Shown here in pieces: positions 1-64,000 of a DNA stretch of 64,000 nt (positions are counted from its first letter, which is position 1; every line of letters starts with the position of its first letter). The notes beneath the pieces were generated by a model. The model had not been told where the DNA came from. It ran no database searches and saw nothing but the letters and a program-made list of their open reading frames with translations. A program made the translations under genes and the position numbers. Source of the DNA: a virus; the IMG/VR virus record IMGVR_UViG_3300007512_000012, positions 32,001 through 96,000 of that record. One strand, given 5' to 3'.

Positions 1-2908
1 CGAACCCGGCGAGGACACCGAGGTCGTCCGCCGCCGCGCCCTGCGCCACGATCTCCAGGTAGGCCGCCTGGTCCAGGGGACCGGGCTGGAACTGCACCTG
101 GAGGCGACCGTCGCCGTCCGCCGAGAAGATGAAGTCCGTGCCGAGGTTGGCCGCCGCCAGCGTCGCCACCGCCGACGCCGCCGCCGGGCCGATGAGGAAC
201 GTGTGGCCGCCGACCGGGGCTCCCCGGAAGGCCTCGTTGAGGTCCGTCGCCAGGTCGGTGACCGAGCTGTGCAGGGCCGCCACGGTGGCGCTCAGGGAGA
301 CCGCCGCCTGGGTGTCGCCGAGGATGCGAACGGTGATGGTGTCGAAGCCCGCACCACCGGCCAGGTCCACCGGGCCGTTGAAGCGCGTCGCGCCCTTCAG
401 GACCGGCATCGTGTCCGGGTTGTAGAGCTTGTAGGGGTCGGCCAGGACGAAGGCGTTCACGCCGTCGATGGCCGCCGTCAGGGTGACGACGCCCGTGGTC
501 CCGTTGTAGTCGAGGACCTCGCCGACCGAGCCCGCCGTGATGGCCGTCGCCCCGTTGCCGACGACGACGAGCCAGCCGTTGTAGTAGTCGTCGATGGGCA
601 CGCGGTAGGTCGCGTCCAGCTCGAAGGTCGTCGTCGCCGGGGCAGCCGCGCCCGCGACGCCGACGTGGCCGTCCGCCGCCTCGTTGATGGCCGCCGCGAT
701 GTCCGCGACCGTGGTGTTCGCCACGGCCGGGACGGTGGCGGTGATCTCCACCCCGTCCACGGTGAGGATGATCTGCTCGGCACCCGCCGTGAAGTCGGCC
801 ACGTCGAAGTCGGTGCCGTCCGGGTACTCCAGCGGCTCGCCGACGAAGTGGGCCATGACGCCCGCCGCACCACCGGAGATGGTGTCGAGGTCGGTGCCCG
901 CCGCCGGGAGGACCGTGTCGCCGTTGATGGTCATCGCCACCAGGTCGGACTCGGCGGGGATGAAGGCGTAGGGGGCCGGTCCGGCGACCGTGTACTTCGC
1001 CGGGGTGTCCGAGGTGTCCGAGAAGGTGACCGTGACCACCTCCTCCACCGGACCCTGGAAGGTCGTGCCGGAGCCGCCCTCGAAGTGCAGGTCCGGGGTC
1101 AGCTCGCTGCCGCTCGGGAACACGATGTCGATGCCGGTGAGGCCCGCCGACTTCGTGCTGTTGTCGAACGTCGGCGTGAACACGTCGTTGCTGCCGGAGT
1201 CCTGAATCGTGTAGGTCCCGACGCCGCTGACGCCGGGGATGACCACGGCCAGGGTGTAGGCCATGTCCACGATGAGGGAGTGGTAGAAGCTGGCGTAGAC
1301 GCTCGCCCCGACCGGGACGGGCTCGCGCAGCGTGACCACGCTCCCCTCGACCTTGACGGCGTCCACCTTGCCCCGTGCCAGGGCGTCGTCCACCGAGAAG
1401 CCCCAGTAGACATCGACCACGTCGGGCCGGTTCACCGGGACGCCGATGCGGTCGTTGGCGACGCTCTGGAAGAGGCTCTGCCCGAGGCTCGTCGAGCGGC
1501 CGTTGCCGAGGGTCGGGTTCAGCGGGAGCTGGAACTCGGTCGCGCTCGCGGCACCCTGCGACGACACGACGGCCGTGCAGGGGGACATGAAGGTGCGGTT
1601 GTCGATCAGGGTCGGGGTGATCTGCGTGTCGTCGAACAGCTCGGAGCCGGTCGTCGTGATGCCGCTGGCGACCAGGGCCGCCGTGCCCCACATGACCCGG
1701 TCGTTCTCCAGCACGAAGTCCGCGCCCTGGATGTACTGGCTGCCGCCCGGCACGTCGCCGACGCGGGTGAGGCTCGTCACGTTGACGTGCGCCAGGTGGT
1801 CGTAGGTGTCCTGCCAGGTGTTGAACCAGTAGGTCACCGTCACCGTCGCACCGGCCACCGGGGCCTGCGTCAGGGTGATGGCCCGCGTCGCGCCGTCCAC
1901 GCTCTCGGGGATGACCTGCGTGCCGTCCACCTTCACCGTGACGTGGCTCGGGTCGGTCGTCGTGACGCCGCCGTTGGTGCCGTCCACGATGGGGCCGTTG
2001 AAGGTGTAGAAGGTCTTGCGGCGGGTGCTCGTGCTCCCGGCCACCAGGCCGAGCAGCGCGTTCGCCGTGCCGTCGAGGACCGTCAGGTCGTGGTCGGCGT
2101 TGAGCGACAGGGTGCTCTCGCCGTGGTTGTTGACGAAGGTCGCGCCCGTCAGCGTCCCGATGCCCGCACCGGAGATCACGTTCGCGATCTGCTGCATCGT
2201 GTAGTCGGACTTGGGCGTCAGCGTCAGCGTGGTCTGCGTGCCGTCCACGACGAGGTTCAGCACGTTGTTCGCCGGGACGACCACCTGGCCGTTGGGGCCG
2301 AGGGTGTCCGCGTGGATGTCGAGGGTCGTGGTCCCCGGCGTCGGGGCGTTCACGTCCTTGATGCCGACGCTGGCCCGGATGATGGCCGCCTCGGCCGTCA
2401 CCTGGTCGGACACGTCGTCCGTGACGAGGGTGTCCTCGCGGTTGAAGAAGTAGCTGACCCGGACCAGGTCGCCGAGCTTCGGAGCCGTCGCCAGCTCGAT
2501 GATGCCGGTCGCACCCGTCACCGACAGGACCACGATGGGCAGCCCGTTGATGGTGACGCTCACGTCGCTGCGGCTGTTGCTGGTCGTGCCCCGACCCGTG
2601 CCGTCCACGATGGGCAGGTTCCGCACCTGCACCTTCGTCAGCGTGCCGTCGAAGTTGCCCCGCGTCACCGCCCCGGTCGCCGAGACGCTGACCACCGAGC
2701 GGCCGGTCATGTCCTCGCCGACGATCCGCTGGTCCACCGTGGCGGAGGAGCCGCGCACGACCTCCAGGTCGGTCTGCGAGAGGTACTCGTTGCCCTCACC
2801 GATGAGGACCGGGACCTTCAGGGACTCGATGGCCCCGATGAGCGGGTTCTCGAAGTCCGTCTCGGTGTAGACGTTGGGGGGAGCGTAGTTCAGTCCGGGG
2901 AAAGCCAT
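1..2908 (-). CDS. Tail sheath protein, very large (>969 aa, runs off the window start)
   Basis: Not in the ORF track. ATG at 2908 after GAGGTG; N-terminus MAFPGLNYAPPNVYTETDFENP...KVPVLIGEG matches the sheath Y-x-x-P-x-V-Y-x-E start; T/G/V-rich beta inserts follow. Confidence 0.75.
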   Translation of the reverse strand, partial: MAFPGLNYAPPNVYTETDFENPLIGAIESLKVPVLIGEGNEYLSQTDLEVVRGSSATVDQRIVGEDMTGRSVVSVSATGAVTRGNFDGTLTKVQVRNLPIVDGTGRGTTSNSRSDVSVTINGLPIVVLSVTGATGIIELATAPKLGDLVRVSYFFNREDTLVTDDVSDQVTAEAAIIRASVGIKDVNAPTPGTTTLDIHADTLGPNGQVVVPANNVLNLVVDGTQTTLTLTPKSDYTMQQIANVISGAGIGTLTGATFVNNHGESTLSLNADHDLTVLDGTANALLGLVAGSTSTRRKTFYTFNGPIVDGTNGGVTTTDPSHVTVKVDGTQVIPESVDGATRAITLTQAPVAGATVTVTYWFNTWQDTYDHLAHVNVTSLTRVGDVPGGSQYIQGADFVLENDRVMWGTAALVASGITTTGSELFDDTQITPTLIDNRTFMSPCTAVVSSQGAASATEFQLPLNPTLGNGRSTSLGQSLFQSVANDRIGVPVNRPDVVDVYWGFSVDDALARGKVDAVKVEGSVVTLREPVPVGASVYASFYHSLIVDMAYTLAVVIPGVSGVGTYTIQDSGSNDVFTPTFDNSTKSAGLTGIDIVFPSGSELTPDLHFEGGSGTTFQGPVEEVVTVTFSDTSDTPAKYTVAGPAPYAFIPAESDLVAMTINGDTVLPAAGTDLDTISGGAAGVMAHFVGEPLEYPDGTDFDVADFTAGAEQIILTVDGVEITATVPAVANTTVADIAAAINEAADGHVGVAGAAAPATTTFELDATYRVPIDDYYNGWLVVVGNGATAITAGSVGEVLDYNGTTGVVTLTAAIDGVNAFVLADPYKLYNPDTMPVLKGATRFNGPVDLAGGAGFDTITVRILGDTQAAVSLSATVAALHSSVTDLATDLNEAFRGAPVGGHTFLIGPAAASAVATLAAANLGTDFIFSADGDGRLQVQFQPGPLDQAAYLEIVAQGAAADDLGVLAGF

Positions 2909-3108
2909 CAGGGCACCTCACGAGTTGGTCCACGGGGTTCGAGCATCCGGCTGTCCGCATCGAATCCATCCGCCCCTTCAAGGGGGGAGGCAGATCTCCC
3001 GAAGGAGAGCACCAGCTAGTGATCCATCCAGTCGTTCATCCCCATCGTGACCATCTCCCCGCAGGGAGAGGAGGTGCCCAGGCGTCGTCCCGAAGAACTC
3101 GCCCTTCG

Positions 3109-3129
3109 CTGTAACTGCTGCGGGATAGC
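3109..3129 (-). promoter_or_regulatory. Putative late-promoter copy (GCTAT-N12-ACAG) upstream of the sheath gene
   Basis: Degenerate copy of the CCTAT-N12-RYAG motif. Confidence 0.55.
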
Positions 3130-3133
3130 CTAA

Positions 3134-3562
3134 CTAACGGCTGTCCCGCTTCCACTCGCCCGCCTTCTCGTGGATCTTCTGTGCTCGGTCGTGGACTGCA
3201 CGCTCCTCCGGCTTGAGCACGCCGTAGCTGCCGTCCGGCCGCTTCGAGAGGTCCTTGCCGGTGACCCCCTCGGCGGCCATGACCTCTTCCTTCTGCCGCT
3301 TCCGGCCCTCGGCGACATCCCACCCCTGGCGGGAGGACTGGCCGATCACGCGATCGATGTGCGTGTCCAGGTCGTGGATGCCGGTGTTCTGCGGGCCGGG
3401 GCCGTCCACGTTCTTGTTGAAGTGCCCGGCCACCGTCGAAGGCGGCATCGGAGGGGCGTCCTCGCCACAGTCCGGGCACTCCTTCGGCTTCCGCCGGTCG
3501 GCGACAGGCGCACGCCCGTCGAAGCGCACGCCACAGGCGCACTGGTACTCGTAGGTGGGCAT
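3134..3562 (-). CDS. FmdB-family zinc-ribbon protein
   Basis: MPTYEYQCACGVRF...CPDCG signature. Confidence 0.8.
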   Translation of the reverse strand: MPTYEYQCACGVRFDGRAPVADRRKPKECPDCGEDAPPMPPSTVAGHFNKNVDGPGPQNTGIHDLDTHIDRVIGQSSRQGWDVAEGRKRQKEEVMAAEGVTGKDLSKRPDGSYGVLKPEERAVHDRAQKIHEKAGEWKRDSR

Positions 3563-3852
3563 CAGCAGAACCTCCCGACGAGCATCTTCCGGCCTTCCGG
3601 GGTGCGGATGAGCCCACGAAGGGTCGGCTCCGTCTGCACCTCCAGTTCCTCGACCGACAGCGGCGGCCCGAGAGCTTCGTCGATGGTGTGGGAGAGCGCG
3701 TTCAGGTTGATGAGGTGGTGCTTCTCATCGGTGTGGTCGATGAACCCGATGCTCCGCCTCACCGTCTCGTCGGCGGAGACGAGTTCGTGCCCCCGGCAGG
3801 CTTCGAGCTGGTCGAACCAGGACTTCGCCGTCTTGTGTCGTACTTCTTCCAT
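3562..3852 (-). CDS. Hypothetical protein
   Basis: 96 aa; stop overlaps the next start. Confidence 0.6.
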   Translation of the reverse strand: MEEVRHKTAKSWFDQLEACRGHELVSADETVRRSIGFIDHTDEKHHLINLNALSHTIDEALGPPLSVEELEVQTEPTLRGLIRTPEGRKMLVGRFC

Positions 3853-3858
3853 CGGGTC

Positions 3859-5073
3859 CTACTTGATCATCGGGAAGGTGCCTGCCTTGCCCGACCAGAA
3901 GGGGTCCTGCACGGCCTGGACACCAAGGTCTTCCAGTGCCTTGATGTTACCGTCCTCCCCCCGAAGTTCATCATCGGACAGGGCCTCGATCTCCGCTGCC
4001 TGCTCCCGCGTCAGCGGAGCGGCCTGCCGGAGCCAGCCGTCGATGGGGACGTGAAGGGACCAGTCGGTCTGGCAGGTGATCGAGAAGTTCGCGTTGTAGA
4101 AGTAGTCGTCGCCGTTCTCGTCGTACACCTCCTCCGACTCCCCGCCCAGCGAGACATCGGTGATCTCGATGCCCTGGTGGGACAGGTGGGATCGGAGGAC
4201 GCCCCACAGGTACACGACCGTCTGATCGACGATCTCCTGCTGCGAGTACACGTCGCGGCTCATCACGTCGCAGTCGAGCTGCAACTCCCACTTGCCGCCG
4301 TACTCCAGGGCCGCCGGGCGGCGGATGTCGTGGACCACGATGGCGAGCTGGTCACCGGCCTGTGCCCGGCGACCGAAGGCCAGCACCACGCCCGGCAGGG
4401 CGGTGTTGTTGGCGTGCATCTCGGTGATGGGGTACGGCCCCTGCGACTCCAGCGGGTAGCGGTAGTCGGCCTGCAACCACCGCCCACCCGTCAGCGGCCT
4501 CGCCAGGGTGATGCCCCCGGTGAGCTGCTCGCCTCCGGCGTCGGTGTCCAGGGTGTAGCCCACCCCCTCGGTCATGCGGAAGCCGGAGGGCTGCTCGAAC
4601 AGGCGGAGGCTGCCCGGCAGCGGGGCCTGCGCAAGCTGTGCCGTCGTATCGGTGAGCAGGGTGACCGGCTCGCGGACCACCTCGATGAGCGGGTCCACGT
4701 AGAAGACCAGGCTCCCGGCCTCCTCCACGATGTCGATGTAGTAGATGCCGGGGTCGGTCGGGAACAGGCCGCCGTTGTTCTGGACCGCGACGGCATCCTC
4801 GCGCACCCACTCCAGCGAGAGGCCGGGCTTGTTCTTGACCTTGGTGAGCAGGCAGTAGCTCTCGACGACGCCGACGTAGTTGTCGGCGGAGAGGTCCACC
4901 CGGTTGCCCGAGCCGGTCTTGATGATGATCCCGTGCTGCGGGCGCTCCTTGAAGCTGAACTTCCCCTGGATGTTCTCGACCAGGTCGTCGCGGTACTTCG
5001 GGTGGTAGGACCAGTAGCGACGCAGCTCTTCGATGAAGCGTCGCTTCAGCGCCTCGGTGAGCTGGAAGTACAT
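3859..5073 (-). CDS. Putative neck / tail-terminator-like structural protein
   Basis: 404 aa, GGAGG RBS, close to the sheath gene; beta-rich C-terminus (YFYNANFSITCQTDW). Confidence 0.5.
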   Translation of the reverse strand: MYFQLTEALKRRFIEELRRYWSYHPKYRDDLVENIQGKFSFKERPQHGIIIKTGSGNRVDLSADNYVGVVESYCLLTKVKNKPGLSLEWVREDAVAVQNNGGLFPTDPGIYYIDIVEEAGSLVFYVDPLIEVVREPVTLLTDTTAQLAQAPLPGSLRLFEQPSGFRMTEGVGYTLDTDAGGEQLTGGITLARPLTGGRWLQADYRYPLESQGPYPITEMHANNTALPGVVLAFGRRAQAGDQLAIVVHDIRRPAALEYGGKWELQLDCDVMSRDVYSQQEIVDQTVVYLWGVLRSHLSHQGIEITDVSLGGESEEVYDENGDDYFYNANFSITCQTDWSLHVPIDGWLRQAAPLTREQAAEIEALSDDELRGEDGNIKALEDLGVQAVQDPFWSGKAGTFPMIK

Positions 5074-5093
5074 GGCGTCGCCTCCACGGGGGT

Positions 5094-5114
5094 CTACCCT
5101 CCGCCGTCGATAGG
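5094..5114 (-). promoter_or_regulatory. Putative late promoter CCTAT-N12-GTAG
   Basis: Exact motif ending 21 nt upstream of ATG 5073. Confidence 0.7.
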
Positions 5115-5315
5115 CGAATCAGGGAGGGCCACCACGACAGGGGCCTCGTGGCAGGGGCAGTCGCAGAGGATCTCGACCCCCTCCAGCCGGTGCTCGGAGC
5201 CCGTGCAAGCGAAGGTCGTCTCGTTGTCCGCCTCGGAGGCGCAGACGAACCTGTAGTCCTTGCCCTGGTGCGGGACGGATCGTTCCGGGTCGCAGAGCCG
5301 AGCCCGGATCTGCAT
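5094..5315 (-). CDS. Small Cys-rich hypothetical protein
   Basis: 73 aa with CDCPCH; translationally coupled. Confidence 0.5.
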   Translation of the reverse strand: MQIRARLCDPERSVPHQGKDYRFVCASEADNETTFACTGSEHRLEGVEILCDCPCHEAPVVVALPDSPIDGGG

Positions 5316-5551
5316 CAGTCGGTCTTCTTCCCGGTCAGCACGGTGACGGTGAGCTTGTCGGGCACCAGCTCGACCACGTTGCCCGCCCCGTCCGTCTTCT
5401 TGTGGACCTCGCGGCTCTGCTCGATGTGCAGCTCGTCGAAGTCGAACACCGTCTTCGGCACGTCCGGGTCGGCGAACTCGACGGTCACCCGTGCGCCCTG
5501 CGCGGGCCGCTCGTCCAGAAAAGAAACCTGCTCGAAGCCTTCGTCGCTCAT
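5315..5551 (-). CDS. Hypothetical protein (78 aa)
   Basis: MSDEGFEQ start overlaps the actin stop (ATGA); the upstream part of the tracked ORF is a shadow frame. Confidence 0.6.
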   Translation of the reverse strand: MSDEGFEQVSFLDERPAQGARVTVEFADPDVPKTVFDFDELHIEQSREVHKKTDGAGNVVELVPDKLTVTVLTGKKTD

Positions 5552-6558
5552 TCCTCGTACTCCTGCATCGCCTGGACCAGCATCCCGAAGGCGACGGCGT
5601 TGAGGGGGTCCTTGGCCGCGCGGACTTCGCTGACCTCGATGGGGAACTTGCGCTTCTTCTTCCGCCAGACCTTGTTGAAGAGGTCGAGGAAGCTGCCCGC
5701 CTGGCTCGTGCCGCCGGAGACGATGATCGGGATCGGCTTCGGGAAGGTGTACTGCCCGGCCTTCGAGGCGAAGTGGGCCACGACCTGGTCGAGCGCGAAC
5801 TCGATCATCGCCTTGTAGTACAGGGCGAGCGCCTCCTCCGGCTGCGTCTCGTGCGTCACCAGGTCGATGCCCGCCTCCTTGAGGGCGCACATCTGAGCCT
5901 GCGTCATGCCCACCGCCTGAGCGGCGTGCTTGTCGATCCAGTCCCCACCCCGCTGCACGGAGAAGGACAGCACCTCGGTCGTGTTCAGGGCCAGGGCCAC
6001 GTTCGTCATGCCCGAGCCGAAGCTGAAGGACAGGCCGCTGAAGCCCTCGGGGGCGCACTCGGAGAAGATGATCGCCATCGCCTCGTTCGCGGGGAACGGG
6101 TCGAAGCCGCACTCCTCCACGATGCGCTCGAAGACGCCCCGGTGGTAGATGATGTCCCGGTCCGGCTGGTCCAGGGGCGGAGCGGGCACCGAGAAGTAGC
6201 AGACCTCGTCGGAGGTCGCGGGGTCGCCGAGCACGTTCTGGATGAGCAGCTTCAGCACGCCGAGGGCGTCCTGCTCGCTGGCGGAGATCAGGCCCCCGGC
6301 CAGCGGGCGTCGCGGATCGCCGCCGAAGACGTTCGCCATCTCCATCGCCGCGTCGCCGAGGATGAGCATGTCGTCCTCACGCTCGACGTAGCTCGTGTCC
6401 GAGAGCTTGAGCATCCGGCTCTTGCTCTTCGGCAAGGACATGAAGGCGTCGCGCATCCGCTTCGTCTCGATGCCGCTGGCGGCCCGGCGAGCGGAGACGA
6501 TGTTCATCGTCCCGATGTCCAGCCCGACCCCGAAGGTCTGCTTCTTCTTCGCGCTCAT
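5548..6558 (-). CDS. Actin-fold ATPase (MreB/MamK/FtsA-like superfamily)
   Basis: Phosphate-1 VGLDIGTMNI, connect-1 NEAMA, phosphate-2 SFGSGMTN, GGDWID, adenosine IVSGGTS, connect-2 DPLNAVAFG. Confidence 0.88.
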   Translation of the reverse strand: MSAKKKQTFGVGLDIGTMNIVSARRAASGIETKRMRDAFMSLPKSKSRMLKLSDTSYVEREDDMLILGDAAMEMANVFGGDPRRPLAGGLISASEQDALGVLKLLIQNVLGDPATSDEVCYFSVPAPPLDQPDRDIIYHRGVFERIVEECGFDPFPANEAMAIIFSECAPEGFSGLSFSFGSGMTNVALALNTTEVLSFSVQRGGDWIDKHAAQAVGMTQAQMCALKEAGIDLVTHETQPEEALALYYKAMIEFALDQVVAHFASKAGQYTFPKPIPIIVSGGTSQAGSFLDLFNKVWRKKKRKFPIEVSEVRAAKDPLNAVAFGMLVQAMQEYEE

Positions 6559-7211
6559 TCCGGCTTCTCCGTGCGTCGTTTCTTACCAGCCCCACGGGCT
6601 GCCCGCAGAGCGGCTGCTGCGTCCGACACTACCCCTTCGTCCGCCTTCTCCGACTCCAGCCCCAGATCGGCCTGGAGTCCGTCGATCTTCGACGGGACGA
6701 ACACGGGCACGTCTCCATCGACAGGCACCGTACCCGCCTGCGGGGCCTGTGCCGCCACCTGCTGCACCGGATTGACTTTCAGGGACGCCAGGACCCCCTC
6801 GACCACGCGGGCCACGAGACGGTCTTCGAGGGCCTGTACCTGGCGACCCACCTCTACCCGCACGGCGGCCGTGATGGGGTTGCGGCCCAGCTCGTGAACG
6901 ACCCGTGCGGCGATCTCGCCAGGGTCCACGATGACGATCTCGGTGGTCGCCTCGTCAATGGGCTCCGGCGGAGCTGCGACCATGCCGCGAGCCGGGATGA
7001 GGGGGTGCGGGGCCACGGGGGCCTTCCTGCGCTCCTTGAATCGCTCGACGTACTTCACCGCCACCGCGCCTACTCGCCAGGCCCTCTGCATGTCCTTCGA
7101 GGCACGGGCCTTCGCGGCGTCCATGAACACCACCTGACCCCTCGTCAGGTGCAGGTCCAGGTCGGACAGGGTGATCCCCTGGCACTCGCACTCGATGCGG
7201 GCCTCGATCAC
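6555..7211 (-). CDS. Hypothetical protein, coupled to the actin gene
   Basis: Probable GTG start at 7211 overlapping the upstream stop; own stop overlaps the actin ATG. Confidence 0.65.
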   Translation of the reverse strand: MIEARIECECQGITLSDLDLHLTRGQVVFMDAAKARASKDMQRAWRVGAVAVKYVERFKERRKAPVAPHPLIPARGMVAAPPEPIDEATTEIVIVDPGEIAARVVHELGRNPITAAVRVEVGRQVQALEDRLVARVVEGVLASLKVNPVQQVAAQAPQAGTVPVDGDVPVFVPSKIDGLQADLGLESEKADEGVVSDAAAALRAARGAGKKRRTEKPE

Positions 7212-7822
7212 TGGCTCAACGCCTTGACGACGCCCTTGAGAGCCTCCGCCTGGAGGATCTTGATGCACCCGGCCTTGCCCGTCCTGACCGCGCGCTCGAT
7301 GAACGTGAAGCGGGCGATACCGGGGTGGACCCAGGCGTCCTCCAACTTCAGCGGGGCCGTTCGGAAGACCACCGTGCCACCTCCTCGGGGCTTGATGGGG
7401 ACCACCAAAGGCATCCGGTCCCCGTCTCGCACCCTACCCGCCCGCTTCATCCCCTTCTTCTTCTCGGCGTCCGTCAGCGGGTAGCGGGTGGGCCTGGTGT
7501 TCTTCGCCTCCTGGGTGAGCCAGGTCATCCGGTAGCGGGGGGTGTTGCGGGTGGTCAGCTCGTCGAGGTGGGGGTACGTGCTCAGGACTTCGAGGGTGCT
7601 CTCCCCCCGGATCTTGAAGCTGAACGAGTCCCAGATCATGGCCGAGCCGTCCTCGGCCTCACCCGACCAGCCTCGCTTGGCGAAGTCCTTCTTCGCCTCC
7701 TTGATGAAGGCGTCCACCAGGCACTCGCCGAGCTTCTCCAGCAGGTCCCTGGTGACCGGGATCTGCATCTTGCTCGCGACGGGGCCACCGTAGACGCCCC
7801 GGATTCGTCCGAGGTCGCCCAT
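7208..7822 (-). CDS. Putative neck / tail-completion protein
   Basis: Basic 204 aa with a W-x-HPG...F-x-ERAV C-terminal motif typical of neck proteins; position fits. Confidence 0.5.
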   Translation of the reverse strand: MGDLGRIRGVYGGPVASKMQIPVTRDLLEKLGECLVDAFIKEAKKDFAKRGWSGEAEDGSAMIWDSFSFKIRGESTLEVLSTYPHLDELTTRNTPRYRMTWLTQEAKNTRPTRYPLTDAEKKKGMKRAGRVRDGDRMPLVVPIKPRGGGTVVFRTAPLKLEDAWVHPGIARFTFIERAVRTGKAGCIKILQAEALKGVVKALSQ

Positions 7823-9228
7823 CAGTATTCGGTGTTCTCCCAGACCCTCGTGCGGCCCCTGCGCTCGTTCTCGTCGCAGATCTCAGCCTTCTCGGTCTGC
7901 ATCGGGTGCTGCGCATCGGTGCCCACAGGCCACGGGGCCGGACCCGCCATCGGGTGGTCCACCGGCTGCGGCGTGAAGGGCCGCACGCAGTGCTGGCCGC
8001 GAGTCTCGGGCCAGGCCAGTTCGGTCGTGCCGTAGACCGGGACCTTGTAGCGGATGTCGCCCTGGTCCAGGTAGGCGATGTTGAAGTGCTGCTGCATCAG
8101 GTTGCCCCGATGGGAAGGCCGCCGCACCGGACCGACCGAGTACCGCTCGTTGGTCTGCTTGATCACGAAGTCGCGCTGCGTGAGCAGCGGGCTCGGGCCG
8201 GTCCACACCTCGTAGGTGTGCTCCTTCCGCCGCCCGGACACCGCCTGCGAGATCCGCCGCTCGGCGTCGTCGGGGACGATGATGACCTCGTAGGGGCCTT
8301 CGTACCCGCCCTTGAAGCCCGTGCCGAAGCACGTCAGGCAGCGGTTCGAGGGCTGCTTGCTGTACTCCCTGGTCTTGTCCTCGATGGTGCAGTCGCAGGG
8401 GATGCCGAGGATCTTGCGGACGAACATCTTCACCCGCTCGCCGCCCTGCTGGAGAATCCAGGCGTTCCGCCGCATGGCCTCACGCCAGATGTAGTCCAGC
8501 TCCTCCACCTGGACGACGGACTTCGGCTCGGCCCACTCCAGGGGCGACTCGACGTACCCGCTCGGGGTCGTGGCGTCCACGGCGACCGTGGTCACCCTGT
8601 ACCAGATGTTGTGCTCCAGCCCGGACGGGACGTGGTTCGTCGGCGTGTAGTAGCTGATCTCCACCCGGTCGGCCTCGGTGGGCAAGACCGGGTCCACCTG
8701 CTGCTCGGTGCCCACGTCGAAGGTCGGCCGGTTGATGAGCGTGACCTCGCCGGTCTTCCCGAAGACCGTCTCGACCACCACCTCTTCGCCGTTGACGAAG
8801 AGCTGCACGTCGGTCGGCGAGTCCGCGAAGTTCACGTCCTGGTTGGGGGCCGAGTCGTACCGCTTCGCGATGGGGTTCTTGGTGCAGAACACCCATCGCC
8901 GGTCGTTCGGGGCGTCGCCCCGGTAGCGCCAGCTCGACCCCCACACCACCGTCTCCTTGGTGACGCGGGAGTAGTTCGTGCGGTCGCGGTAGAACCCGCC
9001 GCCGATGGGGAACTCGTTGATGCGGCGGAACGGGCCTCGGTCAGACGCCTCGGAGCGGTAGATGTTGACCCCGACGATGGTGAAGCCCGCGTTGCGGGCA
9101 AGCACAGAGGGGTCCTCCCACCGGATGTCGAGCATCCCGATGACGTAGGGGCTGACGACCTGCGGGTTCTTTGGGGGGAGCGGCTTGCCTGCCGCCCCCG
9201 CGCTCGTCCACTGCCACGCGGTCGTCAT
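7822..9228 (-). CDS. Putative head-closure protein with an FN3-like N-terminal part
   Basis: VGVNIYRSE...WYRVTTVAVD FN3-like motifs; CDC...CLTCFGTGFKGGY zinc motif; WTGPSPLLTQRDFVI...ERYSV. Confidence 0.55.
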   Translation of the reverse strand: MTTAWQWTSAGAAGKPLPPKNPQVVSPYVIGMLDIRWEDPSVLARNAGFTIVGVNIYRSEASDRGPFRRINEFPIGGGFYRDRTNYSRVTKETVVWGSSWRYRGDAPNDRRWVFCTKNPIAKRYDSAPNQDVNFADSPTDVQLFVNGEEVVVETVFGKTGEVTLINRPTFDVGTEQQVDPVLPTEADRVEISYYTPTNHVPSGLEHNIWYRVTTVAVDATTPSGYVESPLEWAEPKSVVQVEELDYIWREAMRRNAWILQQGGERVKMFVRKILGIPCDCTIEDKTREYSKQPSNRCLTCFGTGFKGGYEGPYEVIIVPDDAERRISQAVSGRRKEHTYEVWTGPSPLLTQRDFVIKQTNERYSVGPVRRPSHRGNLMQQHFNIAYLDQGDIRYKVPVYGTTELAWPETRGQHCVRPFTPQPVDHPMAGPAPWPVGTDAQHPMQTEKAEICDENERRGRTRVWENTEY

Positions 9229-9240
9229 CTACACCTCGTA

Positions 9241-9615
9241 TCACCCCGCTTCGGGGGCCTCCGGGGCCTCGGGGTTGTCGGCGGGCGGGTTGGGCACCGG
9301 GCGGAGGATCGGGGGAGCCCCGACCTGCACGGCCTTGCCGTCCTGCGTCACCGACCAGGCGGTCCCCTCGGGGATGCCGAGCCGCTTGCCCTCCTCCATC
9401 ACCACCTGGTTCGTCGCGTTCTCCAGGCGACGAAGCTGATCCATCAGCCGGTGCTCCTGCACCCGGTGGACGCCGATCTGGTGGACCGTCTGATCCGCCT
9501 GCTGCTTCAGGCCGGTGAGCTTCGCCAGGGCCTCGGGGAGAACCTCGCCGAGGACGATCTGGCCGGGCTGGCCGGGGTGCTGCTGGACGGTCGCGTTGTT
9601 GTTGTCGTCGCTCAT
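9241..9615 (-). CDS. Small coiled-coil hypothetical protein
   Basis: Heptad-like segment; GGAAG RBS. Confidence 0.6.
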   Translation of the reverse strand: MSDDNNNATVQQHPGQPGQIVLGEVLPEALAKLTGLKQQADQTVHQIGVHRVQEHRLMDQLRRLENATNQVVMEEGKRLGIPEGTAWSVTQDGKAVQVGAPPILRPVPNPPADNPEAPEAPEAG

Positions 9616-9649
9616 GTTTCCTTCCGGGTTCGGGTAGCCGAGCGCCACC

Positions 9650-9874
9650 CTACCCCTCTGGCCCCTGGAGGCTCTCGCTCAGCCGCCGCAGCCGCGTCAG
9701 GAAGTTGATCAGGTGGACCCCGACCTTGCTCTTCATCCGCAACCGCTTCGGCGGGCTGATGATGTTCGGAGCCCGCGTGAAGGAGTAGTAGACGACGCCT
9801 TCGTCGTCCCTGTACTCGTAGACCCGCTGCCCGAAGGCCGCCTGGATCTCGCGCTTGGTCGGGTGCTCGCTCAC
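9650..9874 (-). CDS. Hypothetical protein
   Basis: GTG start overlapping the upstream stop. Confidence 0.55.
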   Translation of the reverse strand: MSEHPTKREIQAAFGQRVYEYRDDEGVVYYSFTRAPNIISPPKRLRMKSKVGVHLINFLTRLRRLSESLQGPEG

Positions 9875-10581
9875 TTCGTCGGCTCCGGCGGCTCGAACAG
9901 CAGCTTCAGCTCCCGCCACTCGCTCCACCAGCTCATCACCTCGGGGTTGTTCGCAGCCTCGGGCGGGGGCGTGTCGAACTGCCAGTTGTGGACGGTGGCG
10001 AACTCCGACAGGCGCTCGTACCGCTGCTGCTTCACCGCAAGGGCGAGATCCTCGACATCCCGGTCCAGCGCCTTGATCTTCTTGTAGGTCCGCTTGACGA
10101 CCTTCTGCTGTGCCTGCACCGCCTTGACCGGCTCGGGCGTCGGATCAGGGGTCGCCTTCGGTGTGGGCTTCGGCGTCGGGGTCACCGCCTGTGCGAGCAT
10201 CGGGGGCGTCGGCCCCTCCGCACCGGCATCCACCTCGCCCGAGGGGTCCGGGGCAGGCTGGACCTCCACATGCTCCGGGGCCGCACCGACCGGCGTCGCG
10301 AGCTGCGCAAGCAGGACCGGCTCTGGCGTGGGGGCCATCACCGGGGGCGGGGCCGCCATCGCCATCGCAGGCATGGGCTCGGGCTCAGGCATGGCCTCGA
10401 CCTCGTCTGCGACGGGGTCCTCGACGACCTCGACGGCCACCGGGGCCATCTCGTCGGCCGCCATCATCTCGTAGGCGACCGGCTCGGCCTCTGCGCTGGC
10501 CTCTCGCTGGCAGCCGCTACCGAGGAGGCAGAGAGCGCCGAAGGTCAGAGCGAATGTCGTCCAGTCGCCTGTTGGTCGCAT
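9871..10581 (-). CDS. Pro/Ala-rich lipoprotein (possible o-spanin)
   Basis: Hydrophobic signal ending LCLLGSG-C; Pro-rich linker; starts inside the upstream membrane-protein gene. Confidence 0.55.
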   Translation of the reverse strand: MRPTGDWTTFALTFGALCLLGSGCQREASAEAEPVAYEMMAADEMAPVAVEVVEDPVADEVEAMPEPEPMPAMAMAAPPPVMAPTPEPVLLAQLATPVGAAPEHVEVQPAPDPSGEVDAGAEGPTPPMLAQAVTPTPKPTPKATPDPTPEPVKAVQAQQKVVKRTYKKIKALDRDVEDLALAVKQQRYERLSEFATVHNWQFDTPPPEAANNPEVMSWWSEWRELKLLFEPPEPTK

Positions 10582-10792
10582 CGAGCTTCTCCTCCACCCT
10601 GCCGAGAGACGTGGTGTTCGCGGTCACGCCGTCCTTGATCGCCTTCGCAGCCGCCACCTCGGACTCCAGCCGCTCGATCTTCTCGTCCTGCACAGCCTGT
10701 CCGACTTCGAGCTTCACGCCCCACAGCAGCAACGGAATGACCAGGACCGACAGGATCTTGAACGCGAGGTCTGTCCACTTTGATTTGTCCAT
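10517..10792 (-). CDS. Single-TM coiled-coil membrane protein (possible i-spanin or holin)
   Basis: TM segment ILSVLVIPLLLWGV followed by a coiled coil. Confidence 0.6.
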   Translation of the reverse strand: MDKSKWTDLAFKILSVLVIPLLLWGVKLEVGQAVQDEKIERLESEVAAAKAIKDGVTANTTSLGRVEEKLDATNRRLDDIRSDLRRSLPPR

Positions 10793-10820
10793 CGGTTCCT
10801 CCGGTCAGGGGGACAGCTTC

Positions 10821-10841
10821 TTATCCTCTGCCGGGTATAGG
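10821..10841 (-). promoter_or_regulatory. Putative late promoter CCTAT-N12-ATAA
   Basis: Motif copy upstream of ATG 10792. Confidence 0.6.
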
Positions 10842-10882
10842 AAGACCACCACCCCACCAGCGACCGGCTTCGGCCCGGAGAG

Positions 10883-11854
10883 ATGCACATGCCCGTTCCC
10901 GAGCGACTCCAGAAGTTCACGACCCCCATGCCCGTCCTCGACGACGGCCACATCCAGCTCATCGACGTGATGGGGGACGACCTCGCCATCATCGACGCCG
11001 CCCGCGTCAGCTTCTTCGGCCACTCCTCCGAGCACACCGACGCGCAGAACCGCAGCCTGCTCCGCTACCTCATGCGGGGGCGGCACACGACGCCGTTCGA
11101 GATGTGCGAGCTGAAGATCCGCGTGCGGGTCCCGATGGACGCCTGGCGGCAGTGGATTCGCCACCGCACGGCGAACGTGAACGAGTCCTCGACCCGCTAC
11201 GCCCCGGCCATCGACTCCGCGCAGAAGGTCACCACCTGGCGGTCGCAGAGCAAGGACAACAAGCAGGGGTCGGCGGGCGAGGTCGGCGGCTGGCCCGAGG
11301 GCTTCGAGATCCGCATGGACGACGACAACGGCGAGTTCCCGTTCGGCGGGTGGGTCGGCAGCGACTACTTCACCAGCCCGGCCAACTACCTGACGGAGCG
11401 GGAGAGCGAGGCGCAGCGCACGGCCCGCGAGGTGTACGAGGAGCGGCTGTCCTTCGGCGTCGCGAAGGAGCAGGCCCGCAAGGACCTCCCGCTCTCCACG
11501 TACACCGAGGCGTACTGGAAGATGGACCTCCACAACCTGTTCCACTTCCTCGGCCTGCGGCTCGACCCCCACGCGCAGCAGGAGATTCGCGAGTACGCCA
11601 ACGCCATCGCCGAGATCGTGAAGGTGTGGGTGCCCTGGGCGTGGGAGGCGTTCGAGGACTACCGGCTCCAGGCCATGTACCTGACGCGGGCCGACGTGGT
11701 CGGGCTCTCCAGCCTCCTGCGGATGCTCCCCGAGGCCATCGACAAGAGCGTCGCCGAGATCGTCGCCGCCGGGGTGGCCGAGGCCGGGGTCAAGGGCCGC
11801 GAGAAGAAGGAGCTGACCGCGAAGCTCAACCGCCTGCTCACGCCCAGCGGGTAG
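10883..11854 (+). CDS. thyX: Flavin-dependent thymidylate synthase
   Basis: AARVS, HTTPFE, RQWIRHR-x-ANVNESSTRY signature, KEQAR-x-x-LP, R-x-D-x-HAQ-x-EIR. Confidence 0.96.
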   Translation: MHMPVPERLQKFTTPMPVLDDGHIQLIDVMGDDLAIIDAARVSFFGHSSEHTDAQNRSLLRYLMRGRHTTPFEMCELKIRVRVPMDAWRQWIRHRTANVNESSTRYAPAIDSAQKVTTWRSQSKDNKQGSAGEVGGWPEGFEIRMDDDNGEFPFGGWVGSDYFTSPANYLTERESEAQRTAREVYEERLSFGVAKEQARKDLPLSTYTEAYWKMDLHNLFHFLGLRLDPHAQQEIREYANAIAEIVKVWVPWAWEAFEDYRLQAMYLTRADVVGLSSLLRMLPEAIDKSVAEIVAAGVAEAGVKGREKKELTAKLNRLLTPSG

Positions 11855-11913
11855 ATGGAGCCCCCGTTAGTCACCTTATACTCCGCAGTATAGTGTGACC
11901 AGCGGAGACCCTG

Positions 11914-12495
11914 ATGCGAACCTGCACCGTCTGCGAGAAGCCCAAACCTCTCGACGAGTTCCCCGGCAAGGCCCAGCGGTGTCTGGAGTGCCGCAAGGAA
12001 GCCAACCGCCAGAAGCAGCAGCGGTATAGGGAGAGGCTGGCCGCCATGCCCAACCGCGTCTGCCCGCACTGCGAGCAAGACCTGCCCGCGTCGGCGTTCA
12101 CCGGGGGCAACACGCTCTGCCGGGCCTGCCACCGCGACTACCAGAACGCCTGGCGATGTTCGTCGCCGCAGCGGAAGCTCAAGCAGTTGCGGAACGCCGC
12201 CCGGAACAACGCCCGGAAGCAGGGCGTCCCGTTCGACCTCCCCGTCACCCACCTGGAGGCTCTGTGGGAGCAACAGGAGGGCAAGTGCCTCTACACGGGC
12301 ACCGAACTCACCTGGGCCAGCGACAGGGCGGACACGGCCATCAGCCTCGACCGGAGGGTTCCCGCCGAGGGGTACGTTGAGGGCAACGTCGTGCTGGCGT
12401 GTTGGGCGTTCAACCGGATGAAGCAGAACTTCACCTTCGAGGAGCTGGCGGGCTACTGCCGCCGCTACCTCGACTGGTACGAGAGGGCGGCATGA
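11914..12495 (+). CDS. HNH-like endonuclease with N-terminal zinc ribbons
   Basis: CxxC pairs; QQEGKCLYTG...SLDR...GYVEGNVVLACWAFNRMK. Confidence 0.8.
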   Translation: MRTCTVCEKPKPLDEFPGKAQRCLECRKEANRQKQQRYRERLAAMPNRVCPHCEQDLPASAFTGGNTLCRACHRDYQNAWRCSSPQRKLKQLRNAARNNARKQGVPFDLPVTHLEALWEQQEGKCLYTGTELTWASDRADTAISLDRRVPAEGYVEGNVVLACWAFNRMKQNFTFEELAGYCRRYLDWYERAA

Positions 12496-12884
12496 GGGGC
12501 GGAGCCCATTTGTATGTGATCCAGAGCCACACGACGGGGGCCTTCAAGGTCGGACGAAGCTCTGACCCCGAACGGCGGCTGCGGGACCTTCAGGTCGGCT
12601 CACCGTTCGAGCTGCGCATCATTCTTGTCGTCGAGAACGCGGGGTGGCGGGAGCGGCGGGTCCACCACGCACTCCGGGGCTACCGCTCGCAGGGGACGTA
12701 CAAGGGGGAGTGGTTCATCGAGCCCGGCCTCGGGAGCCTGCCCGACGACCTGTACGACCTGCTCGATCTCGAAGTGGTCAACTCGTGGTGGGAGACGGCC
12801 GCCGGGCCGATCCACCCGCCCGGTCCCCCGAGGGGGTGGATGGCGGGTCGAATCGACCTGACGCGGCCCCGCGAAGACGACTAG
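12492..12884 (+). CDS. GIY-YIG / T5orf172-family nuclease
   Basis: LYVIQ...FKVGRS-x-DPERRLRDLQVGSP...E-x-x-x-H...GEWF. Confidence 0.85.
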   Translation: MRGGAHLYVIQSHTTGAFKVGRSSDPERRLRDLQVGSPFELRIILVVENAGWRERRVHHALRGYRSQGTYKGEWFIEPGLGSLPDDLYDLLDLEVVNSWWETAAGPIHPPGPPRGWMAGRIDLTRPREDD

Positions 12885-13621
12885 GCCGTCTCAGCCCACA
12901 TCTCCGCCAGCATCGCCTCGGTCTGCCTGCGGGCCTCCTTGAGGTGCTCGTCGCGCTCGGCCTTCGCCTCCGCCGAGAGCGTCAGGTCGGTCAGCGGCAC
13001 CTCGACATCCTCGCCGTCGATGATGACGAAGACGTGGTCGGGGGAACCCTCCTGCTCGGCCACGGCCACCGTCTCGCCCTGGTAGACGACCGTGATGCCG
13101 GGCTTGTTGGCGATCCACTGGAGGACGTGCCGGGCCTGCCGCTTGGCCTCGTCCGCCTTCATCTTGGCCGTGTCCGCCGCCCGGTCGAACTTCTCGGGGC
13201 CGAGGTCGAAGTTGGCGACCCACCGCGCGACGGCCTTCTCGTCCTCCATCCAGGCGGTGAACTCGGGCATGGCCTCGGCGACGTGCGGGTACAGATCGAT
13301 GAGCGAGGCCCACCAGCCGATAGCCTTCACCATCGTCATGCGGCACTCGACCACGTTGAACGTGTCGTACTTCGGGTTCGGGAACTCCTCGCCGTCCTTG
13401 CGGTAGGTCGCGTTGGTGTCCTGCCGGGTGCGGATGCCGAAGGAGATCATCGACTCCAGCAGCCGACCGACGCCGATGGCGTAGCTCCGGTTGAGCGGCT
13501 GCGCGCGGCGGACCTTCCAGTGCGCCTGGTGAACCTCGGGCGTCCAGGCCGCGTACCAGGCCAGGACGGTCAGGTCGCCCTTCGAGAGGGGCACCAGGAT
13601 GTTCAGGTCGGGCGTCGTCAT
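12881..13621 (-). CDS. Hypothetical protein
   Basis: GGAG RBS before MTTPD; downstream of a class-2 promoter copy. Confidence 0.65.
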   Translation of the reverse strand: MTTPDLNILVPLSKGDLTVLAWYAAWTPEVHQAHWKVRRAQPLNRSYAIGVGRLLESMISFGIRTRQDTNATYRKDGEEFPNPKYDTFNVVECRMTMVKAIGWWASLIDLYPHVAEAMPEFTAWMEDEKAVARWVANFDLGPEKFDRAADTAKMKADEAKRQARHVLQWIANKPGITVVYQGETVAVAEQEGSPDHVFVIIDGEDVEVPLTDLTLSAEAKAERDEHLKEARRQTEAMLAEMWAETA

Positions 13622-13643
13622 CGGGATCTCCATCGTCCGTGTC

Positions 13644-13720
13644 CACCACTGGCGACGAGCCCTTTCTGAGCCTCGATCTTTTTCTGCTTTCAGGGCTCAG
13701 ACGAAGGAACCCGCCAGTAG
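13644..13720. promoter_or_regulatory. Back-to-back putative promoters GGCTCAG-N12-GCCAGTRG flanking a T-tract
   Basis: Plus strand GGCTCAG acgaaggaaccc GCCAGTAG; minus strand GGCTCAG aaagggctcgtc GCCAGTGG; near-copy at about 36152-36232. Confidence 0.6.
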
Positions 13721-13742
13721 TGGGGGTGGACGACGGAGAACG

Positions 13743-14447
13743 ATGATGACCACGACCCGCAAGTACGACCCCGCCAGCATCCGCCACCGCGAAGACCTGG
13801 CACACGAGCTTCAGACGATGCTCCGCACGGCGGGCTTCGAGCAGGTGACGCTGCCGGGCACGAACGAGGAGGTCTGGGGCCGCGTGAGCGACCGCAACGC
13901 CGACATCCGGGTCCTGGTCTACACGACCATCGAGCACGGCAAGGCTCGCCGCTGCGGCAAGGACGCCATCCGCGTCTGCGCCGTCTACAAGTCGGACCGC
14001 GACGGCAAGGAGCGAGGGCTGGCGAAAGCCGAGAAGCGGGTCAACCGGACCGGCACCATCGAGGCCATCTGCGAGCGCACCCTGACCCGGATGCGCAGCG
14101 TGTTCGGGCTGGCCCGGAACCCCGAGCGGTGCTCCTGCGGTGCCCCGAAGTTCAAGGCGAAGTCCGACAAGCACGTCTGCGCCCGCCTCTGCTGGCTCTC
14201 CGACGAGCAGCTTCGCCGACCGGCCCCCCGCCGGTCCACCCGCCGAGGCCGCCGGGGCTGGGGCCGCCGGAGCCACACCCCCGCCGCCACCACCAGCTAC
14301 CGCAGCGCCGTCCCGGCCGGTGCCCCGCTGCCCGCCTCCTGGGAGAACGCCCCGCTCGCCAAGCAGGTCGCTTGGATGATGGCGGCTGGCGACACCAGCG
14401 GCGAGGTCGATTGGGACCGCTGGGCCGACGAGCAGATGGGGAACTGA
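13743..14447 (+). CDS. Hypothetical protein with a Cys cluster
   Basis: GGAG RBS; CSCG...C-x-x-x-C; Arg-rich segment. Confidence 0.65.
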   Translation: MMTTTRKYDPASIRHREDLAHELQTMLRTAGFEQVTLPGTNEEVWGRVSDRNADIRVLVYTTIEHGKARRCGKDAIRVCAVYKSDRDGKERGLAKAEKRVNRTGTIEAICERTLTRMRSVFGLARNPERCSCGAPKFKAKSDKHVCARLCWLSDEQLRRPAPRRSTRRGRRGWGRRSHTPAATTSYRSAVPAGAPLPASWENAPLAKQVAWMMAAGDTSGEVDWDRWADEQMGN

Positions 14448-14449
14448 CG

Positions 14450-14698
14450 ATGAGCGCACCGAACGGCATCACCGCCAAGGTCACGAAGATGAAGGGCCGA
14501 GGCCGCAACCGCATGGCCTTCGTGGTCCCGCAGGCCGAGGCCCCGGCCGACATCGCCAAGGGCGACTGGTTCCGCGTCCCCTGCGCTCAGGTGGGAGACG
14601 AGGGGGTGTTGCTGGCCCCGACGCCGGGTAGTCGGTTGCAGCAGTGGTTGTTCGCCCCGGCACGGATGAACCCGCACTGGCAGGAGAGCGCCGCATGA
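14450..14698 (+). CDS. Hypothetical protein
   Basis: MSAPNG start 2 nt after the previous stop. Confidence 0.55.
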   Translation: MSAPNGITAKVTKMKGRGRNRMAFVVPQAEAPADIAKGDWFRVPCAQVGDEGVLLAPTPGSRLQQWLFAPARMNPHWQESAA

Positions 14699-14991
14699 CC
14701 GTCAAGCTCCCCACCGACTTCGGGCTCGACGCCCGCCGCAAGGCCGAGGACTGCCCCTTCGTCCTAGACGACCGGGCGACGGGCTGCGACCTCACCCCCG
14801 GCACGGTGGTGGTCGGTCAGGACGTGCCCGGCCTGGAGGAGTCCTTCGGGTTCGACCGGGCACTCCAGAAGCCCAGCCGTGTCCGCATGGTCCTGTTCGG
14901 GTTCACCCGCCCGCACGCCTACGCCTGCTGCCTCGACCGGGAGGGCAACTGGTGGAACGTCCACCCTGAAGCCCTGGAGCCGACCACATGA
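14695..14991 (+). CDS. Hypothetical protein
   Basis: ATGA-coupled; GGAG RBS. Confidence 0.55.
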   Translation: MTVKLPTDFGLDARRKAEDCPFVLDDRATGCDLTPGTVVVGQDVPGLEESFGFDRALQKPSRVRMVLFGFTRPHAYACCLDREGNWWNVHPEALEPTT

Positions 14992-15902
14992 GCCGGATCA
15001 CGGCATCGCAAGCCCTGGAGCTTCAGCACGAGCAGTTCGCCTTCGCACAGAGCCACAAGGGCCTGCGCTACTGGACGAGCTTCTCGAAGATGGACAGCGA
15101 GGACGAGGCCCGGCCGTTCCAAGCGGTCGAGGTCGTCACCTTGAAGCTGGCCCCCACCTACCTCGTCGCCGAGGAGATGTACCAGCTCGCCCTGCACGCC
15201 GCCCGGTCCATGCCCGACGTGCCCCTCGCCGAAGGCGACCTCCCCAGCCCCTCTGGCTTCTGCCTGCTGGAGCAGCCCATCGTGGCCCCGGACGTACACG
15301 GCAAGCTGGTGTCGATGGCCGGGTTCACCTGGCACATCGCCATCCAGGGGGGCAAGAAGGGCGTCTTCTGGACCATCTACAGTGACACCCGTGACCCCCG
15401 CGACGACTACTACGACGCCGAGCTGATCGAAGGGATGCCACGCCTCCTCCCGGTGGGCCGCAACATGGAGCTGTTCGGCGACCTCTCCCTCACCCTGGAA
15501 GAAGTCCAGGCCCGCCAAGGCGGGAGCGAGGAGACGATTGCCGAGGCCATCCTGCACATGCGGACCCTGCCCCTGTGCATCTTCACCCTGATGCAGCAGA
15601 CCATCGTGGTGCAGACGCCGGAGAAGCCCCGGCGGCACGTCCGGCGGCGGCTCAAGCGCAAGGACTCCCCGCTGCACGAGAAGATGGTCAAGATCGTCCG
15701 GCTGCGGAGGGTTCGGCACCGGGAGACGCCGAAGGGCGAGTCACAGCCCGTGGACTGGTCGCACCGCTGGGTCGTGAGCGGCCACTGGCGGCTTCAGCCG
15801 ACCAACCAGGGGGTGAAGCGCATTTACATCATGCCCTTCGTGAAAGGGCCGGAGGACAAGCCGTTGTTGATCAAGGAGACGGTCCACGTCCTCGACCGCT
15901 AG
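14988..15902 (+). CDS. Conserved phage protein with a C-terminal GHWR motif
   Basis: WVVSGHWRLQP...IYIMPFVKGP, a motif common in phage hypothetical proteins. Confidence 0.7.
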   Translation: MSRITASQALELQHEQFAFAQSHKGLRYWTSFSKMDSEDEARPFQAVEVVTLKLAPTYLVAEEMYQLALHAARSMPDVPLAEGDLPSPSGFCLLEQPIVAPDVHGKLVSMAGFTWHIAIQGGKKGVFWTIYSDTRDPRDDYYDAELIEGMPRLLPVGRNMELFGDLSLTLEEVQARQGGSEETIAEAILHMRTLPLCIFTLMQQTIVVQTPEKPRRHVRRRLKRKDSPLHEKMVKIVRLRRVRHRETPKGESQPVDWSHRWVVSGHWRLQPTNQGVKRIYIMPFVKGPEDKPLLIKETVHVLDR

Positions 15903-16615
15903 TCGAGGGGGGACGGCCCCATCACCTCGTCCGAGTCCTGGTAGTGGTGCCCCTTGCCGTGCCCGTAGAGGTCGTCCACTTCCAGCAGTGGGTCACGGTG
16001 CAGGGGCTCACCATCCTCCTGCCGCCCACCGGCATCGACGTACTGCGGGTCCAGCTTGCAGATGTCGGCGATGAAGTTGCAGTCCACCCGGTTGTGGATG
16101 AGGTGGGCCAGCCCGGCACCCCAGGCCGGGGTGAAGTAGACCTGGAACAGCCGGTCGCCCGGACGCACCAGCACCGGCTCCGTCGCCTCGATCTCCAGCG
16201 TCCAGCGGCCGTGGAAGCCGTTGTCGCCGACGCCCGCCGTCTTGTGGGCCTCGATGGACAGCCGACCGCAGGTGGACCTCCCGTCCAGGTGGGGGACGAC
16301 CCCCCGGCAGTACGTCTCCTCCAGCGTCACGCCCAGGTAGAACTGGCCGGGCACGAGCACCCAACAGTCCCGGTAGCCGTCCTTGTCCACCTTCGGCACG
16401 TCGATGAGCGGCGGTGGATTCTTGGGGTCGAGAGCCATCTGCAAGCCCTCGTACACCGGGTCGAACACCGGCACCCGCCCCTCCTTGGGGTGGTACATCT
16501 TGAGCGAGTCGCCGAGGCGGAGGTCGATGCTGTTCGGCCCGATGTTCACCGGGGCCGGGCTCACCTTGATGAGCCGGGCCCCGATGAGGGTCTTGATGGC
16601 AGGTCGGGTGAGCAC
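15899..16615 (-). CDS. dcd: dCTP deaminase
   Basis: GPNSIDLRLG, GRST-x-GRL, HKTAGVGDNGFHGRWTLEI; likely GTG start just after the vWA stop. Confidence 0.9.
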   Translation of the reverse strand: MLTRPAIKTLIGARLIKVSPAPVNIGPNSIDLRLGDSLKMYHPKEGRVPVFDPVYEGLQMALDPKNPPPLIDVPKVDKDGYRDCWVLVPGQFYLGVTLEETYCRGVVPHLDGRSTCGRLSIEAHKTAGVGDNGFHGRWTLEIEATEPVLVRPGDRLFQVYFTPAWGAGLAHLIHNRVDCNFIADICKLDPQYVDAGGRQEDGEPLHRDPLLEVDDLYGHGKGHHYQDSDEVMGPSPLD

Positions 16616-16617
16616 GC

Positions 16618-19086
16618 CTACGCCTGGAGCGCCTTGGCGGCTTCCAGGCCACGCTCCGTCGAGAAGTGCTCGGCCTTGGTGAACACGCCGAGGATCATCC
16701 CGGTGCCCGGCACCTTGTAGAAGGTGCCCTCCTTCTCGGCCTTCGCCAGCTTGACGGCCGGGAACGCCTCGACGAGCTGGTCGGCGGTCATGGCCGAGCC
16801 GAAGCCCTCGGGCATGAGGCCGGTGGCCCCGATGTAGAAGGCCAGCGGGGTCAGGTGCTCGGCGTACAGGGCGTCGATGGCCGCGTTGACCTGGCCCAGG
16901 GCCGCCTTGAACACGCCCAGCGCCTCGTCGGCGTCCATGCCGCCCGCGAGCACGTCCATGAAGGCGTCCACGTCGGCGTGGGCGGCCTCCAGGGCGTCGC
17001 GCAGGGCCGCGTCGCTGCCGGTGCGCAGGAAGCCCTCGTAGATGGGGAAGGACAGCTCGTCCACCGCGTCGAGCTTCGTCCGGGCGGACAGGCTCTTGAG
17101 GGACCAGGCGTTGCCGTCCGCCCACCAGTCGGAGAGCTTCGGCTTCTTGACCTTCGTGCCGTCGCTGGCCGTCAGGTCGAAGCGCCGCTGGAGGTAGGCG
17201 TTGCCGCTCTTCAGCTTGCCGACGTTGGTGATGTCGGGCGTGCCGAGCTTCACCTTGTAGGACAGCTTGGTGTCCACCTCGCCCGTCGCGAGCGCCTGCG
17301 CCAGGTCGGCGTAGGGGGTCGTCGTCGGCGGGGTGAAGTACATGGCCGGGCTGATGTAGCAGGCCTTGAGGTCGGCGATCTGCTCGGCCGTCAGGGCCTC
17401 CGACGTGCCCGCCGTCAGGCCGGACAGGAGCTTCTGGAGGACGGTCAGCTTGGCGATGTCCTCGAACAGGTCCGGCACCATGTCGCCGAACTCCTGGTCG
17501 TAGTCCACCAGCGGCATGTCGCCCAGCGGGATGCTGATCTCCTGGTTGGGGTCGAAGTCGCCCTGGACCAGCCCCATCGTCTTGAGCGCGGCGAAGCACC
17601 GCTTGTCGCTCGTGCGGAAGGGCAGCACCGCCACGTTGATCGCACCGTCGCCGACCAGCGTGTAGTTGCGGTAGCTCTTGAGGTCCAGCTTGATGCCCGC
17701 GACCTCCCCCACCGGGTTGCCGGTGGCCGTCTCCATGAGCTTGCCGTCCTCGACGAGCCGGATGTTGGCCGTGGCCGTGTCCCGGTTGATGTCGAAGCCG
17801 GACACCGCGACCGCCGTGTTGTCGCGGGGCGTCTGGAGCTTGTGGGTGGGCGGCTCGATGACGCCCTGGTCGTTGCGCTTGCCGGGCACGCGCTTCAGGC
17901 CCCGGCGGGTGTAGCCGTTGGCGAGCTTCGCGACGTTGACCCGGAGGCTGCCCCGGTAGGTGTTGAGCACCGACAGCAGGTCGAGCACGGCCGGGCCGGT
18001 ATCCCCGAGGCCGTAGCCCGTGGTCAGGCTCTCGCCCTTGTCGCCGAGCAGGTAGGCCTCGATGTCGGTCGCCATCGACGCGACCTCGGAGGCGACGAGC
18101 GCACGGGCGTTGCGGTGGATGAGGCCGCCGATGCGGGTGCTGACCATCGCGAACTTCGCGGTGTTCAGGTTGCCCAGCGCGATCTGCGCCTTCGCGAAGG
18201 CGAGCAGGGCGGTCGGCTCGGTGAGGCCGTCGCAGATGGGGCCGGAGGCCGCGTTGTAGGCCGCCTCGTCCACCTCCTTGTAGCGGTAGACGGTCGCGTC
18301 GTCGTCGCCGGAGAGGCCGCGCACGGTCAGGGGCTTGGTGCTGCCGAGCACCTTGCCGCCCTTCTTGCTGACGAAGGTCATGAAGTCGAAGCCGCCGATG
18401 CCCGCCTCGATGACCGGCGACATCTGCCCGGCCAGGAGGGTCTGCGTGTCGTGCAGGGCCTTGTAGACCTCGCGGGCGTTGCTGGCCTGCATCGACTTGC
18501 CGGACAGCCGGTTGGCGATGGCCGCCAGCAGGGCGAAGTCGCACCAGGAGCGGTAGCCGACCGTGTTGCAGAAGACGTTGGGGTGCCGCTCGATGGCCTC
18601 GACCGCCGCGACGATGCTCTGGGCCTCGCGGTAGGGCGACGGGTCGTTGGCGTAGCCGTCCGTGTGGAGGCTGATGCAGGTGACCTCGGCGTCGTCGATG
18701 AGCTTCTCGGCCTCGACGAGCGCCTGGCTCATGCCGGTGAGGCCGCGCACGCGGAGGTTGCGGATCTCGGCCAGGTGCGGGCTGCCGGGGGCCATCACCT
18801 CCTCGACCGTCACCTTCTCGAAGTGGACCCGGCAGTCGCCGTTGGACGAGTAGGTGAGCAGGCTGATCTTCATCGACGGGTCGTTGAACTCCTCCGCCGT
18901 GAAGACCTTCTCGATGACCGACTTCACCTGGTCGAGGTCGCCCCACATGGAGCCGCTCACGTCGAGGACGGCGATGTGGTGGCTCGGGGCCGTGGCCCCC
19001 GCACTCGGGTCGGGCGTCACGTCCTGGGACTCGACGGTGAAGAAGCGGACGGGCTTGCCGCCGTAGTTGTGCAGGGCGAACTTCAT
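16618..19086 (-). CDS. vWA-domain protein (822 aa)
   Basis: MIDAS motif DVSGS, GLT, HTDG; AGGAGG RBS. Confidence 0.85.
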   Translation of the reverse strand: MKFALHNYGGKPVRFFTVESQDVTPDPSAGATAPSHHIAVLDVSGSMWGDLDQVKSVIEKVFTAEEFNDPSMKISLLTYSSNGDCRVHFEKVTVEEVMAPGSPHLAEIRNLRVRGLTGMSQALVEAEKLIDDAEVTCISLHTDGYANDPSPYREAQSIVAAVEAIERHPNVFCNTVGYRSWCDFALLAAIANRLSGKSMQASNAREVYKALHDTQTLLAGQMSPVIEAGIGGFDFMTFVSKKGGKVLGSTKPLTVRGLSGDDDATVYRYKEVDEAAYNAASGPICDGLTEPTALLAFAKAQIALGNLNTAKFAMVSTRIGGLIHRNARALVASEVASMATDIEAYLLGDKGESLTTGYGLGDTGPAVLDLLSVLNTYRGSLRVNVAKLANGYTRRGLKRVPGKRNDQGVIEPPTHKLQTPRDNTAVAVSGFDINRDTATANIRLVEDGKLMETATGNPVGEVAGIKLDLKSYRNYTLVGDGAINVAVLPFRTSDKRCFAALKTMGLVQGDFDPNQEISIPLGDMPLVDYDQEFGDMVPDLFEDIAKLTVLQKLLSGLTAGTSEALTAEQIADLKACYISPAMYFTPPTTTPYADLAQALATGEVDTKLSYKVKLGTPDITNVGKLKSGNAYLQRRFDLTASDGTKVKKPKLSDWWADGNAWSLKSLSARTKLDAVDELSFPIYEGFLRTGSDAALRDALEAAHADVDAFMDVLAGGMDADEALGVFKAALGQVNAAIDALYAEHLTPLAFYIGATGLMPEGFGSAMTADQLVEAFPAVKLAKAEKEGTFYKVPGTGMILGVFTKAEHFSTERGLEAAKALQA

Positions 19087-19146
19087 CTCGGGGAACCTCC
19101 TTGTGGTGCTGCCGGGTCTACTCGCTGGGGGCCAGAGCCGGTCCCC

Positions 19147-19530
19147 TCATCGACGAGCGCGCTTCGCCCGCTTCGCGGCCATCATCTCGTCGTGGACCTG
19201 CTCGAACCGCTTGACGCCGATGAGGTGCAGGCCGATCTCCTCCGCGTAGTTCTGGAGCATGTAGGGGCTCCAGGTGCCGCCGGGGATGCGCAGCCGCCGC
19301 GAGTCGATGACCTTCAGGTCGCCCTTGCGGCCCTCGAAGAAGATCGGGCTGCGGAAGATGAAGATCACCTGGTCGCCGCCCTTCGACAGGAACAGGAACG
19401 CCTCACCCTCCTCCAGGTCGCCGGGGTAGTGCCCCTCCTTGCTGAACAGGACCAGGTTCGTCGCCTCGCTGCGACTGAAGGAACAGCGGACCACGGCCTT
19501 CAGCCGCAGGCGCGTCTTGCCTTTGCTCAT
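19147..19530 (-). CDS. Hypothetical protein weakly resembling IS66 Orf2 (TnpB accessory protein)
   Basis: GEAFLFLSKGGDQVIF...RLRIPGGTW; ATGA-coupled. Confidence 0.45.
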   Translation of the reverse strand: MSKGKTRLRLKAVVRCSFSRSEATNLVLFSKEGHYPGDLEEGEAFLFLSKGGDQVIFIFRSPIFFEGRKGDLKVIDSRRLRIPGGTWSPYMLQNYAEEIGLHLIGVKRFEQVHDEMMAAKRAKRARR

Positions 19531-20153
19531 TCGATGCCTCCGATGTCGAACTCGTGGCGGGCGAGGACAGAGAGCTTCCCCTCCCGCGTCAGGTGCAGCT
19601 CCACGGCGTCGATGTCCTGCATCCACGCCTGGAGTGCCTTCATGTTCTTGAGGGTGCCGTTGGGGCCGTGCGGGGCATGGACCACCAGGTCGTTGCCCCC
19701 TTCCACTGGCTCCAGCAGGTCTTCGGGGTCCTCGTGCAGCATCTCCGGCGGGAGAGCCACCGCCTCGATGGCGTCCTCGGGGTCGAGGTTCTGGCCCTCG
19801 GCCTCCAGCTCGGCCTTGACGGCCAGCAGGACTTCGTTGCCCACGCTGCCGCCGAGCTGCTCCTTGCACGCCTTGTTCGCGGCGTACCCGGTGCCCCCGG
19901 CAGACATCACCTCACGGACGAGCGCCCGCTTCTTCGCGGCCAGCTCCCGGCGGGCCTCGCCTCGGGCCGCCTTCGCCTCCCGCTCGGCCTCCCGCTCGGC
20001 GGCCAGCTTCCGGGCCTTCGTCCCTTGCCGCCACTCACCGAACTTCCGGGTGGCGACCCCGGAGCCGTACTCCTCGCGGAGAGTCGCGTTGATCTCCGCA
20101 TTCGTCCGACCCTCATCGACCAGCTCGATTGCTCGCTGCCACTTCTCGTTCAA
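19527..20153 (-). CDS. Putative HTH DNA-binding protein
   Basis: TTG start after AGGAGG; AIELVDEGRTNAEIN..LREEYGSGV, with a similar second segment ending CKEQLGGSV. Confidence 0.55.
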   Translation of the reverse strand: MNEKWQRAIELVDEGRTNAEINATLREEYGSGVATRKFGEWRQGTKARKLAAEREAEREAKAARGEARRELAAKKRALVREVMSAGGTGYAANKACKEQLGGSVGNEVLLAVKAELEAEGQNLDPEDAIEAVALPPEMLHEDPEDLLEPVEGGNDLVVHAPHGPNGTLKNMKALQAWMQDIDAVELHLTREGKLSVLARHEFDIGGIE

Positions 20154-20194
20154 CGGACACCTCCTTGCCGCACCGTTTACCCGGTAGACGCAGA

Positions 20195-20225
20195 AGTGTA
20201 TCCCCCGAAAATCGGGGGGTGTCAA
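20195..20225 (-). promoter_or_regulatory. Sigma70-type promoter TTGACA-N19-TACACT with a dyad in the spacer
   Basis: Consensus -35; spacer contains the inverted repeat CCCCCGA-TTT-TCGGGGG. Confidence 0.6.
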
Positions 20226-20234
20226 ATCGAAGGG

Positions 20235-20558
20235 CTAGTCCTGGCTGATTTTCGGGTCCTCGAAGGCCCACTTCTCGAAGATGTCGTCCTGCCGGATCGT
20301 GGGTCGCTTGCCCGTCAGGAGCCAGCGCAGCAGGTGGTACTCGCAGGGGACGTAGCCCTGCTGGTCCTGCTCGGAGAACCGGCGGCGGGGGTCGTACTTG
20401 AAGACGTTGATCCGGTGGGAGAGCCGCAGACCCGTGCGTGTCCAGTACAGGGGCTTGGGGCGAGCTGCGCTGATACCGAACCGGATGCCGCAGCAGGTGG
20501 GGATGCCGTGCTTGTGGCCTTCCTCGGCCCACGACCACACTTCTCGCAGAAAGCTCAT
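20235..20558 (-). CDS. Hypothetical protein
   Basis: GIPTCC...GYVPCEYH. Confidence 0.55.
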   Translation of the reverse strand: MSFLREVWSWAEEGHKHGIPTCCGIRFGISAARPKPLYWTRTGLRLSHRINVFKYDPRRRFSEQDQQGYVPCEYHLLRWLLTGKRPTIRQDDIFEKWAFEDPKISQD

Positions 20559-20619
20559 TCCCACCTGTCCGGTTCGCTGGTCCTCCTGCGTCTACCCCCT
20601 GAACGCGATGGAGGACCCC

Positions 20620-20769
20620 ATGAACGACGAGGACGTGCAGCCGCCGTCAGACGACCTGCTGGAGCGGGCTGTGGACTGGTTGCAGGACAACCGCGAGAGG
20701 CTGCCGGACGAGCTGGCCGAAGCGTTGATCGACCTGTGGATCGACCACCAGCACCCGCCGGACCCCTAG
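20620..20769 (+). CDS. Small acidic hypothetical protein
   Basis: GGAGG RBS, 49 aa. Confidence 0.45.
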   Translation: MNDEDVQPPSDDLLERAVDWLQDNRERLPDELAEALIDLWIDHQHPPDP

Positions 20770-21113
20770 ATGTTCCAGGCCAGGGGCTTCGTGTAGGGGT
20801 CGCACTGGACCGAGTAGAACTCGGGAGGCGGGCGCACCACCGCGTCGGCCGTGGCGATGTTGATCTCGCCCCCGTCCACCGGGGAGCCGTCCGGCTCGAC
20901 CAGGCGGAAGATGTGCCCCTTCTTGAGCTGACCCCACTCGGCCTTCGCCCACCCGGACATAGTGAACACCTGCACCTTCCGCAGCTCCGGGTCCGCGAGC
21001 ACGGTGCGGGGGATGTCGAGGGACAGGGGCGGGGTCGAAGCCAGGCCGGTCGCGGGGACGGCGGCGGCGACCAGAGTTGCTGCGCTGGTGAGGATGAAGT
21101 CGCGTCGGTTCAC
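20766..21113 (-). CDS. Protein with a twin-arginine (Tat) signal peptide
   Basis: AGGAGGTG RBS, GTG start, MNRRDFILTSAATLVAAAVPATGLA. Confidence 0.65.
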   Translation of the reverse strand: MNRRDFILTSAATLVAAAVPATGLASTPPLSLDIPRTVLADPELRKVQVFTMSGWAKAEWGQLKKGHIFRLVEPDGSPVDGGEINIATADAVVRPPPEFYSVQCDPYTKPLAWNI

Positions 21114-21141
21114 GGGCACCTCCTGTGAGCACCCTACCCGG

Positions 21142-22035
21142 CTACAGGAAGTTCCGGGGCGAGAGGACGCCACGACCGACGCGGGGACCGAAGGCCGAGC
21201 GGATGCCGATGCCGTAGCGGGGCTGCTGGAGCCCCCGGATGAACTTCACGGTCCGCTGCTTCGCCTCGGTGGCCTTGTCGAACTGCCCCTCGGCGTTCGA
21301 CTTGAGGCTCTCGTACTTCGACGACTTCTCGATGGAGAGGCTGACGCCGCCGATGGAGTAGTCGAACTCCTCGTGGACCCAGTTGATGGCGAGGGCCATG
21401 AGGGCGAACATCATCGCCCCGTAGTGGATGGCGGTCTGCCAGTCGTTGCTGCCGCTCATCAGGCAGTCCAGGTCGCTGATGCCCGTCCGGGGCGGGAACA
21501 TATTCCACCAGTCCAGAGCGCGCTCCAGGTAGGTGAACAGCTCCTCGTCGGTCCAGACGTAGCCGAAGACCCGGTTGTACTCGCCGATGTCGCACTCGTG
21601 CTCGGGCGGGCGGAAGTGGTAGTTCCGGTCCGGGTTGTTGTCCCGCAGCATGATCCGCAGCGTGTTGATGAGCTGCTGCTCGACATCGCTGTACGGGCTC
21701 GCCGCGATCTCCGTGTCGGTGATGACCGCGAACTCCTGAACCACCTGCATGAGCGGGGTGCCCACGGCCTCGCGGATCGTCCACCGGATGCGGTAGGTCC
21801 CGACCGTCGCGTTCGCCGGGACCATCAGGGCCGCGTAGAACTCGCCCACGGCCGGGTTCTCGGGCACCCGGTCGGCCAGGCCGATGAGCACCTCCAGCTC
21901 GGGCGGGCCGGGGTCCACGTAGAAGATCGAGTAGGTGATCTCCGCCGGGTTGATGGGGGCCTGGCTGGAGTCCTTGATGAAGATGTCCAGGTCGCCCCGG
22001 CCAATCTCATCGCCTCGGTGGAATGCGACGGCCAT
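21142..22035 (-). CDS. Putative head-to-tail adaptor / neck protein
   Basis: Ig-like N-terminus plus a helical domain (WTDEELFTYLERAL...FDYSIGGVSLSI). Confidence 0.6.
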   Translation of the reverse strand: MAVAFHRGDEIGRGDLDIFIKDSSQAPINPAEITYSIFYVDPGPPELEVLIGLADRVPENPAVGEFYAALMVPANATVGTYRIRWTIREAVGTPLMQVVQEFAVITDTEIAASPYSDVEQQLINTLRIMLRDNNPDRNYHFRPPEHECDIGEYNRVFGYVWTDEELFTYLERALDWWNMFPPRTGISDLDCLMSGSNDWQTAIHYGAMMFALMALAINWVHEEFDYSIGGVSLSIEKSSKYESLKSNAEGQFDKATEAKQRTVKFIRGLQQPRYGIGIRSAFGPRVGRGVLSPRNFL

Positions 22036-22352
22036 CAGTTCACCTGCACGTCTTCGGGCCAGACGATGGTGAGGCCCTCGCTCGGGGCCTCGATGAGGTC
22101 CACGGAGAGCCGGTCCCGAATCGACTCCAGGGCATCTTCATGCACCCGGAGCCGACAGACCACCTCGGCCATCAGGCGTGCCGGGGAGTAGTGGATGAAG
22201 TCGAGGAAGTAGGAGCGCCCCGTGTCCGCCAGCACCCGGAAGGCGTTCACCTCCTCGGACACCTCGGGGGGATCGTCCACCACGACCGGACAGTTCACGC
22301 GATGGTCGGCCAACGCTCTGCCTCCACTACCCAGATCCCATCGAAGCATCAC
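22035..22352 (-). CDS. Hypothetical protein, DUF3467-like; paralog of 33726-34001
   Basis: NAFR...LDF..YS....A.VV.R..V shared with the paralog. Confidence 0.55.
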   Translation of the reverse strand: MMLRWDLGSGGRALADHRVNCPVVVDDPPEVSEEVNAFRVLADTGRSYFLDFIHYSPARLMAEVVCRLRVHEDALESIRDRLSVDLIEAPSEGLTIVWPEDVQVN

Positions 22353-22361
22353 CGGACCCCC

Positions 22362-22727
22362 TTACGGCACGAACTCGATGATGAGCCCCGTCGTGAAGGT
22401 CCCCGACCTGGTGGCGGCGATGAGGACGACCTCGTCGGCCTGCACGAGCAGGTTGCCTCCGCCGTCTTCCCCGTTCACCTCGTAGTACAGCATGTCGCCG
22501 TCCGTGAAGGTGTCGGGGATGGAGTAGACGTAGGTGAACCGACCGACCTCGGCCGGGGTCACTGCGACCATCGCGGCGGCGTTCACGAGGACGTTCTTCG
22601 CCCCCGCCAGGCTGAAGGAGAAGATGGTGATCGTCGGGCCGACCGTGGGGTCGAACGGCGTGTTCGTCCCGTCCAAGAACCTGGCCTGGAAGGTGAAGTC
22701 GGTGTCGATGACCGCCTGCTTGCCCAC
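22362..22727 (-). CDS. Ig-like virion protein
   Basis: Beta-rich, VGRFTYVYSIP. Confidence 0.55.
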   Translation of the reverse strand: MGKQAVIDTDFTFQARFLDGTNTPFDPTVGPTITIFSFSLAGAKNVLVNAAAMVAVTPAEVGRFTYVYSIPDTFTDGDMLYYEVNGEDGGGNLLVQADEVVLIAATRSGTFTTGLIIEFVP

Positions 22728-22728
22728 G

Positions 22729-22974
22729 TCAGTCCTCCATGTGCGTCAGGGTCTTGAGGGCCTTGATCTCGTCAGCGTAGGTCATGGCCGCGACCTTCGC
22801 TCGACGGGTGAAGAACTGGTTCTTCAGGTCGCGGATGTTGTCGGGCTTGGTGAAGACGAACACCGTCCGGTCCCCATCCTTCTCCGTCCCCAGGAACTCC
22901 ACGGCCGCCGTCTTGAGGAAGGCTGCGTAGTAGAGGTCGGCGGTCTTGTACTTGCCGTCGTTGGGCGTGCTCAT
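22729..22974 (-). CDS. Small phage protein (DUF5659-like)
   Basis: YKTADLYYAAFL...RTVFVF...YADEIKALK. Confidence 0.6.
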   Translation of the reverse strand: MSTPNDGKYKTADLYYAAFLKTAAVEFLGTEKDGDRTVFVFTKPDNIRDLKNQFFTRRAKVAAMTYADEIKALKTLTHMED

Positions 22975-23023
22975 GTCGTGCTCCTGCATCGTCCATCCCC
23001 GATCGCGGGGAGGTAGTTCAGCT

Positions 23024-23044
23024 CTACCCACCGGAGGCTATAGG
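23024..23044 (-). promoter_or_regulatory. Putative late promoter CCTAT-N12-GTAG
   Basis: Exact motif just after the upstream terminator. Confidence 0.7.
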
Positions 23045-23062
23045 CAGACGACCGCAGGACCA

Positions 23063-23103
23063 GAAACGCAACGACCCGCAGACCGGGCAGGCCTGCGGGT
23101 CGT
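23063..23103 (-). terminator. Intrinsic terminator
   Basis: 11-bp stem ACGACCCGCAG/CTGCGGGTCGT with a TGCGTTTC tail after the gene ending at 23138. Confidence 0.7.
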
Positions 23104-23137
23104 CACATGGAGGAGCGGGATGGCGACCCGCTGTCGA

Positions 23138-24106
23138 TCAGGCGAGGTTGTTGCCGAGGTGGTCGTAGGCCGCGATGGCCGGGGCGATGCCCGTGGCCGG
23201 GACGACGGTCTGATCCAGGTACGTCGCGCGGGGCCGCCAGGCCAGCACGTCGGCCGCCGCGTAGGCGTGGTTGTTGGTGTTCAGCAGCGTGATGCCCGGA
23301 GCCGCCGCGAGGCCCGAGATGACGCCCGAGGCCACCGACAGGTTGAACGCCCCGGTCCGCACCAGGGTCGGCCGGGCCTGGTAGCCCGCGTCGTCCGCCG
23401 CGAGGAAGTCCCCGGAGGCGTAGAACTGGCCGTAGGTGGTCACGTCCGTCACGAGCTGCGCCGCGACGATGGCCTGCCGGGCCACGAGGCCGAGGAAGTC
23501 CGACGTGCCGCCCGTGTCGTCACCGACGATGGTCAGGAGCGGGACCCGGTAGATCTCGCCCGCCAGGATGCGCAGGATGTCCTCGACCGACCCGAAGGAG
23601 TCGGAGGTGGCCGCCGCCCCGTCCAGGTCGGTGTTCGCCACGACCGCCGACAGGATGACGTTGATCGCCGCCAGGGTGAGCGCGTTGCCCGCCGCAGCCG
23701 CCTGCATGATGTCGATGGCGAGCGCGTTGGCGTTGGCGAACGCGATCGGGTTGGTGCCCGCACCACCCGCACCACCGGGGTCGATGCGGTCCATGATGTA
23801 GGCCGCCAGGCCGAAGGCCGTCTGCTGGGTGGCCTGCACGTTGTTGCCGCCTGCGGCGACGGACGTGCGGTCGTCGATGAAGTTGTGGGCGGCGGCCAAG
23901 GTGGTCTCCTTGGAGCCGCTCACGTAGGCCAGGCCGTTGACGACGGTCGCCCCCGGAACGCCGATCATCTCCGCGAGATAGACGTTCTGGTGCGTGCCGT
24001 CGTAGACGCCGTTCTTCTGGCCCGCGTTGGGGTGAAGATCGTTGAGGTGAATCCCCACGCCGACGAGATCGTTCCGCCGAGGGATGATGAAGACGCGATT
24101 CGCCAT
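23138..24106 (-). CDS. Virion protein, paralog family A member 1
   Basis: RNDL..DLHPNAGQ; GSVEDILRILAGEIYR; C-terminal AYDHLGN. Confidence 0.7.
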   Translation of the reverse strand: MANRVFIIPRRNDLVGVGIHLNDLHPNAGQKNGVYDGTHQNVYLAEMIGVPGATVVNGLAYVSGSKETTLAAAHNFIDDRTSVAAGGNNVQATQQTAFGLAAYIMDRIDPGGAGGAGTNPIAFANANALAIDIMQAAAAGNALTLAAINVILSAVVANTDLDGAAATSDSFGSVEDILRILAGEIYRVPLLTIVGDDTGGTSDFLGLVARQAIVAAQLVTDVTTYGQFYASGDFLAADDAGYQARPTLVRTGAFNLSVASGVISGLAAAPGITLLNTNNHAYAAADVLAWRPRATYLDQTVVPATGIAPAIAAYDHLGNNLA

Positions 24107-24129
24107 TGTGAAGTTCCTCCGGGTTCAGC

Positions 24130-25056
24130 TCAGATGACGTTGCCGAGCACGTCGTACACGACGACGGCCCGTGCGACACCCGTCGCGGGGACGTTGGCGG
24201 CAGCGATGGTCTGCGCCGGGGTAGCACCACCGCCGTAGGTGAACGCCGGGTTCAGGAACGTGAAGGTGGCGTCCTTCAGCTCGGCCAGCACCCCGTCCGT
24301 CGCGGACAGGTGCAGGTGGCCCGTGTCCACCACCTGGCGCACGTCGTTGAAGTTCGTGTCCTGAAGGCCCGTCTGCACGGCCGCCTGGCGGGGCTCGCCG
24401 GGGCGGATGTACGGGAAGGGCGACGTGGACGACCGGCCGCGCAGGGCACGAGCGGCCGTCTGCGTCGTGCGGACGCTGTCGGGCAGCTCGACGTTGGCGG
24501 CCGTGACGAACGCGCCCCGGACCACCGCGTCGAACAGACCGGGGTTCGTCCGAACCTGCGACGCCGCCGGGAGACGCCACCGCTCACCCGCCAGGATGCG
24601 CAGGATCTCCTCGACCGTGCCGGTCGAGTTGCCGAGCGTGCCGTCGAGGTCGGAGCCCGCGACGCCCGCCGGGTTGTTGATGTGGACGTTGATCCGGGCC
24701 AGCGTCAGCGCGACACCGGCCGCCACGTCCGCCTCGATGAGGCCGGAGATCGCCACCGCCTCGGCCGCCGTCAGCGACTCGTTGCCGCCCGTGTCCTCGA
24801 CGTGGTCGAGGAGGTAGGCCGACAGGCCGTAGGTCACGGCGGCGGTGTCGAGAGACGCACCACCGCCCGCACCGGCCACCGTCGCGACGGCGGCGTTCAC
24901 GCCGTCGAGCAGGTAGTGCGTCGAGTAGTGCGTCTGCACGTTGTCCTGCCCGTCGTAGGCGGGCGAGAACTGCGAGGCGTTCGGGCGAAGGTCGAGCACC
25001 TGGAGGAGGGAGTCGTCCAGGTCGTTCCGTGCGAGCACGATGTAGGCGCGGGCCAT
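24130..25056 (-). CDS. Virion protein, paralog family A member 2
   Basis: RNDL..DLRPNASQ; GTVEEILRILAGERWR; C-terminal VYDVLGN. Confidence 0.7.
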   Translation of the reverse strand: MARAYIVLARNDLDDSLLQVLDLRPNASQFSPAYDGQDNVQTHYSTHYLLDGVNAAVATVAGAGGGASLDTAAVTYGLSAYLLDHVEDTGGNESLTAAEAVAISGLIEADVAAGVALTLARINVHINNPAGVAGSDLDGTLGNSTGTVEEILRILAGERWRLPAASQVRTNPGLFDAVVRGAFVTAANVELPDSVRTTQTAARALRGRSSTSPFPYIRPGEPRQAAVQTGLQDTNFNDVRQVVDTGHLHLSATDGVLAELKDATFTFLNPAFTYGGGATPAQTIAAANVPATGVARAVVVYDVLGNVI

Positions 25057-25071
25057 CAGGGTCCTCCAGAG

Positions 25072-26418
25072 TCAGACGAGAAGCGTGCCGTCATCGTCGT
25101 AGACGGTGACGAGACGCTGGTTGAGCAGCGGTGCCTGCCGCTGGAGCGCGAGCGGGCTCAGGGCCGAGCGACGGTCCACGAAGGCCTGCACGTCGGGGTC
25201 GGGGAACAGGTTGACGCCCGCCGCGAACTGGGCGAGCTGCCCGGTGTTGATCGACGCCTGGAAGTGGGTCGAGTCCAGCGTGTCGCGAGCATCGCCGATC
25301 TCGTTGTTCACCACGTCGCCGCCGCCGCCCGCGTTGAAGATCGGCTTGTTGTTGCCGCCGCTGGTCTTCAGCCACTTCACGTCGGCGGTCGTGGCCCCCC
25401 ACTCCCCGGAATCCATGTCGGTGTCCCAGGTGGTGTTGGGCGTGGTGAAGCTGCCGCGCAGCGTGTTCGACCAGATGTGGGCCTGGTCGGGGGCCGTGAC
25501 GGCCGTGAACTTCAGCCCCGCCGCCGGGAGGCGGTAGGTGCGGCCCGCGAGCACCGAGAGGAACTCCAGCACCGTGCCGACCGAGCCGCTCGTGGCCGCC
25601 GCGCCCGTCAGGTCCGCCCCGGCGTTCGCCGTGAGCAGCGCGACGATGGCCGCCAGGTTCATGTTGGCCGTGCCCGCGTCCACCGCCGCCATGATGGCCG
25701 CCGTGGTCGCGGCGATGTTCGCCGCCGTCCAGGCCTCGTTGGTCCGGGCCAGCCGGTTCGGGACCGGCAGGGTGATCCGGGTGGCCGCACCGACGCCCGC
25801 CAGGGCGAGGGTCAGGTCACCCGTGTTGCCGAGCTGGTTGTTCTCACCGCCGCCCGTGTCGAACACCGCGTCGAGCTGGACGACACCGGCACCCGGAGCC
25901 GTGCCGAGGACGTAGATGTTGCCGTTGAGGCCGCGCATCGTGACCTTGGCCGCCGCCGCGTTGATCACGTTGTTGACCAGCTCGACCGCCGTGAGGGCCG
26001 CCGTGCCCTGGATCTGGCAGATGAAGGGGTCGCCCACGGTTCCGGCCGTGGTCGCGTCCGTCGCGCCCGCCGAGAACTCGATGTAGATCACGCCGTCGAT
26101 GACGATGCGGTCGAGGGCGTTCGGGTTCACCGCGAGGGTGATGTTCGCCGTCGCCTGCTCCAGCGCCCCCGGCTCGACCTTGTCCACCAGGTAGGCCCCG
26201 AGGCCGTCGAAGTTCTGGAGGTTGGCGACCGCCGGAGCACCCGCCACGACCCCCGTCACCAGATGGACCGCCGGGGCGTCCAGCACCGGACGCCGCAGGT
26301 AGCGGTTCTGCCCGGCCGGGAAGGTCGGGTTGTTGTGCTGCGACACGTTCGGCCACAGGTCCGTGATCTGGAGGACGCCCTCGGGGACGTTTGCGTTTGC
26401 CAGGCAGATGAACGGCAT
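25072..26418 (-). CDS. Virion protein, paralog family A member 3 (with inserted module)
   Basis: DLWPNVSQ; GTVLEFLSVLAGRTYR; C-terminal VYDDDGT. Confidence 0.7.
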   Translation of the reverse strand: MPFICLANANVPEGVLQITDLWPNVSQHNNPTFPAGQNRYLRRPVLDAPAVHLVTGVVAGAPAVANLQNFDGLGAYLVDKVEPGALEQATANITLAVNPNALDRIVIDGVIYIEFSAGATDATTAGTVGDPFICQIQGTAALTAVELVNNVINAAAAKVTMRGLNGNIYVLGTAPGAGVVQLDAVFDTGGGENNQLGNTGDLTLALAGVGAATRITLPVPNRLARTNEAWTAANIAATTAAIMAAVDAGTANMNLAAIVALLTANAGADLTGAAATSGSVGTVLEFLSVLAGRTYRLPAAGLKFTAVTAPDQAHIWSNTLRGSFTTPNTTWDTDMDSGEWGATTADVKWLKTSGGNNKPIFNAGGGGDVVNNEIGDARDTLDSTHFQASINTGQLAQFAAGVNLFPDPDVQAFVDRRSALSPLALQRQAPLLNQRLVTVYDDDGTLLV

Positions 26419-26470
26419 GATCGACTCTCCGTGTGGGCTCCAGAACCAGTCGCAGGCAGAGCACCCTCGC

Positions 26471-26491
26471 CTACTTCTCCCCGGCTATAGA
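26471..26491 (-). promoter_or_regulatory. Putative late promoter TCTAT-N12-GTAG
   Basis: Motif copy upstream of ATG 26418. Confidence 0.65.
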
Positions 26492-26499
26492 GGAACTAT

Positions 26500-27282
26500 T
26501 CAACCTCGGCCCAGAACTCCGTGGATCGAGTACGGACAGCCACCGGCCGCCGCTGTGGCAAGGACCACGCCCTTCGTGGACCCCGAGTAGATCTGCACCT
26601 CATCACCCGCAGCGACCGTCTGCATGATCTGGTTCGGGCCGAGGGCGACGAGAAGATCCTTCGCCCCGTCCAGGTTGCGGAGCGTGAACTCCACCATCGG
26701 GACGGGGAAGACCAGGTAGAGCGGGCGGGGTGCCGCCGTCGTCAGGTCTTCGTCGAAGGGGGGCACGGCACCCGCCGCAACACCGACCACCGCCGAGGGG
26801 GCGATCCCCTGGAGGGTGAAGGTCGGCTTCGGCAGGGCGTGCATCGCAGCGGGAGGAACGACGTAGATCGCCCCGAGCACCGGGAGCGGACCAGGAACGG
26901 TCAGCAGCCCGACGCCGTTGCGGTTCTCCTGCACGCGCAAGAACAACCACCCCTCGTCCGGCGGGAGCCCGCCAGCGGGGGCGACGTAGTCGTCCATGTC
27001 GAACATCGCGTGCGTGGTTCCGCGAAGGTTCTCATCCACCCGGCCCAGGCCCCTGCGTCGCAGGGCGGGCGAGATGAACTTCGTGTCGCGGTTCACCGTG
27101 AACATCGCGTTCGCACCACCACCACCCACGCCGCTCGCCGCCGGGTTGCCGTAGGCGTCGTCGGGGGTCTGTGCGCCCCAGAACTGGTAGGCCACGACCG
27201 CCGGGTCATTGGGCAGGTACGTGTGGATCAGGTGTGGAGCCCGCTCCAGCAGCCCTGCGTAGTTGTGGAAGGGATTCGCCAT
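26500..27282 (-). CDS. Virion protein, paralog family B member 1
   Basis: H-x-YAGLLER...YQFWGA...AYG.P..SGVGG...RGTTH...QENRNG. Confidence 0.7.
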   Translation of the reverse strand: MANPFHNYAGLLERAPHLIHTYLPNDPAVVAYQFWGAQTPDDAYGNPAASGVGGGGANAMFTVNRDTKFISPALRRRGLGRVDENLRGTTHAMFDMDDYVAPAGGLPPDEGWLFLRVQENRNGVGLLTVPGPLPVLGAIYVVPPAAMHALPKPTFTLQGIAPSAVVGVAAGAVPPFDEDLTTAAPRPLYLVFPVPMVEFTLRNLDGAKDLLVALGPNQIMQTVAAGDEVQIYSGSTKGVVLATAAAGGCPYSIHGVLGRG

Positions 27283-28493
27283 CAGACCGACTCCCCGGCG
27301 ACCACGCCGTGCAGCGAGAAGGCAGCTCCGGCCACTCCGTCAGGGCAGGCCAGGCACACGAACTTCGTGGTCCCGTCCATCAGCGTGAGGAAGTCACCGG
27401 CCGGGATGTTGCGCATCATCTGGTACGGACCGAAGGAGACGAGCAGGTTCACCGCCGACAGGTTGCGGACGGCCAGCTCCTTGAGCTGCTTCGGGAACAC
27501 CAGGAACAGAGCCCTCGGCCCGGCCAGCGTCAGATCCTCGCTGAGGTCCGGCGGAGCGCCTGCGACACTCGCTGTGCTTGAAGGCGCGGTGCCCTGGAGC
27601 GAGAAGCTCGGCTCGCGGGTGCCGAAGAAGGCTGCCGGGGGGACGCAGTAGACCGGCCCGAGGACCGGGTCGTTCGCGTTGGCGACCGCCACCAGCGTCC
27701 CGGCTGCCACCGAGGCGGCGTCCAGGGCGATGCGCGGGGCGTCGGCCGTCGTGATCGTGAAGGCCGCCACGCTGCCGGGCACCAGGGCCGGGGTCCCGTC
27801 CTCCGGCTGGATGACCACCACCGCCGAGGGCGCACCGGGGTTCGTCGCGAAGGTGTGGTAGCCCGCCGGGGCTGCCAGGTCGAGCTGCGCACCGACATCG
27901 GCCGCGTCGTTCAAGGCCGCCGTCAGGTTCGCTGCCGCGTCGTTGTCGCCCGCACCGAGCCCGATGATGAACTCGTCGGCCGGGACACCCGTCCGACCCG
28001 CGATGTTGTTGGCCCCGGCCTGGAACTGGAAGATCAGGCCCTTGATGACCAGCTCGTCCCCGGCCCCCACGGCGGCCAGCGTGACCGTCGTCTCGGGGAT
28101 GCCGAGGTTCTGGAGGAGGCCGATGCCGTTCCGGTTCTCCTGCGCCCGCAGGAACATCCAGCCGGTGTCGGGCTCCAGGGGAACGCCCGCACCGATGTAG
28201 TCCTCCACGTCGTACAGCAGGTGGGTCGTGCCCCGCCTGACCTCCTCGATGAGGCCGAGCCGCTTGCGGCGGAGGGTGGGCGAGCGGAAGCTCGCTCCCC
28301 GGTTGACCGTGAACAGGGCCGCCCGACCCGTGCCGCCCACACCGCTGTCCAGCGGGTCGCCGTAGGCGTTGTCCACCGTGTCGGCACCCCAGAACTGGTA
28401 GCCCACCACCTCCGCCTGGTCGCGCACGTAGGCGTGGACGAGGTTCTTCGACCTCTCCAGCAGACCGGCGTAGGTGTGGAGGGGCGAACTCAT
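27282..28493 (-). CDS. Virion protein, paralog family B member 2 (with inserted module)
   Basis: Same N- and C-terminal motifs as 26500-27282 plus an insert of about 140 aa. Confidence 0.7.
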   Translation of the reverse strand: MSSPLHTYAGLLERSKNLVHAYVRDQAEVVGYQFWGADTVDNAYGDPLDSGVGGTGRAALFTVNRGASFRSPTLRRKRLGLIEEVRRGTTHLLYDVEDYIGAGVPLEPDTGWMFLRAQENRNGIGLLQNLGIPETTVTLAAVGAGDELVIKGLIFQFQAGANNIAGRTGVPADEFIIGLGAGDNDAAANLTAALNDAADVGAQLDLAAPAGYHTFATNPGAPSAVVVIQPEDGTPALVPGSVAAFTITTADAPRIALDAASVAAGTLVAVANANDPVLGPVYCVPPAAFFGTREPSFSLQGTAPSSTASVAGAPPDLSEDLTLAGPRALFLVFPKQLKELAVRNLSAVNLLVSFGPYQMMRNIPAGDFLTLMDGTTKFVCLACPDGVAGAAFSLHGVVAGESV

Positions 28494-28891
28494 GCGCGCT
28501 TACCCCGGTTCTTCGCCGCGCGAGCACGCTTGTCGTACTCGGTGGTGTCCTTGCCCTTCGAGGCGGCCAGCTTCCCGGCCTCGGTCCAGTTGTCCACCCG
28601 CTCGCCTTCGACGTTGGGGGCCAGGCCGAACTGCGGGCCGTCCATCTTGAGCTGGTGCTCGCGCTGTCCGACCCGAGCACGCCGCTCGGCCATCTGGCGC
28701 TTCACCTGGATGTTCTTGCCGGGCCACACGTCGCCCCGCAGGACTCCGCCGACGCCGGGGGCGATCTTCTTCTCGGCCGGGGCCTCGCAGTCCGGGCACA
28801 CCTGCGGGGCGTTCCGGTTCGTGATGGACAGGGTTCGGAAGAAGGCGGTCCCGCACTCCTTGTCGCTGCACTCGTAGGCGTAGTCAGGCAT
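28490..28891 (-). CDS. FmdB-family zinc-ribbon protein (second copy)
   Basis: MPDYAYECSDKECG...CPDC; GGAGGTG RBS. Confidence 0.8.
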   Translation of the reverse strand: MPDYAYECSDKECGTAFFRTLSITNRNAPQVCPDCEAPAEKKIAPGVGGVLRGDVWPGKNIQVKRQMAERRARVGQREHQLKMDGPQFGLAPNVEGERVDNWTEAGKLAASKGKDTTEYDKRARAAKNRGKRA

Positions 28892-31775
28892 CTCGTAGCA
28901 CCTCCTGTGCTGCAAGATACCGAGCTGCCACGCGACGACTGCTCTGCTCGAACTCGGGGTGCTCTGCGATCATCTCACCCAGACGCAGAGTATCGGCTAG
29001 ATAGTGGAGATCGGGGCCGTCCCGGCCCTCGCTCCCCATCCGCTTGCGGAACTTCGGGATGTCCCACCGCTTCGAGACGACGTGGTCGAACACCGCCAGG
29101 ACGTGCTTGCAGGCCCGGTGCTGGCCGCTCGGGTCCTTCACCTTGGGCTTCGTCGCCAGGCCACGAGCCCGCCCGTAGAGGTAGTCGCCCTGCTTCGCGT
29201 GGAACTCCGGCCCCTGCCACTGCCAGAAGGGGCATGAGCAGCTCACCTTGACGTGGGCCTTCCGCATGTCGCGGACGTTGCCCTTGCGCAGCGCCTTGAG
29301 GCGGACCCGGTGTGCGCCCTTCGACCCCTGCACGTCGAACAGCCACACGGCGTTCTTCGAGTCCACGCGGGCGAGCCTGAGCTTGATGCCCCGGCTGCGG
29401 GCCACCAGGTCGGGGCCGCAGCCCTCGCGGATGTCGCGGATGAGGGCCGCCTGCCGCTGGATGTGCCCGGCCTCTTCACCAGGCAGGACCCGGCTGCCGG
29501 GCTCGCCCTTGACCTGGTCCTCGTGCGGGCCGAGCAGGCCGGGGTCGCCCGGCTTCTTCTTGCGGTCCCGCTTGCCCTTGCTCTTCGGCGTGCCCCGGTC
29601 GTACTTCGTGTCCGGGTCCATGTCCGGGGGCCGCTGCTCGCGGAAGAAGGTGGCGAGCACCTCGGAGGCGAGCTTGTTGACCGCCCCGTAGTAGAAGTCG
29701 TCGTCCTCGGGGTCGATGAGCTGGTCGTCGAGGGGCTCGTCTCCCCACCGCTTGTCGGTCGGGTGCATGAACTCCGACTCGATGGTGTAGAGGTTGACCA
29801 GGCTGTCGCCGATCTCCTCCGGGTCGCCATACGCCTCGATGCCGACCTCGGCGTCGATGAGGCCGAACATGGCGTCCTCGTCCTCCTCCGAGAGGAACCC
29901 GGCCACCACCAGGAACTCGCGCACGGGCATCGAGCGCAACATCCGGCTGCCAGGCTCCACCAGGTAGAAGTGGACCAGTCCGGTCATGCCGCTGATGTTG
30001 CGGACGTAGCCGAGCACCAGGTTGCCGTCTTCGGGTGCATCCGTCCGCACGAAGTCGCCCCCGAGGCCGATCTCCAGCACGAACGCGATGTCCGGGGCGG
30101 TGAGCACCTCACCGAGCCGCATCTTGAACCGCTCGGGGTGCTTGCGGCGAATCTGCTGCTGCTTCTTGAACTGCGGGTTCCGCTTGAGCCGCTTGTACCG
30201 CTTGCGCGACTGCTGCCGCGACTTCATCCGGTTGCGCTTGTAGCGCATCTTTGCCCGGATCTTGTCGATGCCTCGCTGCTTGCGACGCCGCTTGGTCGGC
30301 CGCCGCTTGAGCCGGAAGCCCGCGTAGGCCAGCCGGGTCAGCCAGGTGTCGAACAGGTCGTCGTCCTCGACGATGGGATCGTCCTCGCCGCCCTCGAACT
30401 CGAACACCTGGTCGAGGTAGGCGAACAGCTCGTCGGGGTCTTCGACGACGGCCTCGTCGAGGAACGTCCCGAGGCTCGCCGTGTCCCGGTCACCGTCGTC
30501 CCACTCGATGTGGACGGTGCCGAGCGGGCTCACCTCGATGATCTCGCCCCACTCCTCCGTGGGGAAGTGCAGGAACGGGATCTCGACGGTGGCGTATGCC
30601 CTCTTCTTCGCCTTCTCCCGCTGCCGCTTGCTGCGCTCGGCGATGTTCCGGGCTCCGCCGCCAGGCCGCCGCTTGTGCCGCTGCGGCAGCTCCTCCCGCC
30701 ACTCCTTGCGCTGGTTCCACATCCCGTGGTTGCGGAGCTGCCGCTGGCGGAGCTTCACCTTGCGGAGCTTCGGCCCCCGGTGCGTCCGATACCACTTGCG
30801 GTCGTACCGGGCGACCTGTGCCTTCTGCTCTCGCTCCCGCTGCTGGCCGGAGGGGTGGGGCGAGCGGTAGCGGGGCTTGTAGCTGATGGCCTCGCGGAAC
30901 AACCACTCGTCGTCGAACTCGTCGAACTCGCCCTCGGCCGTCATGCCGGGCCGCCGGACAGGGCCTTCCGTCCGGGCCGGGGTCGTCGGGTGGGTCTTGC
31001 CGCCGTCGTACTGACCGCCAGGCACGCCCTTCGTCCGGGCCTTGTCCTTGTGGATCGAGCCGCCGGAGTCACTGCCGGACTCGCCAGGCACGTTGAAGGT
31101 CACGGGGCCTTCGACCGGCTTCTTGCGCGACCAGGGCGGGGAGGGCAGGCCACGGGTCGGGTACTTGCCCGTCCCCGAGGTGTCGCCCGTGTCGGACTTC
31201 GTGGGGGACGGGGTCTTCGTCCACGTCTGGACCCCGAACTCCTTCTCCGGCTGGATGCCCGCATGTCGCGGGTGCAGGCCGCACATCTCCGGCCGGGGGT
31301 CCTTCATCCCCTTCCAGAACGTCGAGACGATACGGGCGACGCCCCGGTCGTTGACGAAGACCACCTGGAGGTCGCCGATGGTCTTGTCCACCCACTCGAC
31401 GGGCTCGCCGTAGTTGGTGGCCCGCTGAAAGTCGTTCCACTGCCAGGACTTCTGCGACTTCCAGTCGTTGAGCTTCTTGCTGAAGTTCCGCAGGGCGACC
31501 CGCAGGTCACCGACCGTGATGCCCCGCTGGTCCATCCGGTACTGCGCGTGGGGCGTGATCTGCATCTGCTTGAAGATGCCGCCGCCCTTCTCGCGCTCCA
31601 GGTCGTAGACCTTGCGGGCCTCGGGGTTCGTGAGCTTGCGGCCGTGCTCGACCTTCTCGGCCAGGTCGTGCTTCAGCCGGGGGCTGCGCACCTCGTCCTC
31701 GATGCGCTCGACGACCTGGCAAGGGCCACCGGGCCAGCCGAGGCTCGGGCTGAGGTCTGCGGCACGCTCCCCCAT
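28884..31775 (-). CDS. 963-aa multidomain protein: DUF4258/RelE-like domain, two Arg/Lys-rich repeats, SWIM zinc finger
   Basis: ITPHAQYRMDQRGIT; VSCSCPFW...ACKHVLAV. Confidence 0.7.
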   Translation of the reverse strand: MGERAADLSPSLGWPGGPCQVVERIEDEVRSPRLKHDLAEKVEHGRKLTNPEARKVYDLEREKGGGIFKQMQITPHAQYRMDQRGITVGDLRVALRNFSKKLNDWKSQKSWQWNDFQRATNYGEPVEWVDKTIGDLQVVFVNDRGVARIVSTFWKGMKDPRPEMCGLHPRHAGIQPEKEFGVQTWTKTPSPTKSDTGDTSGTGKYPTRGLPSPPWSRKKPVEGPVTFNVPGESGSDSGGSIHKDKARTKGVPGGQYDGGKTHPTTPARTEGPVRRPGMTAEGEFDEFDDEWLFREAISYKPRYRSPHPSGQQREREQKAQVARYDRKWYRTHRGPKLRKVKLRQRQLRNHGMWNQRKEWREELPQRHKRRPGGGARNIAERSKRQREKAKKRAYATVEIPFLHFPTEEWGEIIEVSPLGTVHIEWDDGDRDTASLGTFLDEAVVEDPDELFAYLDQVFEFEGGEDDPIVEDDDLFDTWLTRLAYAGFRLKRRPTKRRRKQRGIDKIRAKMRYKRNRMKSRQQSRKRYKRLKRNPQFKKQQQIRRKHPERFKMRLGEVLTAPDIAFVLEIGLGGDFVRTDAPEDGNLVLGYVRNISGMTGLVHFYLVEPGSRMLRSMPVREFLVVAGFLSEEDEDAMFGLIDAEVGIEAYGDPEEIGDSLVNLYTIESEFMHPTDKRWGDEPLDDQLIDPEDDDFYYGAVNKLASEVLATFFREQRPPDMDPDTKYDRGTPKSKGKRDRKKKPGDPGLLGPHEDQVKGEPGSRVLPGEEAGHIQRQAALIRDIREGCGPDLVARSRGIKLRLARVDSKNAVWLFDVQGSKGAHRVRLKALRKGNVRDMRKAHVKVSCSCPFWQWQGPEFHAKQGDYLYGRARGLATKPKVKDPSGQHRACKHVLAVFDHVVSKRWDIPKFRKRMGSEGRDGPDLHYLADTLRLGEMIAEHPEFEQSSRRVAARYLAAQEVLRDA

Positions 31776-31777
31776 CG

Positions 31778-32185
31778 TCAGCTCCCCTTGAGCTGCGCCA
31801 GCAAGTAGCGGACGGCCACTCGGTCCATGACCAGGGCCTCGTGGGAGGCGTAGCGGTGCGCTCCGCCGCCGAAGGCGGGAAGGACCGCCTCGTCCACCTG
31901 GGTCTTGTCGTGAAGGGGCAGCCGGGCTTCGAGGAACTTCTCGCCCATCTTCGTCAGGGCGAGCGACGTGCGGTCGAGGTCCAGCTCCAGCTTCTCCAGG
32001 CGACGGGGGGCCGCCTGGATGAGGTCGCCTGCCACCTGGTGCAGGTGGTCGGTGTGCTCAGACTGCTCGACGAGCTTCATCGCCCGGTTGACCAGGTGCT
32101 TGAGCCGGTGGGCCTCCACACGCGCAGCCACCACGCCCTCGGTGATGAGAGCCCAGGCTGCCTGGCTGCTCGCTGTCTTCGACAC
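31778..32185 (-). CDS. Helical hypothetical protein
   Basis: GGAGGAG RBS; C-terminal DRVAVRY. Confidence 0.7.
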   Translation of the reverse strand: MSKTASSQAAWALITEGVVAARVEAHRLKHLVNRAMKLVEQSEHTDHLHQVAGDLIQAAPRRLEKLELDLDRTSLALTKMGEKFLEARLPLHDKTQVDEAVLPAFGGGAHRYASHEALVMDRVAVRYLLAQLKGS

Positions 32186-32215
32186 GGGGGCTCCTCCGGT
32201 AGGCCGGTTCGGCTT

Positions 32216-32236
32216 CTACCTTCCGCCCCTCATAGG
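32216..32236 (-). promoter_or_regulatory. Putative late promoter CCTAT-N12-GTAG
   Basis: Exact motif upstream of 32185. Confidence 0.7.
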
Positions 32237-32253
32237 AGGACTAGCGCCCTCGG

Positions 32254-33657
32254 TCAGGCGCGCTTCTCGGCCGCTGCCGCCTGCTTGGTCAGCTTGCTGC
32301 GGATCTGCGCGGCGACCTTCGGCGACTCCTTGTCGCAGATGGCCTCGATGGCCTCGGGCCAGTCGCCGTAGAAGTCCACGGCCTCCTCCACCCGCTTGTG
32401 CCAGTTGCGGCGGGTGGACCAGCCCTCGACGATCTCGGCGATCTCCTCGTCCTCGGTCTTCGCCGGGGGCGGGGCCGGTCGCGTGCGGCCCGCGACGGCG
32501 GCGTCCGGCAGCAGGGCGGCCAGGTCGTCTCCGGCCGTCGTGACCTCGACATCGCCCGTCGCCCCGCCCTCGCCGACGTGGTCGATGCCGACGTTGCCCT
32601 CGGCCGGGACCTGCGTGGAGCCCTGGCCCCGGACCGCCTGCGCCTGGTGGGTCTGCGTGTCGTCGGGGACGACCACCGCACCGGCCTCGCGGTTCTGCGG
32701 GGTCTTCGCGACCGCCCGACCGACCTGCACCGGCTGACGCCGGGCGGCCTTCGTGACGTTCACGGCCTTGACCTCGCCCGCCTCGACGACGCCGTCGCCG
32801 ACCGTGGCACCGGACGAGAACTTGTACTCCTTGCCCACCGGGACGCCCCCGGCGTCGTCGGCGATGACCTGGTACTTGCCGCCCTTGCCCGCCCGGCGAC
32901 CACCCTGGTCGGCCGTGTCGTGCCGCGTGCCGCCCATCTCATCCCGCGTCTTCGCGGGGTCGGCCTCCTCCAGGGCGGCCTGCCTCGCTGCGATGCGGTC
33001 GCGGTTGATGCGCTCGGCTCGGGCCACCTCCGCCCGCTCGGACGGCGACGCGGCCGGGGCGTTGCCCGTGCCCGCCTGGTGGACCGGGGTGGCCTTCACG
33101 AACTGCTGCTCCTTCTCGGCGTCCTCCATGAAGATGTCCTCGACATCCGGGGACACCTCGGCAGCGTGCTCGGCTCCCGACGCGCTCATGTCCACGTCCA
33201 GGGCCTCGGTCGGCTCGGCGGCGGCGGCGGTGATGCCGAGGTCGGCCTTCCGCTGTGCCCGCTGCGCACGCAGCTCGGCCAGGCGGTTGCGGTCGCCCGA
33301 AGACGCGGCCTCGCGGATCTGCTTGGCCTCGCCCATCGTGCCGATGACCGCCTCCTCCTCGGCCGCCTCGCCCATCTCGAAGGTGTCCCCGCGCTCGCGG
33401 GCCTCCGGGGTCGCGTGGCTGACCTGCACCCCGGCGGGCTTCGCCTGGTAGGTGGTGGTCTGGTCTTCCGCGACGACGAACCAGTCGCCCAGGAGGCTCT
33501 GGAGCTGCGGGACCGCGTACTCGACGCCCGCGTAGCGCACGGTCTGGCCGTCGTAGTCGAACTCATCGGCCTCGGCGATGTCCATTTCGTACTTGCCGAC
33601 GTGGATCTTGTTCGTCGCCCGGTACGTCTTGAACTGGCCTCGCTTGAACTTGCTCAT
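32254..33657 (-). CDS. Hypothetical protein (467 aa, largely low complexity)
   Basis: GGAGG RBS; codon bias consistent with neighbours. Confidence 0.75.
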   Translation of the reverse strand: MSKFKRGQFKTYRATNKIHVGKYEMDIAEADEFDYDGQTVRYAGVEYAVPQLQSLLGDWFVVAEDQTTTYQAKPAGVQVSHATPEARERGDTFEMGEAAEEEAVIGTMGEAKQIREAASSGDRNRLAELRAQRAQRKADLGITAAAAEPTEALDVDMSASGAEHAAEVSPDVEDIFMEDAEKEQQFVKATPVHQAGTGNAPAASPSERAEVARAERINRDRIAARQAALEEADPAKTRDEMGGTRHDTADQGGRRAGKGGKYQVIADDAGGVPVGKEYKFSSGATVGDGVVEAGEVKAVNVTKAARRQPVQVGRAVAKTPQNREAGAVVVPDDTQTHQAQAVRGQGSTQVPAEGNVGIDHVGEGGATGDVEVTTAGDDLAALLPDAAVAGRTRPAPPPAKTEDEEIAEIVEGWSTRRNWHKRVEEAVDFYGDWPEAIEAICDKESPKVAAQIRSKLTKQAAAAEKRA

Positions 33658-33725
33658 CTAGATCGTCCTCCGCCTGGAGTATGGCCCCATGAACGGGGTG
33701 GAACCTGTGAACCCTACCCGGCCAC

Positions 33726-34001
33726 TCACAGACCTTCCTCGCGAGCAGCAGAAACGCTACCCGCCTGGATGTCTGCTTCCAGCGCACCACTGATCTTGTC
33801 GCGGATGACGGGCAAGAAGACCTTGCGGACCGGGACCCTCGCAACGACCTTCGCCTGCCGCTCACTGGCCGAGTAGACCAGGAACTCCAGCAGGCACCGG
33901 CCATCCGCCGTGTCGTTGAACCGGAAGGCGTTGGCGAACACACCGAAGGCCAGGCGGGGGTCCACAACCACCTCGCAGACGACCCGATCCTGTCTCGGCA
34001 T
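33726..34001 (-). CDS. Hypothetical protein, DUF3467-like; paralog of 22035-22352
   Basis: GVFANAFR...LLEFLVYS...AKVVARVPV. Confidence 0.6.
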   Translation of the reverse strand: MPRQDRVVCEVVVDPRLAFGVFANAFRFNDTADGRCLLEFLVYSASERQAKVVARVPVRKVFLPVIRDKISGALEADIQAGSVSAAREEGL

Positions 34002-34013
34002 GTCGGCTCCCGG

Positions 34014-34703
34014 CTACTGGGCCTCCTTCCACTCCGCCAGAGCCTCCGCCAGATCATCCGATCCGTCCGGGGGGCTGTCCGCGTCGAGCAGGAAGCCTTC
34101 AGCCTCCTGCACTACCCGCAGAAGTCGGTCCATCTTGCGGCTGGTCTCCTCGATGTGGTCGCCCGTCAGGCTCTCGTCCAGCCGCCGCAGGACATCGACG
34201 ACATCGCGGGGCGCTCCGTCCGAAGGCATCTCGCGAAGAACCGCCAGCGTCTCGCGCGCAGCGACCAGGTGGTCCCTCGGGGCCAGCAGGAGCCCCAGCC
34301 GCCTGTTGATGCCGTCGAGGACTTTGCTGTGCTCCGCGATGAGGGCCGTCAGGTGCTCCCTCTGCTTCTGGTGCTCGGCCTCCAGCTCGTCCTTCGTCTT
34401 GCGGAACTCCAGCTCCATCTGGCGGGCACGCTCCTCCCGAGCGTTCGCCTGCTGCCAGAGCTGCTGCTTGATGTCGCCCGCGAGCGATGCCGTGGTGTCG
34501 AGGTTGTCGGCGAAATCGCCCAAGCTCGACAGGAGCTTCCCAAGCGCCCCTGCCCCGTCCTGAACGTCACGCGGCAGGGTGACGTTCCCGCTGTACTGCG
34601 CATTCGTCAGGGCTTCACCGAGATCCCGCATCATCGTGCCGAAGTCGCTCACGGGTTGCCCCTCCGATGTCTGATTGAACGCGGTCGTTCCGAGCATGGG
34701 CAT
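34014..34703 (-). CDS. Coiled-coil hypothetical protein
   Basis: Long heptad region. Confidence 0.6.
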   Translation of the reverse strand: MPMLGTTAFNQTSEGQPVSDFGTMMRDLGEALTNAQYSGNVTLPRDVQDGAGALGKLLSSLGDFADNLDTTASLAGDIKQQLWQQANAREERARQMELEFRKTKDELEAEHQKQREHLTALIAEHSKVLDGINRRLGLLLAPRDHLVAARETLAVLREMPSDGAPRDVVDVLRRLDESLTGDHIEETSRKMDRLLRVVQEAEGFLLDADSPPDGSDDLAEALAEWKEAQ

Positions 34704-34770
34704 GGGCCATCTACTCCCTGCCCCGCCTCACGGAACCCCCTGGCCGGGTAGAACAAGGCAGGAGAACACC

Positions 34771-35373
34771 ATGACCAAGCCCCACGAACTCGTCGCCCTC
34801 ATCGACATGGACGGCACCGTCGCCGACTTCGACGGAGCCATGCGACGGGACCTCGCCACCCTCACCAGCCCCGGCGAGCAGGTGATCGCCGCCGGACCGG
34901 ACGACTCCGACGAGCCGCTCTGGCTGAAGGCCCGCAAGAAGCTCACCAAGACCCAGCCGGGCTGGTGGCGGAACCTGCCCGTGTACGGCATCGGGATGGC
35001 GGCCTACACCCACCTGCGCGTCGGGGATGTGCTCGCGGCACCACTCGACCTTCTCGGTCCACGCCTGCGTGCTGCGGTACGGCCCCTTGGTCAGGACCAT
35101 CATCGTGAAGCCCGCGTCGCGCAGGTGACCATCACCGAGGACAAGGGCCTGGTCTACGGCAAGGTGCTGGTAGACGACTGGCCCGCCTACGGCATCCGCT
35201 GGTTGGAGTGGCGGCCTCGTGGCCTGCTGGTGGTCCCGGCCTGGCCCTGGAACACGCTCGACCAGTACCCCGAGCACCTACACCCGAACATCATCCGGCT
35301 CACCGGGGACTGGCCCACGGAGCTTCCCCTGCTGCTGGAGCGCATCGCGGCCATCAAGGAGAGCGCACGCTGA
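34771..35373 (+). CDS. HAD-family 5'(3')-deoxyribonucleotidase with an internal segment inverted
   Basis: LIDMDGTVADF (motif I) and DK..VYGKVLVDD (motifs III/IV) on plus; the motif II segment (VLTKGP...AWTEKVEWC) is on the minus strand at 35021-35117. Confidence 0.85.
   Translation: MTKPHELVALIDMDGTVADFDGAMRRDLATLTSPGEQVIAAGPDDSDEPLWLKARKKLTKTQPGWWRNLPVYGIGMAAYTHLRVGDVLAAPLDLLGPRLRAAVRPLGQDHHREARVAQVTITEDKGLVYGKVLVDDWPAYGIRWLEWRPRGLLVVPAWPWNTLDQYPEHLHPNIIRLTGDWPTELPLLLERIAAIKESAR
35011..35127. repeat. Perfect 10-bp inverted repeats flanking a 97-bp inverted segment
   Basis: CACCTGCGCG at 35011-35020 and CGCGCAGGTG at 35118-35127. Confidence 0.9.
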
Positions 35374-35385
35374 TCGGGGCGTCTT

Positions 35386-35428
35386 AAACGACGAAACCCA
35401 CCGGCCTCCCGAAGGGGCTACGGTGGGT
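35386..35428 (-). terminator. Terminator hairpin, possibly bidirectional
   Basis: Stem ACCCACCG...CGGTGGGT with an inner C-UUCG-G loop, then TTCGTCGTTT. Confidence 0.65.
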
Positions 35429-35857
35429 CCGCAGATGACTGTCACCGGCTGCGGCCTTGTGGGGCCGTTCCCGATGTTGTCCCCGTCCTCCCTTGGGAGG
35501 CCGACTTCCGCAACCGCTCTCGCGGGCTGCTTCCGCCAGACCGAGTCAGGTGAAGGTGATGGTCCCTTCTTCCTCGGCGTGGGTTTCGACCGGAGTTTCC
35601 TCCAGCCAGGTATTGGGCTTGAACCCCTCTACCCTGACCCCTTGTTCAAGAGGGGTCCCATCGTTGAGGCCAGCGGCTAACTGACCCCCTACTCTGCCGC
35701 CTGCTCCCCTTGCCACGGGGTCGGCCTGCGGTAGAGGCCCCGCCGGGTTTCCCCTTTGGAGCGCGCCAGGATGGCTGTCCTGGCTTCCGGTTCGGGGTGA
35801 CTGCGGTGCCTAGTCCCGTCTGCCTCGAACCGTGCCGCTCGGGTCTCCCCGTGCAGC
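35390..35857 (-). ncRNA. Candidate large structured non-coding RNA (~470 nt), family unassigned
   Basis: Own promoter and terminator, no credible ORF, about 12 consecutive hairpins with several GNRA tetraloops. Confidence 0.7.
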
Positions 35858-35864
35858 GAGGGAG

Positions 35865-35893
35865 GTTCTAAACGACCTGGACTCGGGGGTCAA
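35865..35893 (-). promoter_or_regulatory. Sigma70-type promoter TTGACC-N17-TAGAAC with an upstream A-tract
   Basis: Exact 17-bp spacing; AAAAAA tract upstream; points into the structured region. Confidence 0.7.
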
Positions 35894-35914
35894 GCGGTTC
35901 CCGAACTTTTTTCG

Positions 35915-36127
35915 TCAGCGACGAGTTCGGCGGGTGCGTGCCCGGAGGATTCGGTCAGCGTGTGCCTCGATGGCCCGGTTGATCCGGTTGTCGCTGAAGA
36001 AGGGGATCGGCTCTCCCCGGAGCATCCGGTGGGCCAGGGTCTTGATCTTCCCGAAGCGCATCATCCCGTCCAATCAGTTGTCGATGATGAGGGCGGCCAG
36101 CAGGTAGGTGATCGTGCGCGTCGTCAT
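35915..36127 (-). pseudogene. Small ORF interrupted by an in-frame TGA (or a 17-aa leader plus a 49-aa ORF)
   Basis: GGAG RBS; MTTRTITYLLAALIIDN*LDGMMRFGKIK...RTRR*; TGA at 36074-36076. Confidence 0.4.
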
Positions 36128-36151
36128 GCTCGGGTTCTCCAATCCGTTCTG

Positions 36152-36232
36152 CCCCTACTACTGGCCTGCTCCGGCGGCTGAGCCCCGAGATCGAAAAAAG
36201 TTCGAGGGCTCAGAAAAAGCCGCTGGTCGGTG
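36152..36232. promoter_or_regulatory. Second copy of the back-to-back GGCTCAG-N12-GCCAGTAG element
   Basis: Minus strand TTTCTGAGCCCTCGAACTTTTTTCGATCTCGGGGCTCAG-N12-GCCAGTAGTAGGGG aligns with 13663-13726. Confidence 0.6.
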
Positions 36233-36390
36233 GTGATGGTGAAGGCAGGAAGCGAGGCCCCGACAGCCCTTCCCCTCCTGCCGCCACGACGAAGGAGGCC
36301 GGATGAAGTGACGACCGATGCGACAGAATCCATTCCGTCTGACGGCCCCCGGTAGTACCCCTGCCGGGGTGTCCGTCGTTGTGGGGAGCC

Positions 36391-36434
36391 GAAACGACAG
36401 CACCCCCGGAGGCCGAAGCCGCCGGGGGTGCGTC
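36391..36434 (-). terminator. Terminator after the major capsid gene
   Basis: Stem GCACCCCCGG/CCGGGGGTGC with an inner UUCG loop and a TGTCGTTTC tail. Confidence 0.75.
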
Positions 36435-36489
36435 GAGTGGTGTCCCGAAGGAGCGGCCGGGTCACCGACCGCTCCTCACCGGCCCGCTA

Positions 36490-37362
36490 CTAGCGGGTGA
36501 CGGTCAGGCGGGCGAGGCCGCGCGGGTTGTAGGCCCCGAGGCCCAGGTTCTCGAAGATCGAGAAGCCGATCATCCGGCGCTTCGGGTCGTCGGCCGACAG
36601 GACCGTCAGCTCGGTGCGGACCGGGATGCGGCCGAACATCTCCGGCTCGCAGCACAGGTACACCGTGCCGTTGGGCACGAGGCGGCTGGTGACGACGTTG
36701 GCCCCGTAGATGACCCCCTGGAGGCCCGTCTTCAGGAGCGTCGCCTGCGACTCGATGTCGAGGATGTCGCGGCCGAACTTGCGGATGTCCGCGTAGTCCC
36801 GCGCGTTCATGTAGATGCGGGCGACCCGGAGGTCGTGCCGCTCGATGAGCGCGAAGGCGTCCGCCAGCACCGCGCCCGAGATCGGGGCGATGACGGGGAT
36901 GTCGGCGTTGAGCTGACCCGGCAGGGAGTCGAAGCCCGCCGTGGCGACGGCGTCGAGGACGGCGAAGACGCGCTCGTCCTCGGCGGCCTGGATCTGCGCC
37001 CGGCCGAGGTCCTGGGACCGCTCGATCAGGTCGAAGCGGCGCTCCTTGATCTGGGTGAGCGGGATCTCCGGGTTCGACGCGATCTCGAAGAGCGGGAAGA
37101 TCACCCGGCGCGGCTTGGTGACCGCGAGGATGTTCTGGCCCTCTTCGCCGACCACGTAGGCGGTGATGTCGGGGTCCTTGTCGTAGATGGGCAGCGCACC
37201 GTCGGGGAGCTGCTCGACCAGGAAGGTCTTGCGGCCCACGGCGGCGTAGTCCCGCCGCGTGCGGAGGGGCTGCGTCATCGACGCGGCGAGCTTGGCGCGA
37301 CCCTGCGGGGTCTTGATGTACTCGCCGATGATCTTCTGCTTGACGGCGTTGGTGGCGTTCAT
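36490..37362 (-). CDS. Major capsid protein (HK97 fold, Bxz1/cluster C-like type)
   Basis: LAASMTQPLR..RDY, LPDGALPIYD, LFEIASNPEI, AQIQAAEDERVF resemble my recollection of Bxz1-type capsid proteins; follows protease, scaffold and decoration genes; strong RBS and terminator. Confidence 0.85.
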   Translation of the reverse strand: MNATNAVKQKIIGEYIKTPQGRAKLAASMTQPLRTRRDYAAVGRKTFLVEQLPDGALPIYDKDPDITAYVVGEEGQNILAVTKPRRVIFPLFEIASNPEIPLTQIKERRFDLIERSQDLGRAQIQAAEDERVFAVLDAVATAGFDSLPGQLNADIPVIAPISGAVLADAFALIERHDLRVARIYMNARDYADIRKFGRDILDIESQATLLKTGLQGVIYGANVVTSRLVPNGTVYLCCEPEMFGRIPVRTELTVLSADDPKRRMIGFSIFENLGLGAYNPRGLARLTVTR

Positions 37363-37375
37363 GTCCTGGTCCTCC

Positions 37376-38065
37376 TCAGATGCGCTGGTCGTAGACCAGG
37401 TCGCCCTGGACGGCGTCGGGGACCATCTTCACGGTCCCGATGACGGTGGGAAGGGACATCGCGCCTCCGGCAGCGATGACGGGGGCGGCCAGCGCGGCGA
37501 AGTTCGCCAGCATGTCCACACCCTCCCACGTCTGCTCCGTCGAGACGGCGGCGTAGTCGGCGGCGATGATGTTGGTCAGGTAGCCGTTCCGCGAGGCGAA
37601 GAGGGCCTGGCCGACGTTGTAGGCGGTGAGCGCGTTGCCCAGGTTCAAGCCCGTCAGGACGGAGTCCTCGAACAGCGTGTTGCCGAACGTGCCCTGCCCC
37701 GAGACGTAGGGACCCTTGCCGGACGCGGTGCCGGGGGTGTTCTCGAAGGCGTTGCCGTTCGCGCTGTTGATGAAGACGCCGAGGATGCCGACGTTCGCGG
37801 TGCCGACCGCCGCCGGTCCGCCGATGAAGTTGGACCCGCCGCCCGCGTCACCGCGCGAGAAGCACACGGAGCCGGAGAGGACGCCCGTGAGGGTCTGGTC
37901 CACCTGGGCCGTGATGGTCGCCACGGCGACGACCTGGGGGGGGTTGGTCTGGGTGAACGAGTCGTCGGTCAGGACGCCGATGCTGTTCGCGATCCCGAGG
38001 TTCAGGATGCGCAGCGCGCTGCTCGACTCCGTCCATCCACCGCTTGCCTGTCCGAGCAGAGGCAT
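37376..38065 (-). CDS. Putative capsid decoration / cement protein
   Basis: Immediately upstream of the capsid gene; G/A/T-rich; LGVFIN...ASGKGPYVSGQG. Confidence 0.65.
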   Translation of the reverse strand: MPLLGQASGGWTESSSALRILNLGIANSIGVLTDDSFTQTNPPQVVAVATITAQVDQTLTGVLSGSVCFSRGDAGGGSNFIGGPAAVGTANVGILGVFINSANGNAFENTPGTASGKGPYVSGQGTFGNTLFEDSVLTGLNLGNALTAYNVGQALFASRNGYLTNIIAADYAAVSTEQTWEGVDMLANFAALAAPVIAAGGAMSLPTVIGTVKMVPDAVQGDLVYDQRI

Positions 38066-38176
38066 GATGCCCTCCTACTCCCTGTTTCCAGGGCTGGGTT
38101 TCTGGATGACCCACCCGCCAGGCGGTTGAGCCTCGAAGTTCGGCCGAGACGCCACCGTGGCGACGCGACCTCTTGT

Positions 38177-38197
38177 CTATATGCAGCGGGGTATCGG
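38177..38197 (-). promoter_or_regulatory. Putative late promoter CCGAT-N12-ATAG for the decoration and capsid genes
   Basis: Motif variant just after the terminator. Confidence 0.6.
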
Positions 38198-38220
38198 CTA
38201 AATAGTGGGGGTTCCTCGAA

Positions 38221-38279
38221 GAAACCCCCTTTGCCACCCACCTCCCCCCGATTCACGGGAGGAGGTGGGGGAGGGGTTC
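38221..38279 (-). terminator. Hairpin after the scaffold gene
   Basis: Imperfect long stem (AACCCC...CCCACCTCC / GGAGGTGGG...GGGGTT). Confidence 0.5.
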
Positions 38280-38288
38280 AGCGACCGA

Positions 38289-39806
38289 TCAGGAGAAGCT
38301 GCCGCTCACGTCCGGGTCGGAGGCCCAGAGGTTCGACAGCTCGGCGATCTCGTTGCCGCCGCTGGAGGCGACCTTCGGGACCTGGCCGACCGACTTGACG
38401 CCCTTGGACGCCTTGCGGGCCTGCGGCTGGAGGATGGCCGCGAGGCTGGCCTCCTTGTCGCTGCCCTCGTCGTCGCCCTCGTCCTCGTCCTCGGAGCCGA
38501 AGACCTCGTTGAAGGCGGCCTTGTCGGCGGCCGTCAGCTCGGTCCCGTCCGAGAGGCCCATCGGGTCGAAGCCGGTGGCGAAGAACTCGGCGTCGGAGGC
38601 CTCCTTGTCGGAGCCGCCCTCGTCCTCGTCGTCGTCGCCGCCCTCGTCGTCGGAGCCCTCGTCGTCACCGCCCTCGTCGTCGGAGCCCTCGTCCTCGTCG
38701 TCCTCGGACTTCTTGGCGGCCTCCTTGTCGGAGCCCTCCTCGTCGTCCTCGTCGTCGGAGGCGTTCTTCGAGGCCATCACGTCGCCGCAGGCGATCTCGC
38801 CGTCGTCCACCAGCTCGTCGTCCATGCCGTACTGCATGGCCTGGAGCATCTCCAGCTCGTCGTCGTCGAACTCGGCGACGTGGCCGAAGGCGGTCTTGTC
38901 GGACGCCTCCTTGTCGGAGCCCTCGTCGTCGTCGGACTCGTCCTCGGAGCCCTCCTTCTTCTTGGCCTCGCACATCTCCTGCATCTTGCCGTCGAGCTTC
39001 TCGCAGCCCGCGAGGACCTCGGCCCGAGCGATGATGCCGTCGTTGTCGGTGTCGAGGGACGCGAACATGGCGCGGGGGCCGGTCCAGTCCTCGGCCGTCA
39101 CGAAGCCGTCGCCGTCCAGGTCGAAGGCGTCGAACATCGCCATGACGGGGTTCGCGGCCTTGTCCGAGACGGCCGCCTCTTCCTTCTTCGCCTCCTGCTC
39201 GGACTTGCCGGAGGTGCCGAGGGTCTCGCCGCCGGGGTCGTTCTGGTCGGCGCTCTTGAGCGCCTTCAGCTCGGCCTCCATCGCGGCCAGGCGGGCCTCC
39301 ATCGGGTCCAGGGCCGGGGCCTCGTCCTCGGGGAACATCCCGAGCAGCTCCTCCTCCATCGAGAGGAAGTCGCCGCCGAGGCGCTCGACCGAGGCCTCCA
39401 GGGCGGTGTCGTCCATGCTCATGTAGCCGAACGCCTGGTTCTCGATGTCGTCCCACGACGCGGTCTTGCCGAGCGTGGCCCGCGCGAGCACGAGGCACTT
39501 GGCCGACTTGCGCCGGACGAGCTGCATCAGGTTGGCCTGGCGGCCGACCTGCCCGGTGTGGGCCGGGTGGTCCTGGTCCTCGACCCCGTAGCCGGGCGTC
39601 GCGGGCGGGCCGCTGTCCCCGTAGGGCGGCGGGTGAACGTCCTCGGCGAACTCCGAGGGGCCGCCGATGTTGTAGTCGTCCTTGCCCGGATCGTCCTGGG
39701 TGTGGGCCGGGTGGTCCTGGTCCTCGACTCCGTAGCCGGGGGTTGCGGGGGGAGCAGCCGCCTCACGGTCGAGGGCCGCCCACGTCATGCGCTGACGAGT
39801 GCTCAT
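38289..39806 (-). CDS. Putative capsid scaffolding protein, acidic, with an EF-hand pair
   Basis: Lies between protease and capsid genes; ATGA-coupled; DLDGDGFVTAED and DTDNDGIIARAE loops; D/E-rich repeats. Confidence 0.7.
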   Translation of the reverse strand: MSTRQRMTWAALDREAAAPPATPGYGVEDQDHPAHTQDDPGKDDYNIGGPSEFAEDVHPPPYGDSGPPATPGYGVEDQDHPAHTGQVGRQANLMQLVRRKSAKCLVLARATLGKTASWDDIENQAFGYMSMDDTALEASVERLGGDFLSMEEELLGMFPEDEAPALDPMEARLAAMEAELKALKSADQNDPGGETLGTSGKSEQEAKKEEAAVSDKAANPVMAMFDAFDLDGDGFVTAEDWTGPRAMFASLDTDNDGIIARAEVLAGCEKLDGKMQEMCEAKKKEGSEDESDDDEGSDKEASDKTAFGHVAEFDDDELEMLQAMQYGMDDELVDDGEIACGDVMASKNASDDEDDEEGSDKEAAKKSEDDEDEGSDDEGGDDEGSDDEGGDDDEDEGGSDKEASDAEFFATGFDPMGLSDGTELTAADKAAFNEVFGSEDEDEGDDEGSDKEASLAAILQPQARKASKGVKSVGQVPKVASSGGNEIAELSNLWASDPDVSGSFS

Positions 39807-41269
39807 CGCTTCGTCTCCTTGCCTGTGGCGACTGCCAGGGATGGGTTCCTGCTCCCGTTGCGATCCTGGCCTCGCCGCGAGATGAGCTTGCCGAGCTTGA
39901 TCAAGGTCTGTGCCTCGGCGGTTGTGGGCTTGCGGCCGAGCGCCGCTCGACAAGCCCGGAGGAATTGACTCGACGAGCTGTACTCGCCGATGTCGCCGAG
40001 CTGCGCAGCAGCCCGGTACACAGGCACGGGGATCTCCACCCCGTACTCCGCGTGCAGTAGGGCCACCTTGTCCATCAGGTCGGTGTCGCTCGAAGCGTGC
40101 CGACAGAGGAAAGCCACAGTGGCGTCGTACACCGCCGCCTGCTTGACCACGTTGTCGTTGGGAGCCGCCGAAGACTCCTCGGGACCGAGGGCCTCGTCGA
40201 GGTCCTTCTGGTCCATGTCCTTCTTGAGCTTCTTCTTGACCCGATCCCGCATGTGATCGGTCAGCTCACGTTCCATGTCGTCGAACGGGCCGCCCTCGTC
40301 CTTCTTCTCGGCCGGGGCGTCCACGTCGTCGTCTTCGTCGCCCCACCCGGCCATGAAGTGGTCGCCGCCGAAGGCGAGGGCAGCGGCCTTGCGGCGGGTG
40401 CCCTTCGTCCACTCCTCCGGGGGAGTCGCGAGGATGGCCGAGGCGGCCTTGCCGAGCTTGTCGCCCTGGTGGATGGCGAGCACGTTGCGGAGGACCGCGC
40501 CCGTGAAGGCGGGGGTGCCGACCCAGGACGCCTCGATGAAGTGGACGCCGCCGGTCGGGTCGAGGCTCGGGTGACCGCACAGCTCCGCGACGCGGTGCTG
40601 ACGCCCCTGCTCGTCGAAGAAGACGTTCCCCTTCTCGTACTTGATGTGGGGGCACATCTCCGTCTCGTCGGCGGCCCAGTGCCCGCACTTCGTGCAGATG
40701 GTGCCATCGACGGTGCAGCCCATCGACAGGGTGCCCATCTTGCCGGACTCGATGGCCTCGACCAGGTCCGCGTGCTTGCGGTCCGTGGCGATGAGGATGT
40801 CCACGTAGACCGAGTCGCCGATGTCGCGAGCGACCGCGTCGATGACCCGGCCCTTCGACAGCTCCTCGACCTGGACGTGCTCGACGAAGTTCTGCGCCCC
40901 GATGAAGGTCCGGTAGCTCTTGAGCAGAACGTCCCGGTCCCAGGCGTCGAGGTTGTTGTTGATGAACTTGTCGCAGCCGAGCTTGACCCGGAACTTGCCG
41001 TACTTCCGGTTGATCCTGAAGCCGCCCTCGGAGTGCTTGCCGAGCTTCGTGTTCGGCGGCTCGAAGGTGTCCACCGACGCCACGATGGTCGCGTGGGTCA
41101 GCAGGTAGTCGCTCGGGTTGAAGGGCTTGCCGAAGATCTCCGACGCGCGGTCGATGAGGTTCTCCGACACCTCCGCAGCGGCCTTGGCGGCCGTGCGAAC
41201 CTTCGCCCAGCCCGCACGTCCGACGTGCGGGGTGACGACCTCAGCCCTGGCGTACTTCAGGAAGGCCAT
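39803..41269 (-). CDS. Prohead (capsid maturation) protease
   Basis: NNNLDAW...YRTFIG..NFVEH...SKGRVID...LSMGC...CTKCGH...CPHI...FIEASWVGTPAF. Confidence 0.8.
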   Translation of the reverse strand: MAFLKYARAEVVTPHVGRAGWAKVRTAAKAAAEVSENLIDRASEIFGKPFNPSDYLLTHATIVASVDTFEPPNTKLGKHSEGGFRINRKYGKFRVKLGCDKFINNNLDAWDRDVLLKSYRTFIGAQNFVEHVQVEELSKGRVIDAVARDIGDSVYVDILIATDRKHADLVEAIESGKMGTLSMGCTVDGTICTKCGHWAADETEMCPHIKYEKGNVFFDEQGRQHRVAELCGHPSLDPTGGVHFIEASWVGTPAFTGAVLRNVLAIHQGDKLGKAASAILATPPEEWTKGTRRKAAALAFGGDHFMAGWGDEDDDVDAPAEKKDEGGPFDDMERELTDHMRDRVKKKLKKDMDQKDLDEALGPEESSAAPNDNVVKQAAVYDATVAFLCRHASSDTDLMDKVALLHAEYGVEIPVPVYRAAAQLGDIGEYSSSSQFLRACRAALGRKPTTAEAQTLIKLGKLISRRGQDRNGSRNPSLAVATGKETKR

Positions 41270-42171
41270 CAGGCAGCCTCCACCGGGTTGCCGTCGAGGT
41301 CGCAGGCCAGGACTCGGTCGCTGCCGTCACCGTCGAAGCCGAAGCTCTTGCGGTACTCGGAGTCGTCCGGGTCCACCACGATCTCGAAGCTGTGCCCGAC
41401 ACCACCGATCTTGCCGATGTACGCGAGCATCCGGGCCATCGACTCGGCCCCGTCGCCGTTGCCGCTGAACTTCACCGTGAGGGTGCGCTCGTCGGCTGCC
41501 GACTTCACCTGCTGGACCAGGTCGAACCCCTGGTCCATCGTGCCGTCCCACTCCGCCTGCAAGTCGTTCTGCTGGCCGTCGTCGTTGGGCTCGTAGGCCG
41601 GGTCGCCGATGATCTGGTCCCGCTTGATGAGGAACATGCAGTGCGGGCACCCGAGCAGGCGGTGGCTCTGGCCGTCCACCCGCTTGTAGTTCGCCGGGCG
41701 GAGGTGGATGGGGTTGCCCTCGTCGTCGGCCTTGCACTTCGGGCAGGCGTACTTCCCGCCGTCCAGTTCGGCCTTCGTGCCCCGGTAGTGGCGGTCCTTG
41801 CTGGCCCAGTAGAGGGCCGACTTGATCCAGGCGTGGCTGATCCGGTCGATGGACAGGCGGGCAGCCGACTTCGCCACAGGCCCACCAGGCACGCTCACGG
41901 TCCCCGCCCCGCCGGGAACCGTGCTGTGCTCTGGATCGGGCGTCTTCGTGATGATGTCGGTCACCCTCTGCACGTCTTCGACCGGGTAGCGGCCGGAACC
42001 CCACGGGAAGTCGATGTCCACCTGGCCGATGCCAGGCCACACCGCAGTCACCGTCCCCGCCTGCGACTCGTCCGTCGCTCCACCCGCAAGCGGGTACGCC
42101 AGGTCACCAACAGCGAACTCGGAGGCCCGCTGCTGGTAATCGACGAAGACGGTGGCGTGGCGATTCCCCAC
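41269..42171 (-). CDS. Head-region protein with a zinc ribbon
   Basis: CPKC...CPHC; modular, with KSAA linkers. Confidence 0.7.
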   Translation of the reverse strand: MGNRHATVFVDYQQRASEFAVGDLAYPLAGGATDESQAGTVTAVWPGIGQVDIDFPWGSGRYPVEDVQRVTDIITKTPDPEHSTVPGGAGTVSVPGGPVAKSAARLSIDRISHAWIKSALYWASKDRHYRGTKAELDGGKYACPKCKADDEGNPIHLRPANYKRVDGQSHRLLGCPHCMFLIKRDQIIGDPAYEPNDDGQQNDLQAEWDGTMDQGFDLVQQVKSAADERTLTVKFSGNGDGAESMARMLAYIGKIGGVGHSFEIVVDPDDSEYRKSFGFDGDGSDRVLACDLDGNPVEAA

Positions 42172-42197
42172 GGTACGACCTCCTGGTCCGAGGCCGG

Positions 42198-42932
42198 TCA
42201 GGCCGCCTTCGCGATCCCCGCGACGATGTCGGCCATCTTGGCGAGCTTGTCGGCGGCGGCCGGGGGCACGTCGCCCGCGAGGTGCGGCATGACGTGCGCG
42301 GCGGCCCGCGTCAGCGTGGCGAGGCGCTCGGCGTCCTCGGAGCCCTCCAGCAGCCGGGTCTGGAACTGGAGCACGTCGAGTCCGGCGGCGGCCAGCCGCT
42401 CGCCGAGGGTCTTGACGGCCTCGTGATCGCTGGCGGCGCAGCGGGTCGCGGCACCGTTGATGTCCATGTAGAGCGCGGCGAGCTTCTTGCCGTTCTCCAG
42501 GGCCGCCTGCACGCCGGGCCGGGCCGTCTGCCGGTCGGAGCCGCCGGGCAGCTCGCCGCCCTCCTGCTTCTCGCGCAGCTCGCGGTTCTCCTGCTGGCTG
42601 AAGTGGCCGCCCATGTAGGACTCGTCGGCCTCCTGCTCCTTCGGGCCGGACTTCTCCTCGCCGATCTGCTCGGGGTCCTCGCCGATGTGCTTGCCCTCGT
42701 CGAACACGTCGTCACCCGTGAGGGCGGTCTTGCGCTCGGTGGCGAGCTTCTCGATGTCGATCTCGGCCCGCTTGGCGATGTGGTCCGACAGGAGGTCGCA
42801 CTGGAAGCCGAACTTCTGCGCGATCTCCGGCTTGATGCCGAAGGACTCGGCGTTCTTCTGGATGAGATCCGCTGCCTTGTCGAGGATGTTCCCCGCGTCG
42901 AGCGCGGCCTGCTTGCTGAGCTTCTGGGCCAT
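42198..42932 (-). CDS. Head-region hypothetical protein
   Basis: GGAGG RBS; downstream of a late-promoter copy. Confidence 0.75.
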   Translation of the reverse strand: MAQKLSKQAALDAGNILDKAADLIQKNAESFGIKPEIAQKFGFQCDLLSDHIAKRAEIDIEKLATERKTALTGDDVFDEGKHIGEDPEQIGEEKSGPKEQEADESYMGGHFSQQENRELREKQEGGELPGGSDRQTARPGVQAALENGKKLAALYMDINGAATRCAASDHEAVKTLGERLAAAGLDVLQFQTRLLEGSEDAERLATLTRAAAHVMPHLAGDVPPAAADKLAKMADIVAGIAKAA

Positions 42933-42994
42933 GTCGGTGTTTCCTCCGTGTCCGAAACGGGGTGGACAGCACAGGGCGCACGGTCGGCCCTTCG

Positions 42995-43015
42995 CTATAA
43001 CCCTCCCCGTATAGG
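42995..43015 (-). promoter_or_regulatory. Putative late promoter CCTAT-N12-ATAG
   Basis: Motif copy upstream of 42932. Confidence 0.7.
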
Positions 43016-43046
43016 AGAAAGATTGAAAAAACTCCCTGGGTGGTTC

Positions 43047-46000
43047 TCAGGCCACCAGGTCTTGCTCGTCCTCCGAAAGAACCGCTTTTTCCATCGCCGT
43101 GAACTCATCAGGCGACATCTGCTCGATTCTTTTTCGCTCGGCGGGGTCCTTCACATTTTCGAGAAAGTCCCGCTTCCGCTCCTCGGGCGACCGCTCCGGT
43201 CGCACTGAAGGGTCGTCCAGCAGCGAGAGGTCTGCCCCACCGGCCACGGCCCGCAGCACTGCAACCGCCGTGTCCTGCGCGTCGGGCTCCACGTCCATGT
43301 CGTCGATGGCGTCGGCCGTCGCCTCGGCCTGTGCCCGGACCACAGCTTCCCGCGACCGCTTCATGCACTCGGCCTGCGTCTTGCCCTCCTCCAGGCACGC
43401 CTGGAGGGCCTCATCGACCGCCGAATCCACGGCCTCGCGGGTCTTGTCCTCCACCTCGTCCGCCGTCTGGTCGAACAGCTCGGGGAGGTTGGCGGGGTCC
43501 CGCTTCTTCCTGGTGATGGCCGCCGCGACGCCCTGCACGGTGGTCATGTGCATCACGCCCATGTCGCGGATCATGGCCCGCAGGTACTCCTGCACCTCGG
43601 GAGCCATGTCCGGGTTGTCGGCGAGCGCCTTGACCAGCGGCTCCCACGAGGTGCCCTCGGAGATCGCCGCCAGGCCCTCGTCGTCGAGCTTGCCCATCGC
43701 GTCGCGGACAGCCGCCCGGCCCTCCGCCGCGTAGACCTTCGACGAGTCCTTCAGGAACAACACCTCGGCGTTGCCCTGCTTGACCATCTGCTTGAGCACC
43801 AGCTTGAGCTTGCTGTTGAGCGGCTCCCGCACCAGGCGGCCGTCCGGGTGCTTCGCGTCGAAGTCCTCGTCGTTGAGCACCGCCGCCGCGTGGATGCCGT
43901 CGATGATCGCGTTCAGCTCGTCGTGCTCGGGGCTGCCCTTCTCGAAGTCACCGAGCTTCGCCGCCGCGTCCTCGGCCACCTGCCTTCGCTGGTCCGGGCT
44001 CACCCGCCGGTAGAGCTTCATCGCCTGCATCGCCCGTTCGGTCCGGGCGTCATCGTCGAGCTGCTCGGAGGAGAGGGGCTGGCCGCCGACGTTGGTGGGG
44101 TCGAGCAGCAGGGCCTCCTGGGCCTTCGCCTGGACCACGGCCTCGGCCAGCTCGTCGATGTCGTCCCCGTCCACGCCCTTGAAGGGGTCCTTCGCGATGT
44201 CCTTCATCGCCGACACCGTCACGCCGAAGTCGTCGAACAGCTCGCGGAGCTGCTTCATCTCCGCCTTGTACGCCGCATGGAACTCGGCCGAGTCGGCCTT
44301 CTCCATGAGCAGCAGAGCCGTCTCCTCCGTGATGACCTTGTCCCCGTAGAGCTTCTCGGCCAGGTCGGTGATCTCGGCCGTGAACTTCTCCTTGTCGGCC
44401 TTCGCCTGCTCCTTCTTCTTGGCCTCGTCCTCCTTGGCCTTCTCGGCCACGGCTTCCTCGGCCTCCTCCGGGGAGTCGGCGTCGCCCTTCGCGTAGGCCT
44501 CGGCCTTCGCCTTCGAGTCCTTGTCCTTGCCGAAGTCGTTGCGCACCTGGCCCTTCGCGTTCATCGCGTTCCAGGTGCCGTCGTCGGACGGCCACACGTC
44601 GCCGGGCTTGCGCTTCTGGCTCGGCTCGCCCTCGGCCATCAGCCAGCGGAGAGCGACGCGGTTGGCGGCCAGGGTCGCCCGCTTCTTGTAGTTGTTGCTC
44701 AGGTCCCGGTCGCCGTCCGCCCCGAAGCCCTCGATGTCCGGGTCGTCCTCCTTCATCCGGTTCCGGCGGAGATCGCGACGCGGGGGCTTCTTCGTGGGGT
44801 TGCGGCGGTTGAGGCGCTCGACCTCCTCCTCTTCCTTCTCGGCCTTCGACTTCGTGGCCCGCCGGGTCATCAGGGTGTGCCCCTGCTCCCGACCTGTCTC
44901 CACGAACCCTCGCTGCTTGAGCATCCGAACCGCGTGCGGGTTCACCGCATCGAGGCAGAACTGGATGTCGGGGAACGGCTCGACCAGGTCGTCGTACTGG
45001 CTGATGGCGATGTCCATCAGCTTCCCTCCGAGCCCCCTTCGCTGCCAGCCATCCGGGTCCACGACGATGTCGAAGGCGTAGCACTCCTGGTCACCCGAAT
45101 CCGACGAGTCGAACAAGGCAGCCACGAGCTTGCCCCCGGCCTCGTACCCCGCCACGAAGTCCATGTGCGACAAGATGTTGATCCCGGCCTTCTGTGCCAG
45201 CTTCCACGGGTCGGAACCTCGCGGAGCCCGCCAGACCAGGCGGGGAGACGCCCCCTCGACGAACCACCTGGCGGCCAGGCGACGGGTGGCCTGCTTGTAG
45301 AGCTGCCGCTTGCCGATGAGCTGCCAGGACAGGCCGATCTTCCCGTCCTCTGCGTTGCCGAGGTAGCCCGCCCCCTGAAGCTCGGTGACCACGTCGGGCA
45401 TCACCGGGTAGCCCCGCCAGGTGAACGTGCCGTCGTCCGCCACCAGGATGTGCTCGGCACCCCCGGCGGCCCGGTCCATGTCGTTGATGAGCGCCCACTC
45501 GTAGGCGGTCAGGCTGGAGATCAGCCCCTCGAAGCCCACCAGGCTGACCAGCGGGTCCGGGCTGGTGTAGCCCACCTCCTCCGGCCAGGCGTTGTAGATG
45601 GAGATGATGGCGACCTTGTCGGCCGCGAGGCGCATCGGGTGACGAAGACCGTAGACGCCGTGCGCCCGGTTCCGCCGCTTCTCCGACTGCATCGAGCCCT
45701 TCGCCATGCTGTACCACTGGCGGCCGGTCCGCCAGACGTAGCCGATGAGCCCGCCGCCGAGGTCCTTCTCGGGGTCCTCGTTCACGCTGGTCATCTCGGA
45801 CTCGCCCCACCCGAAGACCGCGACGATCTCGTCGGCTCGGCCGAGGATCTGCCGCAGGCCCCACGAGAGCCGCCCCTGCTTGTCGAGCTTCTCCTTGACC
45901 GTGCCGTCCCGCATGAAGGTGTCTTCGAGGCCCGGCACGAGGTACTGGCTGCGGAGCGTGCTGGCCTCGTGCCCCACCTCCTTGGCCGCCTCATCGAGCG

Positions 46001-49000
46001 CCTGCTGGAACTCCTTCTTGAGCTTCTGCTCCCGCTCCTTCTTGTCGGTCGGGAGCTTGCCGCCCTTGCCCCGGATGGCCTTGAGCCGGGTCTGGACTTC
46101 GCGGTTGGCGTGCAGCCCCCGGATGTCCTTCGCGGTGATGCCGTGGGGCTTCAGGTAGGCGTTCACGTCGCCTGCCTCGACGCCCTCGAACACGGGGTCG
46201 GTGCCGGACTTGCCCTTCAGGGCCTCGCGGAGCCCGCTGACCAGGCCGGAGTCGCTGGTGGTCTTCGTCTGGCTCACCCCGGACTTGCCGACGTACTTGA
46301 TGGTCGCCTTGCCGCCGGAGAGGGTGACGTGCTTCGCCTGCCAGCCGGTGACCCCGAAGTGGCCGTCCTTCGCCGAACCGGGGTTGCCGACCCGCTCGTA
46401 GGTGTCGTTCATCAGGCCCACGGCCAGGGCGCACAGCCGGGTCTTCTCGTCCTTCGACTTGAGGTCCTTGCCGATCTGGCCGCGCAGCTTGTCGAGGTTC
46501 TGCCGGAGCTTCTCGACCTTCTTCGCCTTCTCGCGGTTGCGGTGCTGGACCTGGCCCTCGCTGTACTCGTAGACCGTGACCTGCTCGCCCTTCTGGTTCT
46601 TGACCTTCTTCTTCGTGCCCTTGGCCGCCGTCTTCAGGCCGCCGGGCAGGGTCGGTGCCCGGAGCACGGCGATGACGTTGCCGGAGGAGGGGAAGTCGCG
46701 CGCGAGGCTCTTCCACACCCGCCCGGCAGCGGTGCTGGTGCCGGAGCCGCCGGAGCACTCGTAGGGCATGAACAGGAAGGGGCCGACCTTCTTGAACCAC
46801 TCGACCATGACGGCCAGGTACATCGCCTTGCCGATGCCGAGGCCCTGCTTGCTCTCGTCGGTGATGAACGCCTTGTAGACCTGGAGGGCTCGGGTGTTCG
46901 TCCGCTCCTCCCCGTCGCTCGCCACCCACCGAGGTCGGCTGGTGTCCTCGACCTGCGGGTACTTCGCCAGCAGCTTCAGGACATCCCGCCCACACGTCTC
47001 CCGCTCGGGGTAGCGCATCACGCTGGCGTGGAGCCCGCCGATGGGGGCTCGGCCGTAGTAGACGCCTGCGAGGATGGCGTCGCTGTCGGACTTGACCCGG
47101 TACTTGACCTTGTTGCCCTCGTGCTCCATCAGCGGGGTGTTCGGGCCGAACCGCTGCGCGTACCGGGAGGCCACCCGGTCCACGAGCATCCTGTGGATCT
47201 CGACCTCGCCCGCTTCACCGCGAGGCAGGGCCGGGCGGCCCTGGCCGTAGAGCGGCATCGTGCTGTCCACCGGAGACGGCTGCGTCTCGGCCAGCAGGTG
47301 CAACGGAACGATCGTCTCCTCCTCCCCGGACGCCTGCACGGCGTCGGCGAACTGCCTGTTGAACAGCAGGGCGAGGGAGTCGATGGGGACGCTCTTCGTG
47401 ATGTCGTCGGCACCGACTTCGAGGACGACGCGGTGCATGGTCGCCTGGTTGTAGCGGTCGCACAGCCGCCGGATGGCCGCGTTGGCCTCCTTCGACTGCC
47501 CCACAGCGTCCACAGCCTCGTTGAGCGAGTCCTGCACCATCTGCGCGAGGGCGTCCTCGGTCAGCTCGCCGCCCACCTTGCTGACGCCGAACCGGGCTTC
47601 GAGCTTCTTGTCGAGCAGCTTGGTGGCCTCGGCGACCACCTTCTTCGCGAAGATGTAGCCGGGCGGGGGCGGGATCGCGACGTACATGGCGGCGTTGATG
47701 CCGCCCTTCATCACCTCGCGGATGAGCAGCCGAGCGATGCGGGCACGCTCCTTCGGGTCTGGCACGTCGCCCTTGAGGAGCTTCGCCACCCCGGAGGCCA
47801 CGTCCTTGCCCCGCTCGACCTTCCGCTTGATGACCTTCTTCGCGATAGCCGCTGCACCGCTGACGGCCGACCGCAGCTTCCCGCGCTTCGGCTTGTCATC
47901 CTCGGCCTCGGGCGCGTCGTCGGTGACGGTGTGGTTCTTCGGGTCAGCTCCAGGGTGCTCCCGCAGGTACTCCTTGCGGGCCTCGTCCGTGCCGAACTCA
48001 CGAGCGGACTTCTCCGCCTTGTCGCGGGCGGCCTGGTCCTTGTCGTAACGGACCTTGAAGAGCTTGACCTCCTTCTTGGCCCCCTGCCCGCCCTGGTCCT
48101 TCTTCGGACGCTTGCGAACGATGACCGTGGGGTCGCCCTTCTCGTTCTCGCCGAAACCCTCGATGCGGCCGGGGCTGTTGAGGTACTTGCCCGTGAACAG
48201 CGGGTCGCCGATCTCCAGCTCGAACTTCTTCGCCGTGCGGGACAGCGGGTACGTCTCGGGCTTCGCCATCCCCCACACCGCCAGGCCCTCGACCGTCCAC
48301 GAACCCGTGGGCACCTGGCCCTCGTACTTCGAGTCGAGCCCGTCCAGGTAGGCGAGGGTGATGTGCGGGTTGTAGATGAGGAGCGAGCGGTCCTTCAGGG
48401 CGAACCCGGCATCGGTCAGCCGAACCCGGATGCCGTCTCGAAGCTGGTCCATGTACCCGTCGAACCGCACCGGGCAGTACGCCACTCGGCGTTCCTTCTC
48501 CGGGTGCTCGAAGTAGTCGAGGGGCTGGATGGTGGCCCGCATCGGCCGGTACTGGCTGGCCTCGGCCTGCACGGCTGCCAGGAACTCGGCCTCTCGCCCG
48601 CGCACGTCCCCCACGTAGAGCAGCGTGCAGTGGGGCGGGCTGTCGTCCTCGTCGCCGAGGCTCGGGAACTTCGCGGCCAACTCCTCCGGCAGCGGGAGCA
48701 TCAGCCCCACCTTCGCCCCGGAGCCCTTCACGGCCGCCGTGCGAGCTGCCTTCCAGCCCTGGCTCCGCCGCTCGTCGGTCGGCAGGCCGACCTCCTGGCC
48801 GGAGTCGAAGCCGATGTAGGCCCACCCGTCGCCCGCCTCGATGCTCGTCACCTGGTCGCCCTCATCGGGGAACCAGGTCGGGGCCATCGCCGCCGTGCGG
48901 CCACCCTGAAGGTCGAGCCTGACGCGCTGCGTCAGCCGCCGCTTGTCGGTCACGAGGGACGGACTGTCGAGCAGGTGACGGCGAGCCAGGTCGGTGACCT

Positions 49001-51464
49001 GGCTGATCTGGCCGCCCCGGAGCCCGAACTCCTTGATGAGCGACCGCATGTCCAGCACCTTGCCGGGCTGCTTGAGGGCCGCGATGAACTGGTCGGTGGC
49101 GTCAAACGACAGGTCCACCGCGATCTCCCGCAGGCGGGCGACCTGGTAGCGGTCGAGGAACCCGAGCCGCTTCCCGCTCGGGAGCCCCATGTCCATCATC
49201 GCGAACAGGGCATCCGAGCGCGTCTCATCGGCCACGTTGAACAGGGCGTTCGCCATCGCCCCGTTGCTCTGCGCGATGTCCTTGATCTCGTCGAGCAGCC
49301 CGAGCCGCTGCATCTCCTCCAGAGCCTTCTTCGCAGTGGGCTCCCGCAGGAGATCGACGAGCATGGTGCTCAGGTGGCCCGGCTTGATGTTCTTGAGCTT
49401 GCCCTTGTGCCGCCGGATGGCCGCCTCGGTGTCGGGCGTCAGCTTGAAGCCGTACTTCACGATGAACTTGATGGCCCGGACCATGCGGGTCGCGTCGTCG
49501 GTGAAGGTCTTGTCCGGGCTGGACGGGCACTTCATCGAGCCCGCCGCCAGGTCGGCGAGCCCGCACCCGGTCAGGTCGATGATCTCGGCCTTGTCCGGGC
49601 CGTTCGCCAGGTCTTGCAGCCGCCACATCAGCGTGTTGTGGACCACCACCCCGTTCGCCACGAAAGCAGGCTCGACCCCCTCGCCCATCGAGATGTCGAA
49701 TACGTCCTGCTGCCCCGCATCCTCAACCGACGTGACCTCGACGTACTGGTAACCGAGGTCGAACAACCGCTGGAGCTTGGCAAACTCGTCCGGGCTGATG
49801 GCCTTGAGGCTCGCCAGGAACCCGTCGAAACCCCCTCGGGCATGAGCATCGTGGAGAAGCCGCTGAACCTTCCGAACAGGCTCATGGACATCGGGGAGGG
49901 TTCTGAACCCATCCCCGTCCGTGGCGTAGACGGCCCGGCTGGTGTCCTGCTTCCGCCCGGCAAGGAACCCCCGAATGTACTCTGCGGGGATGCCGTAGCG
50001 GTTGCGGGCTTTGTTGTCCCGCCGGGTGTAATCGAACCCCTTGGTGACCATCCACGGTTGGATTTTCTCCCACAGGAGAGCCGAATCCACAGCGTTGATG
50101 TAGACGAACCTGCCCTTCACCTTGCTCAAAATGCCGTGAGCACCGAGAAGCACCTGCAACTGCTGGCGAACATGGGGGGACGCCGAGCAGTAGGTGATAC
50201 GCCCCGTCTCGGGCCGGATCGAGCCGTCACCCTCCAGATAGGCCGCAAGAAACGCCCACTGACTTCGCTCGTCAGCTTGCAGGATGGACCACGGGACGAT
50301 CTTGTGGTGGGAGGCTGACTTGCCGTCCTTGGACCCCCCGCAGTACAGGCCGAGGTCTTCCAGCCATCCGACCACGGCCTTGCTGTCGGCGTAGATGTCG
50401 TAGCCGTCTGCGCTGGCGACAAACTCCACCCCACGCAAGATGCGGACGGACCCCTTCTCGACCACCTTGTTGCGGGAGGGCTGGAACCCGAAGGTGGCGT
50501 GGAAGCACTCGACGTAGTGGGAGATGAGGGCTGGATCAGAGTTGCTGAACGACACCCGCTTGTGGGTGTTCGACCCCTCGGCCACGATGCACCCGATCAG
50601 GAACGCCAGTTCGGGCGTCATCCTCTCAGGCTTGCGGACATCCTTGAGTCGCCCACGCTTGGGCTGTACCGGATCGGGCAGGTCGAGAGCAAGGGGCGTC
50701 CGCCTCGCCACCTGCCGCACGGGCACACAGAGCAGGTCACCTTCCTCAAGCTGGTCCGCCTGAACCCACTCGTGGTCGTGGCCCCGAAGGACCAGAACCG
50801 GATGGTGGGGCGTGCAGGAGAAAGAATGACCCCACTCAGTCGTCACCCGCAGGGTGGGGGCGTAGCCGCTGTACTGCCACCCCACAGCAGTCGAAGGGCC
50901 GTCCTGCCCCGCCACGGTCAACCGGATGTCCTGATGATCCCCCCCGTCACGAGAGGCGATCTGGTCGATGCGGAGGATGCCCTTCTCAGTAGGGATTAGG
51001 GTGTCCCCGGCCATGCAGTTGAAGGTGAACTCGCGGCGACGGGCGTCGTCCTCGATGGTCGCCTTCTCGACGTGCGTGGGCTTGTACCCGCCGTCCGTGT
51101 AGGACTCGATGCGGGCGTTGGCGATCTCGATGTCCTCGCCCTGGAGGTTCTCCTCCCCGAGCATCCAGTCGCCCACGATGTGCAGCAGGGCGACGCCGTA
51201 GTCGTTGGTCTGGATGCGGGTCTTCGCGGGGATGGCCTTGGCGACCTCCTTGGCGAACCAGTCGGAGTCCTTGCCGCGCAGGGCCACCGAGTCGATGACC
51301 ACGTCGATGTCCTTGATCGGGCGGCGGATGACGAAGTTGCGGACGGCCCCGCCCACGACGTAGACGTGCCTGCCGACCCCCAGGCGCTTCGCCAGGTCCG
51401 ACAAGAACTTCATCAGCGCCAGGGACGCCGAGCTGCTCATCGCGATGTGGGTCGGCACTGCCAC
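43047..51464 (-). CDS. 2805-aa polyvalent protein: CCA/poly(A)-type nucleotidyltransferase (with intein), 2H phosphoesterase, GNAT, topoisomerase IB, GNAT, helical tail
   Basis: VVGGAVRN..KDIDV, RRREFTFN, DDATRMVRAIKF; PHCTL and PHITL; QGLGIGKAMY; ERVGN, YVGKSG, TAKDIR, GHEASTLRSQY; WQRRGLGGKLM. Confidence 0.88.
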   Translation of the reverse strand: MAVPTHIAMSSSASLALMKFLSDLAKRLGVGRHVYVVGGAVRNFVIRRPIKDIDVVIDSVALRGKDSDWFAKEVAKAIPAKTRIQTNDYGVALLHIVGDWMLGEENLQGEDIEIANARIESYTDGGYKPTHVEKATIEDDARRREFTFNCMAGDTLIPTEKGILRIDQIASRDGGDHQDIRLTVAGQDGPSTAVGWQYSGYAPTLRVTTEWGHSFSCTPHHPVLVLRGHDHEWVQADQLEEGDLLCVPVRQVARRTPLALDLPDPVQPKRGRLKDVRKPERMTPELAFLIGCIVAEGSNTHKRVSFSNSDPALISHYVECFHATFGFQPSRNKVVEKGSVRILRGVEFVASADGYDIYADSKAVVGWLEDLGLYCGGSKDGKSASHHKIVPWSILQADERSQWAFLAAYLEGDGSIRPETGRITYCSASPHVRQQLQVLLGAHGILSKVKGRFVYINAVDSALLWEKIQPWMVTKGFDYTRRDNKARNRYGIPAEYIRGFLAGRKQDTSRAVYATDGDGFRTLPDVHEPVRKVQRLLHDAHARGGFDGFLASLKAISPDEFAKLQRLFDLGYQYVEVTSVEDAGQQDVFDISMGEGVEPAFVANGVVVHNTLMWRLQDLANGPDKAEIIDLTGCGLADLAAGSMKCPSSPDKTFTDDATRMVRAIKFIVKYGFKLTPDTEAAIRRHKGKLKNIKPGHLSTMLVDLLREPTAKKALEEMQRLGLLDEIKDIAQSNGAMANALFNVADETRSDALFAMMDMGLPSGKRLGFLDRYQVARLREIAVDLSFDATDQFIAALKQPGKVLDMRSLIKEFGLRGGQISQVTDLARRHLLDSPSLVTDKRRLTQRVRLDLQGGRTAAMAPTWFPDEGDQVTSIEAGDGWAYIGFDSGQEVGLPTDERRSQGWKAARTAAVKGSGAKVGLMLPLPEELAAKFPSLGDEDDSPPHCTLLYVGDVRGREAEFLAAVQAEASQYRPMRATIQPLDYFEHPEKERRVAYCPVRFDGYMDQLRDGIRVRLTDAGFALKDRSLLIYNPHITLAYLDGLDSKYEGQVPTGSWTVEGLAVWGMAKPETYPLSRTAKKFELEIGDPLFTGKYLNSPGRIEGFGENEKGDPTVIVRKRPKKDQGGQGAKKEVKLFKVRYDKDQAARDKAEKSAREFGTDEARKEYLREHPGADPKNHTVTDDAPEAEDDKPKRGKLRSAVSGAAAIAKKVIKRKVERGKDVASGVAKLLKGDVPDPKERARIARLLIREVMKGGINAAMYVAIPPPPGYIFAKKVVAEATKLLDKKLEARFGVSKVGGELTEDALAQMVQDSLNEAVDAVGQSKEANAAIRRLCDRYNQATMHRVVLEVGADDITKSVPIDSLALLFNRQFADAVQASGEEETIVPLHLLAETQPSPVDSTMPLYGQGRPALPRGEAGEVEIHRMLVDRVASRYAQRFGPNTPLMEHEGNKVKYRVKSDSDAILAGVYYGRAPIGGLHASVMRYPERETCGRDVLKLLAKYPQVEDTSRPRWVASDGEERTNTRALQVYKAFITDESKQGLGIGKAMYLAVMVEWFKKVGPFLFMPYECSGGSGTSTAAGRVWKSLARDFPSSGNVIAVLRAPTLPGGLKTAAKGTKKKVKNQKGEQVTVYEYSEGQVQHRNREKAKKVEKLRQNLDKLRGQIGKDLKSKDEKTRLCALAVGLMNDTYERVGNPGSAKDGHFGVTGWQAKHVTLSGGKATIKYVGKSGVSQTKTTSDSGLVSGLREALKGKSGTDPVFEGVEAGDVNAYLKPHGITAKDIRGLHANREVQTRLKAIRGKGGKLPTDKKEREQKLKKEFQQALDEAAKEVGHEASTLRSQYLVPGLEDTFMRDGTVKEKLDKQGRLSWGLRQILGRADEIVAVFGWGESEMTSVNEDPEKDLGGGLIGYVWRTGRQWYSMAKGSMQSEKRRNRAHGVYGLRHPMRLAADKVAIISIYNAWPEEVGYTSPDPLVSLVGFEGLISSLTAYEWALINDMDRAAGGAEHILVADDGTFTWRGYPVMPDVVTELQGAGYLGNAEDGKIGLSWQLIGKRQLYKQATRRLAARWFVEGASPRLVWRAPRGSDPWKLAQKAGINILSHMDFVAGYEAGGKLVAALFDSSDSGDQECYAFDIVVDPDGWQRRGLGGKLMDIAISQYDDLVEPFPDIQFCLDAVNPHAVRMLKQRGFVETGREQGHTLMTRRATKSKAEKEEEEVERLNRRNPTKKPPRRDLRRNRMKEDDPDIEGFGADGDRDLSNNYKKRATLAANRVALRWLMAEGEPSQKRKPGDVWPSDDGTWNAMNAKGQVRNDFGKDKDSKAKAEAYAKGDADSPEEAEEAVAEKAKEDEAKKKEQAKADKEKFTAEITDLAEKLYGDKVITEETALLLMEKADSAEFHAAYKAEMKQLRELFDDFGVTVSAMKDIAKDPFKGVDGDDIDELAEAVVQAKAQEALLLDPTNVGGQPLSSEQLDDDARTERAMQAMKLYRRVSPDQRRQVAEDAAAKLGDFEKGSPEHDELNAIIDGIHAAAVLNDEDFDAKHPDGRLVREPLNSKLKLVLKQMVKQGNAEVLFLKDSSKVYAAEGRAAVRDAMGKLDDEGLAAISEGTSWEPLVKALADNPDMAPEVQEYLRAMIRDMGVMHMTTVQGVAAAITRKKRDPANLPELFDQTADEVEDKTREAVDSAVDEALQACLEEGKTQAECMKRSREAVVRAQAEATADAIDDMDVEPDAQDTAVAVLRAVAGGADLSLLDDPSVRPERSPEERKRDFLENVKDPAERKRIEQMSPDEFTAMEKAVLSEDEQDLVA
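49635..51017 (-). mobile_element. Intein (461 aa) with a LAGLIDADG homing endonuclease
   Basis: N-terminus CMAGDTLI, block B CTPHHPVL, LIGCIVAEG and FLAAYLEGDG, C-terminus FVANGVVVHN followed by T; visibly more AT-rich than flanks. Confidence 0.93.
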
Positions 51465-51482
51465 CAGTCGCTCCTACGTCTT

Positions 51483-51503
51483 CTGTCGAAGACGGTTCAT
51501 AGG
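51483..51503 (-). promoter_or_regulatory. Putative late promoter CCTAT-N12-ACAG for the polyprotein
   Basis: Motif copy between portal and polyprotein genes. Confidence 0.6.
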
Positions 51504-51518
51504 CAAACGACCGCCCGC

Positions 51519-53234
51519 CTACCCGAACCGGCCGCCGCCCTCTTCCTGTGGCTTCTCGTACTTCAGCCCGAGGTACTCGGCGATCTTCTCGGCGAAGTCG
51601 CTGTTCTCCGCCAGGGCGTCGCCGACCCGCGAGTAGAGGCCACGGAACAGCTCGTTGAACGTCGCGTCCTGCACGGTGCCCACGTCCTGCATGAGCTTCT
51701 CGCGCACCGTCACCGGGTCGAGGTTCAGGTGTTCGAGGATCGTGTCGATGTCCAGCGAGCCCTTCTGGTAGAGGTTCATCAGGGCGTCGAACGTCTCGGT
51801 GTTGTCGCGGAACGACAGCCGGGTGAACGACAAGCGGGGGACGATGACCTGGAGGTTGCCGTCCTCGTCTTCCTCGACGAACCCCATGCGGGCGCACATC
51901 GGCCGGAAGAACTGCTCCTCCACCAACCCCTGCAACGTCTCCCGGTTGAGCATGAACCGCTGGTTGATGACCTCCAGGTTGATGCGGTCACCGGAGTAGC
52001 TGGACTCGCCGGAGAGCAGGCTCTCGGTGACCCCGAGGCCCGCGTACATCTGGCGGTCGGTGAAGTCGAAGACCCACGACCAGTCGGGGAGCCGCTGGTC
52101 CGCCCCCATCTCCTCCCACGTCACCTGGAAGTTGGTGATGATGGAGAAGTCGGGGTCCTGAAGGGCCAGGTCCACCTGCTCGCGGAGGTCCTCGGTCTGC
52201 TCCGCGTTCATGTCCTCGGCGTAGATGAGCCGGTAGGGCGTCATGTGCCGCGAGGCGATGGACGTGAGGCTCTGGCGGACCTTGTCGCGGAAGACGAGCG
52301 TCCGCAGGCAGCGGAGCAGGATGCTCTTGCCACGGGGCTCATACTGCGACTTCTTGCGGGCCATCAGGTAGTAGAACGACCCCGCCTCCGGGTCCGTGTT
52401 CAGCGGGATGTTCTGCCCCTCGGCGATGGCCGCCACCACGTCCTCGGGCATCGAGTTCACGACGCGGGCCGCGTGGGGGTCCCCGGAGGCTGCTCGGTTG
52501 ATGACCGCCTTCGTCTTCGAGTCGGGGATCAGCTCGATGAGCTTCTCGTCCGTGAAGGGGAAGCTCTCGACGTGGATCTGCTCGGGGGGCAGGCAGCGGA
52601 TGGCCGTCCAGCCCTTGTAGTTCTTCTTGAGCCAGGCCGCCATGCGCTCGTTGGCGTCCTCGTGCCGGACCTTGCGCTCGACGATCTCACCGTCCTTGGT
52701 GATCTCGCGGACGATCTCGAACTCGATGTCCTCCGGCATGTCCGGCGAGGTGTCCTCGCAGAAGATGTGGGCCTCGCCGAGCAGGTTCCACTCGTGGTTG
52801 ATCTCCATCAGCCGGTGAAGGAGCCCCTGCCGCTTCGCCCAGTTCTCGCAGAAGCGAAGCGACGCAGAGGCGAGCTTCTCGTTGCGGGCCTTCGGCTTGC
52901 GGAGGCGGACCTTCGAGAGCGGCAGCTCGTCGAGCAGGTCGATGGCCTGGCCGACGAAGGGGTCGTGGTCGTAGAAGAAGCGGTAGAAGTTGCGCTTCTC
53001 GTCGTCGCTCTGCGGCAGTTCGAGGAAGTCGGTGGACAGCTCGGGCGAGTAGAAGTTGCCGCCCGCCCCCATCATGGAGCCGCCCGCAGCACCGCCGTAG
53101 CCGCCGCCGACACCGCACGCGGCGGCCTTCATCGACGACGTGACGATCTTCGTGGGCTTGCCCACCGTCACACCCTTCCGGTCTGCCACCTTGCGGACGA
53201 CCGTCGTGTCGTCGGGGTCGTTCGACCTAGCCAT
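51519..53234 (-). CDS. Portal protein
   Basis: 571 aa after the terminase; RFFYDHDPFVGQAIDL...PLS, RGKSIL-x-R, GLGVTESLLSGESSY. Confidence 0.85.
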   Translation of the reverse strand: MARSNDPDDTTVVRKVADRKGVTVGKPTKIVTSSMKAAACGVGGGYGGAAGGSMMGAGGNFYSPELSTDFLELPQSDDEKRNFYRFFYDHDPFVGQAIDLLDELPLSKVRLRKPKARNEKLASASLRFCENWAKRQGLLHRLMEINHEWNLLGEAHIFCEDTSPDMPEDIEFEIVREITKDGEIVERKVRHEDANERMAAWLKKNYKGWTAIRCLPPEQIHVESFPFTDEKLIELIPDSKTKAVINRAASGDPHAARVVNSMPEDVVAAIAEGQNIPLNTDPEAGSFYYLMARKKSQYEPRGKSILLRCLRTLVFRDKVRQSLTSIASRHMTPYRLIYAEDMNAEQTEDLREQVDLALQDPDFSIITNFQVTWEEMGADQRLPDWSWVFDFTDRQMYAGLGVTESLLSGESSYSGDRINLEVINQRFMLNRETLQGLVEEQFFRPMCARMGFVEEDEDGNLQVIVPRLSFTRLSFRDNTETFDALMNLYQKGSLDIDTILEHLNLDPVTVREKLMQDVGTVQDATFNELFRGLYSRVGDALAENSDFAEKIAEYLGLKYEKPQEEGGGRFG

Positions 53235-53775
53235 CGCTCACCTCGCGTGCGAGCCGCAAGAAGATGGTCTGGACGTAGGCGTCGTTGTCCGCCTCACCCT
53301 GCTGGCGAGCCAGCTCGACCGCTCGCCGCCACAGTTCACCTTCAGCCGACTGCTCTGGAGCTTCCGGCTCCACCTTCTGCTGCACAGGCTCCTCGTCTTC
53401 CAGGTTGACGGTGCGGCCCTCCAGAAAGCCGAGGACGGCCGCCAGCCGCTCCTGGTACTCCCGCCCCCGCCGCCTGGTCCGGGTGACGCCACCCGAACGC
53501 TCTCGGCCTTCGAGCCAGGAGCAGAGTGCGCGAGCCTCCTGCCTGATGTCCACGTCGCTCGCGTAGCCGTCCAGGTGTCCGATGGAGCGGAGGAGCCTCT
53601 CGGCTCGGGCCAGGCGGTCCTGCTTCTCCCTGAACAGCTCCGCGTCGGGGTTCCGCCGCCTGGCGGCCCTCCCGCACACGTCCAGCGCCGCCCGAACCGA
53701 GCCGACAGCCCGCTTCAGGTGCGTGTTCAGGTCCCGGTCGGCAGCCGTCCGGGCAGTGGCTCGCAGGCCGGGCAT
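53227..53775 (-). CDS. Hypothetical protein
   Basis: Coupled to the portal gene. Confidence 0.6.
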   Translation of the reverse strand: MPGLRATARTAADRDLNTHLKRAVGSVRAALDVCGRAARRRNPDAELFREKQDRLARAERLLRSIGHLDGYASDVDIRQEARALCSWLEGRERSGGVTRTRRRGREYQERLAAVLGFLEGRTVNLEDEEPVQQKVEPEAPEQSAEGELWRRAVELARQQGEADNDAYVQTIFLRLAREVSDG

Positions 53776-54030
53776 CTAGCTCCACTTCTCCTTCTTCGTC
53801 AGGTAGCCGTGCTTGAGCGCCACCTTCATCACGGTCTTCAGGAGGTTGATGTCCTCCACCGAGCCGTTGAACACGCTCTTCCACGAGCCACCAGCTCTTG
53901 AGAATACCCGTGCAACGCGGTCGAACTCCTCCGGCCGGGGGCTGGCCTTCCCGCCGAGCGCGACCGTCACCAGCTTCATCATGAAGCGGTGGTCAGCCCG
54001 GAGCGGCCACGAGGGGTTGGGGTTGGGCAC
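53776..54030 (-). CDS. Hypothetical protein
   Basis: GGAGGTG RBS. Confidence 0.6.
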   Translation of the reverse strand: MPNPNPSWPLRADHRFMMKLVTVALGGKASPRPEEFDRVARVFSRAGGSWKSVFNGSVEDINLLKTVMKVALKHGYLTKKEKWS

Positions 54031-54033
54031 GAG

Positions 54034-56088
54034 TCACCTCCCTCCCCGGCCGCGTGAGCGACCCCGGATCAGGGACCGCTGGCGGTCGGGGCTCGAACCA
54101 CCGAGCCGAGAGCGGGCCATCGCCTTGCGCCGGGCCTTCGCCAGCTCGGTCGGCGACGCCTGGCCCTTGTGGCGGCCCTTCTTGCGCGAGGTGCCCGCGA
54201 TGTACTTCCGCTTGCCCATGTGCTGGGTGGCCTCCCACACCATGCGGACCAGGGCGTCGGAGTAGTCGTCGTACTTGTCGGGCTGGTTGGGGGCCTCGAC
54301 CGTCACGATGTACTTGCTGTGCGTCTCCGCCTGAAGCTCCAGCAGCTCCTCGATGTAGTCGGCGTGGGCGTTCGGGTTCTCCGGGTTGGGCTGGTCGAAC
54401 AGCACCAGCTTTTGCTCGAACATCAGGGTCTTGAAGTTGGCGAAGATCTGGCTGGTGAGCTGCTTCGTGAAGAAGACCGACTCGCACTGCGTCAGGCCGC
54501 GCTTGTGCAAGGCCGTCTCGAAGGGGATGCCCGCCCACTGGTCGAACATGCCCTTCTCGATGTAGAAGCGGCGGCTCAGGGCGTACAGCCAGGCGGTGAT
54601 GTCGTCGAAGGACAGCCGCTCCAGGTCTTCGTAGTCGCCCTCACCTGCCCGGATGCGCTCGATGTAGTCGAGGACGATCCGGTGCTCCTCGTCGATGTGG
54701 CCGATGGCGACCGCGCAGTAGTCGCCGTCCACCAGGCCCGCCGAGATGTCGATGCCCATGAAGTGCGGGGCACGCAGCGGGGCCTTCTGCGCGGGCCGGA
54801 GCATCGGGTCCACGCAACGCAGCAGCGGCCCCGGCTTCAGCCAGCCCTTCGTCCGGTCCGTGAACTCGGCCCCGAACTCCGTGAAGAAGCTGTCCGGGTC
54901 GGTGGCGTACTCCTCCGCGAGGAACGTCGCCTCGACCGTGGGGTTCACCTCCCACGTCGGGGCCTGGATGCAGAGCATGTTCCGCGACTCCAGGCCGCCG
55001 GAGTAGCCCTGCCTGAACTTGCGGAAGAAGAAGCCCTGCTTCCCGAGGGGGGACGAGATCGAGAGGATGCGCCCCTCGACCTTGCCGATGGCCCGCCGCC
55101 GGTTGCGGGGGTCCTTCGGCGAGAAGGCCGCCAGCGACGGCTTGACGGCCCGGTAGATCGTGAGCGCGTCGCTCTGGCCCACGTCGTTGAAGTGAGCCAG
55201 CTCGTCGAGGATGATGACGATGTTGCCTGCACCGCGCAGGCCCTTCGCCACGCACGACTTGAAGCTGACCTTGATGGTCGCCTTGGCCGTGGGGTCGTCC
55301 ACGTACCGGCCGAACCGGCTGATGTCCTCCGGCGACTGGAACTTCGCGTAGGACATCGTGTTGTTGGCGGTGTAGGGCTTGTAGAAGGCGCAGTTCGAGA
55401 AGTGGCCGCTGGCCTCGTTGTAGAGCAGACCCGCCTGGTCCTTGTCCGTCGCCACGCTGATGAGCTGGATGACGTTGGTCTTCGGGATGCCGTAGTACCG
55501 CTGCGGGTTGTCCTTGAGGATGAGCTTGTAGACCTCGTAGGCCATCACGCAGGCGCAGATGAAGGTCTTGCCGGAACGACGGCCGATGGAGAGCACCAGC
55601 TCGCGGCGCTCCCGGCCAGGCACCACCTCCTTGATGTTGCTGCGGCCCTCGGCGTACAGGAACCGGAGGTACTCGGCCTCCGTCATGTAGCGGGGGTTCT
55701 CCCGCCGCCAGTCGGTGATCTTGACCCGGAACTTGTAGAAGCCGGTCTCGTCCTCCATCGCGTCCGGGTAGTCGAGCGGCTCCTCCGGCTCGACTTCATC
55801 GGGCAGGAGATCGATCAGCTCGCCGGGCTCGTCCTCATCCTCGTCGTCCGGCAGGAACGCGATCTCGTCGTAGTTCGGGTGGTCGGACGGGACCTTCTTC
55901 GTGAGGTCCAGGCCCCACGGGTTGTCGTCGAGGGGGATGCCGTAGTGGGCCTTCAGGATGACCCGCTGCACGGGATACAAGGGGATGTTGAGTCCCCAGG
56001 ACGACTCCACGAACTCGATGATGTTCGCTGGCTGCTGCCCTGTTCGCTCTTGCTTTCCCGCTGCGAGGGCGATGTCCGCCAAGCTCAT
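54034..56088 (-). CDS. terL: Terminase large subunit
   Basis: LYPVQ adenine-binding motif, Walker A GRRSGKT, Walker B IILDE, coupling motif ISSP, RNase H-like MGID...DDYSDA. Confidence 0.92.
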   Translation of the reverse strand: MSLADIALAAGKQERTGQQPANIIEFVESSWGLNIPLYPVQRVILKAHYGIPLDDNPWGLDLTKKVPSDHPNYDEIAFLPDDEDEDEPGELIDLLPDEVEPEEPLDYPDAMEDETGFYKFRVKITDWRRENPRYMTEAEYLRFLYAEGRSNIKEVVPGRERRELVLSIGRRSGKTFICACVMAYEVYKLILKDNPQRYYGIPKTNVIQLISVATDKDQAGLLYNEASGHFSNCAFYKPYTANNTMSYAKFQSPEDISRFGRYVDDPTAKATIKVSFKSCVAKGLRGAGNIVIILDELAHFNDVGQSDALTIYRAVKPSLAAFSPKDPRNRRRAIGKVEGRILSISSPLGKQGFFFRKFRQGYSGGLESRNMLCIQAPTWEVNPTVEATFLAEEYATDPDSFFTEFGAEFTDRTKGWLKPGPLLRCVDPMLRPAQKAPLRAPHFMGIDISAGLVDGDYCAVAIGHIDEEHRIVLDYIERIRAGEGDYEDLERLSFDDITAWLYALSRRFYIEKGMFDQWAGIPFETALHKRGLTQCESVFFTKQLTSQIFANFKTLMFEQKLVLFDQPNPENPNAHADYIEELLELQAETHSKYIVTVEAPNQPDKYDDYSDALVRMVWEATQHMGKRKYIAGTSRKKGRHKGQASPTELAKARRKAMARSRLGGSSPDRQRSLIRGRSRGRGGR

Positions 56089-56101
56089 GGCGTGCCCCCT
56101 C

Positions 56102-56782
56102 CTAGACGGATCGCTTCATCCGGGTCTTCGCTTCGTTCTTCCAGTCCTCATCCACCATCGAGGAGAACTTCGCGAAGACCGTCTCCACCTGCTCAGGGCG
56201 CAGACGAGCGGCGTTCATGGACTCCCTGAAGGTGTCCATGATCATCTTGAACAGGACCGCGAAGCCGGGCGACTCCAGGTCGATCGTGCGGCTGGTGAGC
56301 TGGTCCTTGCGCTTGAGCCACGTCTCGGCCGTGGCCCGGAGGGCCTGGACTCGCTTCGACGAGAGCCCCGAGGTGTCCTTGCCCTCGCGGGCAGCTTCCT
56401 CGCGCTCGAACTTCAGGCTGGCCTGCTCCTCGCCGAGACCGACGATGATGGCCTGGAGCAGGTCGGTGGACTCGGGGTCGGCCCGCATCTGCGCGAGGAT
56501 GTCGTCGGCGTCCATCGCCGACTGCTTGCGCTGAAGGATGGCGGCGACGGTCGCGTTGGCGGGGCCGACGTTGGTGGCCGAGGGCTTGCCCGGCTTCCCC
56601 TTCATCACGATGGGGTCGCCGTTCTTCTTCGTCTGGATCTGGTCGGTGTCGGCCAGGTCGGCGATGGCCTTGTACTTCGTCTCGCCCTTCGCCGTGAGGA
56701 CGCGGACGCGAGTGGCGCTCGGCGGGATCTTCGCCAGAAGGTCCGCCCGCCGCTGCTTGTCGGTCTTGCTCTTGCGCGGCAT
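56102..56782 (-). CDS. Possible terminase small subunit
   Basis: Directly upstream of terL; basic N-terminus and helical core; positional inference only. Confidence 0.4.
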   Translation of the reverse strand: MPRKSKTDKQRRADLLAKIPPSATRVRVLTAKGETKYKAIADLADTDQIQTKKNGDPIVMKGKPGKPSATNVGPANATVAAILQRKQSAMDADDILAQMRADPESTDLLQAIIVGLGEEQASLKFEREEAAREGKDTSGLSSKRVQALRATAETWLKRKDQLTSRTIDLESPGFAVLFKMIMDTFRESMNAARLRPEQVETVFAKFSSMVDEDWKNEAKTRMKRSV

Positions 56783-56790
56783 GGGGACTC

Positions 56791-57336
56791 CTACGTGAAC
56801 ACAGGCTCATCGGGGTGGGGGTCGCCCCGATCCATGAAGCCCGCGTTGTTCAGGGCACCCAGGGTGAACGCGCTCGCGGCTCCCCACTCGACCACCTCGA
56901 TGCGGTGGTCATCCCCGTGGCCGGAGTTCGTGGTGACGGTCACGGTGTCCACACCGTCCGACGTGCCAGTGTACCCCGGCAGGGCGGTGATGGCCCCGGC
57001 CAGGTTGGCCGCCAGGGCGATGTCGTTGGCCCCCACGAGGAAGTCCACGCCTGGCCGCAGCTCGGCCTCGCCGACCCGGATGAGGTGGAAGCCAGGCGTG
57101 CAGTTGGCCTGGACGACCGTGATGTCGGCGGTGGCCTGGAGGACCGTGAGGCCGTCGTTGTCCATGCGCCCGACGAGCCCGGAGCCGTTGCCCCGCGTGA
57201 TCCACTGGAACTCCTTGGACTCGCGGATCGGAAGCGGCTGCCCGATGGCCTTGATGTTGTGGCTCGGGTCGGTCCCACCCGGATGCACGGGGACGTGAAC
57301 CTGGAAGGCCGGGCCGGTCCTGAACTTGTCCGCCAT
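56791..57336 (-). CDS. Virion protein carrying the shared insert module
   Basis: ATADITV...DFLVGANDIALAANLAGAI. Confidence 0.6.
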   Translation of the reverse strand: MADKFRTGPAFQVHVPVHPGGTDPSHNIKAIGQPLPIRESKEFQWITRGNGSGLVGRMDNDGLTVLQATADITVVQANCTPGFHLIRVGEAELRPGVDFLVGANDIALAANLAGAITALPGYTGTSDGVDTVTVTTNSGHGDDHRIEVVEWGAASAFTLGALNNAGFMDRGDPHPDEPVFT

Positions 57337-57345
57337 CTCGACCTC

Positions 57346-59592
57346 CTACAGGTGCAGCCCGCCGAACAACACGTCGCCGATGTCCTCGGTGATGGCCGGT
57401 TCGTCCACCTCGACGCTCATGCTCCCGTCGAGGTTGAACTCGCCGGGGTTGAACAGCGACGCGGTGATCTCGTGGTCGGGCGCGTTGGCGACCTGGATCA
57501 TCTGCTGCTTGAAGGTCGCCGCGTCGGCGGGGAGCTGGTGCATCAGCTCCTTGCCGTACTTCGTGCAGACGCCGTTGGCGTTCGCCAGGGCGCAGCCCGA
57601 GCAGCGGCTCATCGCCTTCACGAAGGGCACCTGGTTGGCCCGGTGGGCCGCCGCCGCCTTCTCGCAGCCCTTCGTGCCGGTCTTCGAGGCGTAGGCCGCC
57701 GCGTCCACGTACAGGTGCCCGGCCAGGCCCTCGTGCTCCTCCCGCAGCATCGCGATGAGGCCCTCGCCTGCCGCCCGGAGGGGGCTGGCGAACCGGACGT
57801 GCATCAGGGCGGTCAGGTCGTCCCCGGTCAGCCCCTCCGACATCTTCTGCCGGACCCAGCGGGCCATCGAGCGGAACTCGGCGACCTTGATGCCGCTGGC
57901 TGCCGACGCCTGGCGCATGGCCTCCTCGTCGGCCGCGAGCTTCTTGGTCGCCACCCGCTGCTGGAGAGCTGCCGTGCGGACGGCCCCGCCGTACTCCTTC
58001 GCGGGCTTCGCGGCGGCCATCTTGACCTTGCGGGTGCCCGAGGCGTTGGCGTAGGCCGTGGCGACCTTGAGCACCATCTCGGGCGTCGCCTCGGCTGCCG
58101 CCGTGCGGGCCTCGTCCACGGTGATCTGGCCCGCCTGCGCCATCCTCGCGACGGTGGCGTGGGCCTTCTTCATCTGCGCGGCGGCCAGTTCGGCCTGCTT
58201 GAGCTGCGCCCAGGCCGCGTCACGGCCCGCCTGGCGGTGAGCCGTCACCTGCGTCCCGACGCCGCCGTACATGGCCTCTCGGGGCATCTGGTTGGCCCTG
58301 GCGAGCTTCTCGGCCGCCTTGCGGAGGTCGGCCGGGTTGGCGTCGGACTTCGCGATGCGCAGGGCGTCCTGCTTCGAGATGAGCCCGGCGTCGGCCGCCT
58401 TCTTCACGAGCTTCAGGGCCGCCGTGCGGGCCTTCGCCTGGTCGTCGCGGGCGATGACCTGCTGCACCTGGCGGGGAGCCTTCGCAGCGGCCTGCTTGGC
58501 CTCGGCGAGGGTCACCCGGTCGGCCGGGGGGGTGTGGACCGGCTTCGTGGCGACCACCGGAGCGGCCTCCTTCGGGCCGGTCAGGAAGGCGAGCTGGAGG
58601 GTCTTCTTCGGGTCGTCTCCGACGCTGGCGACCTTGTAGCCCGCCGCCCGCAGGTGCGGGAGGTACTGGCGCAGGGCCTTCCGCCACGGGACCTCGCTGA
58701 CCATCTGCATCGAGAGCTTCGAGGCGATGCGCGGGTTGTCGGTGATGACGTACCGGGCGGTGCGGGCGAGCTTCTTCAGCTCCTTCGCCCACTTGCCGTT
58801 GTGCAGGCCGGGGAAGGCGGAGGCCCGCACGAAGACCTTGCCCGCGACCCCGTGCTCCTCGGCGATGCGGGTCGTCGCCTGCTCGGCGGCCTGCTTCGGC
58901 AGGTGGGCGTGCAGGTAGCGGCTGATCTCGGTCATCGACCGGCCGTAGTGCGACAGGCGCACGGCCTTCTTGATGTGCCAGGCAGCTTCAGCGGCGGACT
59001 TCTCGACGCCTGGCGTCGCCGGGACCCCGCTCTCGATGGACTTCTCGTAGTCGGCGACGGCCTTGTCCCGGTTCGGGACCAGGGCCAGGCCATCGGTGCG
59101 CCGGTTGACGCCCCACGCCTCCTCCAGCTCCAGGGTGGACTTCAGCGGGGGCTTGTCGGGCCGAAGCTCCTTCGGCAGCCGCTCCGGGTCCTGCTCCTGA
59201 GTGGGGTCGAGCCAGGCCAGGTCCGCCATGCTCGCCGCCTGGCGGACGTTCTCGGCCATGTGCAGGGCACCCTCCTCCGGGGAGAGCATCTGCGAGAGGT
59301 CGAAATCGCCCTCGTCGTCCACGAAGGACAGGCCGAGCCCGTCGTCCGCGCTCTTGCTGTCGGACACGAGACCGTCCGGCAGGGCGGACATGCCGGTGGA
59401 CTGCGCGGGGGTGATCGGGCCGGACATGCCGGACTGGTCGCCTCGGCTCCGGGTGCCCTCGCCGAGCGTCTGGTCGTGGTGGAAGCCGTCGAGCCCGTAG
59501 TTGGAGCCCTCGGTCCAGGTGAACTCGTCCGCCGGAAGGTCGGAGTCGGCCATGATGATGTCGGCCCAGGAGGCCAGCTTCTTGTTGCTCAT
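57346..59592 (-). CDS. Large Ala/Lys-rich hypothetical protein with a C-terminal Cys cluster
   Basis: ATGA-coupled start MSNKKLAS; CEK...CSGC...CTKY. Confidence 0.75.
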   Translation of the reverse strand: MSNKKLASWADIIMADSDLPADEFTWTEGSNYGLDGFHHDQTLGEGTRSRGDQSGMSGPITPAQSTGMSALPDGLVSDSKSADDGLGLSFVDDEGDFDLSQMLSPEEGALHMAENVRQAASMADLAWLDPTQEQDPERLPKELRPDKPPLKSTLELEEAWGVNRRTDGLALVPNRDKAVADYEKSIESGVPATPGVEKSAAEAAWHIKKAVRLSHYGRSMTEISRYLHAHLPKQAAEQATTRIAEEHGVAGKVFVRASAFPGLHNGKWAKELKKLARTARYVITDNPRIASKLSMQMVSEVPWRKALRQYLPHLRAAGYKVASVGDDPKKTLQLAFLTGPKEAAPVVATKPVHTPPADRVTLAEAKQAAAKAPRQVQQVIARDDQAKARTAALKLVKKAADAGLISKQDALRIAKSDANPADLRKAAEKLARANQMPREAMYGGVGTQVTAHRQAGRDAAWAQLKQAELAAAQMKKAHATVARMAQAGQITVDEARTAAAEATPEMVLKVATAYANASGTRKVKMAAAKPAKEYGGAVRTAALQQRVATKKLAADEEAMRQASAASGIKVAEFRSMARWVRQKMSEGLTGDDLTALMHVRFASPLRAAGEGLIAMLREEHEGLAGHLYVDAAAYASKTGTKGCEKAAAAHRANQVPFVKAMSRCSGCALANANGVCTKYGKELMHQLPADAATFKQQMIQVANAPDHEITASLFNPGEFNLDGSMSVEVDEPAITEDIGDVLFGGLHL

Positions 59593-60176
59593 GGGGAGCC
59601 TCCGTCGTCCATCTCGGCTTCCTCGCCCTCGGCCCACTCCTCCGGGTCCTCTCGGATCTCGTCCACGTCGTCCATGATCTGCTTGACCTCGCCGCGCTCA
59701 CGCGGGTTGCCACCAGAGTCATCGACATCCGGGTGCCAGTGGACCGCCTGCATCTCGTCGTAGATGGTGTCGGTCACGGCCGAGAGGGCCTCGTCGCAGT
59801 TGGCGAGCTGCTTGCGGATGTCCTTGATGGGCATCACGTAGCCCTTGCCGCCCAGGTTGCCGTCCGGGCTGATGCGCTGCGAGCGGATCTTCGTGAACGT
59901 GGATCGGGCCGTCTGGATGTGCCCGAGGGCCATCAGGGCGGAGCGGAGCACCTTCGCCAGCGGCTTGAGGTGCTTCGCGTTGAAGGCGTAGTCCGGGTCG
60001 ATGCTGCGCTCGGACGCCTGCGGCGGGTTCCAGCCCCACTCGTTGTGGTCGCCTCCCCGGTCCTTGATGAACCGGACCTCGCCCGCCGTCTTCGTCCGAG
60101 CCGTCCGCACGGACGCCCGCACGTACCGACGAGCCAGCCGGTCGATGGCTTCCTTCATCTGGCGGTTGTCGGACAC
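59589..60176 (-). CDS. Hypothetical protein
   Basis: GGAGGTGA RBS with GTG start; DRLARRY motif. Confidence 0.7.
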   Translation of the reverse strand: MSDNRQMKEAIDRLARRYVRASVRTARTKTAGEVRFIKDRGGDHNEWGWNPPQASERSIDPDYAFNAKHLKPLAKVLRSALMALGHIQTARSTFTKIRSQRISPDGNLGGKGYVMPIKDIRKQLANCDEALSAVTDTIYDEMQAVHWHPDVDDSGGNPRERGEVKQIMDDVDEIREDPEEWAEGEEAEMDDGGSP

Positions 60177-60196
60177 GAGCGGCTCACCTCCGGCTT

Positions 60197-60217
60197 CTAC
60201 AGGACTCGGGATATAGG
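60197..60217 (-). promoter_or_regulatory. Putative late promoter CCTAT-N12-GTAG
   Basis: Exact motif upstream of 60176. Confidence 0.7.
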
Positions 60218-60232
60218 CTGGATACCAGCGGC

Positions 60233-60865
60233 CTACACCTTCAGCGGGTTGCCGTCCTCCGAGAACAGGCGCTCGATGACGAACTCCCCGTCGCTCTCCT
60301 TGAAGGACCACAGATCCTTCGTCGCCTTGTGGACCAGGTCGTCCGACCCGTTCTTCGCCTGCTCGAACAGCGACGACAGGTCGCCGAACGAGACGAAGCT
60401 CATCCGCACCGCACCGGCCCGCTTCTTGTTCACCCCCGCCAGGCGGAGGTGCTCGGGGTGGACCGGCAGGAAGATGCCGTCGTCCCAGGCGACCATGACC
60501 ATGCCGTCGTGCGCGGTCACGTCGCCGTTGGCCGAGCGGACGGTGACCACCGTGCCCTCGTCCGCCGGGACGGTGGCGTAGGCCAGCACCGAGCCGAGGT
60601 TGTGCTTGAAGGCCACCCGCGTCCCGGCCTCGACCGGGAGCTTCAGGGCGTTGGCCGCCCGCGAGGCGTCGGTCAGCTCGCGGAGAGCTGTCGTCGAGGC
60701 ACCCTCGATGGTCCGGCCCTGGAGCACATGGTCGATGGCCCCGGTGTCGCCCCAGTGGATGTCGCCACCCACCTCGTCGCGGCCCGGCAAGAAGCTCGCG
60801 TGAGCCTCCTTGCGCACCTTGGTCGGGAGCTGCTCATCGTCGGGGAGGAAGTCTGTCAAGTCCAC
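60233..60865 (-). CDS. Hypothetical protein with an SH3-like segment
   Basis: GTRV...GTVV...VMVAWDDG; C-terminal LVHKATKDLW...IERLF. Confidence 0.7.
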   Translation of the reverse strand: MDLTDFLPDDEQLPTKVRKEAHASFLPGRDEVGGDIHWGDTGAIDHVLQGRTIEGASTTALRELTDASRAANALKLPVEAGTRVAFKHNLGSVLAYATVPADEGTVVTVRSANGDVTAHDGMVMVAWDDGIFLPVHPEHLRLAGVNKKRAGAVRMSFVSFGDLSSLFEQAKNGSDDLVHKATKDLWSFKESDGEFVIERLFSEDGNPLKV

Positions 60866-60873
60866 GAGTCACC

Positions 60874-62145
60874 TCACACGTCGATGCGGATGGCCGTCCA
60901 GCCGACCGTCATGGTCTGGTTGGTGGCGAAGTTGATGCGGAAGCCCGTGACGGCCTTGAGCGTGATCCAGGGCGTCTCGTCGTTGGCGGGCTGCGATGGA
61001 ACTTCGAGGAAGACCTGGAAGCTGGCGTCGCTCATCGGGATGTCGAAGGTCACGTCCGCCGTCGTCGCGGCAGCGAACGCGATGGTCCCCTGGAGCTTCG
61101 GCAGGTCGAGCACCGCTCCCGCGTTGGCGGCGGTGATGGCCTTGACCAGGGTGTTCTCGGCCCCGACCGTGACCGTCTCCTGAACGTCGAGTTCCTCCAC
61201 GGCGCAGTTGCGGAAGATCGCCGCCTGGTCGCCGGAGAGGACCGTCGCGGGCAGGGAGCAGCCCTCGAACAGCAGCGAGCCGTCGCCGTCCAGGTCCACC
61301 TGCACCGGGGTCGCCAGCAGCGTCGTCGCGGCGATGGGGCCGCAGTCGATGAACCTGTAGGCGTTGCCCGTGTTCACCGGCTCGTCGTTGGCGTCGTCGT
61401 ACCGCAGGCTGATGGCCCCCAGGAGCCGGACGCCCTTCGCCTGGAACCAGGACACCTCTTCGAGCAGGAGCAGGCCGAGGTTGGTGCTCTCGGTCCACTG
61501 GCCGCCGACCACCTCGACGTTGTTGACCGCCGTGGCCCACAGCGTCCGGTTGCCCGCCGCCGCGTTGGGGTTCAGGTCGCAGTCGATGAGCGAGAGCATC
61601 GAGCTGCCGACCGTCGAGCCCGCCGCCCCCACGATACGGACGCACGCCTTGTTGGTGTGCGCGTTCGTGATGGTGAAGCCCTGGATGATCGTCGAGAGCG
61701 GGATCGTGCCGAGCTGCGCGGAGATGATGACTGTGTGGTCGTTGCCGACCGCGTCGGGCGTGGCTTCGAGGGCCGAACGGATGGTGGGCTTGCCGATGCC
61801 GACCAGGCGCACACCGTCGCGGACGATGTTGACGGTCTCGTCGTACACGCCCGGCAGGACCAGGACGATGTACGGGTTCGCCGCACTCGCGGCTGCGGGC
61901 ACTGCGTCCAGGGCGTCCTGAATCGCGGTCGCCCCGGTGTAGGCCGCACCTGCCCCGCTCGTGCCCACGATGAGCACGTTGGGGATGTTCCGCAGCCCGG
62001 CGAGCTGCGACAGGGTGAGCGGGGTCGTGACCACGGCGTCCTGAAACGCCAGGCCGTCCGTGGCCGCGTCGCGATTGATCCTCCGAGTCCCGGCTGCGCT
62101 GGGCTCGATGTCGATCTGGTCGATGAGGAAGGGATCTTGCGCCAT
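60874..62145 (-). CDS. Virion protein with a pectin-lyase-like beta-helix
   Basis: IQDALDA...PYIVLVLPGVYDETVNI...VRLVG...IQGFTITN. Confidence 0.7.
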   Translation of the reverse strand: MAQDPFLIDQIDIEPSAAGTRRINRDAATDGLAFQDAVVTTPLTLSQLAGLRNIPNVLIVGTSGAGAAYTGATAIQDALDAVPAAASAANPYIVLVLPGVYDETVNIVRDGVRLVGIGKPTIRSALEATPDAVGNDHTVIISAQLGTIPLSTIIQGFTITNAHTNKACVRIVGAAGSTVGSSMLSLIDCDLNPNAAAGNRTLWATAVNNVEVVGGQWTESTNLGLLLLEEVSWFQAKGVRLLGAISLRYDDANDEPVNTGNAYRFIDCGPIAATTLLATPVQVDLDGDGSLLFEGCSLPATVLSGDQAAIFRNCAVEELDVQETVTVGAENTLVKAITAANAGAVLDLPKLQGTIAFAAATTADVTFDIPMSDASFQVFLEVPSQPANDETPWITLKAVTGFRINFATNQTMTVGWTAIRIDV

Positions 62146-62153
62146 CGTCTACC

Positions 62154-62843
62154 TCACACGAACACGTCGTAGCCGACATCGGCATCCGCCCCGACTGCGG
62201 GGACGTGGCCGAGTTCGATGGTGAACCCCGTCTTGAGCTTGAGGGCCGTGGGGACGTGGGCGTCGAAGAACCCGCGAGGCTCCAGCAGGACGCGGTAGGC
62301 AGCCGTCGAGAGCGGTGTGGTGAAGACCACCGCCAGCGAGCCGCCGTCCGCGTTCGTGATGGTGACGACCCCGGAGAGGTCGCTCGTCTGACCCGTCTTG
62401 ACCAGCACCGAGTAGCCGACCGTCTTCGGATCAGCGAGGGTCCCGTAGGTGGTCGCGGCCGTAGCCGTGAACCCGGTGGTGGTCTTCGCCGCCGCTTCGA
62501 GGACGGTGGCATCCGGGGTGGTGAACACGACGCGGTAGTTCGTGTTGTTCAGCACCCCGCCGGGGATGACGACCGCCTGCGTGGTCTGGCCGGTGAAGAC
62601 GACGTTGCCGCTGTCCACCTCGGTCTCCTGCTGGAGCAGAGCCACCAGCTCGGTCGCCTCCTTCACGTCGTCCATCACAGCCTGGGGCATGGCTGTGAAC
62701 GGATCGCAGATCCCGCCGGTCGGCGTGCGGAAGTTCCGCACGCTCACGACACCCTGGGCGTCCACCACCACGTCGAAGTAGTAGGTCTGCCCGCCCGAGC
62801 TGGACGAGTAGGTGTGGACGGACTGCTGGCGGGTCAACGCCAT
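62154..62843 (-). CDS. Virion protein with repeated beta-sandwich modules
   Basis: Two Y-R-V...KT-x-TGFT repeats, similar to the C-terminus of 60874-62145. Confidence 0.6.
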   Translation of the reverse strand: MALTRQQSVHTYSSSSGGQTYYFDVVVDAQGVVSVRNFRTPTGGICDPFTAMPQAVMDDVKEATELVALLQQETEVDSGNVVFTGQTTQAVVIPGGVLNNTNYRVVFTTPDATVLEAAAKTTTGFTATAATTYGTLADPKTVGYSVLVKTGQTSDLSGVVTITNADGGSLAVVFTTPLSTAAYRVLLEPRGFFDAHVPTALKLKTGFTIELGHVPAVGADADVGYDVFV

Positions 62844-62857
62844 CGCGGGCTACCTCC

Positions 62858-63334
62858 TCAGGCGCTCGCCCGCAGGGCTCGCAGCTCGGCCAGGCGCTCC
62901 GCCTGGTACTCCTCCAGCGAGCTGTACTTGCTGCGGTCCACGCCGTCCGGCCACCGCTGCTGGATGTACTTCTTGTTGTACTCGGACTTGTTCTTGGCGG
63001 AGCCGGTGTCGGGCTTCTTCTGGCCGCCGGGGCCGCCGTTCGTCGTGACGTAGCAGCGGTCCGCCTCGTTGCCCGTCTCGTAGAAGCACTTGCCCTTGCC
63101 CTTGTTGTCGCCGAGCCACTTGCCGGGGTCCTTGACGTTCTTGGCGTAGTCCGGGTTCGTCTTCGGGTTGTGCGGGTTGAACTGCCGCCCGGCGAACATC
63201 TCGTCCAGGTCCCCTGCGAGCATCTCGTCGCCGCAGGCGCAGGAGGCGTGCCGCCGCAGGAGGGGGACGATGAAGGGCCGCGTCTCGGGAACCTCCGAGG
63301 CGATGCGCTTGAGGGTCTGCTTGATCGTGCTCAT
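62858..63334 (-). CDS. Hypothetical protein
   Basis: AAGGAG RBS before MSTIKQ. Confidence 0.65.
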   Translation of the reverse strand: MSTIKQTLKRIASEVPETRPFIVPLLRRHASCACGDEMLAGDLDEMFAGRQFNPHNPKTNPDYAKNVKDPGKWLGDNKGKGKCFYETGNEADRCYVTTNGGPGGQKKPDTGSAKNKSEYNKKYIQQRWPDGVDRSKYSSLEEYQAERLAELRALRASA

Positions 63335-63348
63335 GTGTGCTCGCTCCT

Positions 63349-63660
63349 TCACCAGATTCCGGTGGTCTCGAAGCCCCGCTTCTCGAACCACTCGCCGAGG
63401 GCCTTCAAACCGTCGTGATCTCGGGACCAGAGTTCCAGTCCGTCGAAGTCGGCCTTGATGCCGAGGTCGGCCACTCGGGGAACCCCCTTCATGGCGACCT
63501 TGCCATCACGGAACGAGTACAGGAGGTTCGCGATGTTGCGGATCTCCTTCGCGCCGTAGAGCACCCTGATCCGATATTCGGGGAAGGAGACGGCACGGAG
63601 CCACCGCTGGGCGACCCGCTTCGTCATCAACACCCGCTTGTCGGAACTGGCCTTGGTCAT
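63349..63660 (-). CDS. Hypothetical protein
   Basis: AGGAGG RBS; KRVAQRW motif. Confidence 0.7.
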   Translation of the reverse strand: MTKASSDKRVLMTKRVAQRWLRAVSFPEYRIRVLYGAKEIRNIANLLYSFRDGKVAMKGVPRVADLGIKADFDGLELWSRDHDGLKALGEWFEKRGFETTGIW

Positions 63661-63681
63661 GGGCTGACGCCCTCCTATGCT

Positions 63682-63702
63682 CTACCTGACCGGCGGCATA
63701 GG
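63682..63702 (-). promoter_or_regulatory. Putative late promoter CCTAT-N12-GTAG
   Basis: Exact motif upstream of 63660. Confidence 0.7.
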
Positions 63703-63723
63703 CGAACTAACGCCGAGGCCCGG

Positions 63724-64000
63724 CTAGTCGATGACGTGCGTCCACCGGCCGTCCCAGGCCGGGCGCTTGACCTCGCGGAGGATGTTCAGGTTCGCGGCGA
63801 TGGTGTCGAACATCGCGGCCAGGTCGGCCAGGTCGTCGTGGGTCTTCATCCGCTTGACCGCCCGGATGAAGCGGTGCCGCACGAGGCCCTGCGTGACGCC
63901 GAGGCGCTTGGCGACCTCGCTCTGGCAGGTCGTCTCCCACATGAGGACCATGATCTTCGCGTCGAGCGGGTCGGGGAGGAAGCCGGTCATGGCCTCCTCC
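63724..64000 (-). CDS. Sigma70 region-4-like HTH protein (possibly truncated at its 5' end by the window edge)
   Basis: LDAKIMVLMWETTCQSEVAKRLGVTQGLVRHRFIRAVKRM; frame stays open to the window end. Confidence 0.6.
   Translation of the reverse strand, partial: EEAMTGFLPDPLDAKIMVLMWETTCQSEVAKRLGVTQGLVRHRFIRAVKRMKTHDDLADLAAMFDTIAANLNILREVKRPAWDGRWTHVID

Follow-up and report, generated by a model that had tools for sequence, protein, structure and literature searches.

A basic helical motif shared by unrelated head-region proteins of a huge phage clade, a candidate capsid cargo tag

Head genes and enzyme polyprotein

The window, a stretch of 64,000 nucleotides (positions 32,001 to 96,000 of the virus record IMGVR_UViG_3300007512_000012), harbors the head genes of a huge phage. 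All genes and features located below lie on the minus strand. The major capsid protein (36490..37362) matches major-head-protein PHROGs and shares 84-98% identity among the clade's 29 loci, and 49% with Tunturi_5. A very acidic scaffold-like protein (38289..39953) has a pI of 4.1 and an EF-hand. The prohead (head maturation) protease (39803..41269) was assigned by PHROG and tblastn comparison; it has no Pfam match, and its PHROG matches are of the generic type 'head maturation protease' only. Directly upstream of the protease gene, a 300-aa protein is encoded (41269-42171).

A 2805-aa enzyme polyprotein (43047..51464) is located between the protease and the portal protein (51519..53234). Pfam domains comprise a CCA/poly(A)-polymerase-type nucleotidyltransferase with intein, a LigT/2H phosphoesterase, a topoisomerase IB and GNAT domains. 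Homologues of the polyprotein are present in 25 related loci, and the domain content varies among those compared in detail.

Occurrence and form of the motif

The strict motif R-[VL]-A-x-R-[YW] has seven matches in five proteins, while 0.06 are expected from 2000 per-protein shuffles (maximum 2). All seven occur on the minus strand between 28.9 and 63.7 kb of the window, at the very places listed in a sequence-only reading of this DNA. No further in-frame strict match was found in the whole 110,937-bp contig (called genes of about 35.5k amino acids), and its non-coding frames contain only 2. A matrix trained exclusively on distant relatives yields 8 matches of at least 12 bits where 0.25 are expected, and every one of them falls within the contig's head region. 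The tag was not found in the shell, portal, terminase, scaffold or protease, nor in any contig protein outside the head region. The five, probably seven, proteins with a tag show no significant similarity to one another apart from the motif.

Two copies are C-terminal. The 963-aa protein (28884-31775) carries the tag at residues 948-953 (28917..28934; 19.8 bits), 10 residues from the C-terminus, and the 135-aa protein (31778-32185) at residues 122-127 (31805..31822), 8 residues from the C-terminus. Three copies are situated in the polyprotein: at residues 1430-1435 (47160..47177; 13.9 bits), about 18 residues ahead of the first GNAT-like domain; at residues 2062-2067 (45264..45281), about 8 residues ahead of the second GNAT domain; and at residues 2269-2274 (44643..44660), after a conserved D-L-S-x-N-Y-K junction. 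Two degenerate copies are R-T-A-K-K-F at residues 1076-1081 (48222..48239), just past the LigT/2H phosphoesterase domain, and K-T-A-A-K-G at residues 1611-1616 (46617..46634), directly ahead of the topoisomerase IB domain. N-terminal copies occur in the leader of a 196/240-aa protein (59589-60176/60311; tag at 60123..60140) and at residues 15-20 (63601..63618) of a 103-aa protein (63349-63660). In the former, the tag starts at residue 58 of ORF 59589-60311, or at residue 13 with the start at 60176. A variant with Ala at position 5 lies at residues 110-115 of the 300-aa protein (41827..41844; 14.0 bits with the distant-relative matrix), and an additional candidate at residues 83-88 of a 210-aa protein (60233-60865; tag at 60602..60619; 12.5 bits with that matrix).

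The strict pattern proposed in the initial reading thus describes real matches, but the true motif is wider at positions 2, 5 and 6, where V/L/I/M/T, R/K/A and Y/W/F/H occur, respectively. It approximates to A-[VI]-[DE]-R-[VLI]-A-x-[RK]-[YWFH]-[LVM]. The tag is basic, with R at position 1, R/K at position 5 and frequent K/R nearby. Position 4 is Ala or Ser in about half of the copies.

A background frequency as expected for Arg/Ala-rich proteins, considered in the sequence-only reading, does not account for these numbers. The genome has a GC content of 68%, and Arg and Ala are common; the motif is nevertheless more than 100-fold above shuffles in the window. Relatives with a GC content below 55% have 5 strict matches (0.08 expected) and 12 broad ones (0.34 expected). 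Enrichment is equal in relatives of 42-55% GC, and it amounts to about 35- to 110-fold in low- and high-GC relatives. The codons are unlike from copy to copy. Because low-GC relatives are also enriched and the codons vary between copies, the motif is not an effect of composition or of the DNA itself.

Hydrophobic residues are conserved at tag positions -1, 2, 6 and 7; variation is free at position 8, and position 4 favours Ala/Ser. Position 4 is seldom Gly, a residue that is frequent at the equivalent place in the protease-type sites described below. The maximum of the hydrophobic moment is at 80-100 degrees and not at 160-180. In AlphaFold2 models, both copies examined form low-confidence free helices adjoining disordered hinges. 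The variant tag of the 300-aa protein lies inside helix 101-123, following a disordered linker, and the tag of the 103-aa protein inside an N-terminal helix (residues 4-24), with a low-confidence hinge between this helix and the domain. Residue pattern and models suggest that the tag is the core of an amphipathic helix of roughly 10-12 residues, approximately A-[VI]-[DE]-R-[VLI]-A-x-[RK]-[YWFH]-[LVM]-x-A.

Conservation among relatives

The placement at termini and linkers, noted from the letters at the outset, is retained in orthologous proteins whose flanking sequences diverge. The 300-aa protein holds the most conserved copy: R-V-A-x-A-[YF]-[VI]-K-K is present in 27 of 27 relatives with an orthologue, and the looser match reported for this gene is genuine. 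In the 103-aa family, V-A-x-R-W is invariant in all orthologues. The broad motif occurs in 80 of 100 homologues of the 135-aa protein, mostly 3-14 residues from the C-terminus and in some as tandem copies. Among 594 homologues found for the 196-aa protein, 114 distinct leaders were compared; 68 contain an R-[VLI]-A-type motif (~60%), and the broad motif fits in 52. In the 963-aa protein, the C-terminal copy is lineage-specific as judged from these alignments: L025 and L026, the two distant orthologues that reach this end, do not conserve it.

In polyprotein relatives, domain insertions and deletions directly adjoin the motif. It is present at the D-L-S-x-N-Y-K junction in most relatives. The copy at residue 2062 is kept in L003 and L007, both of which lack the GNAT domain that follows it in the window. 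The junction ahead of the topoisomerase IB reads R-[VIL]-[AS]-[AS]-K-[YF] in most relatives. At the LigT border, a motif-type R-[LMVT]-A-x-x-x occurs in 5 of 6 relatives with the domain, the full motif fitting only 2; it stays at the border even where the domain order is permuted.

LR745208.1, a complete relative of 485 kb left out of the matrix training, contains 14 tag matches against 0.7 expected (~20-fold). The occurrence in head-region proteins noted in the sequence-only reading holds for all copies of the window's contig; in LR745208.1 only 5 of the 14 matches are in the head module and 9 are outside. Matches inside the ribonucleotide reductase and PIN/PhoH folds are probably false positives. 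Small proteins bear terminal tags, and one LigT protein has two. Stand-alone homologues of polyprotein domains carry the tag outside the head module, and two N-terminally tagged proteins, of 264 and 434 aa, have homologues among the polyprotein domains of other relatives.

A basic helix R-[VLI]-A-x-[RK]-[aromatic/His] is common to unrelated head-region proteins of this huge phage and of its whole clade.

A candidate prohead protease site

A second motif, [KR]-x-A-[SAG], recurs at conserved places of several head proteins. It is found in the N-arm of the capsid protein (K-L-A-A, residues 24-27), at the N-terminus of the protease (residues 25-28) and behind its catalytic domain (residues ~293-297). 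The scaffold has [KR]-x-A-[SA] near both ends, with conserved sites at the N-terminus and two near the C-terminus, one of them about 25 residues before the end. Orthologue comparison revealed no conserved [KR]-x-A-[SAG] in portal or terminase. In the 196-aa family, the sequence [KR]-[TV]-A-G-E-V-R-F is nearly invariant (114 homologues), often with a second R-T-A-[SG] before it. It opens the conserved domain, 12-20 residues behind the tag in the variable leader. The corresponding K-T-A-G of the window (60081..60092) is conserved in 6 of 7 loci. From its pattern of conservation, [KR]-x-A-[SAG] is probably where the prohead protease cuts. Some N-terminal tags lack such a site in their vicinity, and other tags are C-terminal or internal. 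The first three tag residues, R-[VLI]-A, fit the presumed cutting motif as well.

Interpretation

The best reading of the tag, held with middling confidence, is a capsid cargo tag similar to the capsid-targeting sequence (CTS) of phage T4. A conserved part of the assembling prohead would bind the tag, and tagged proteins would be built into the capsid. Candidate partners are the inner face of the unusually conserved capsid protein, the very acidic scaffold and the protease. The cargo would comprise small stand-alone proteins with an N- or C-terminal tag as well as the enzyme domains of the polyprotein encoded next to the portal. The prohead protease would then cut at [KR]-x-A-[SAG], separating the polyprotein enzymes and removing the tag from some proteins. 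Tagged stand-alone proteins favour an address: they would need one, while cleavage of a junction is needless for them. The prohead-targeting role suggested by the initial reading is partly supported: conservation, placement, helical character, the absence from shell, portal, terminase, scaffold and protease, the tagged stand-alone homologues in LR745208.1 and the T4 CTS-type layout of the 196-aa family agree with it, while the motif proved wider. Against the cargo tag stand the LR745208.1 matches, most of them outside the head module, and the lineage-specific copy of the 963-aa protein. The five tags of the polyprotein also count against it, because one polyprotein would need only one.

The main rival, which we regard as rather unlikely, assumes that the motif has no targeting role and is only an extended site preferred by the prohead protease, with cleavage behind R-[VLI]-A and [RK]-[aromatic] as determinants on the primed side. 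The tag could itself be cut in this manner because R-[VLI]-A matches the [KR]-x-A-[SAG] of the presumed maturation sites and position 4 is often Ala/Ser. At the junction preceding the topoisomerase IB, position 4 is always Ala/Ser, and the copy in the window has become a plain K-T-A-A. The motif is positioned exactly on the domain borders of the polyprotein, and the 196-aa leaders have tandem R-T-A sites. This family has, however, a separate invariant site farther downstream. At places matching tag positions 5-7, no preference is seen in the presumed maturation sites of capsid protein, scaffold and protease. In the tag, by contrast, positions 2, 5, 6 and 7 are strongly conserved and position 4 accepts many residues. 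A docking helix accords better with the helical periodicity and the predicted helices than does an extended substrate. Trimming of 3-14 C-terminal or 7-15 N-terminal residues would be pointless unless either piece is functional.

It is distinctly improbable that the helix is a tag with a destination other than the capsid, for binding of packaged DNA, for another assembly or trafficking factor, or for docking on a host protein after ejection. The basic character of the tag would suit such a role, as would the 9 matches outside the head module of LR745208.1, some on enzymes of nucleic-acid metabolism. Every copy in the window's own contig is nevertheless within the head region, and the most conserved copy is in the protein immediately upstream of the protease. 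The invariant Ala and aromatic positions suggest a protein-protein interface and not DNA binding. The absence of any common function, by chance or compositional recurrence at 68% GC or as a DNA-level junction relic of domain shuffling next to the insertions and deletions, is contradicted by the enrichment in window, relatives and LR745208.1, the conservation in hundreds of homologues and the codon differences, and is most improbable.

Relation to known systems

In T4, the determinants for targeting and processing are separable within one short propeptide (PMC9026906). Like the T4 CTS of IPI-III and Alt, processed by protease gp21, the tag is a short peptide common to otherwise unrelated proteins (PMC9026906). 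Its terminal copies may adjoin or overlap a candidate site of the prohead protease, and it would offer a route for evolving variable head cargo; the 196-aa family repeats the layout of a leader with the tag and then a protease-type site at the domain start. The tag has no sequence similarity to the T4 CTS and, unlike it, is basic. Where gp21 cleaves behind Glu in [LI]-x-E, the cut presumed here follows Ala in [KR]-x-A. The tag is also C-terminal and internal, and some tagged proteins have no nearby cutting site. In contrast to T4, the protease matches no Pfam family and the role of the tag is a proposed one.

Polyvalent proteins, as described by Iyer et al. (2017, PMC5512222), are giant multi-enzyme proteins encoded beside portal and head genes. 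The polyprotein, with nucleotidyltransferase, LigT, topoisomerase IB and GNAT domains between portal and protease, belongs to this type. Packaging and injection have been predicted for polyvalent proteins, and processing by embedded metallopeptidase domains has been proposed (PMC5512222). The polyprotein differs from that description (PMC5512222) in its conserved junction tag and its presumed cutting by the prohead protease; the tag is also present on stand-alone proteins.

The phage clade is a lineage separate from giant phages of the phiKZ/SPN3US type. In the latter, many head-internal proteins are precursors, which the prohead protease cuts at a short consensus. That consensus ends in Glu (A-x-E type), unlike the site presumed here, and to our knowledge no common helical tag has been defined for their propeptides or ejection proteins. 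Herpesvirus assemblin cleaves its maturation and release sites between Ala and Ser. The second motif resembles these sites in the presumed cut after Ala before a small residue and in its placement at the scaffold C-terminus and flanking the protease. The likeness is one of pattern and placement only, as P3 is basic here and hydrophobic there.

Short terminal peptides docking inside an HK97-type shell are known from encapsulin cargo-loading peptides and from the scaffold C-terminal helices of P22 and 80-alpha/SaPI1. The sequences are unrelated to the tag; encapsulin peptides are mostly extended and not helical, and the shell is only one candidate partner here. It is doubtful, though conceivable, that a tailed huge phage has an encapsulin-like, position-independent loading signal (N-terminal, C-terminal or internal) docking on the near-invariant inner surface of the capsid. 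Many dependent cargo tags would, if docked on the capsid, account for the high conservation of the capsid protein. Its PHROG matches and the identity across the clade are at most compatible with such loading.

Implications

The second motif provides a testable specificity, [KR]-x-A plus a small residue, for the prohead protease family of this phage, of which we know no characterised member. If the tag works at either protein end, unlike the N-terminal T4 CTS, it could become a tool by which phage heads are loaded with foreign proteins. With position-independent loading, the injected enzyme set of the whole clade would become readable from its sequences as a LigT/Acb1-like phosphoesterase, a topoisomerase IB, a CCA-type nucleotidyltransferase, acetyltransferases and many unknowns. 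If the cargo tag is real, a simple motif search could list the proteins that capsids of an abundant uncultured huge-phage clade deliver, and those listed would likely be first-strike counter-defence enzymes entering with the DNA.

Occurrence of the motif

Five proteins of the window together carry seven copies of the short basic motif R-[VL]-A-x-R-[YW], exactly where the sequence-only reading had placed them. Per-protein shuffles (2000 trials, maximum 2) give an expectation of 0.06. The remainder of the contig (about 35.5k aa in all) holds no further strict match; the non-coding frames hold two. Relatives were represented by 28 loci around the protease (protease identity 34-77%, GC 42-66%) and 7 loci around the 196-aa protein. 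Below 55% GC, the strict motif was found 5 times versus 0.08 expected and a broader form 12 times versus 0.34. At 55% GC or more, the counts were 14 versus 0.13 and 17 versus 0.70, respectively. The enrichment thus persists against shuffles and in low-GC relatives, which rules out an origin in the Arg/Ala-rich background of high-GC proteins. A DNA-level repeat or recombination linker is ruled out because the seven window copies encode the same residues with different codons. Hidden paralogy of the tagged proteins was rejected, as pairwise comparison revealed no significant similarity outside the motif.

A matrix trained solely on relatives more distant than the nearest group of the window yielded 8 matches of at least 12 bits in the contig versus 0.25 expected. 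All eight fall between 28.9 and 63.7 kb, among them the copy that the sequence-only reading had called looser, in the 300-aa protein (41269-42171, minus strand), and a new candidate in a 210-aa protein (60233-60865). A tie to the putative actin-like system of the contig was rejected; the proteins adjoining the actin-like gene lack the tag.

Genomic setting

The window (68% GC) is part of a 110,937-bp contig from an uncultured huge phage, and nearly all of its genes lie on the minus strand. There the order is terminase large subunit (54034-56088), portal (51519-53234), a 2805-aa polyprotein (43047-51464), two conserved proteins of unknown function, prohead protease (39803-41269), a scaffold-like protein (38289-39953), a 229-aa protein and the major capsid protein (36490-37362). 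The scaffold-like protein is very acidic (pI 4.1, Asp plus Glu 25%) and carries an EF-hand. A duplicated P-P-A-x-P-G-Y-G-x-E-D-Q-D-H-P-A-H element near its N-terminus is kept across the clade, and its start is probably a Met about 48 codons into the ORF. Pfam and PHROG annotation of the tagged proteins and their neighbours gave mostly no matches. Over 29 related loci (GC 42-66%), the capsid protein is 84-98% identical, compared with 34-77% for the protease, 63-88% for the portal and 46-70% for the terminase. The shell protein is under unusual constraint.

The closest record is LR745208.1 (uncultured, 485 kb); Tunturiibacter phage Tunturi_5 is more remote. No tag was found in the head module of Tunturi_5, whose capsid protein is 49% identical. 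Annotation transfer from this nearest cultivated relative was therefore rejected.

Position and predicted structure of the tag

Pooled copies approximate A-[VI]-[DE]-R-[VLI]-A-x-[RK]-[YWFH]-[LVM]-x-A. Hydrophobic residues are kept at positions -1, 2, 6 and 7, position 4 is biased to Ala or Ser, and position 8 is free. The hydrophobic moment of the family profile peaks at 80-100 degrees, as in a helix, and not at the 160-180 degrees of a strand. AlphaFold2 models place the tag of the 103-aa protein (63349-63660) in an N-terminal helix (residues 4-24), joined to the domain by a low-confidence hinge. In the 300-aa protein, it lies in a helix (residues 101-123) following a disordered linker (74-101), flanked by two confident domains. 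The tag looks helical. The modelled domains of the 300-aa protein, which is present clade-wide, are an N-terminal SH3/KOW/Tudor-like barrel and, behind the tag helix, a zinc ribbon with two C-x-x-C pairs. A Foldseek search of this model against the PDB gave no match with E at or below 0.001; KOW/SH3/Tudor-like barrels, aligned to the N-terminal domain, ranked highest.

By sequence comparison, the motif is kept in place while its flanks drift. Among 100 homologues of the 135-aa protein (31778-32185; 48-99% identity), the broad motif is present in 80, behind a variable linker and in most cases 3-14 residues before the C-terminus. Some members have two tandem tags, and one subfamily has an additional domain behind the tag. 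For the 196-aa protein (59589-60176), 594 homologues were found, and the top 120 of them provided 114 distinct leaders. The leaders, which take up the first 20-35 residues, are variable both in sequence and in length. Of the 114, 68 contain an R-[VLI]-A-type copy, and 52 fit the broad motif. A nearly invariant [KR]-[TV]-A-G-E-V-R-F opens the conserved domain 12-20 residues past the tag, and a second R-T-A-[SG] often lies ahead of it. In the 103-aa family, the N-terminal region keeps an invariant V-A-x-R-W. The looser match in the 300-aa protein, encoded just upstream of the protease, proved to be R-V-A-x-A-[YF]-[VI]-K-K in each of the 27 relatives that have an orthologue. Two distant orthologues of the 963-aa protein (28884-31775) do not keep its C-terminal copy.

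Polyprotein and stand-alone modules

The polyprotein comprises four kinds of enzyme domain: nucleotidyltransferase, LigT/2H phosphoesterase, topoisomerase IB and GNAT. The nucleotidyltransferase is of the CCA/poly(A)-polymerase type, and its head domain is interrupted by a LAGLIDADG intein (residues 164-610). Tags occupy three orthologous junctions, past LigT, ahead of topoisomerase IB and past a conserved D-L-S-x-N-Y-K. They persist in relatives that have their domains in permuted order, and also where a domain next to the motif is inserted or absent. Across the window and seven related loci (L003, L007, L008, L014, L023, L026 and L027), the polyprotein varies in the order and content of its domains. 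LigT is the first domain in several relatives, and the second GNAT is missing in L003 and L007 precisely behind the tag. It appears that polyprotein domains have been gained, lost or moved at tag positions. At two of the three junctions (residues 1076 and 1611) the window copies are degenerate and bridge the strict motif and R-T-A-A-type sequences, which are themselves enriched (18 versus 5.3 expected).

The complete genome of LR745208.1 (570 ORF-derived proteins) was scanned with a matrix not trained on it, resulting in 14 matches of at least 12 bits versus 0.7 expected. The head module holds 5 of the 14; restriction to the head region fails as a general rule in this genome. Matches that fall within the ribonucleotide reductase and PIN/PhoH folds are probably spurious. 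Those outside the head module include small proteins in which the tag starts 7-14 residues into the chain, counted from the N-terminus, and a protein with tandem C-terminal tags. A stand-alone LigT/2H phosphoesterase protein has a first tag directly past the domain and a second farther on. It is encoded far from the head module (347195-348688; L045:4195-5688 in the fetched locus) and has a weak Pfam match to Acb1 (anti-CBASS). Two more proteins, of 264 aa and 434 aa, are tagged at the N-terminus and show homology to domains inside the polyproteins of other relatives. The tag thus accompanies cargo-type modules whether fused or free, and this points more to an address function than to junction cleavage alone.

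Probable cleavage motif and proposed function of the tag

A second motif, [KR]-x-A-[SAG], is conserved in the N-arm of the capsid protein (residues 24-27). In the scaffold, conserved sites lie at the N-terminus and twice in roughly the last 45 residues; in the protease, they lie at residue 25 and directly behind the catalytic domain. The 196-aa family (59589-60311, minus strand) has a conserved site where the leader meets the domain. Scaffolds also contain numerous K-[EK]-A-[SAK]-type repeats. Portal, terminase and several other proteins have no conserved site. This distribution is as expected of maturation sites, and the motif is probably the cutting site of the prohead protease, cleaved after Ala. 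Herpesvirus maturation sites are Ala|Ser, which the presumed sites here recall in pattern and placement. Four R-T-A-[AR] sequences, together with two [KR]-x-A-[SA] sites that are conserved, occur in a 763-aa protein (57346-59637, minus strand), which may therefore be a further processed head protein.

The main rival explanation, that the tag is an extended protease site, is improbable. Tag residues 1-3 also match the cutting motif, and position 4 is Ala or Ser in about half of the copies, so the tag itself may sometimes be cut. The presumed maturation sites, however, have no preference at the positions matching 5-7, which the tag strongly conserves, and position 4 of the tag tolerates many residues. 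Its helical appearance, its frequent location 3-15 residues from a terminus and the occurrence of tag and cutting-type site in series in the 196-aa family also speak against a mere extended site.

Capsid targeting is the best explanation of the tag, held with about even confidence. The shared motif proposed in the sequence-only reading is confirmed and strengthened, while its targeting role is one we still infer. The concept combines the capsid targeting sequence (CTS) of T4 with polyvalent proteins (PMC5512222). In T4, one ten-residue propeptide holds both targeting and processing determinants (PMC9026906), and the 196-aa family likewise has a tag and a processing-type site together. The tag is unrelated in sequence to the T4 CTS, basic and apparently helical, and it may stand at the N-terminus, at the C-terminus or at a domain junction. 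This tag, together with a likely Ala-specific protease, would be what distinguishes the system here.

Follow-up and report, generated by a model that had tools for sequence, protein, structure and literature searches.

The window analysed here is a stretch of 64,000 nucleotides, bases 32001-96000 of a 110,937-bp IMG/VR virus record (IMGVR_UViG_3300007512_000012), and its GC content is 67.9%. The phage with the DNA of this record is high-GC and marine. CheckV puts the completeness of the record at about 25%, which at 110,937 bp implies a very large phage genome, and a distant homologue of the nucleotidase described below (41% identity) is found on a viral contig of 441,904 bp. No tRNA was found in the window, and most of the neighbouring proteins are without a PHROG match. 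The features relevant to this study are listed below, in window numbering.

34760-34764, plus strand: ribosome-binding site AGGAG, six bases before the ATG of the nucleotidase gene
34771-35373, plus strand: NT5C-type 5'(3')-deoxyribonucleotidase gene (HAD superfamily), 200 aa long, with a disruptive in-place inversion in its interior
34804-34818, plus strand: HAD motif I DMDGT, still in frame in the nucleotidase gene
35011-35020, no strand assigned: left arm of the inverted repeat, CACCTGCGCG, within codons His-Leu-Arg; the left breakpoint lies somewhere within it
35021-35117, minus strand: inverted segment of 97 bp; the conserved core (D)AGFTMMVLTKGPYRSTQAWTEKVEWCREHIP(D), with the HAD motif II Thr in it, is read from its minus strand
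Complement of 35089-35091, minus strand: HAD motif II Thr codon ACC, encoded solely on this strand
35118-35127, no strand assigned: right arm of the inverted repeat, CGCGCAGGTG, within codons Ala-Gln-Val; the right breakpoint lies within it
35143-35145, plus strand: HAD motif III Lys, still in frame in the nucleotidase gene
35173-35178, plus strand: HAD motif IV DD, still in frame in the nucleotidase gene
36493-37362, minus strand: major head protein gene, in the structural block
39806-41269, minus strand: head maturation (prohead) protease gene, in the structural block

In a minus-strand structural block of more than 27 kb (24130-51464), no plus-strand gene other than the nucleotidase gene has coding-like GC3. 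The same placement of the gene is seen in four contigs that are syntenic with the window (L007, L008, L009 and L022), in which the upstream genes at about 32.6-34.0 kb match too. As a lone plus-strand gene among structural genes, it looks like an inserted accessory ('moron'-like) gene within the phage structural module. Neither a sigma-70-like promoter nor an intrinsic terminator was found around it. A minus-strand ORF of 188 aa overlying the gene has no family match and was taken as a by-product of GC-rich antisense sequence. The gap of about 1.1 kb between the nucleotidase and major head genes contains no ORF with coding-like GC3. At 35385-35860, the minus strand (476 nt) folds at -241.6 kcal/mol (z = -5.29, with 0 of 100 shuffles as good). 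No Rfam family reaches threshold, and the syntenic contig L008 shows 72% conservation of the DNA at 35542-35871. Farther along the block, 43047-51464 on the minus strand is a single ORF of 2805 aa with high GC3, which adjoins the head-assembly genes.

As given in the record, the nucleotidase protein has no Pfam match at all, PF06941 (NT5C) giving none at E <= 1, and a six-frame search of the whole record with PF06941 returned nothing at E <= 10. The same protein matches 384 database proteins, nearly all of which carry PF06941, as do almost all of its homologues at 40-68% identity. A profile built from the homologues matches the structures of the human cytosolic and mitochondrial 5'(3')-deoxyribonucleotidases, cdN and mdN (E = 4.5e-9), and in this alignment the LTKGP of the family pairs with their motif II (C-T-S-P), while the DMDG, EDK and DD motifs align too. 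Motif I (DxDxT, containing the nucleophile and the acid/base Asp) is represented by DMDGT at residues 12-16, of which D12, D14 and T16 are invariant in the family alignments; K125 of motif III and D135 and D136 of motif IV are likewise invariant and lie in frame in the as-given protein. The N- and C-terminal thirds of this protein, together with the middle when flipped, fit the family of cdN and mdN, whereas the as-given protein differs from family members in having neither motif II with its adjoining helix nor a Pfam match. At the DNA level, the gene has no match in the phage collection, and its relatives in the viral and metagenome contig sets are at most 67% identical.

Read on the plus strand, 35021-35117 is an unrelated filler of 32 residues, and residues 84-116 of the as-given protein contain no Ser or Thr, so that the motif II Thr is absent. 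When this interval was reverse-complemented by script and the gene translated again, the segment read DAGFTMMVLTKGPYRSTQAWTEKVEWCREHIPD, in column-by-column agreement with the block that is most strongly conserved in the family. Motif II in the family has the form (V/I)LTKGP, in which T93 is at least 90% conserved and pairs with the TS of human cdN. As given, the protein aligns with gaps to its two nearest homologues at 68% and 66% identity; after the flip the alignments are free of gaps and identity is 79% to both, a gain of 11-13 points. Scored against a profile of 115 homologues, the reading goes from 201 bits to 287 (+86). The spacer has been exactly reverse-complemented with no bases gained or lost, and the flipped reading aligns to the homologues ungapped. 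Both translations are 200 aa long and stop-free, and both agree with the strings in the initial annotation, whose description of the locus is thereby borne out: perfect 10-bp inverted repeats bound the segment, HAD motif II is missing as given, and flipping restores a deoxyribonucleotidase core. The inversion itself is far beyond chance.

The same cannot be said of the other two features noted there, the 10-bp repeats and the open antisense frame, which are at chance level. CACCTGCGCG and CGCGCAGGTG are exact reverse complements over 10 bp (14 of 16 bases in the extended repeat) and enclose 97 bp. Perfect inverted repeats of at least 10 bp with spacers of 20-300 bp number 44 in the window, compared with 39 +/- 7 in shuffled sequences; 10-bp inverted repeats thus occur here at background frequency. 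The 10-mer of the arm occurs twice in the window, 0.6 occurrences being expected and 12 of 100 shuffles reaching two, and no further copy of the arm motif is present anywhere in the window. Folded as single-stranded DNA, the region of 137 nt closes on the 10-bp arms with a stability that is not unusual (z = -1.57). As for the open frame, when antisense windows of 33 codons are taken in codon alignment from long ORFs, 81% of them contain no stop at the GC content of the window.

Related loci were used to determine the direction of change. In each of the four syntenic contigs, blastn finds plus-strand matches to both flanks of the gene and a minus-strand match to its middle, the latter covering 35014-35127, 35021-35098, 35012-35100 and 35020-35113. 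Three of these four matches begin within the left arm and all begin at or beside it; the right arm is reached by the L007 match alone, the other three ending 4-19 bp before it. In a further locus, L010, the reversed match is detected by tblastx only. Altogether, five related loci (four of them syntenic) hold the segment in the intact orientation. A check of 124 family proteins for the motif II and WxEK patterns found both missing nowhere but in the 90% cluster of the window protein. Since the relatives are intact and no other cluster among these proteins is without the core motifs, the inversion is the derived state, carried by the lineage of the window. The arms themselves are not shared in the same way: in a codon-level alignment of 13 related loci, only L007 keeps 9 of 10 and 8 of 10 of their bases, its two arms sharing a 6-bp core, and the others are without them. 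The arms arise from the codon choices made for HLR and AQV in this lineage.

The inverted form is not confined to one assembly. Five members make up the 90% cluster to which the as-given protein belongs, three full-length variants and two pieces. The member identical to the window protein was recovered from JGI, Logan and ENA, on three contigs of which the longest is 111,540 nt; the T2P variant is on a 1,020-nt ENA contig and the T59I variant on a 55,226-nt contig, and one of the pieces, a 125-aa fragment, still includes the inverted segment. The contigs bearing the three full-length variants and this fragment measure 111,540, 55,226, 1,020 and 6,248 nt and come from JGI, ENA and Logan. The other piece, P0122, is an 82-aa gene call that starts at GTG 35125 (window numbering), inside the right arm. 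Five sequencing runs from two marine or seawater metagenome studies (2019) each contain at least 60% of the window's sampled words and a sixth contains 18%; in runs X6 and X7 little of the window is present, or nothing. The two studies share year and habitat and may not be fully independent. Orientation in runs X1-X5 was judged from Logan contigs, which drop rare variants, and regions of the window lacking contig cover in X3-X5 were given no weight. In run X1, possibly the source of the window, the entire stretch is present as given in a 13,983-nt contig with a word depth of 12.3 and zero differences. In run X5, from the other study, a 321-nt contig covers 34822-35142, again with zero differences; it spans the left junction completely and crosses the right one by 25 nt.

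Short inverted repeats are places where amplification chimeras form, and the record derives from a metagenome assembly. The initial annotation had accordingly listed an amplification or assembly chimera among its options, such as an inverted chimera from multiple-displacement amplification or an assembler mis-join, with the true genome intact. A 10-bp repeat is, however, far below the assembler word size (words of 31 bases), and a precise double-junction inversion would need to recur in JGI, ENA and Logan, in three variants and in two studies, besides the X1 contig at its depth of 12.3. This recurrence across assemblies, variants and studies effectively excludes a chimera, which we regard as highly improbable.

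An intact copy of the segment was found in one run. In X3, a 193-nt contig consists of the left arm, the flipped segment, the right arm and then 35128-35189, as in an intact gene. It starts exactly at the outer edge of the arm, differs from the window at five or more letters (likeness class 90-95%) and closes with a tail of 14 letters that do not resemble it, a tail that is present in none of the related loci compared. L007 was considered as the strain of origin and rejected, being only 88% identical over the footprint of this contig, which is nearer to the window. On account of the differing letters and the unlike tail, the contig is attributed to another strain. Every sequence at least 99% identical to the window, among both contigs and protein variants, shows the as-given orientation. 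No viral contig matched a degenerate pattern for the intact left junction (HLRDAGFTMMVLTKGP), and no short protein fragment with the intact segment turned up when such fragments were sought. Both orientations co-occur in these waters; what the contigs demonstrate is a polymorphism among close relatives rather than flipping within one genome, and a minority of flipped molecules in the same strain would have escaped detection at this level.

The way in which the contigs end is in keeping with such a polymorphism. In X3, X4 and X5, contig breaks fall on the junctions or close to them, those near the right junction lying at 35116 in X4 and at 35124 and 35142 in X5. A word graph would break at the arm edge if inverted and non-inverted versions sharing the arm-adjacent sequence co-occur. 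The breaks at the right junction fit co-occurring strains of opposite orientation or with SNPs in the arms, and, together with the P0122 gene call, these contig ends fit a low-depth mixture of strains.

Whether the segment could be a programmed switch deserves consideration. The initial annotation had raised a flippable on/off or recoding switch (intragenic inverton). In such a reading, a site-specific invertase, encoded by the phage outside the fragment or by its host, would flip the 97-bp segment and thereby take the nucleotidase from its active state to an inactive or recoded one and back. Several observations are compatible with it, namely the perfect inverted repeats exactly at the segment borders, the 200-aa frame open in both orientations, and the seawater sample set that holds both orientations with contigs breaking at the junctions. 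Intragenic invertons of similar size (57 bp) have been documented in Bacteroides (10.1101/2023.03.11.532203). Repeats of such size and open antisense frames are nonetheless expected by chance, and the arms are unconserved even in the nearest syntenic relative, L007 (9/10 and 8/10, with a 6-bp shared core), and absent in the others. Sequences at least 99% identical to the window are all in one orientation, the sole contig with the intact orientation belonging to a diverged strain. In addition, the 'off' form would swap the core of the fold, a central strand and a helix, rather than a surface or specificity element.

A recombinase was also sought. The initial annotation had seen no invertase gene, and this holds for the whole record, itself a fragment: neither PF00239 (resolvase) nor PF00589 (tyrosine recombinase) has a match in the 110,937 bp, which are about 25% complete, although the controls respond. 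The absence of a resolvase/invertase or tyrosine recombinase from a fragment weighs lightly against an inverton, as a recombinase could lie elsewhere in the genome. Two of the checks proposed along with the switch, conservation of the repeats in homologues and a recombinase elsewhere in the genome, returned arms unconserved across the 13 related loci and no match in the record. The switch is left without positive support, and an invertase-driven inverton is considered very unlikely.

A switch without an enzyme can also be envisaged, in which template switching would revert the inversion recurrently at low frequency and both states would persist under fluctuating selection. Reversible spacer flips at perfect inverted repeats have been reported in yeast genes (PMC8604942), the arms at the present locus are still perfect after the inversion, and one sample holds both orientations in closely related strains, whose local identity is at least 90%. 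Set against these points, a single transition suffices for the data, in which the relatives are all intact and one tight cluster is inverted, and no pair of opposite orientations from the same strain was seen among the contigs. Moreover, the frequency of template switching drops with spacer length (PMC8604942), and 97 bp is long. Recurrent flipping of this kind is very unlikely. Taking the two mechanisms together, it is improbable that the segment works as a reversible switch in the phage genome; if it did, it would turn a nucleotide-pool enzyme on and off within the phage population. As far as we are aware, the intragenic invertons described so far are bacterial, and none has been described in a metabolic gene of a phage.

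The locus is best explained as a young, lineage-fixed micro-inversion that was mediated by short inverted repeats and that most likely inactivated an accessory phage nucleotidase, a reading which we hold to be probable. The remaining option of the initial annotation, a fixed inactivating inversion, is accordingly the one that gains support, as the inverted form recurs in several assemblies and variants and the ancestral orientation is retained in the relatives. Before the inversion, the ancestral codons for His-Leu-Arg and Ala-Gln-Val may by chance have formed a perfect 10-bp inverted repeat with its arms 97 bp apart, and one enzyme-independent event would then have reverse-complemented the spacer in place. 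This could have happened through a replicating polymerase switching template twice within the arms, or through illegitimate recombination (break-and-join) between them; the sequence would fit either route, and the two cannot be told apart from it. The inversion leaves the length unchanged and hence the downstream frame intact, and with antisense usually stop-free at 68% GC the ORF stays open. In the protein, unrelated sequence takes the place of 32 residues of the HAD core, which make up its central beta-strand, where motif II lies, and the helix after it. Given that no recombinase was found in the record and that the sites are not conserved, and given the precedents described below, we infer that the mechanism was enzyme-independent and arose in replication or repair.

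Precedents are available from bacteria and yeast. In E. coli KLY, an evolved laboratory strain, a homogeneous 24-bp inversion with 8-bp flanking repeats scrambles an antitoxin protein (PMC4272514, Genome Med 2014). Like the phage case, it is a short intragenic in-place inversion between short perfect repeats, homogeneous, recoding or disruptive without a stop, and with no invertase; it differs in being 24 bp long and in a laboratory clone, whereas the phage segment is four times longer (97 bp) and occurs in natural populations and several metagenomes. In Saccharomyces cerevisiae, spacers of 2-5 bp in coding sequence are inverted, sometimes reversibly, when the polymerase switches template between perfect arms that measure at least 10 bp (PMC8604942, Sci Rep 2021). 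Here too the arms are perfect over at least 10 bp and unchanged, the spacer is exactly reverse-complemented and the frame is kept, but the yeast spacers alter only one or two residues, while the phage spacer of 97 bp replaces 32 residues and is expected to be deleterious to the protein. Inversions at short inverted repeats in E. coli have reportedly been described by Schofield, Agbunag and Miller (Genetics 1992).

Among programmed systems, intragenic invertons are the closest analogue of the phage inversion. They occur in Bacteroides and other bacteria, where they are recoding or introduce a premature stop, the BT0375 inverton being 57 bp long (Chanin et al., 10.1101/2023.03.11.532203). In common with the phage segment, they are of similar size, bounded by repeats and wholly within a gene, and recoding leaves the frame open. 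In contrast, they are defined by the presence of both orientations in clonal samples and are ascribed to invertases, neither of which was found for the phage segment in the contigs and in a record about 25% complete, nor was repeat conservation. Loci nearly 100% in one orientation may be unable to flip (10.1101/2023.03.11.532203).

The invertible segments of phages are of another kind. The G segment of Mu with Gin and the C segment of P1 with Cin are kilobases long and switch tail-fibre genes by means of an adjacent serine invertase gene and conserved crossover sites. They resemble the present case as inversions bounded by inverted repeats in a phage genome, but the kilobase size, the tail-fibre genes, the adjacent invertase and the conserved sites do not apply to the nucleotidase segment.

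Evidence on the age of the inversion comes from the flipped reading, which keeps every conserved residue of the family. Compared with four to five outgroups, the lineage of the window has 6 unique amino-acid changes versus 13-14 in P0002 and P0003, and dN/dS against L007 is 0.17 in the segment versus 0.29 in the flanks. Since the conserved residues are retained, the changes are few and dN/dS is low, the information stored in antisense has not decayed, and the inversion is evolutionarily young; it looks like a one-off event.

The consequences for the protein were considered with AlphaFold2, which was run on the as-given protein and on the intact homologue P0003 with the same family alignment. 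Over residues 91-120, pLDDT was 71, 61 and 67 for the as-given protein versus 91, 97 and 98 for P0003, and it was similar elsewhere. That the as-given model shows the family topology is an effect of the alignment and no evidence of folding, so that only the local drop in confidence is used here. With motif II missing and the core replaced, the protein as encoded has most likely lost its enzyme activity. The gene is most likely a fresh pseudogene of an accessory, moron-like gene.

This kind of mutation is already known, and the present locus is an unusually clean and large natural example of it: an in-place inversion of about 100 bp caught soon after the event, with the ancestral orientation preserved in syntenic relatives. 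It also carries a warning for annotation. In high-GC genomes such inversions keep a full-length ORF, and gene callers and length checks see a normal gene, even though the protein no longer matches its family and has probably ceased to function; annotators would enter it as a 'hypothetical protein' or take the change for a run of substitutions. A frame-preserving intragenic inversion bounded by repeats is, on its own, no evidence of a programmed inverton, a claim that needs conservation of the repeats, a recombinase and mixed orientations within one strain. For the phage itself, the finding suggests that an NT5C-type nucleotidase is dispensable in this lineage.

Follow-up and report, generated by a model that had tools for sequence, protein, structure and literature searches.

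The DNA downstream of the major capsid gene of one uncultured huge phage poses the question of whether it encodes a large structured RNA and, if so, of what kind. Among the non-coding RNAs of bacteria and phages, few exceed about 400 nucleotides and have an elaborate conserved fold; the large classes include the ribosomal RNAs, RNase P, the group I and group II introns and tmRNA, and more recently OLE, ROOL and GOLLD, and to our knowledge every such class understood so far has revealed unusual biochemistry or architecture. The original prediction was of a stand-alone gene for a highly structured RNA, possibly of a new class, and we have examined it in a 64,000-nucleotide stretch of the phage DNA (hereafter the window), in related phages and in sequence collections. 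We conclude that this is almost certainly a real structured RNA of a new family, and very probably the product of a stand-alone gene for a ~470-nt non-coding RNA that founds the family, carried by uncultured huge phages (~440 kb) that form a small clade. The RNA is non-coding and matches no described family. Three other versions were found, two in IMG/VR lineages (L006/L007 and L005/L008) and one on a metagenome contig (L119); a smaller unit in another record, L017, is considered separately below. The gene and its surroundings in the window are as follows.

36490..37362, minus strand: major head protein gene (phrog_2522, E 3.6e-48)
36392..36430, minus strand: intrinsic terminator that ends the major capsid gene, with hairpin CCCCCGGCGGCUUCGGCCUCCGGGGG and a U-rich tail; kept in L007 and L010
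35907..35912, minus strand: A6 tract ~50-55 nt upstream of the predicted start, a possible UP-like element
35888..35893, minus strand: -35 hexamer TTGACC, read from the sequence
35865..35870, minus strand: -10 hexamer TAGAAC, after a 17-nt spacer and 7 nt before the 5' G
35386..35857, minus strand: structured non-coding RNA, predicted at ~470 nt, running from the +1 through the U-rich tail, both ends being predicted
35386..35429, minus strand: intrinsic terminator, a GACCCACCG...CGGUGGGU hairpin followed by UUCGUCGUUU
34675..35373, plus strand: convergent HAD-like gene with a DMDGTVAD motif (open reading frame, GC3 0.85; no Pfam or PHROG match)

The setting is that of a huge phage, which in GenBank comes closest to a 485-kb uncultured phage, to Tunturiibacter phage Tunturi_5 and to Bacillus phage G; the major head protein is 84% identical to a protein of LR745208.1. 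The RNA gene does lie downstream of the capsid gene, as had been claimed, but it is not adjacent to it: about 630 nt intervene, including the capsid terminator and the remnant of a small gene. On the other side the HAD-like gene, which has relatives in other huge phages, ends about 13 nt from the 3' end of the RNA. With the capsid gene's own terminator upstream and a convergent gene downstream, the RNA unit stands alone, and both the huge-phage context and the possession of its own promoter and terminator agree with the description of a stand-alone phage-associated gene, the transcript itself being a predicted one.

The promoter TTGACC-N17-TAGAAC is present just as first described, as is the G at 35857, the predicted +1, which is the first base of hairpin H1. 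The pattern TTGACN-N16-18-TANNN[TC] has a single site in the 64-kb window as against 1.7 expected in shuffles, and because such a pattern match alone is not significant the promoter call draws on conservation among the homologs. The -35 hexamer reads TTGACC, TTGACG or TTGACT in L006, L005, L119 and L017, with its position unchanged, and the -10 hexamers across the homologs are TACAAC, TAGAAC, TACTTT and TAGATT. A 17-nt spacer and a gap of 7 nt before the G that begins H1 are common to all four large-family members, the spacer length being shared with L017 too, and the spacer sequence varies while the hexamers, their spacing and the 5' G stay fixed. A simple sigma-70 scan of the window missed this promoter because TAGAAC lacks the final T. 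An A-run upstream of the -35 is also found in L006, L005 and L119, and the role of the A6 tract is ambiguous because a terminator-like hairpin of the plus strand overlaps it. At the other end of the gene the terminator, expected near 35390-35428, is a hairpin with a U-rich tail whose inner stem covaries; it is kept not only in L006 and L005 but in L011, a locus without the RNA, as well.

Folding of the window RNA gives a minimum free energy of -238.9 kcal/mol against -203.9 +/- 6.4 kcal/mol for 100 dinucleotide-shuffled controls (z -5.44), none of which folds as well; the plus strand of the same region has a z of -2.33. All 13 of the stems listed originally are real, lie where they had been placed and recur in each homolog folded separately, and the GNRA-rich multi-stem architecture holds, with 13 helices and at least three invariant GNRA tetraloops. 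The helices fall into three domains.

35692..35857, minus strand: 5' domain, H1 to H5 (alignment A6 and per-sequence folds)
35536..35691, minus strand: conserved core, H6 to H10 (model R1, a core covariance model built from three sequences, and alignment A5)
35430..35535, minus strand: 3' domain, H11 to H13 (alignment A7 and per-sequence folds)

The 5' domain begins with H1, whose GAGA tetraloop is invariant, and continues with a long irregular hairpin (H2), a 7-bp hairpin (H3), the invariant tetraloop hairpin GGGGAAACC (H4) and a long variable hairpin (H5). Invariant elements of the core are junction J6/7, which reads CAACGAUGG, junction J9/10, which reads AACCC(A/G)CG and is preceded by two to three variable bases, and the H10 hairpin GAAGG-G(A/U)CCAUCA-CCUUC. 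In the 3' domain a closing helix encloses H11, a GAGA tetraloop hairpin flanked by internal loops of the CGGAA type, and H12; H13 is a two-step hairpin.

A unit running from promoter to terminator, with H1 to H13 and with J6/7, H4 and H10 invariant, is present in the window, in L006/L007, in L005/L008 and, truncated at its 3' end, in L119. These homologs are ~55-66% identical over aligned positions and keep 13 of the 13 listed stems; divergence of the RNA is comparable to that of the flanking genes (70-77% nucleotide identity), and the fold is nonetheless kept. The covariation set consists of these four sequences from one clade. Across all domains both sides have changed in 46 of 128 consensus pairs, with none of 500 shuffles as good for any domain, and 89-92% of the paired cells are observed to pair as compared with 33-56% in controls in which the partners were slid. 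The 5' domain (A6, four sequences) has 91.7% of cells paired, 19 of 42 pairs double-changed and slid controls at 34-56%; the corresponding values are 91.7%, 13 of 42 and 33-52% for the core (A5, four sequences), and 88.6%, 14 of 44 and 36-52% for the 3' domain (A7, three sequences, terminator included), with 0/500 shuffles matching in each case. Related sequences can beat shuffle controls; here a kinship artefact of that sort is made unlikely by the many different pair types and by the slid controls. Among the cells of the core, G-U combinations outnumber A-C (14 versus 3), which points to an RNA and to the minus-strand reading. The statement that no credible open reading frame overlaps the RNA was likewise upheld: mismatches between homologs are spread evenly over the three codon positions (p 0.49-0.59), in contrast to the strong periodicity of the capsid-gene control (p 1e-28 to 1e-35).

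No family of Rfam 15 matches anywhere in the window at the gathering score, and a scan of positions 35200-36100 (901 nt) at E<=10 with permissive filters returned three meaningless sub-threshold matches only (mir-BART15, ncS035 and sot2652), chance hits that fall at or beside the terminator hairpin; the novelty thus stands, and with the abundant compensatory change among homologs it accords with the suggestion of a new class. The original prediction had been unable to assign the RNA to tmRNA, RNase P, SRP or an intron, and these assignments do indeed fail. ARAGORN finds no tRNA or tmRNA in the window or in the whole 111-kb record (~25% of the genome) and the Rfam tmRNA models do not match; the RNase P and SRP models do not match either, nor does that of 6S RNA; and there is no Intron_gpI match on either strand, no exons are apparent, and the unit has its own promoter and terminator. 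For omega RNA/HEARO, retron msr and DRT non-coding RNAs there is no Rfam match, and in no lineage is the RNA flanked by a TnpB/IscB or reverse transcriptase gene. We found no description of this RNA in the published literature on ROOL and GOLLD, on structured RNAs of huge or jumbo phages, or on large non-coding RNAs with covariation.

Further members proved hard to find. A DNA similarity search of GenBank phages gave no match to the RNA region, and in LR745208.1 and Tunturi_5 the DNA that follows the capsid gene has nothing in common with the RNA. Motif scans used a two-motif pattern on IMG/VR, metagenomes and GTDB genomes and three more patterns on IMG/VR; beyond the known members and L119 every match failed the model or nhmmer, and those read directly were ordinary coding sequence, encoding for example EGTITF. 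No member was found in bacterial or archaeal genomes (GTDB, two-motif pattern). Model R1 with default filters recovered no new member from 48 related records, and it did not detect the RNA in complete relatives of 442-619 kb, which suggests either that its function is dispensable or that a three-sequence model misses diverged forms.

With the filters off, model R1 does find a 185-nt unit in L017 (19 bits, E 4e-4 over 90 kb), showing that the default filters miss reduced forms. This unit has the same type of promoter, folds well in its own right (z -4.8), faces a convergent NUDIX ortholog and has no H8. It may be a reduced form of the large RNA, its homology being uncertain. No further units like it were recovered by nhmmer on the loci, by BLAST on 41 whole records or among 52 NUDIX-linked loci.

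All occurrences of the RNA fall in one clade of ~440-kb phages, where the gene is kept while its neighbours differ between lineages. The flanking genes include one for a lipoprotein with a MopE motif, a 370-aa open reading frame with no Pfam match, and the NUDIX and HAD-like genes; the upstream gene varies, and the convergent neighbour is a NUDIX gene in L007, L005 and L017 and the HAD-like gene in the window, whose own 111-kb fragment contains no NUDIX ortholog. At L011, which encodes a capsid protein 98% identical to that of the window, the syntenic site has no RNA gene and is filled by a 669-aa LAGLIDADG/HTH/methylase-like open reading frame; model R1 finds no RNA in the 28-kb L011 record (~6% of a genome), and L011 was rejected as a fourth homolog as it shares the terminator only. 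The family is a narrow and accessory one that occupies a variable spot prone to mobile DNA. A tie to the capsid or prohead, at which the original prediction hinted, finds no support, since the gene lies past the capsid terminator in this accessory spot and is missing from the syntenic site of L011 in spite of the near-identical capsid protein.

How might such an RNA act? We propose that host RNA polymerase would transcribe the gene as a discrete, stable RNA and, with no gene downstream on its strand, that this RNA would act in trans. It would adopt a compact tertiary fold around a pseudoknotted core, to which the peripheral domains could dock through tetraloops; the candidate pseudoknot joins J6/7 to the loop of H10.

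35658..35662, minus strand: GAUGG in J6/7, 5' half of the candidate pseudoknot, complementary to CCAUC
35558..35562, minus strand: CCAUC of the H10 loop, which would form the 3' side of the same pseudoknot

Both halves are invariant in the four large-form sequences, and the L017 counterpart reads GACGG/CCGUU, a change from U-A to C-G that constitutes one compensatory event only. Covariation in the pseudoknot comes solely from L017, itself an uncertain homolog, and it is not unusual for two short loops to match over 5 bp. We tentatively suggest that the invariant surface of the core could bind or sequester a host or phage macromolecule during infection. Several other contacts and roles were considered and dropped. 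CGGAAG motifs recur as in a CsrA-type sponge, yet they lie in junctions of a fixed fold and not in repeated hairpin loops; the AUCACCU of the H10 loop resembles the 3' end of 16S rRNA, as an anti-Shine-Dalgarno mimic might, and is not kept in L017; a pairing of J9/10 with the 3' strand of the terminator reaches 10 bp in the window but loses strength in L006, and L011, without the RNA, conserves the terminator just as well; and a contact between the H3 and H5 loops is not conserved.

An alternative, which we regard as unlikely, is that the RNA self-assembles into a homo-oligomer in the manner of ROOL, GOLLD, OLE or the phi29 pRNA ring, with the loops of H7 and H8 pairing between molecules and GNRA tetraloops forming A-minor bridges.

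35644..35650, minus strand: H7 loop CUUGAAC, complementary to the H8 loop
35618..35624, minus strand: H8 loop GUUCAAG, partner of the H7 loop

Between the two loops 7 bp can form in the window RNA (shuffle P 0.0006) and, with different letters, CUCUGUCG/CGACAGAG, 8 bp in L006 (P 0.0024). The hairpins are one nucleotide apart, and end-to-end stacking would point their loops away from each other, such that pairing could take place only between molecules; side-by-side packing would instead permit an intramolecular kiss. Against an oligomer, the complementarity dwindles to 4 bp in L119 (P 0.22) and 3 bp in L005 (P 0.62), and L017 has no H8, so that it is not a defining feature of the family. In phi29 pRNA, ring formation is driven by the pairing of two loops that stay complementary to each other although their letters vary among relatives, and the window RNA resembles pRNA (RF00044) in being a phage-encoded structured RNA with complementary loops of changing letters and a gene in the virion module. 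It does not match the pRNA model, however, is about three times larger, and has lost the loop complementarity in two of four members; moreover an essential packaging role is unlikely because the RNA is absent from the syntenic site of L011 and undetected in complete relatives of the wider clade.

ROOL (RF03087) and GOLLD (RF01998) are large, ornate RNAs found in phages and prophages. They form nanocages of RNA only, homo-oligomers joined by kissing loops and A-minor contacts, in which loop pairings found by covariation proved to be intermolecular bridges; their genes are often near tRNA islands (10.1101/2024.12.08.627333). The window RNA shares with them a phage-borne stand-alone gene, a length of hundreds of nucleotides, many helices, GNRA tetraloops, a covarying loop-loop pairing (here in two of four members) and the lack of a known protein partner. 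It differs in having no similarity to their models, either at the gathering score in the window or at E<=10 in 35200-36100, in its length (~470 nt versus ~580 and ~800), in having no tRNA island nearby or any tRNA gene in the 111-kb fragment (~25% of the genome), and in being confined to one clade of high-GC huge phages. OLE RNA has a chromosomal gene in Bacillota, in an operon with genes for partner proteins, and acts as an RNP (PMC12054373). Large size, a high degree of structure and strongly conserved sequence blocks within a covarying scaffold are common to OLE (RF01071) and the window RNA, whereas the latter is phage-borne, does not match the OLE model and has no conserved protein-gene partner other than the frequent convergent NUDIX gene. 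The more specific reading, that this is a third, structurally independent phage-borne self-assembling RNA in which the pseudoknotted core, kept in the 185-nt L017 form, is functional and the H8 arm and H7/H8 loops of the large form link molecules into a defined multimer, as an enclosure or scaffold for some component of host or phage in the course of infection, seems to us rather unlikely.

Large ribozymes typically combine large size, multi-helix junctions, clustered invariant nucleotides, GNRA tetraloops and a pseudoknot. The size of this RNA, its multi-helix junctions, the clustering of invariant unpaired nucleotides in the core, the tetraloops and the candidate pseudoknot could thus be read as a new ribozyme, with the invariant junctions and pseudoknot as its catalytic core, after the pattern of RNase P or group I introns; but we find no match to Rfam ribozyme or intron models, no flanking exons in a unit that runs from promoter to terminator, and no apparent substrate, and since the same features fit the non-catalytic ROOL, GOLLD and OLE we consider this quite improbable. 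The likeness to group I introns (RF00028), permuted ones included, extends to size, a multi-domain fold, GNRA tetraloops and a candidate pseudoknotted core, and to the LAGLIDADG endonuclease gene, a frequent intron passenger, that takes the genomic spot of the RNA in relatives. Unlike those introns the RNA has no exons and has its own promoter and terminator, and the LAGLIDADG open reading frame is free-standing and outside the RNA.

Very improbable, in our view, is action in cis, whereby convergent or antisense transcription would control the NUDIX or HAD-like gene opposite, or the RNA would be a long 3' untranslated region of the upstream small gene. The facing 3' ends are only ~13 nt apart, L007, L005 and L017 each have a convergent NUDIX ortholog, and the hairpin shared by the two strands has no U-tract on the plus strand, such that antisense transcripts might cross the RNA gene as far as a terminator-like site at 35883-35912. 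A covarying fold of 13 helices with invariant junctions, however, far exceeds what antisense action needs; the RNA and the convergent coding sequence do not overlap; the window's partner gene belongs to a different family; NUDIX relatives occur at 50 other phage loci without such an RNA; and the RNA's own promoter is conserved while the upstream gene differs between lineages.

Highly improbable is a very diverged GOLLD, ROOL, group I or permuted group I intron, RNase P or tmRNA that lies beyond the reach of the Rfam models. Large phage RNAs diverge fast and Infernal can miss remote members, and in GOLLD itself the 3' domain is universally conserved and the 5' half poorly so (10.1101/2024.12.08.627333). 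Nonetheless the sensitive scan of 901 nt at E<=10 gave no such match, and ARAGORN was negative. We know of no invariant motif in this RNA that corresponds to the conserved regions of GOLLD, ROOL, group I introns, RNase P or tmRNA. Finally, it is barely credible that there is no functional RNA here and that a chance fold of GC-rich spacer, or a decayed or unrecognised protein gene, has misled us: the DNA is 68% G+C and prone to folding and to long spurious reading frames, the surrounding spacer also folds (z -4.4) and the motif GAAGGGACCATCACCTTC occurs in ordinary coding sequences, encoding EGTITF, but the 46 of 128 double-changed pairs, which beat every control, already contradict this, codon periodicity is lacking, homologs do not keep the reading frames that surround the EGTITF-like motif (alignment A3), and the promoter and terminator are conserved.

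As to function, our best guess is a folded RNA that acts in trans, by binding or by assembly. A role in modulating infection, and not a core virion function, is suggested by its patchy accessory spread, by a promoter of host type in the midst of late structural genes and by the NUDIX gene that is often its neighbour. The sharply predicted ends make the RNA easy to synthesise and test. If the L017 unit is a true reduced form, it would offer a natural dissection into core and peripheral domains, and if the contact between the H7 and H8 loops is intermolecular, RNA-only assemblies would have arisen more than twice in phages. What has emerged is a new and well-supported RNA family from the huge phages, whose non-coding content is almost unexplored.

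The RNA gene on the minus strand of the window has the layout that was originally described from its sequence, namely a promoter, a 5′ G, a chain of hairpins and a terminator, all read on that strand:

35888-35893, minus: −35 hexamer TTGACC
35865-35870, minus: −10 hexamer TAGAAC, separated from the −35 hexamer by a 17-nt spacer
35857, minus: predicted 5′ G, seven bases beyond TAGAAC, opening a GAGA-capped hairpin
35386-35429, minus: terminator, a GC-rich hairpin with a UUCGUCGUUU tail

The 468-nt transcript is predicted to fold with −238.9 kcal/mol, compared with −203.9 ± 6.4 for dinucleotide shuffles (z −5.44; 0 of 100 as good), while the same control gives a z of only −2.33 for the opposite (plus) strand. 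A simple promoter scan did not call the TTGACC/TAGAAC site because TAGAAC lacks the final T, and a relaxed pattern finds one match in the 64 kb against 1.7 expected; since one match does not exceed the expected number, the promoter was judged by its conservation. Across homologs, the two hexamers persist 17 nt apart, with 7 nt between the −10 hexamer and the 5′ G, while the letters of the spacer vary, and the putative promoter thus shows the conservation expected of a promoter. On the plus strand, a terminator-like hairpin with TTTTTT (35883-35912) overlaps the −35 hexamer and its upstream A-tract, and could halt antisense transcripts from the convergent gene; its counterpart is weak in the homologous locus L005 (a 5-bp stem) and there is none in L006.

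The window covers bases 32,001-96,000 of an IMG/VR virus record that is 110,937 bp long and about 25% complete by CheckV, implying a genome of about 440 kb; the G+C content of the window is 68%. Two capsid features lie upstream of the RNA gene:

36490-37362, minus: major head protein gene (phrog_2522, E 3.6e-48)
36392-36430, minus: strong intrinsic terminator of the capsid gene, CCCCCGGCGGCUUCGGCCUCCGGGGG with a U-rich tail, ~60 nt past the gene

A prohead-protease-like gene lies upstream of the head protein gene, and the GenBank relatives of the capsid protein include LR745208.1, a 485-kb uncultured phage that is among the nearest matches (84% identity), Tunturiibacter phage Tunturi_5 (49%) and Bacillus phage G (39%), which together place the RNA gene in the virion module of an uncultured huge phage. 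Between the protease-like and capsid genes, where a scaffold protein would be expected, a 554-aa ORF (38289-39953, minus) has a significant EF-hand match (PF00036, E 7e-9). The capsid terminator is kept in the relatives L007 and L010, and another long hairpin immediately precedes it.

With the capsid protein as query, 80 related IMG/VR loci were collected and searched with nhmmer, and the RNA was found near the capsid genes of two lineages, directly syntenic in L006/L007 and shifted ~4.7 kb by inserted genes in L005/L008. L119, a further version truncated at the 3′ end, came from a two-motif pattern scan of a metagenome collection and brings the total to four. Identity among the RNA homologs is ~55-66% over aligned positions (71% in the best BLAST block), with flanking genes 70-77% identical in DNA and capsid proteins 99% identical; as the RNA diverges about as much as the flanking genes, it evolves at the genome background rate with its fold retained. 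The 13-helix layout of the original prediction (H1-H13, 5′ to 3′) recurs in all four sequences when each is folded alone, segment by segment, and RNAalifold on three of them predicts 129 pairs, with compensatory double changes in 43.

Covariation among four RNA sequences (one truncated) of a single clade; for each domain, share of cells paired, pairs with changes on both sides, shuffles that did equally well, and share paired in slid-partner controls
5′ domain, four sequences: 91.7%; 19 of 42; 0 of 500; 34-56%
Core, four sequences: 91.7%; 13 of 42; 0 of 500; 33-52%
3′ domain and terminator, three sequences: 88.6%; 14 of 44; 0 of 500; 36-52%

Covariation among homologs thus bears out the predicted stems, with both-sided changes in all three domains, no shuffle as good, and pairing far above the slid-partner controls. 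In H3, for example, the CCAGGA/UCCUGG pairing of the window is replaced by CCGGAG/CUCCGG in L006 and by UUCAGG/CCUGAA in L005. The core contains 14 G-U cells against three A-C cells, an excess that identifies which strand is functional and excludes a cruciform in the DNA. No credible ORF overlaps the gene, as had been thought: substitutions between RNA homologs are spread evenly over the three phases (p 0.49-0.59), those in the capsid gene, used as a control, are concentrated on third positions (p 1e-28 to 1e-35), and the short ORFs that overlap the RNA region are neither conserved nor codon-like. Sequence comparison shows that the RNA gene is non-coding and highly structured, and that it is conserved together with its predicted transcription signals. 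Its helices fall into three domains:

35692-35857, minus: 5′ domain; H1 (starting at +1, invariant GAGA loop), H2 (long, irregular), H3 (7-bp hairpin), H4 (invariant GGGGAAACC tetraloop hairpin) and H5 (long, variable)
35536-35691, minus: core, H6-H10; the junction J6/7 is CAACGAUGG and the junction J9/10 ends AACCC(A/G)CG
35430-35535, minus: 3′ domain; a short closing helix around H11 (GAGA loop, CGGAA-type internal loops) and H12, followed by H13 and the terminator

Nearly all of the invariant unpaired sequence is in the core, where even the stem letters of the H10 hairpin, GAAGG-G(A/U)CCAUCA-CCUUC, are invariant. A DNA segment resembling the H10 region (GAGGAAGAAGGG.CCATCACCTTC) in L262 (1646-1680, plus), encoding the end of an unrelated phage protein (EEEEGPITFPHDA before the stop), was judged a chance coding match. 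The J6/7 sequence GAUGG is complementary to CCAUC of the H10 loop, forming a candidate pseudoknot; both halves are invariant in the four sequences, which therefore offer no test of the pairing. Between the adjacent hairpins H7 and H8, the window shows 7 bp of loop complementarity (CUUGAAC/GUUCAAG; P 0.0006 against shuffles) and L006 shows 8 bp with other letters (P 0.0024), compared with non-significant matches of only 4 bp in L119 and of 3 bp in L005. This complementarity, a possible loop-loop contact, is real in some lineages and not defining for the family. Nine J9/10 bases (GAAACCCAC; 35578-35587, minus) and the preceding C at 35588 are complementary over 10 bp to the terminator's 3′ strand and tail (GUGGGUUUCG; 35386-35403, minus), in competition with the 5′ strand of the terminator itself. 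This complementarity covers 8 bp in L005 and is weaker in L006; it may represent an alternative closure at long range, or chance.

A covariance model of the core (R1), searched with all filters off, gives L017 a score of 19 bits (E about 4e-4 over 90 kb); this locus lies on a record of 223 kb that encodes a capsid protein with 90% identity to that of the window. The match is to a promoter-to-terminator unit:

L017 11573-11792, plus: 185-nt unit with a TTGACT-N17-TAGATT promoter, a bidirectional terminator and a fold z of −4.8

This unit, which matches no Rfam family, retains counterparts of J6/7, H7, H9 and H10 and lacks H8 and both outer domains. Although it is a single sequence, we lean slightly towards its being a homolog of the large RNA, and what it retains suggests that the core may be the functional unit. 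Its pseudoknot halves are GACGG and CCGUU, in which the central U-A has become C-G with pairing preserved, suggestive of a first compensatory change in the candidate pseudoknot, given by one sequence of uncertain homology. No second unit of this type was found with nhmmer on related loci, with BLAST on 41 whole records or among 52 NUDIX-linked loci.

The window's own record contains one copy of the RNA by R1. No further copies were found with R1 in 48 whole related records (including complete 442-619 kb genomes, LR745208.1 and Tunturi_5) under default filters, which miss reduced forms such as the L017 unit, or among matches from motif scans of IMG/VR, the metagenome collection and 185,579 GTDB genomes. 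The genes beside it vary. Between the capsid terminator and the RNA gene, L007 and L119 have an intact small lipoprotein-like gene with a lipoprotein signal and a Cys/Asp-rich MopE-type motif (PF11617), of which the window has only a 17-codon remnant; a 113-aa 'ORF' here (36124-36465, minus) was rejected as coding, its GC being flat over codon positions (0.63/0.68/0.66). The spacer itself (36074-36489, minus) contains a hairpin that is conserved (CUGAGCCC...GGGGCUCAG) and has a fold z of −4.4. L005 (6953-9256, plus) and L011 (6990-8999, plus) carry a large ORF with LAGLIDADG, several HTH and DNA-methylase-fragment matches, inserted immediately behind the capsid gene, and the site is thereby marked as a hotspot for mobile DNA. 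In L011, a close relative with no RNA gene at the site, this ORF reaches the shared terminator in its place. The downstream neighbor is convergent in each lineage, a HAD-like gene in the window (34675-35373, plus) and a NUDIX hydrolase gene in L007 and L005, whose ortholog is also convergent with the L017 unit. The NUDIX orthologs (42-54% identical to the L007 protein), tail to tail with the RNA gene, are:

L007 8276-8722, minus
L005 12191-12616, minus
L017 11797-12252, minus

No NUDIX ortholog was found in the window's 111-kb fragment. One may speculate that NUDIX is a 5′-end-modifying enzyme, set beside an RNA that has its 5′ end enclosed in a hairpin. Given these variable neighbors on both sides, we regard the RNA gene as accessory and autonomous, at a site prone to recombination.

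The RNA would be made as a discrete transcript, most simply by host RNA polymerase of the sigma-70 type, given that the surrounding late genes contain no further site of that type, and would act in trans, there being nothing downstream of it on its strand. The invariant GNRA loops and junctions, and a hairpin kept in sequence as well as in pairing, suggest that its function needs a precise three-dimensional fold. We tentatively propose that it presents a fixed surface to a partner (a protein, the ribosome or another RNA); these invariant traits fit an antisense regulator or a simple sponge less well. The RNA is unlikely to take part in capsid assembly or packaging, because the gene is outside the capsid transcription unit and is absent from the syntenic site of a relative with a nearly identical capsid protein. 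RNA-only self-assembly, by analogy with ROOL and GOLLD, whose covarying loop-loop pairs proved to be intermolecular (10.1101/2024.12.08.627333), is a doubtful alternative that recalls the H7/H8 complementarity. We give little credence to a new ribozyme, and marginally less to cis or antisense action on the convergent hydrolase gene, a neighbor that is NUDIX in some lineages and HAD-like in the window. That a region with such covariation has no function is scarcely credible.

The large RNA, which the original prediction could not assign, is not tmRNA, RNase P or SRP RNA by Rfam models and ARAGORN, nor a group I intron, as that model does not match. 6S RNA and pRNA were rejected for lack of an Rfam match, as was a guide RNA of a nuclease or reverse transcriptase, no such gene being among the neighbors. 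ROOL and GOLLD are the closest known RNAs, but only in their general character, being likewise large and ornate phage RNAs without a known function. Unlike them, it does not match their covariance models, which are their defining test, and lacks their usual tRNA context, with no tRNA gene found in the 111-kb fragment. A diverged member of a known family is very improbable, and the suggestion of a new class agrees with the absence of an Rfam match and of any description in the literature searched. We assign the large RNA to a new family that belongs to a known kind of element.
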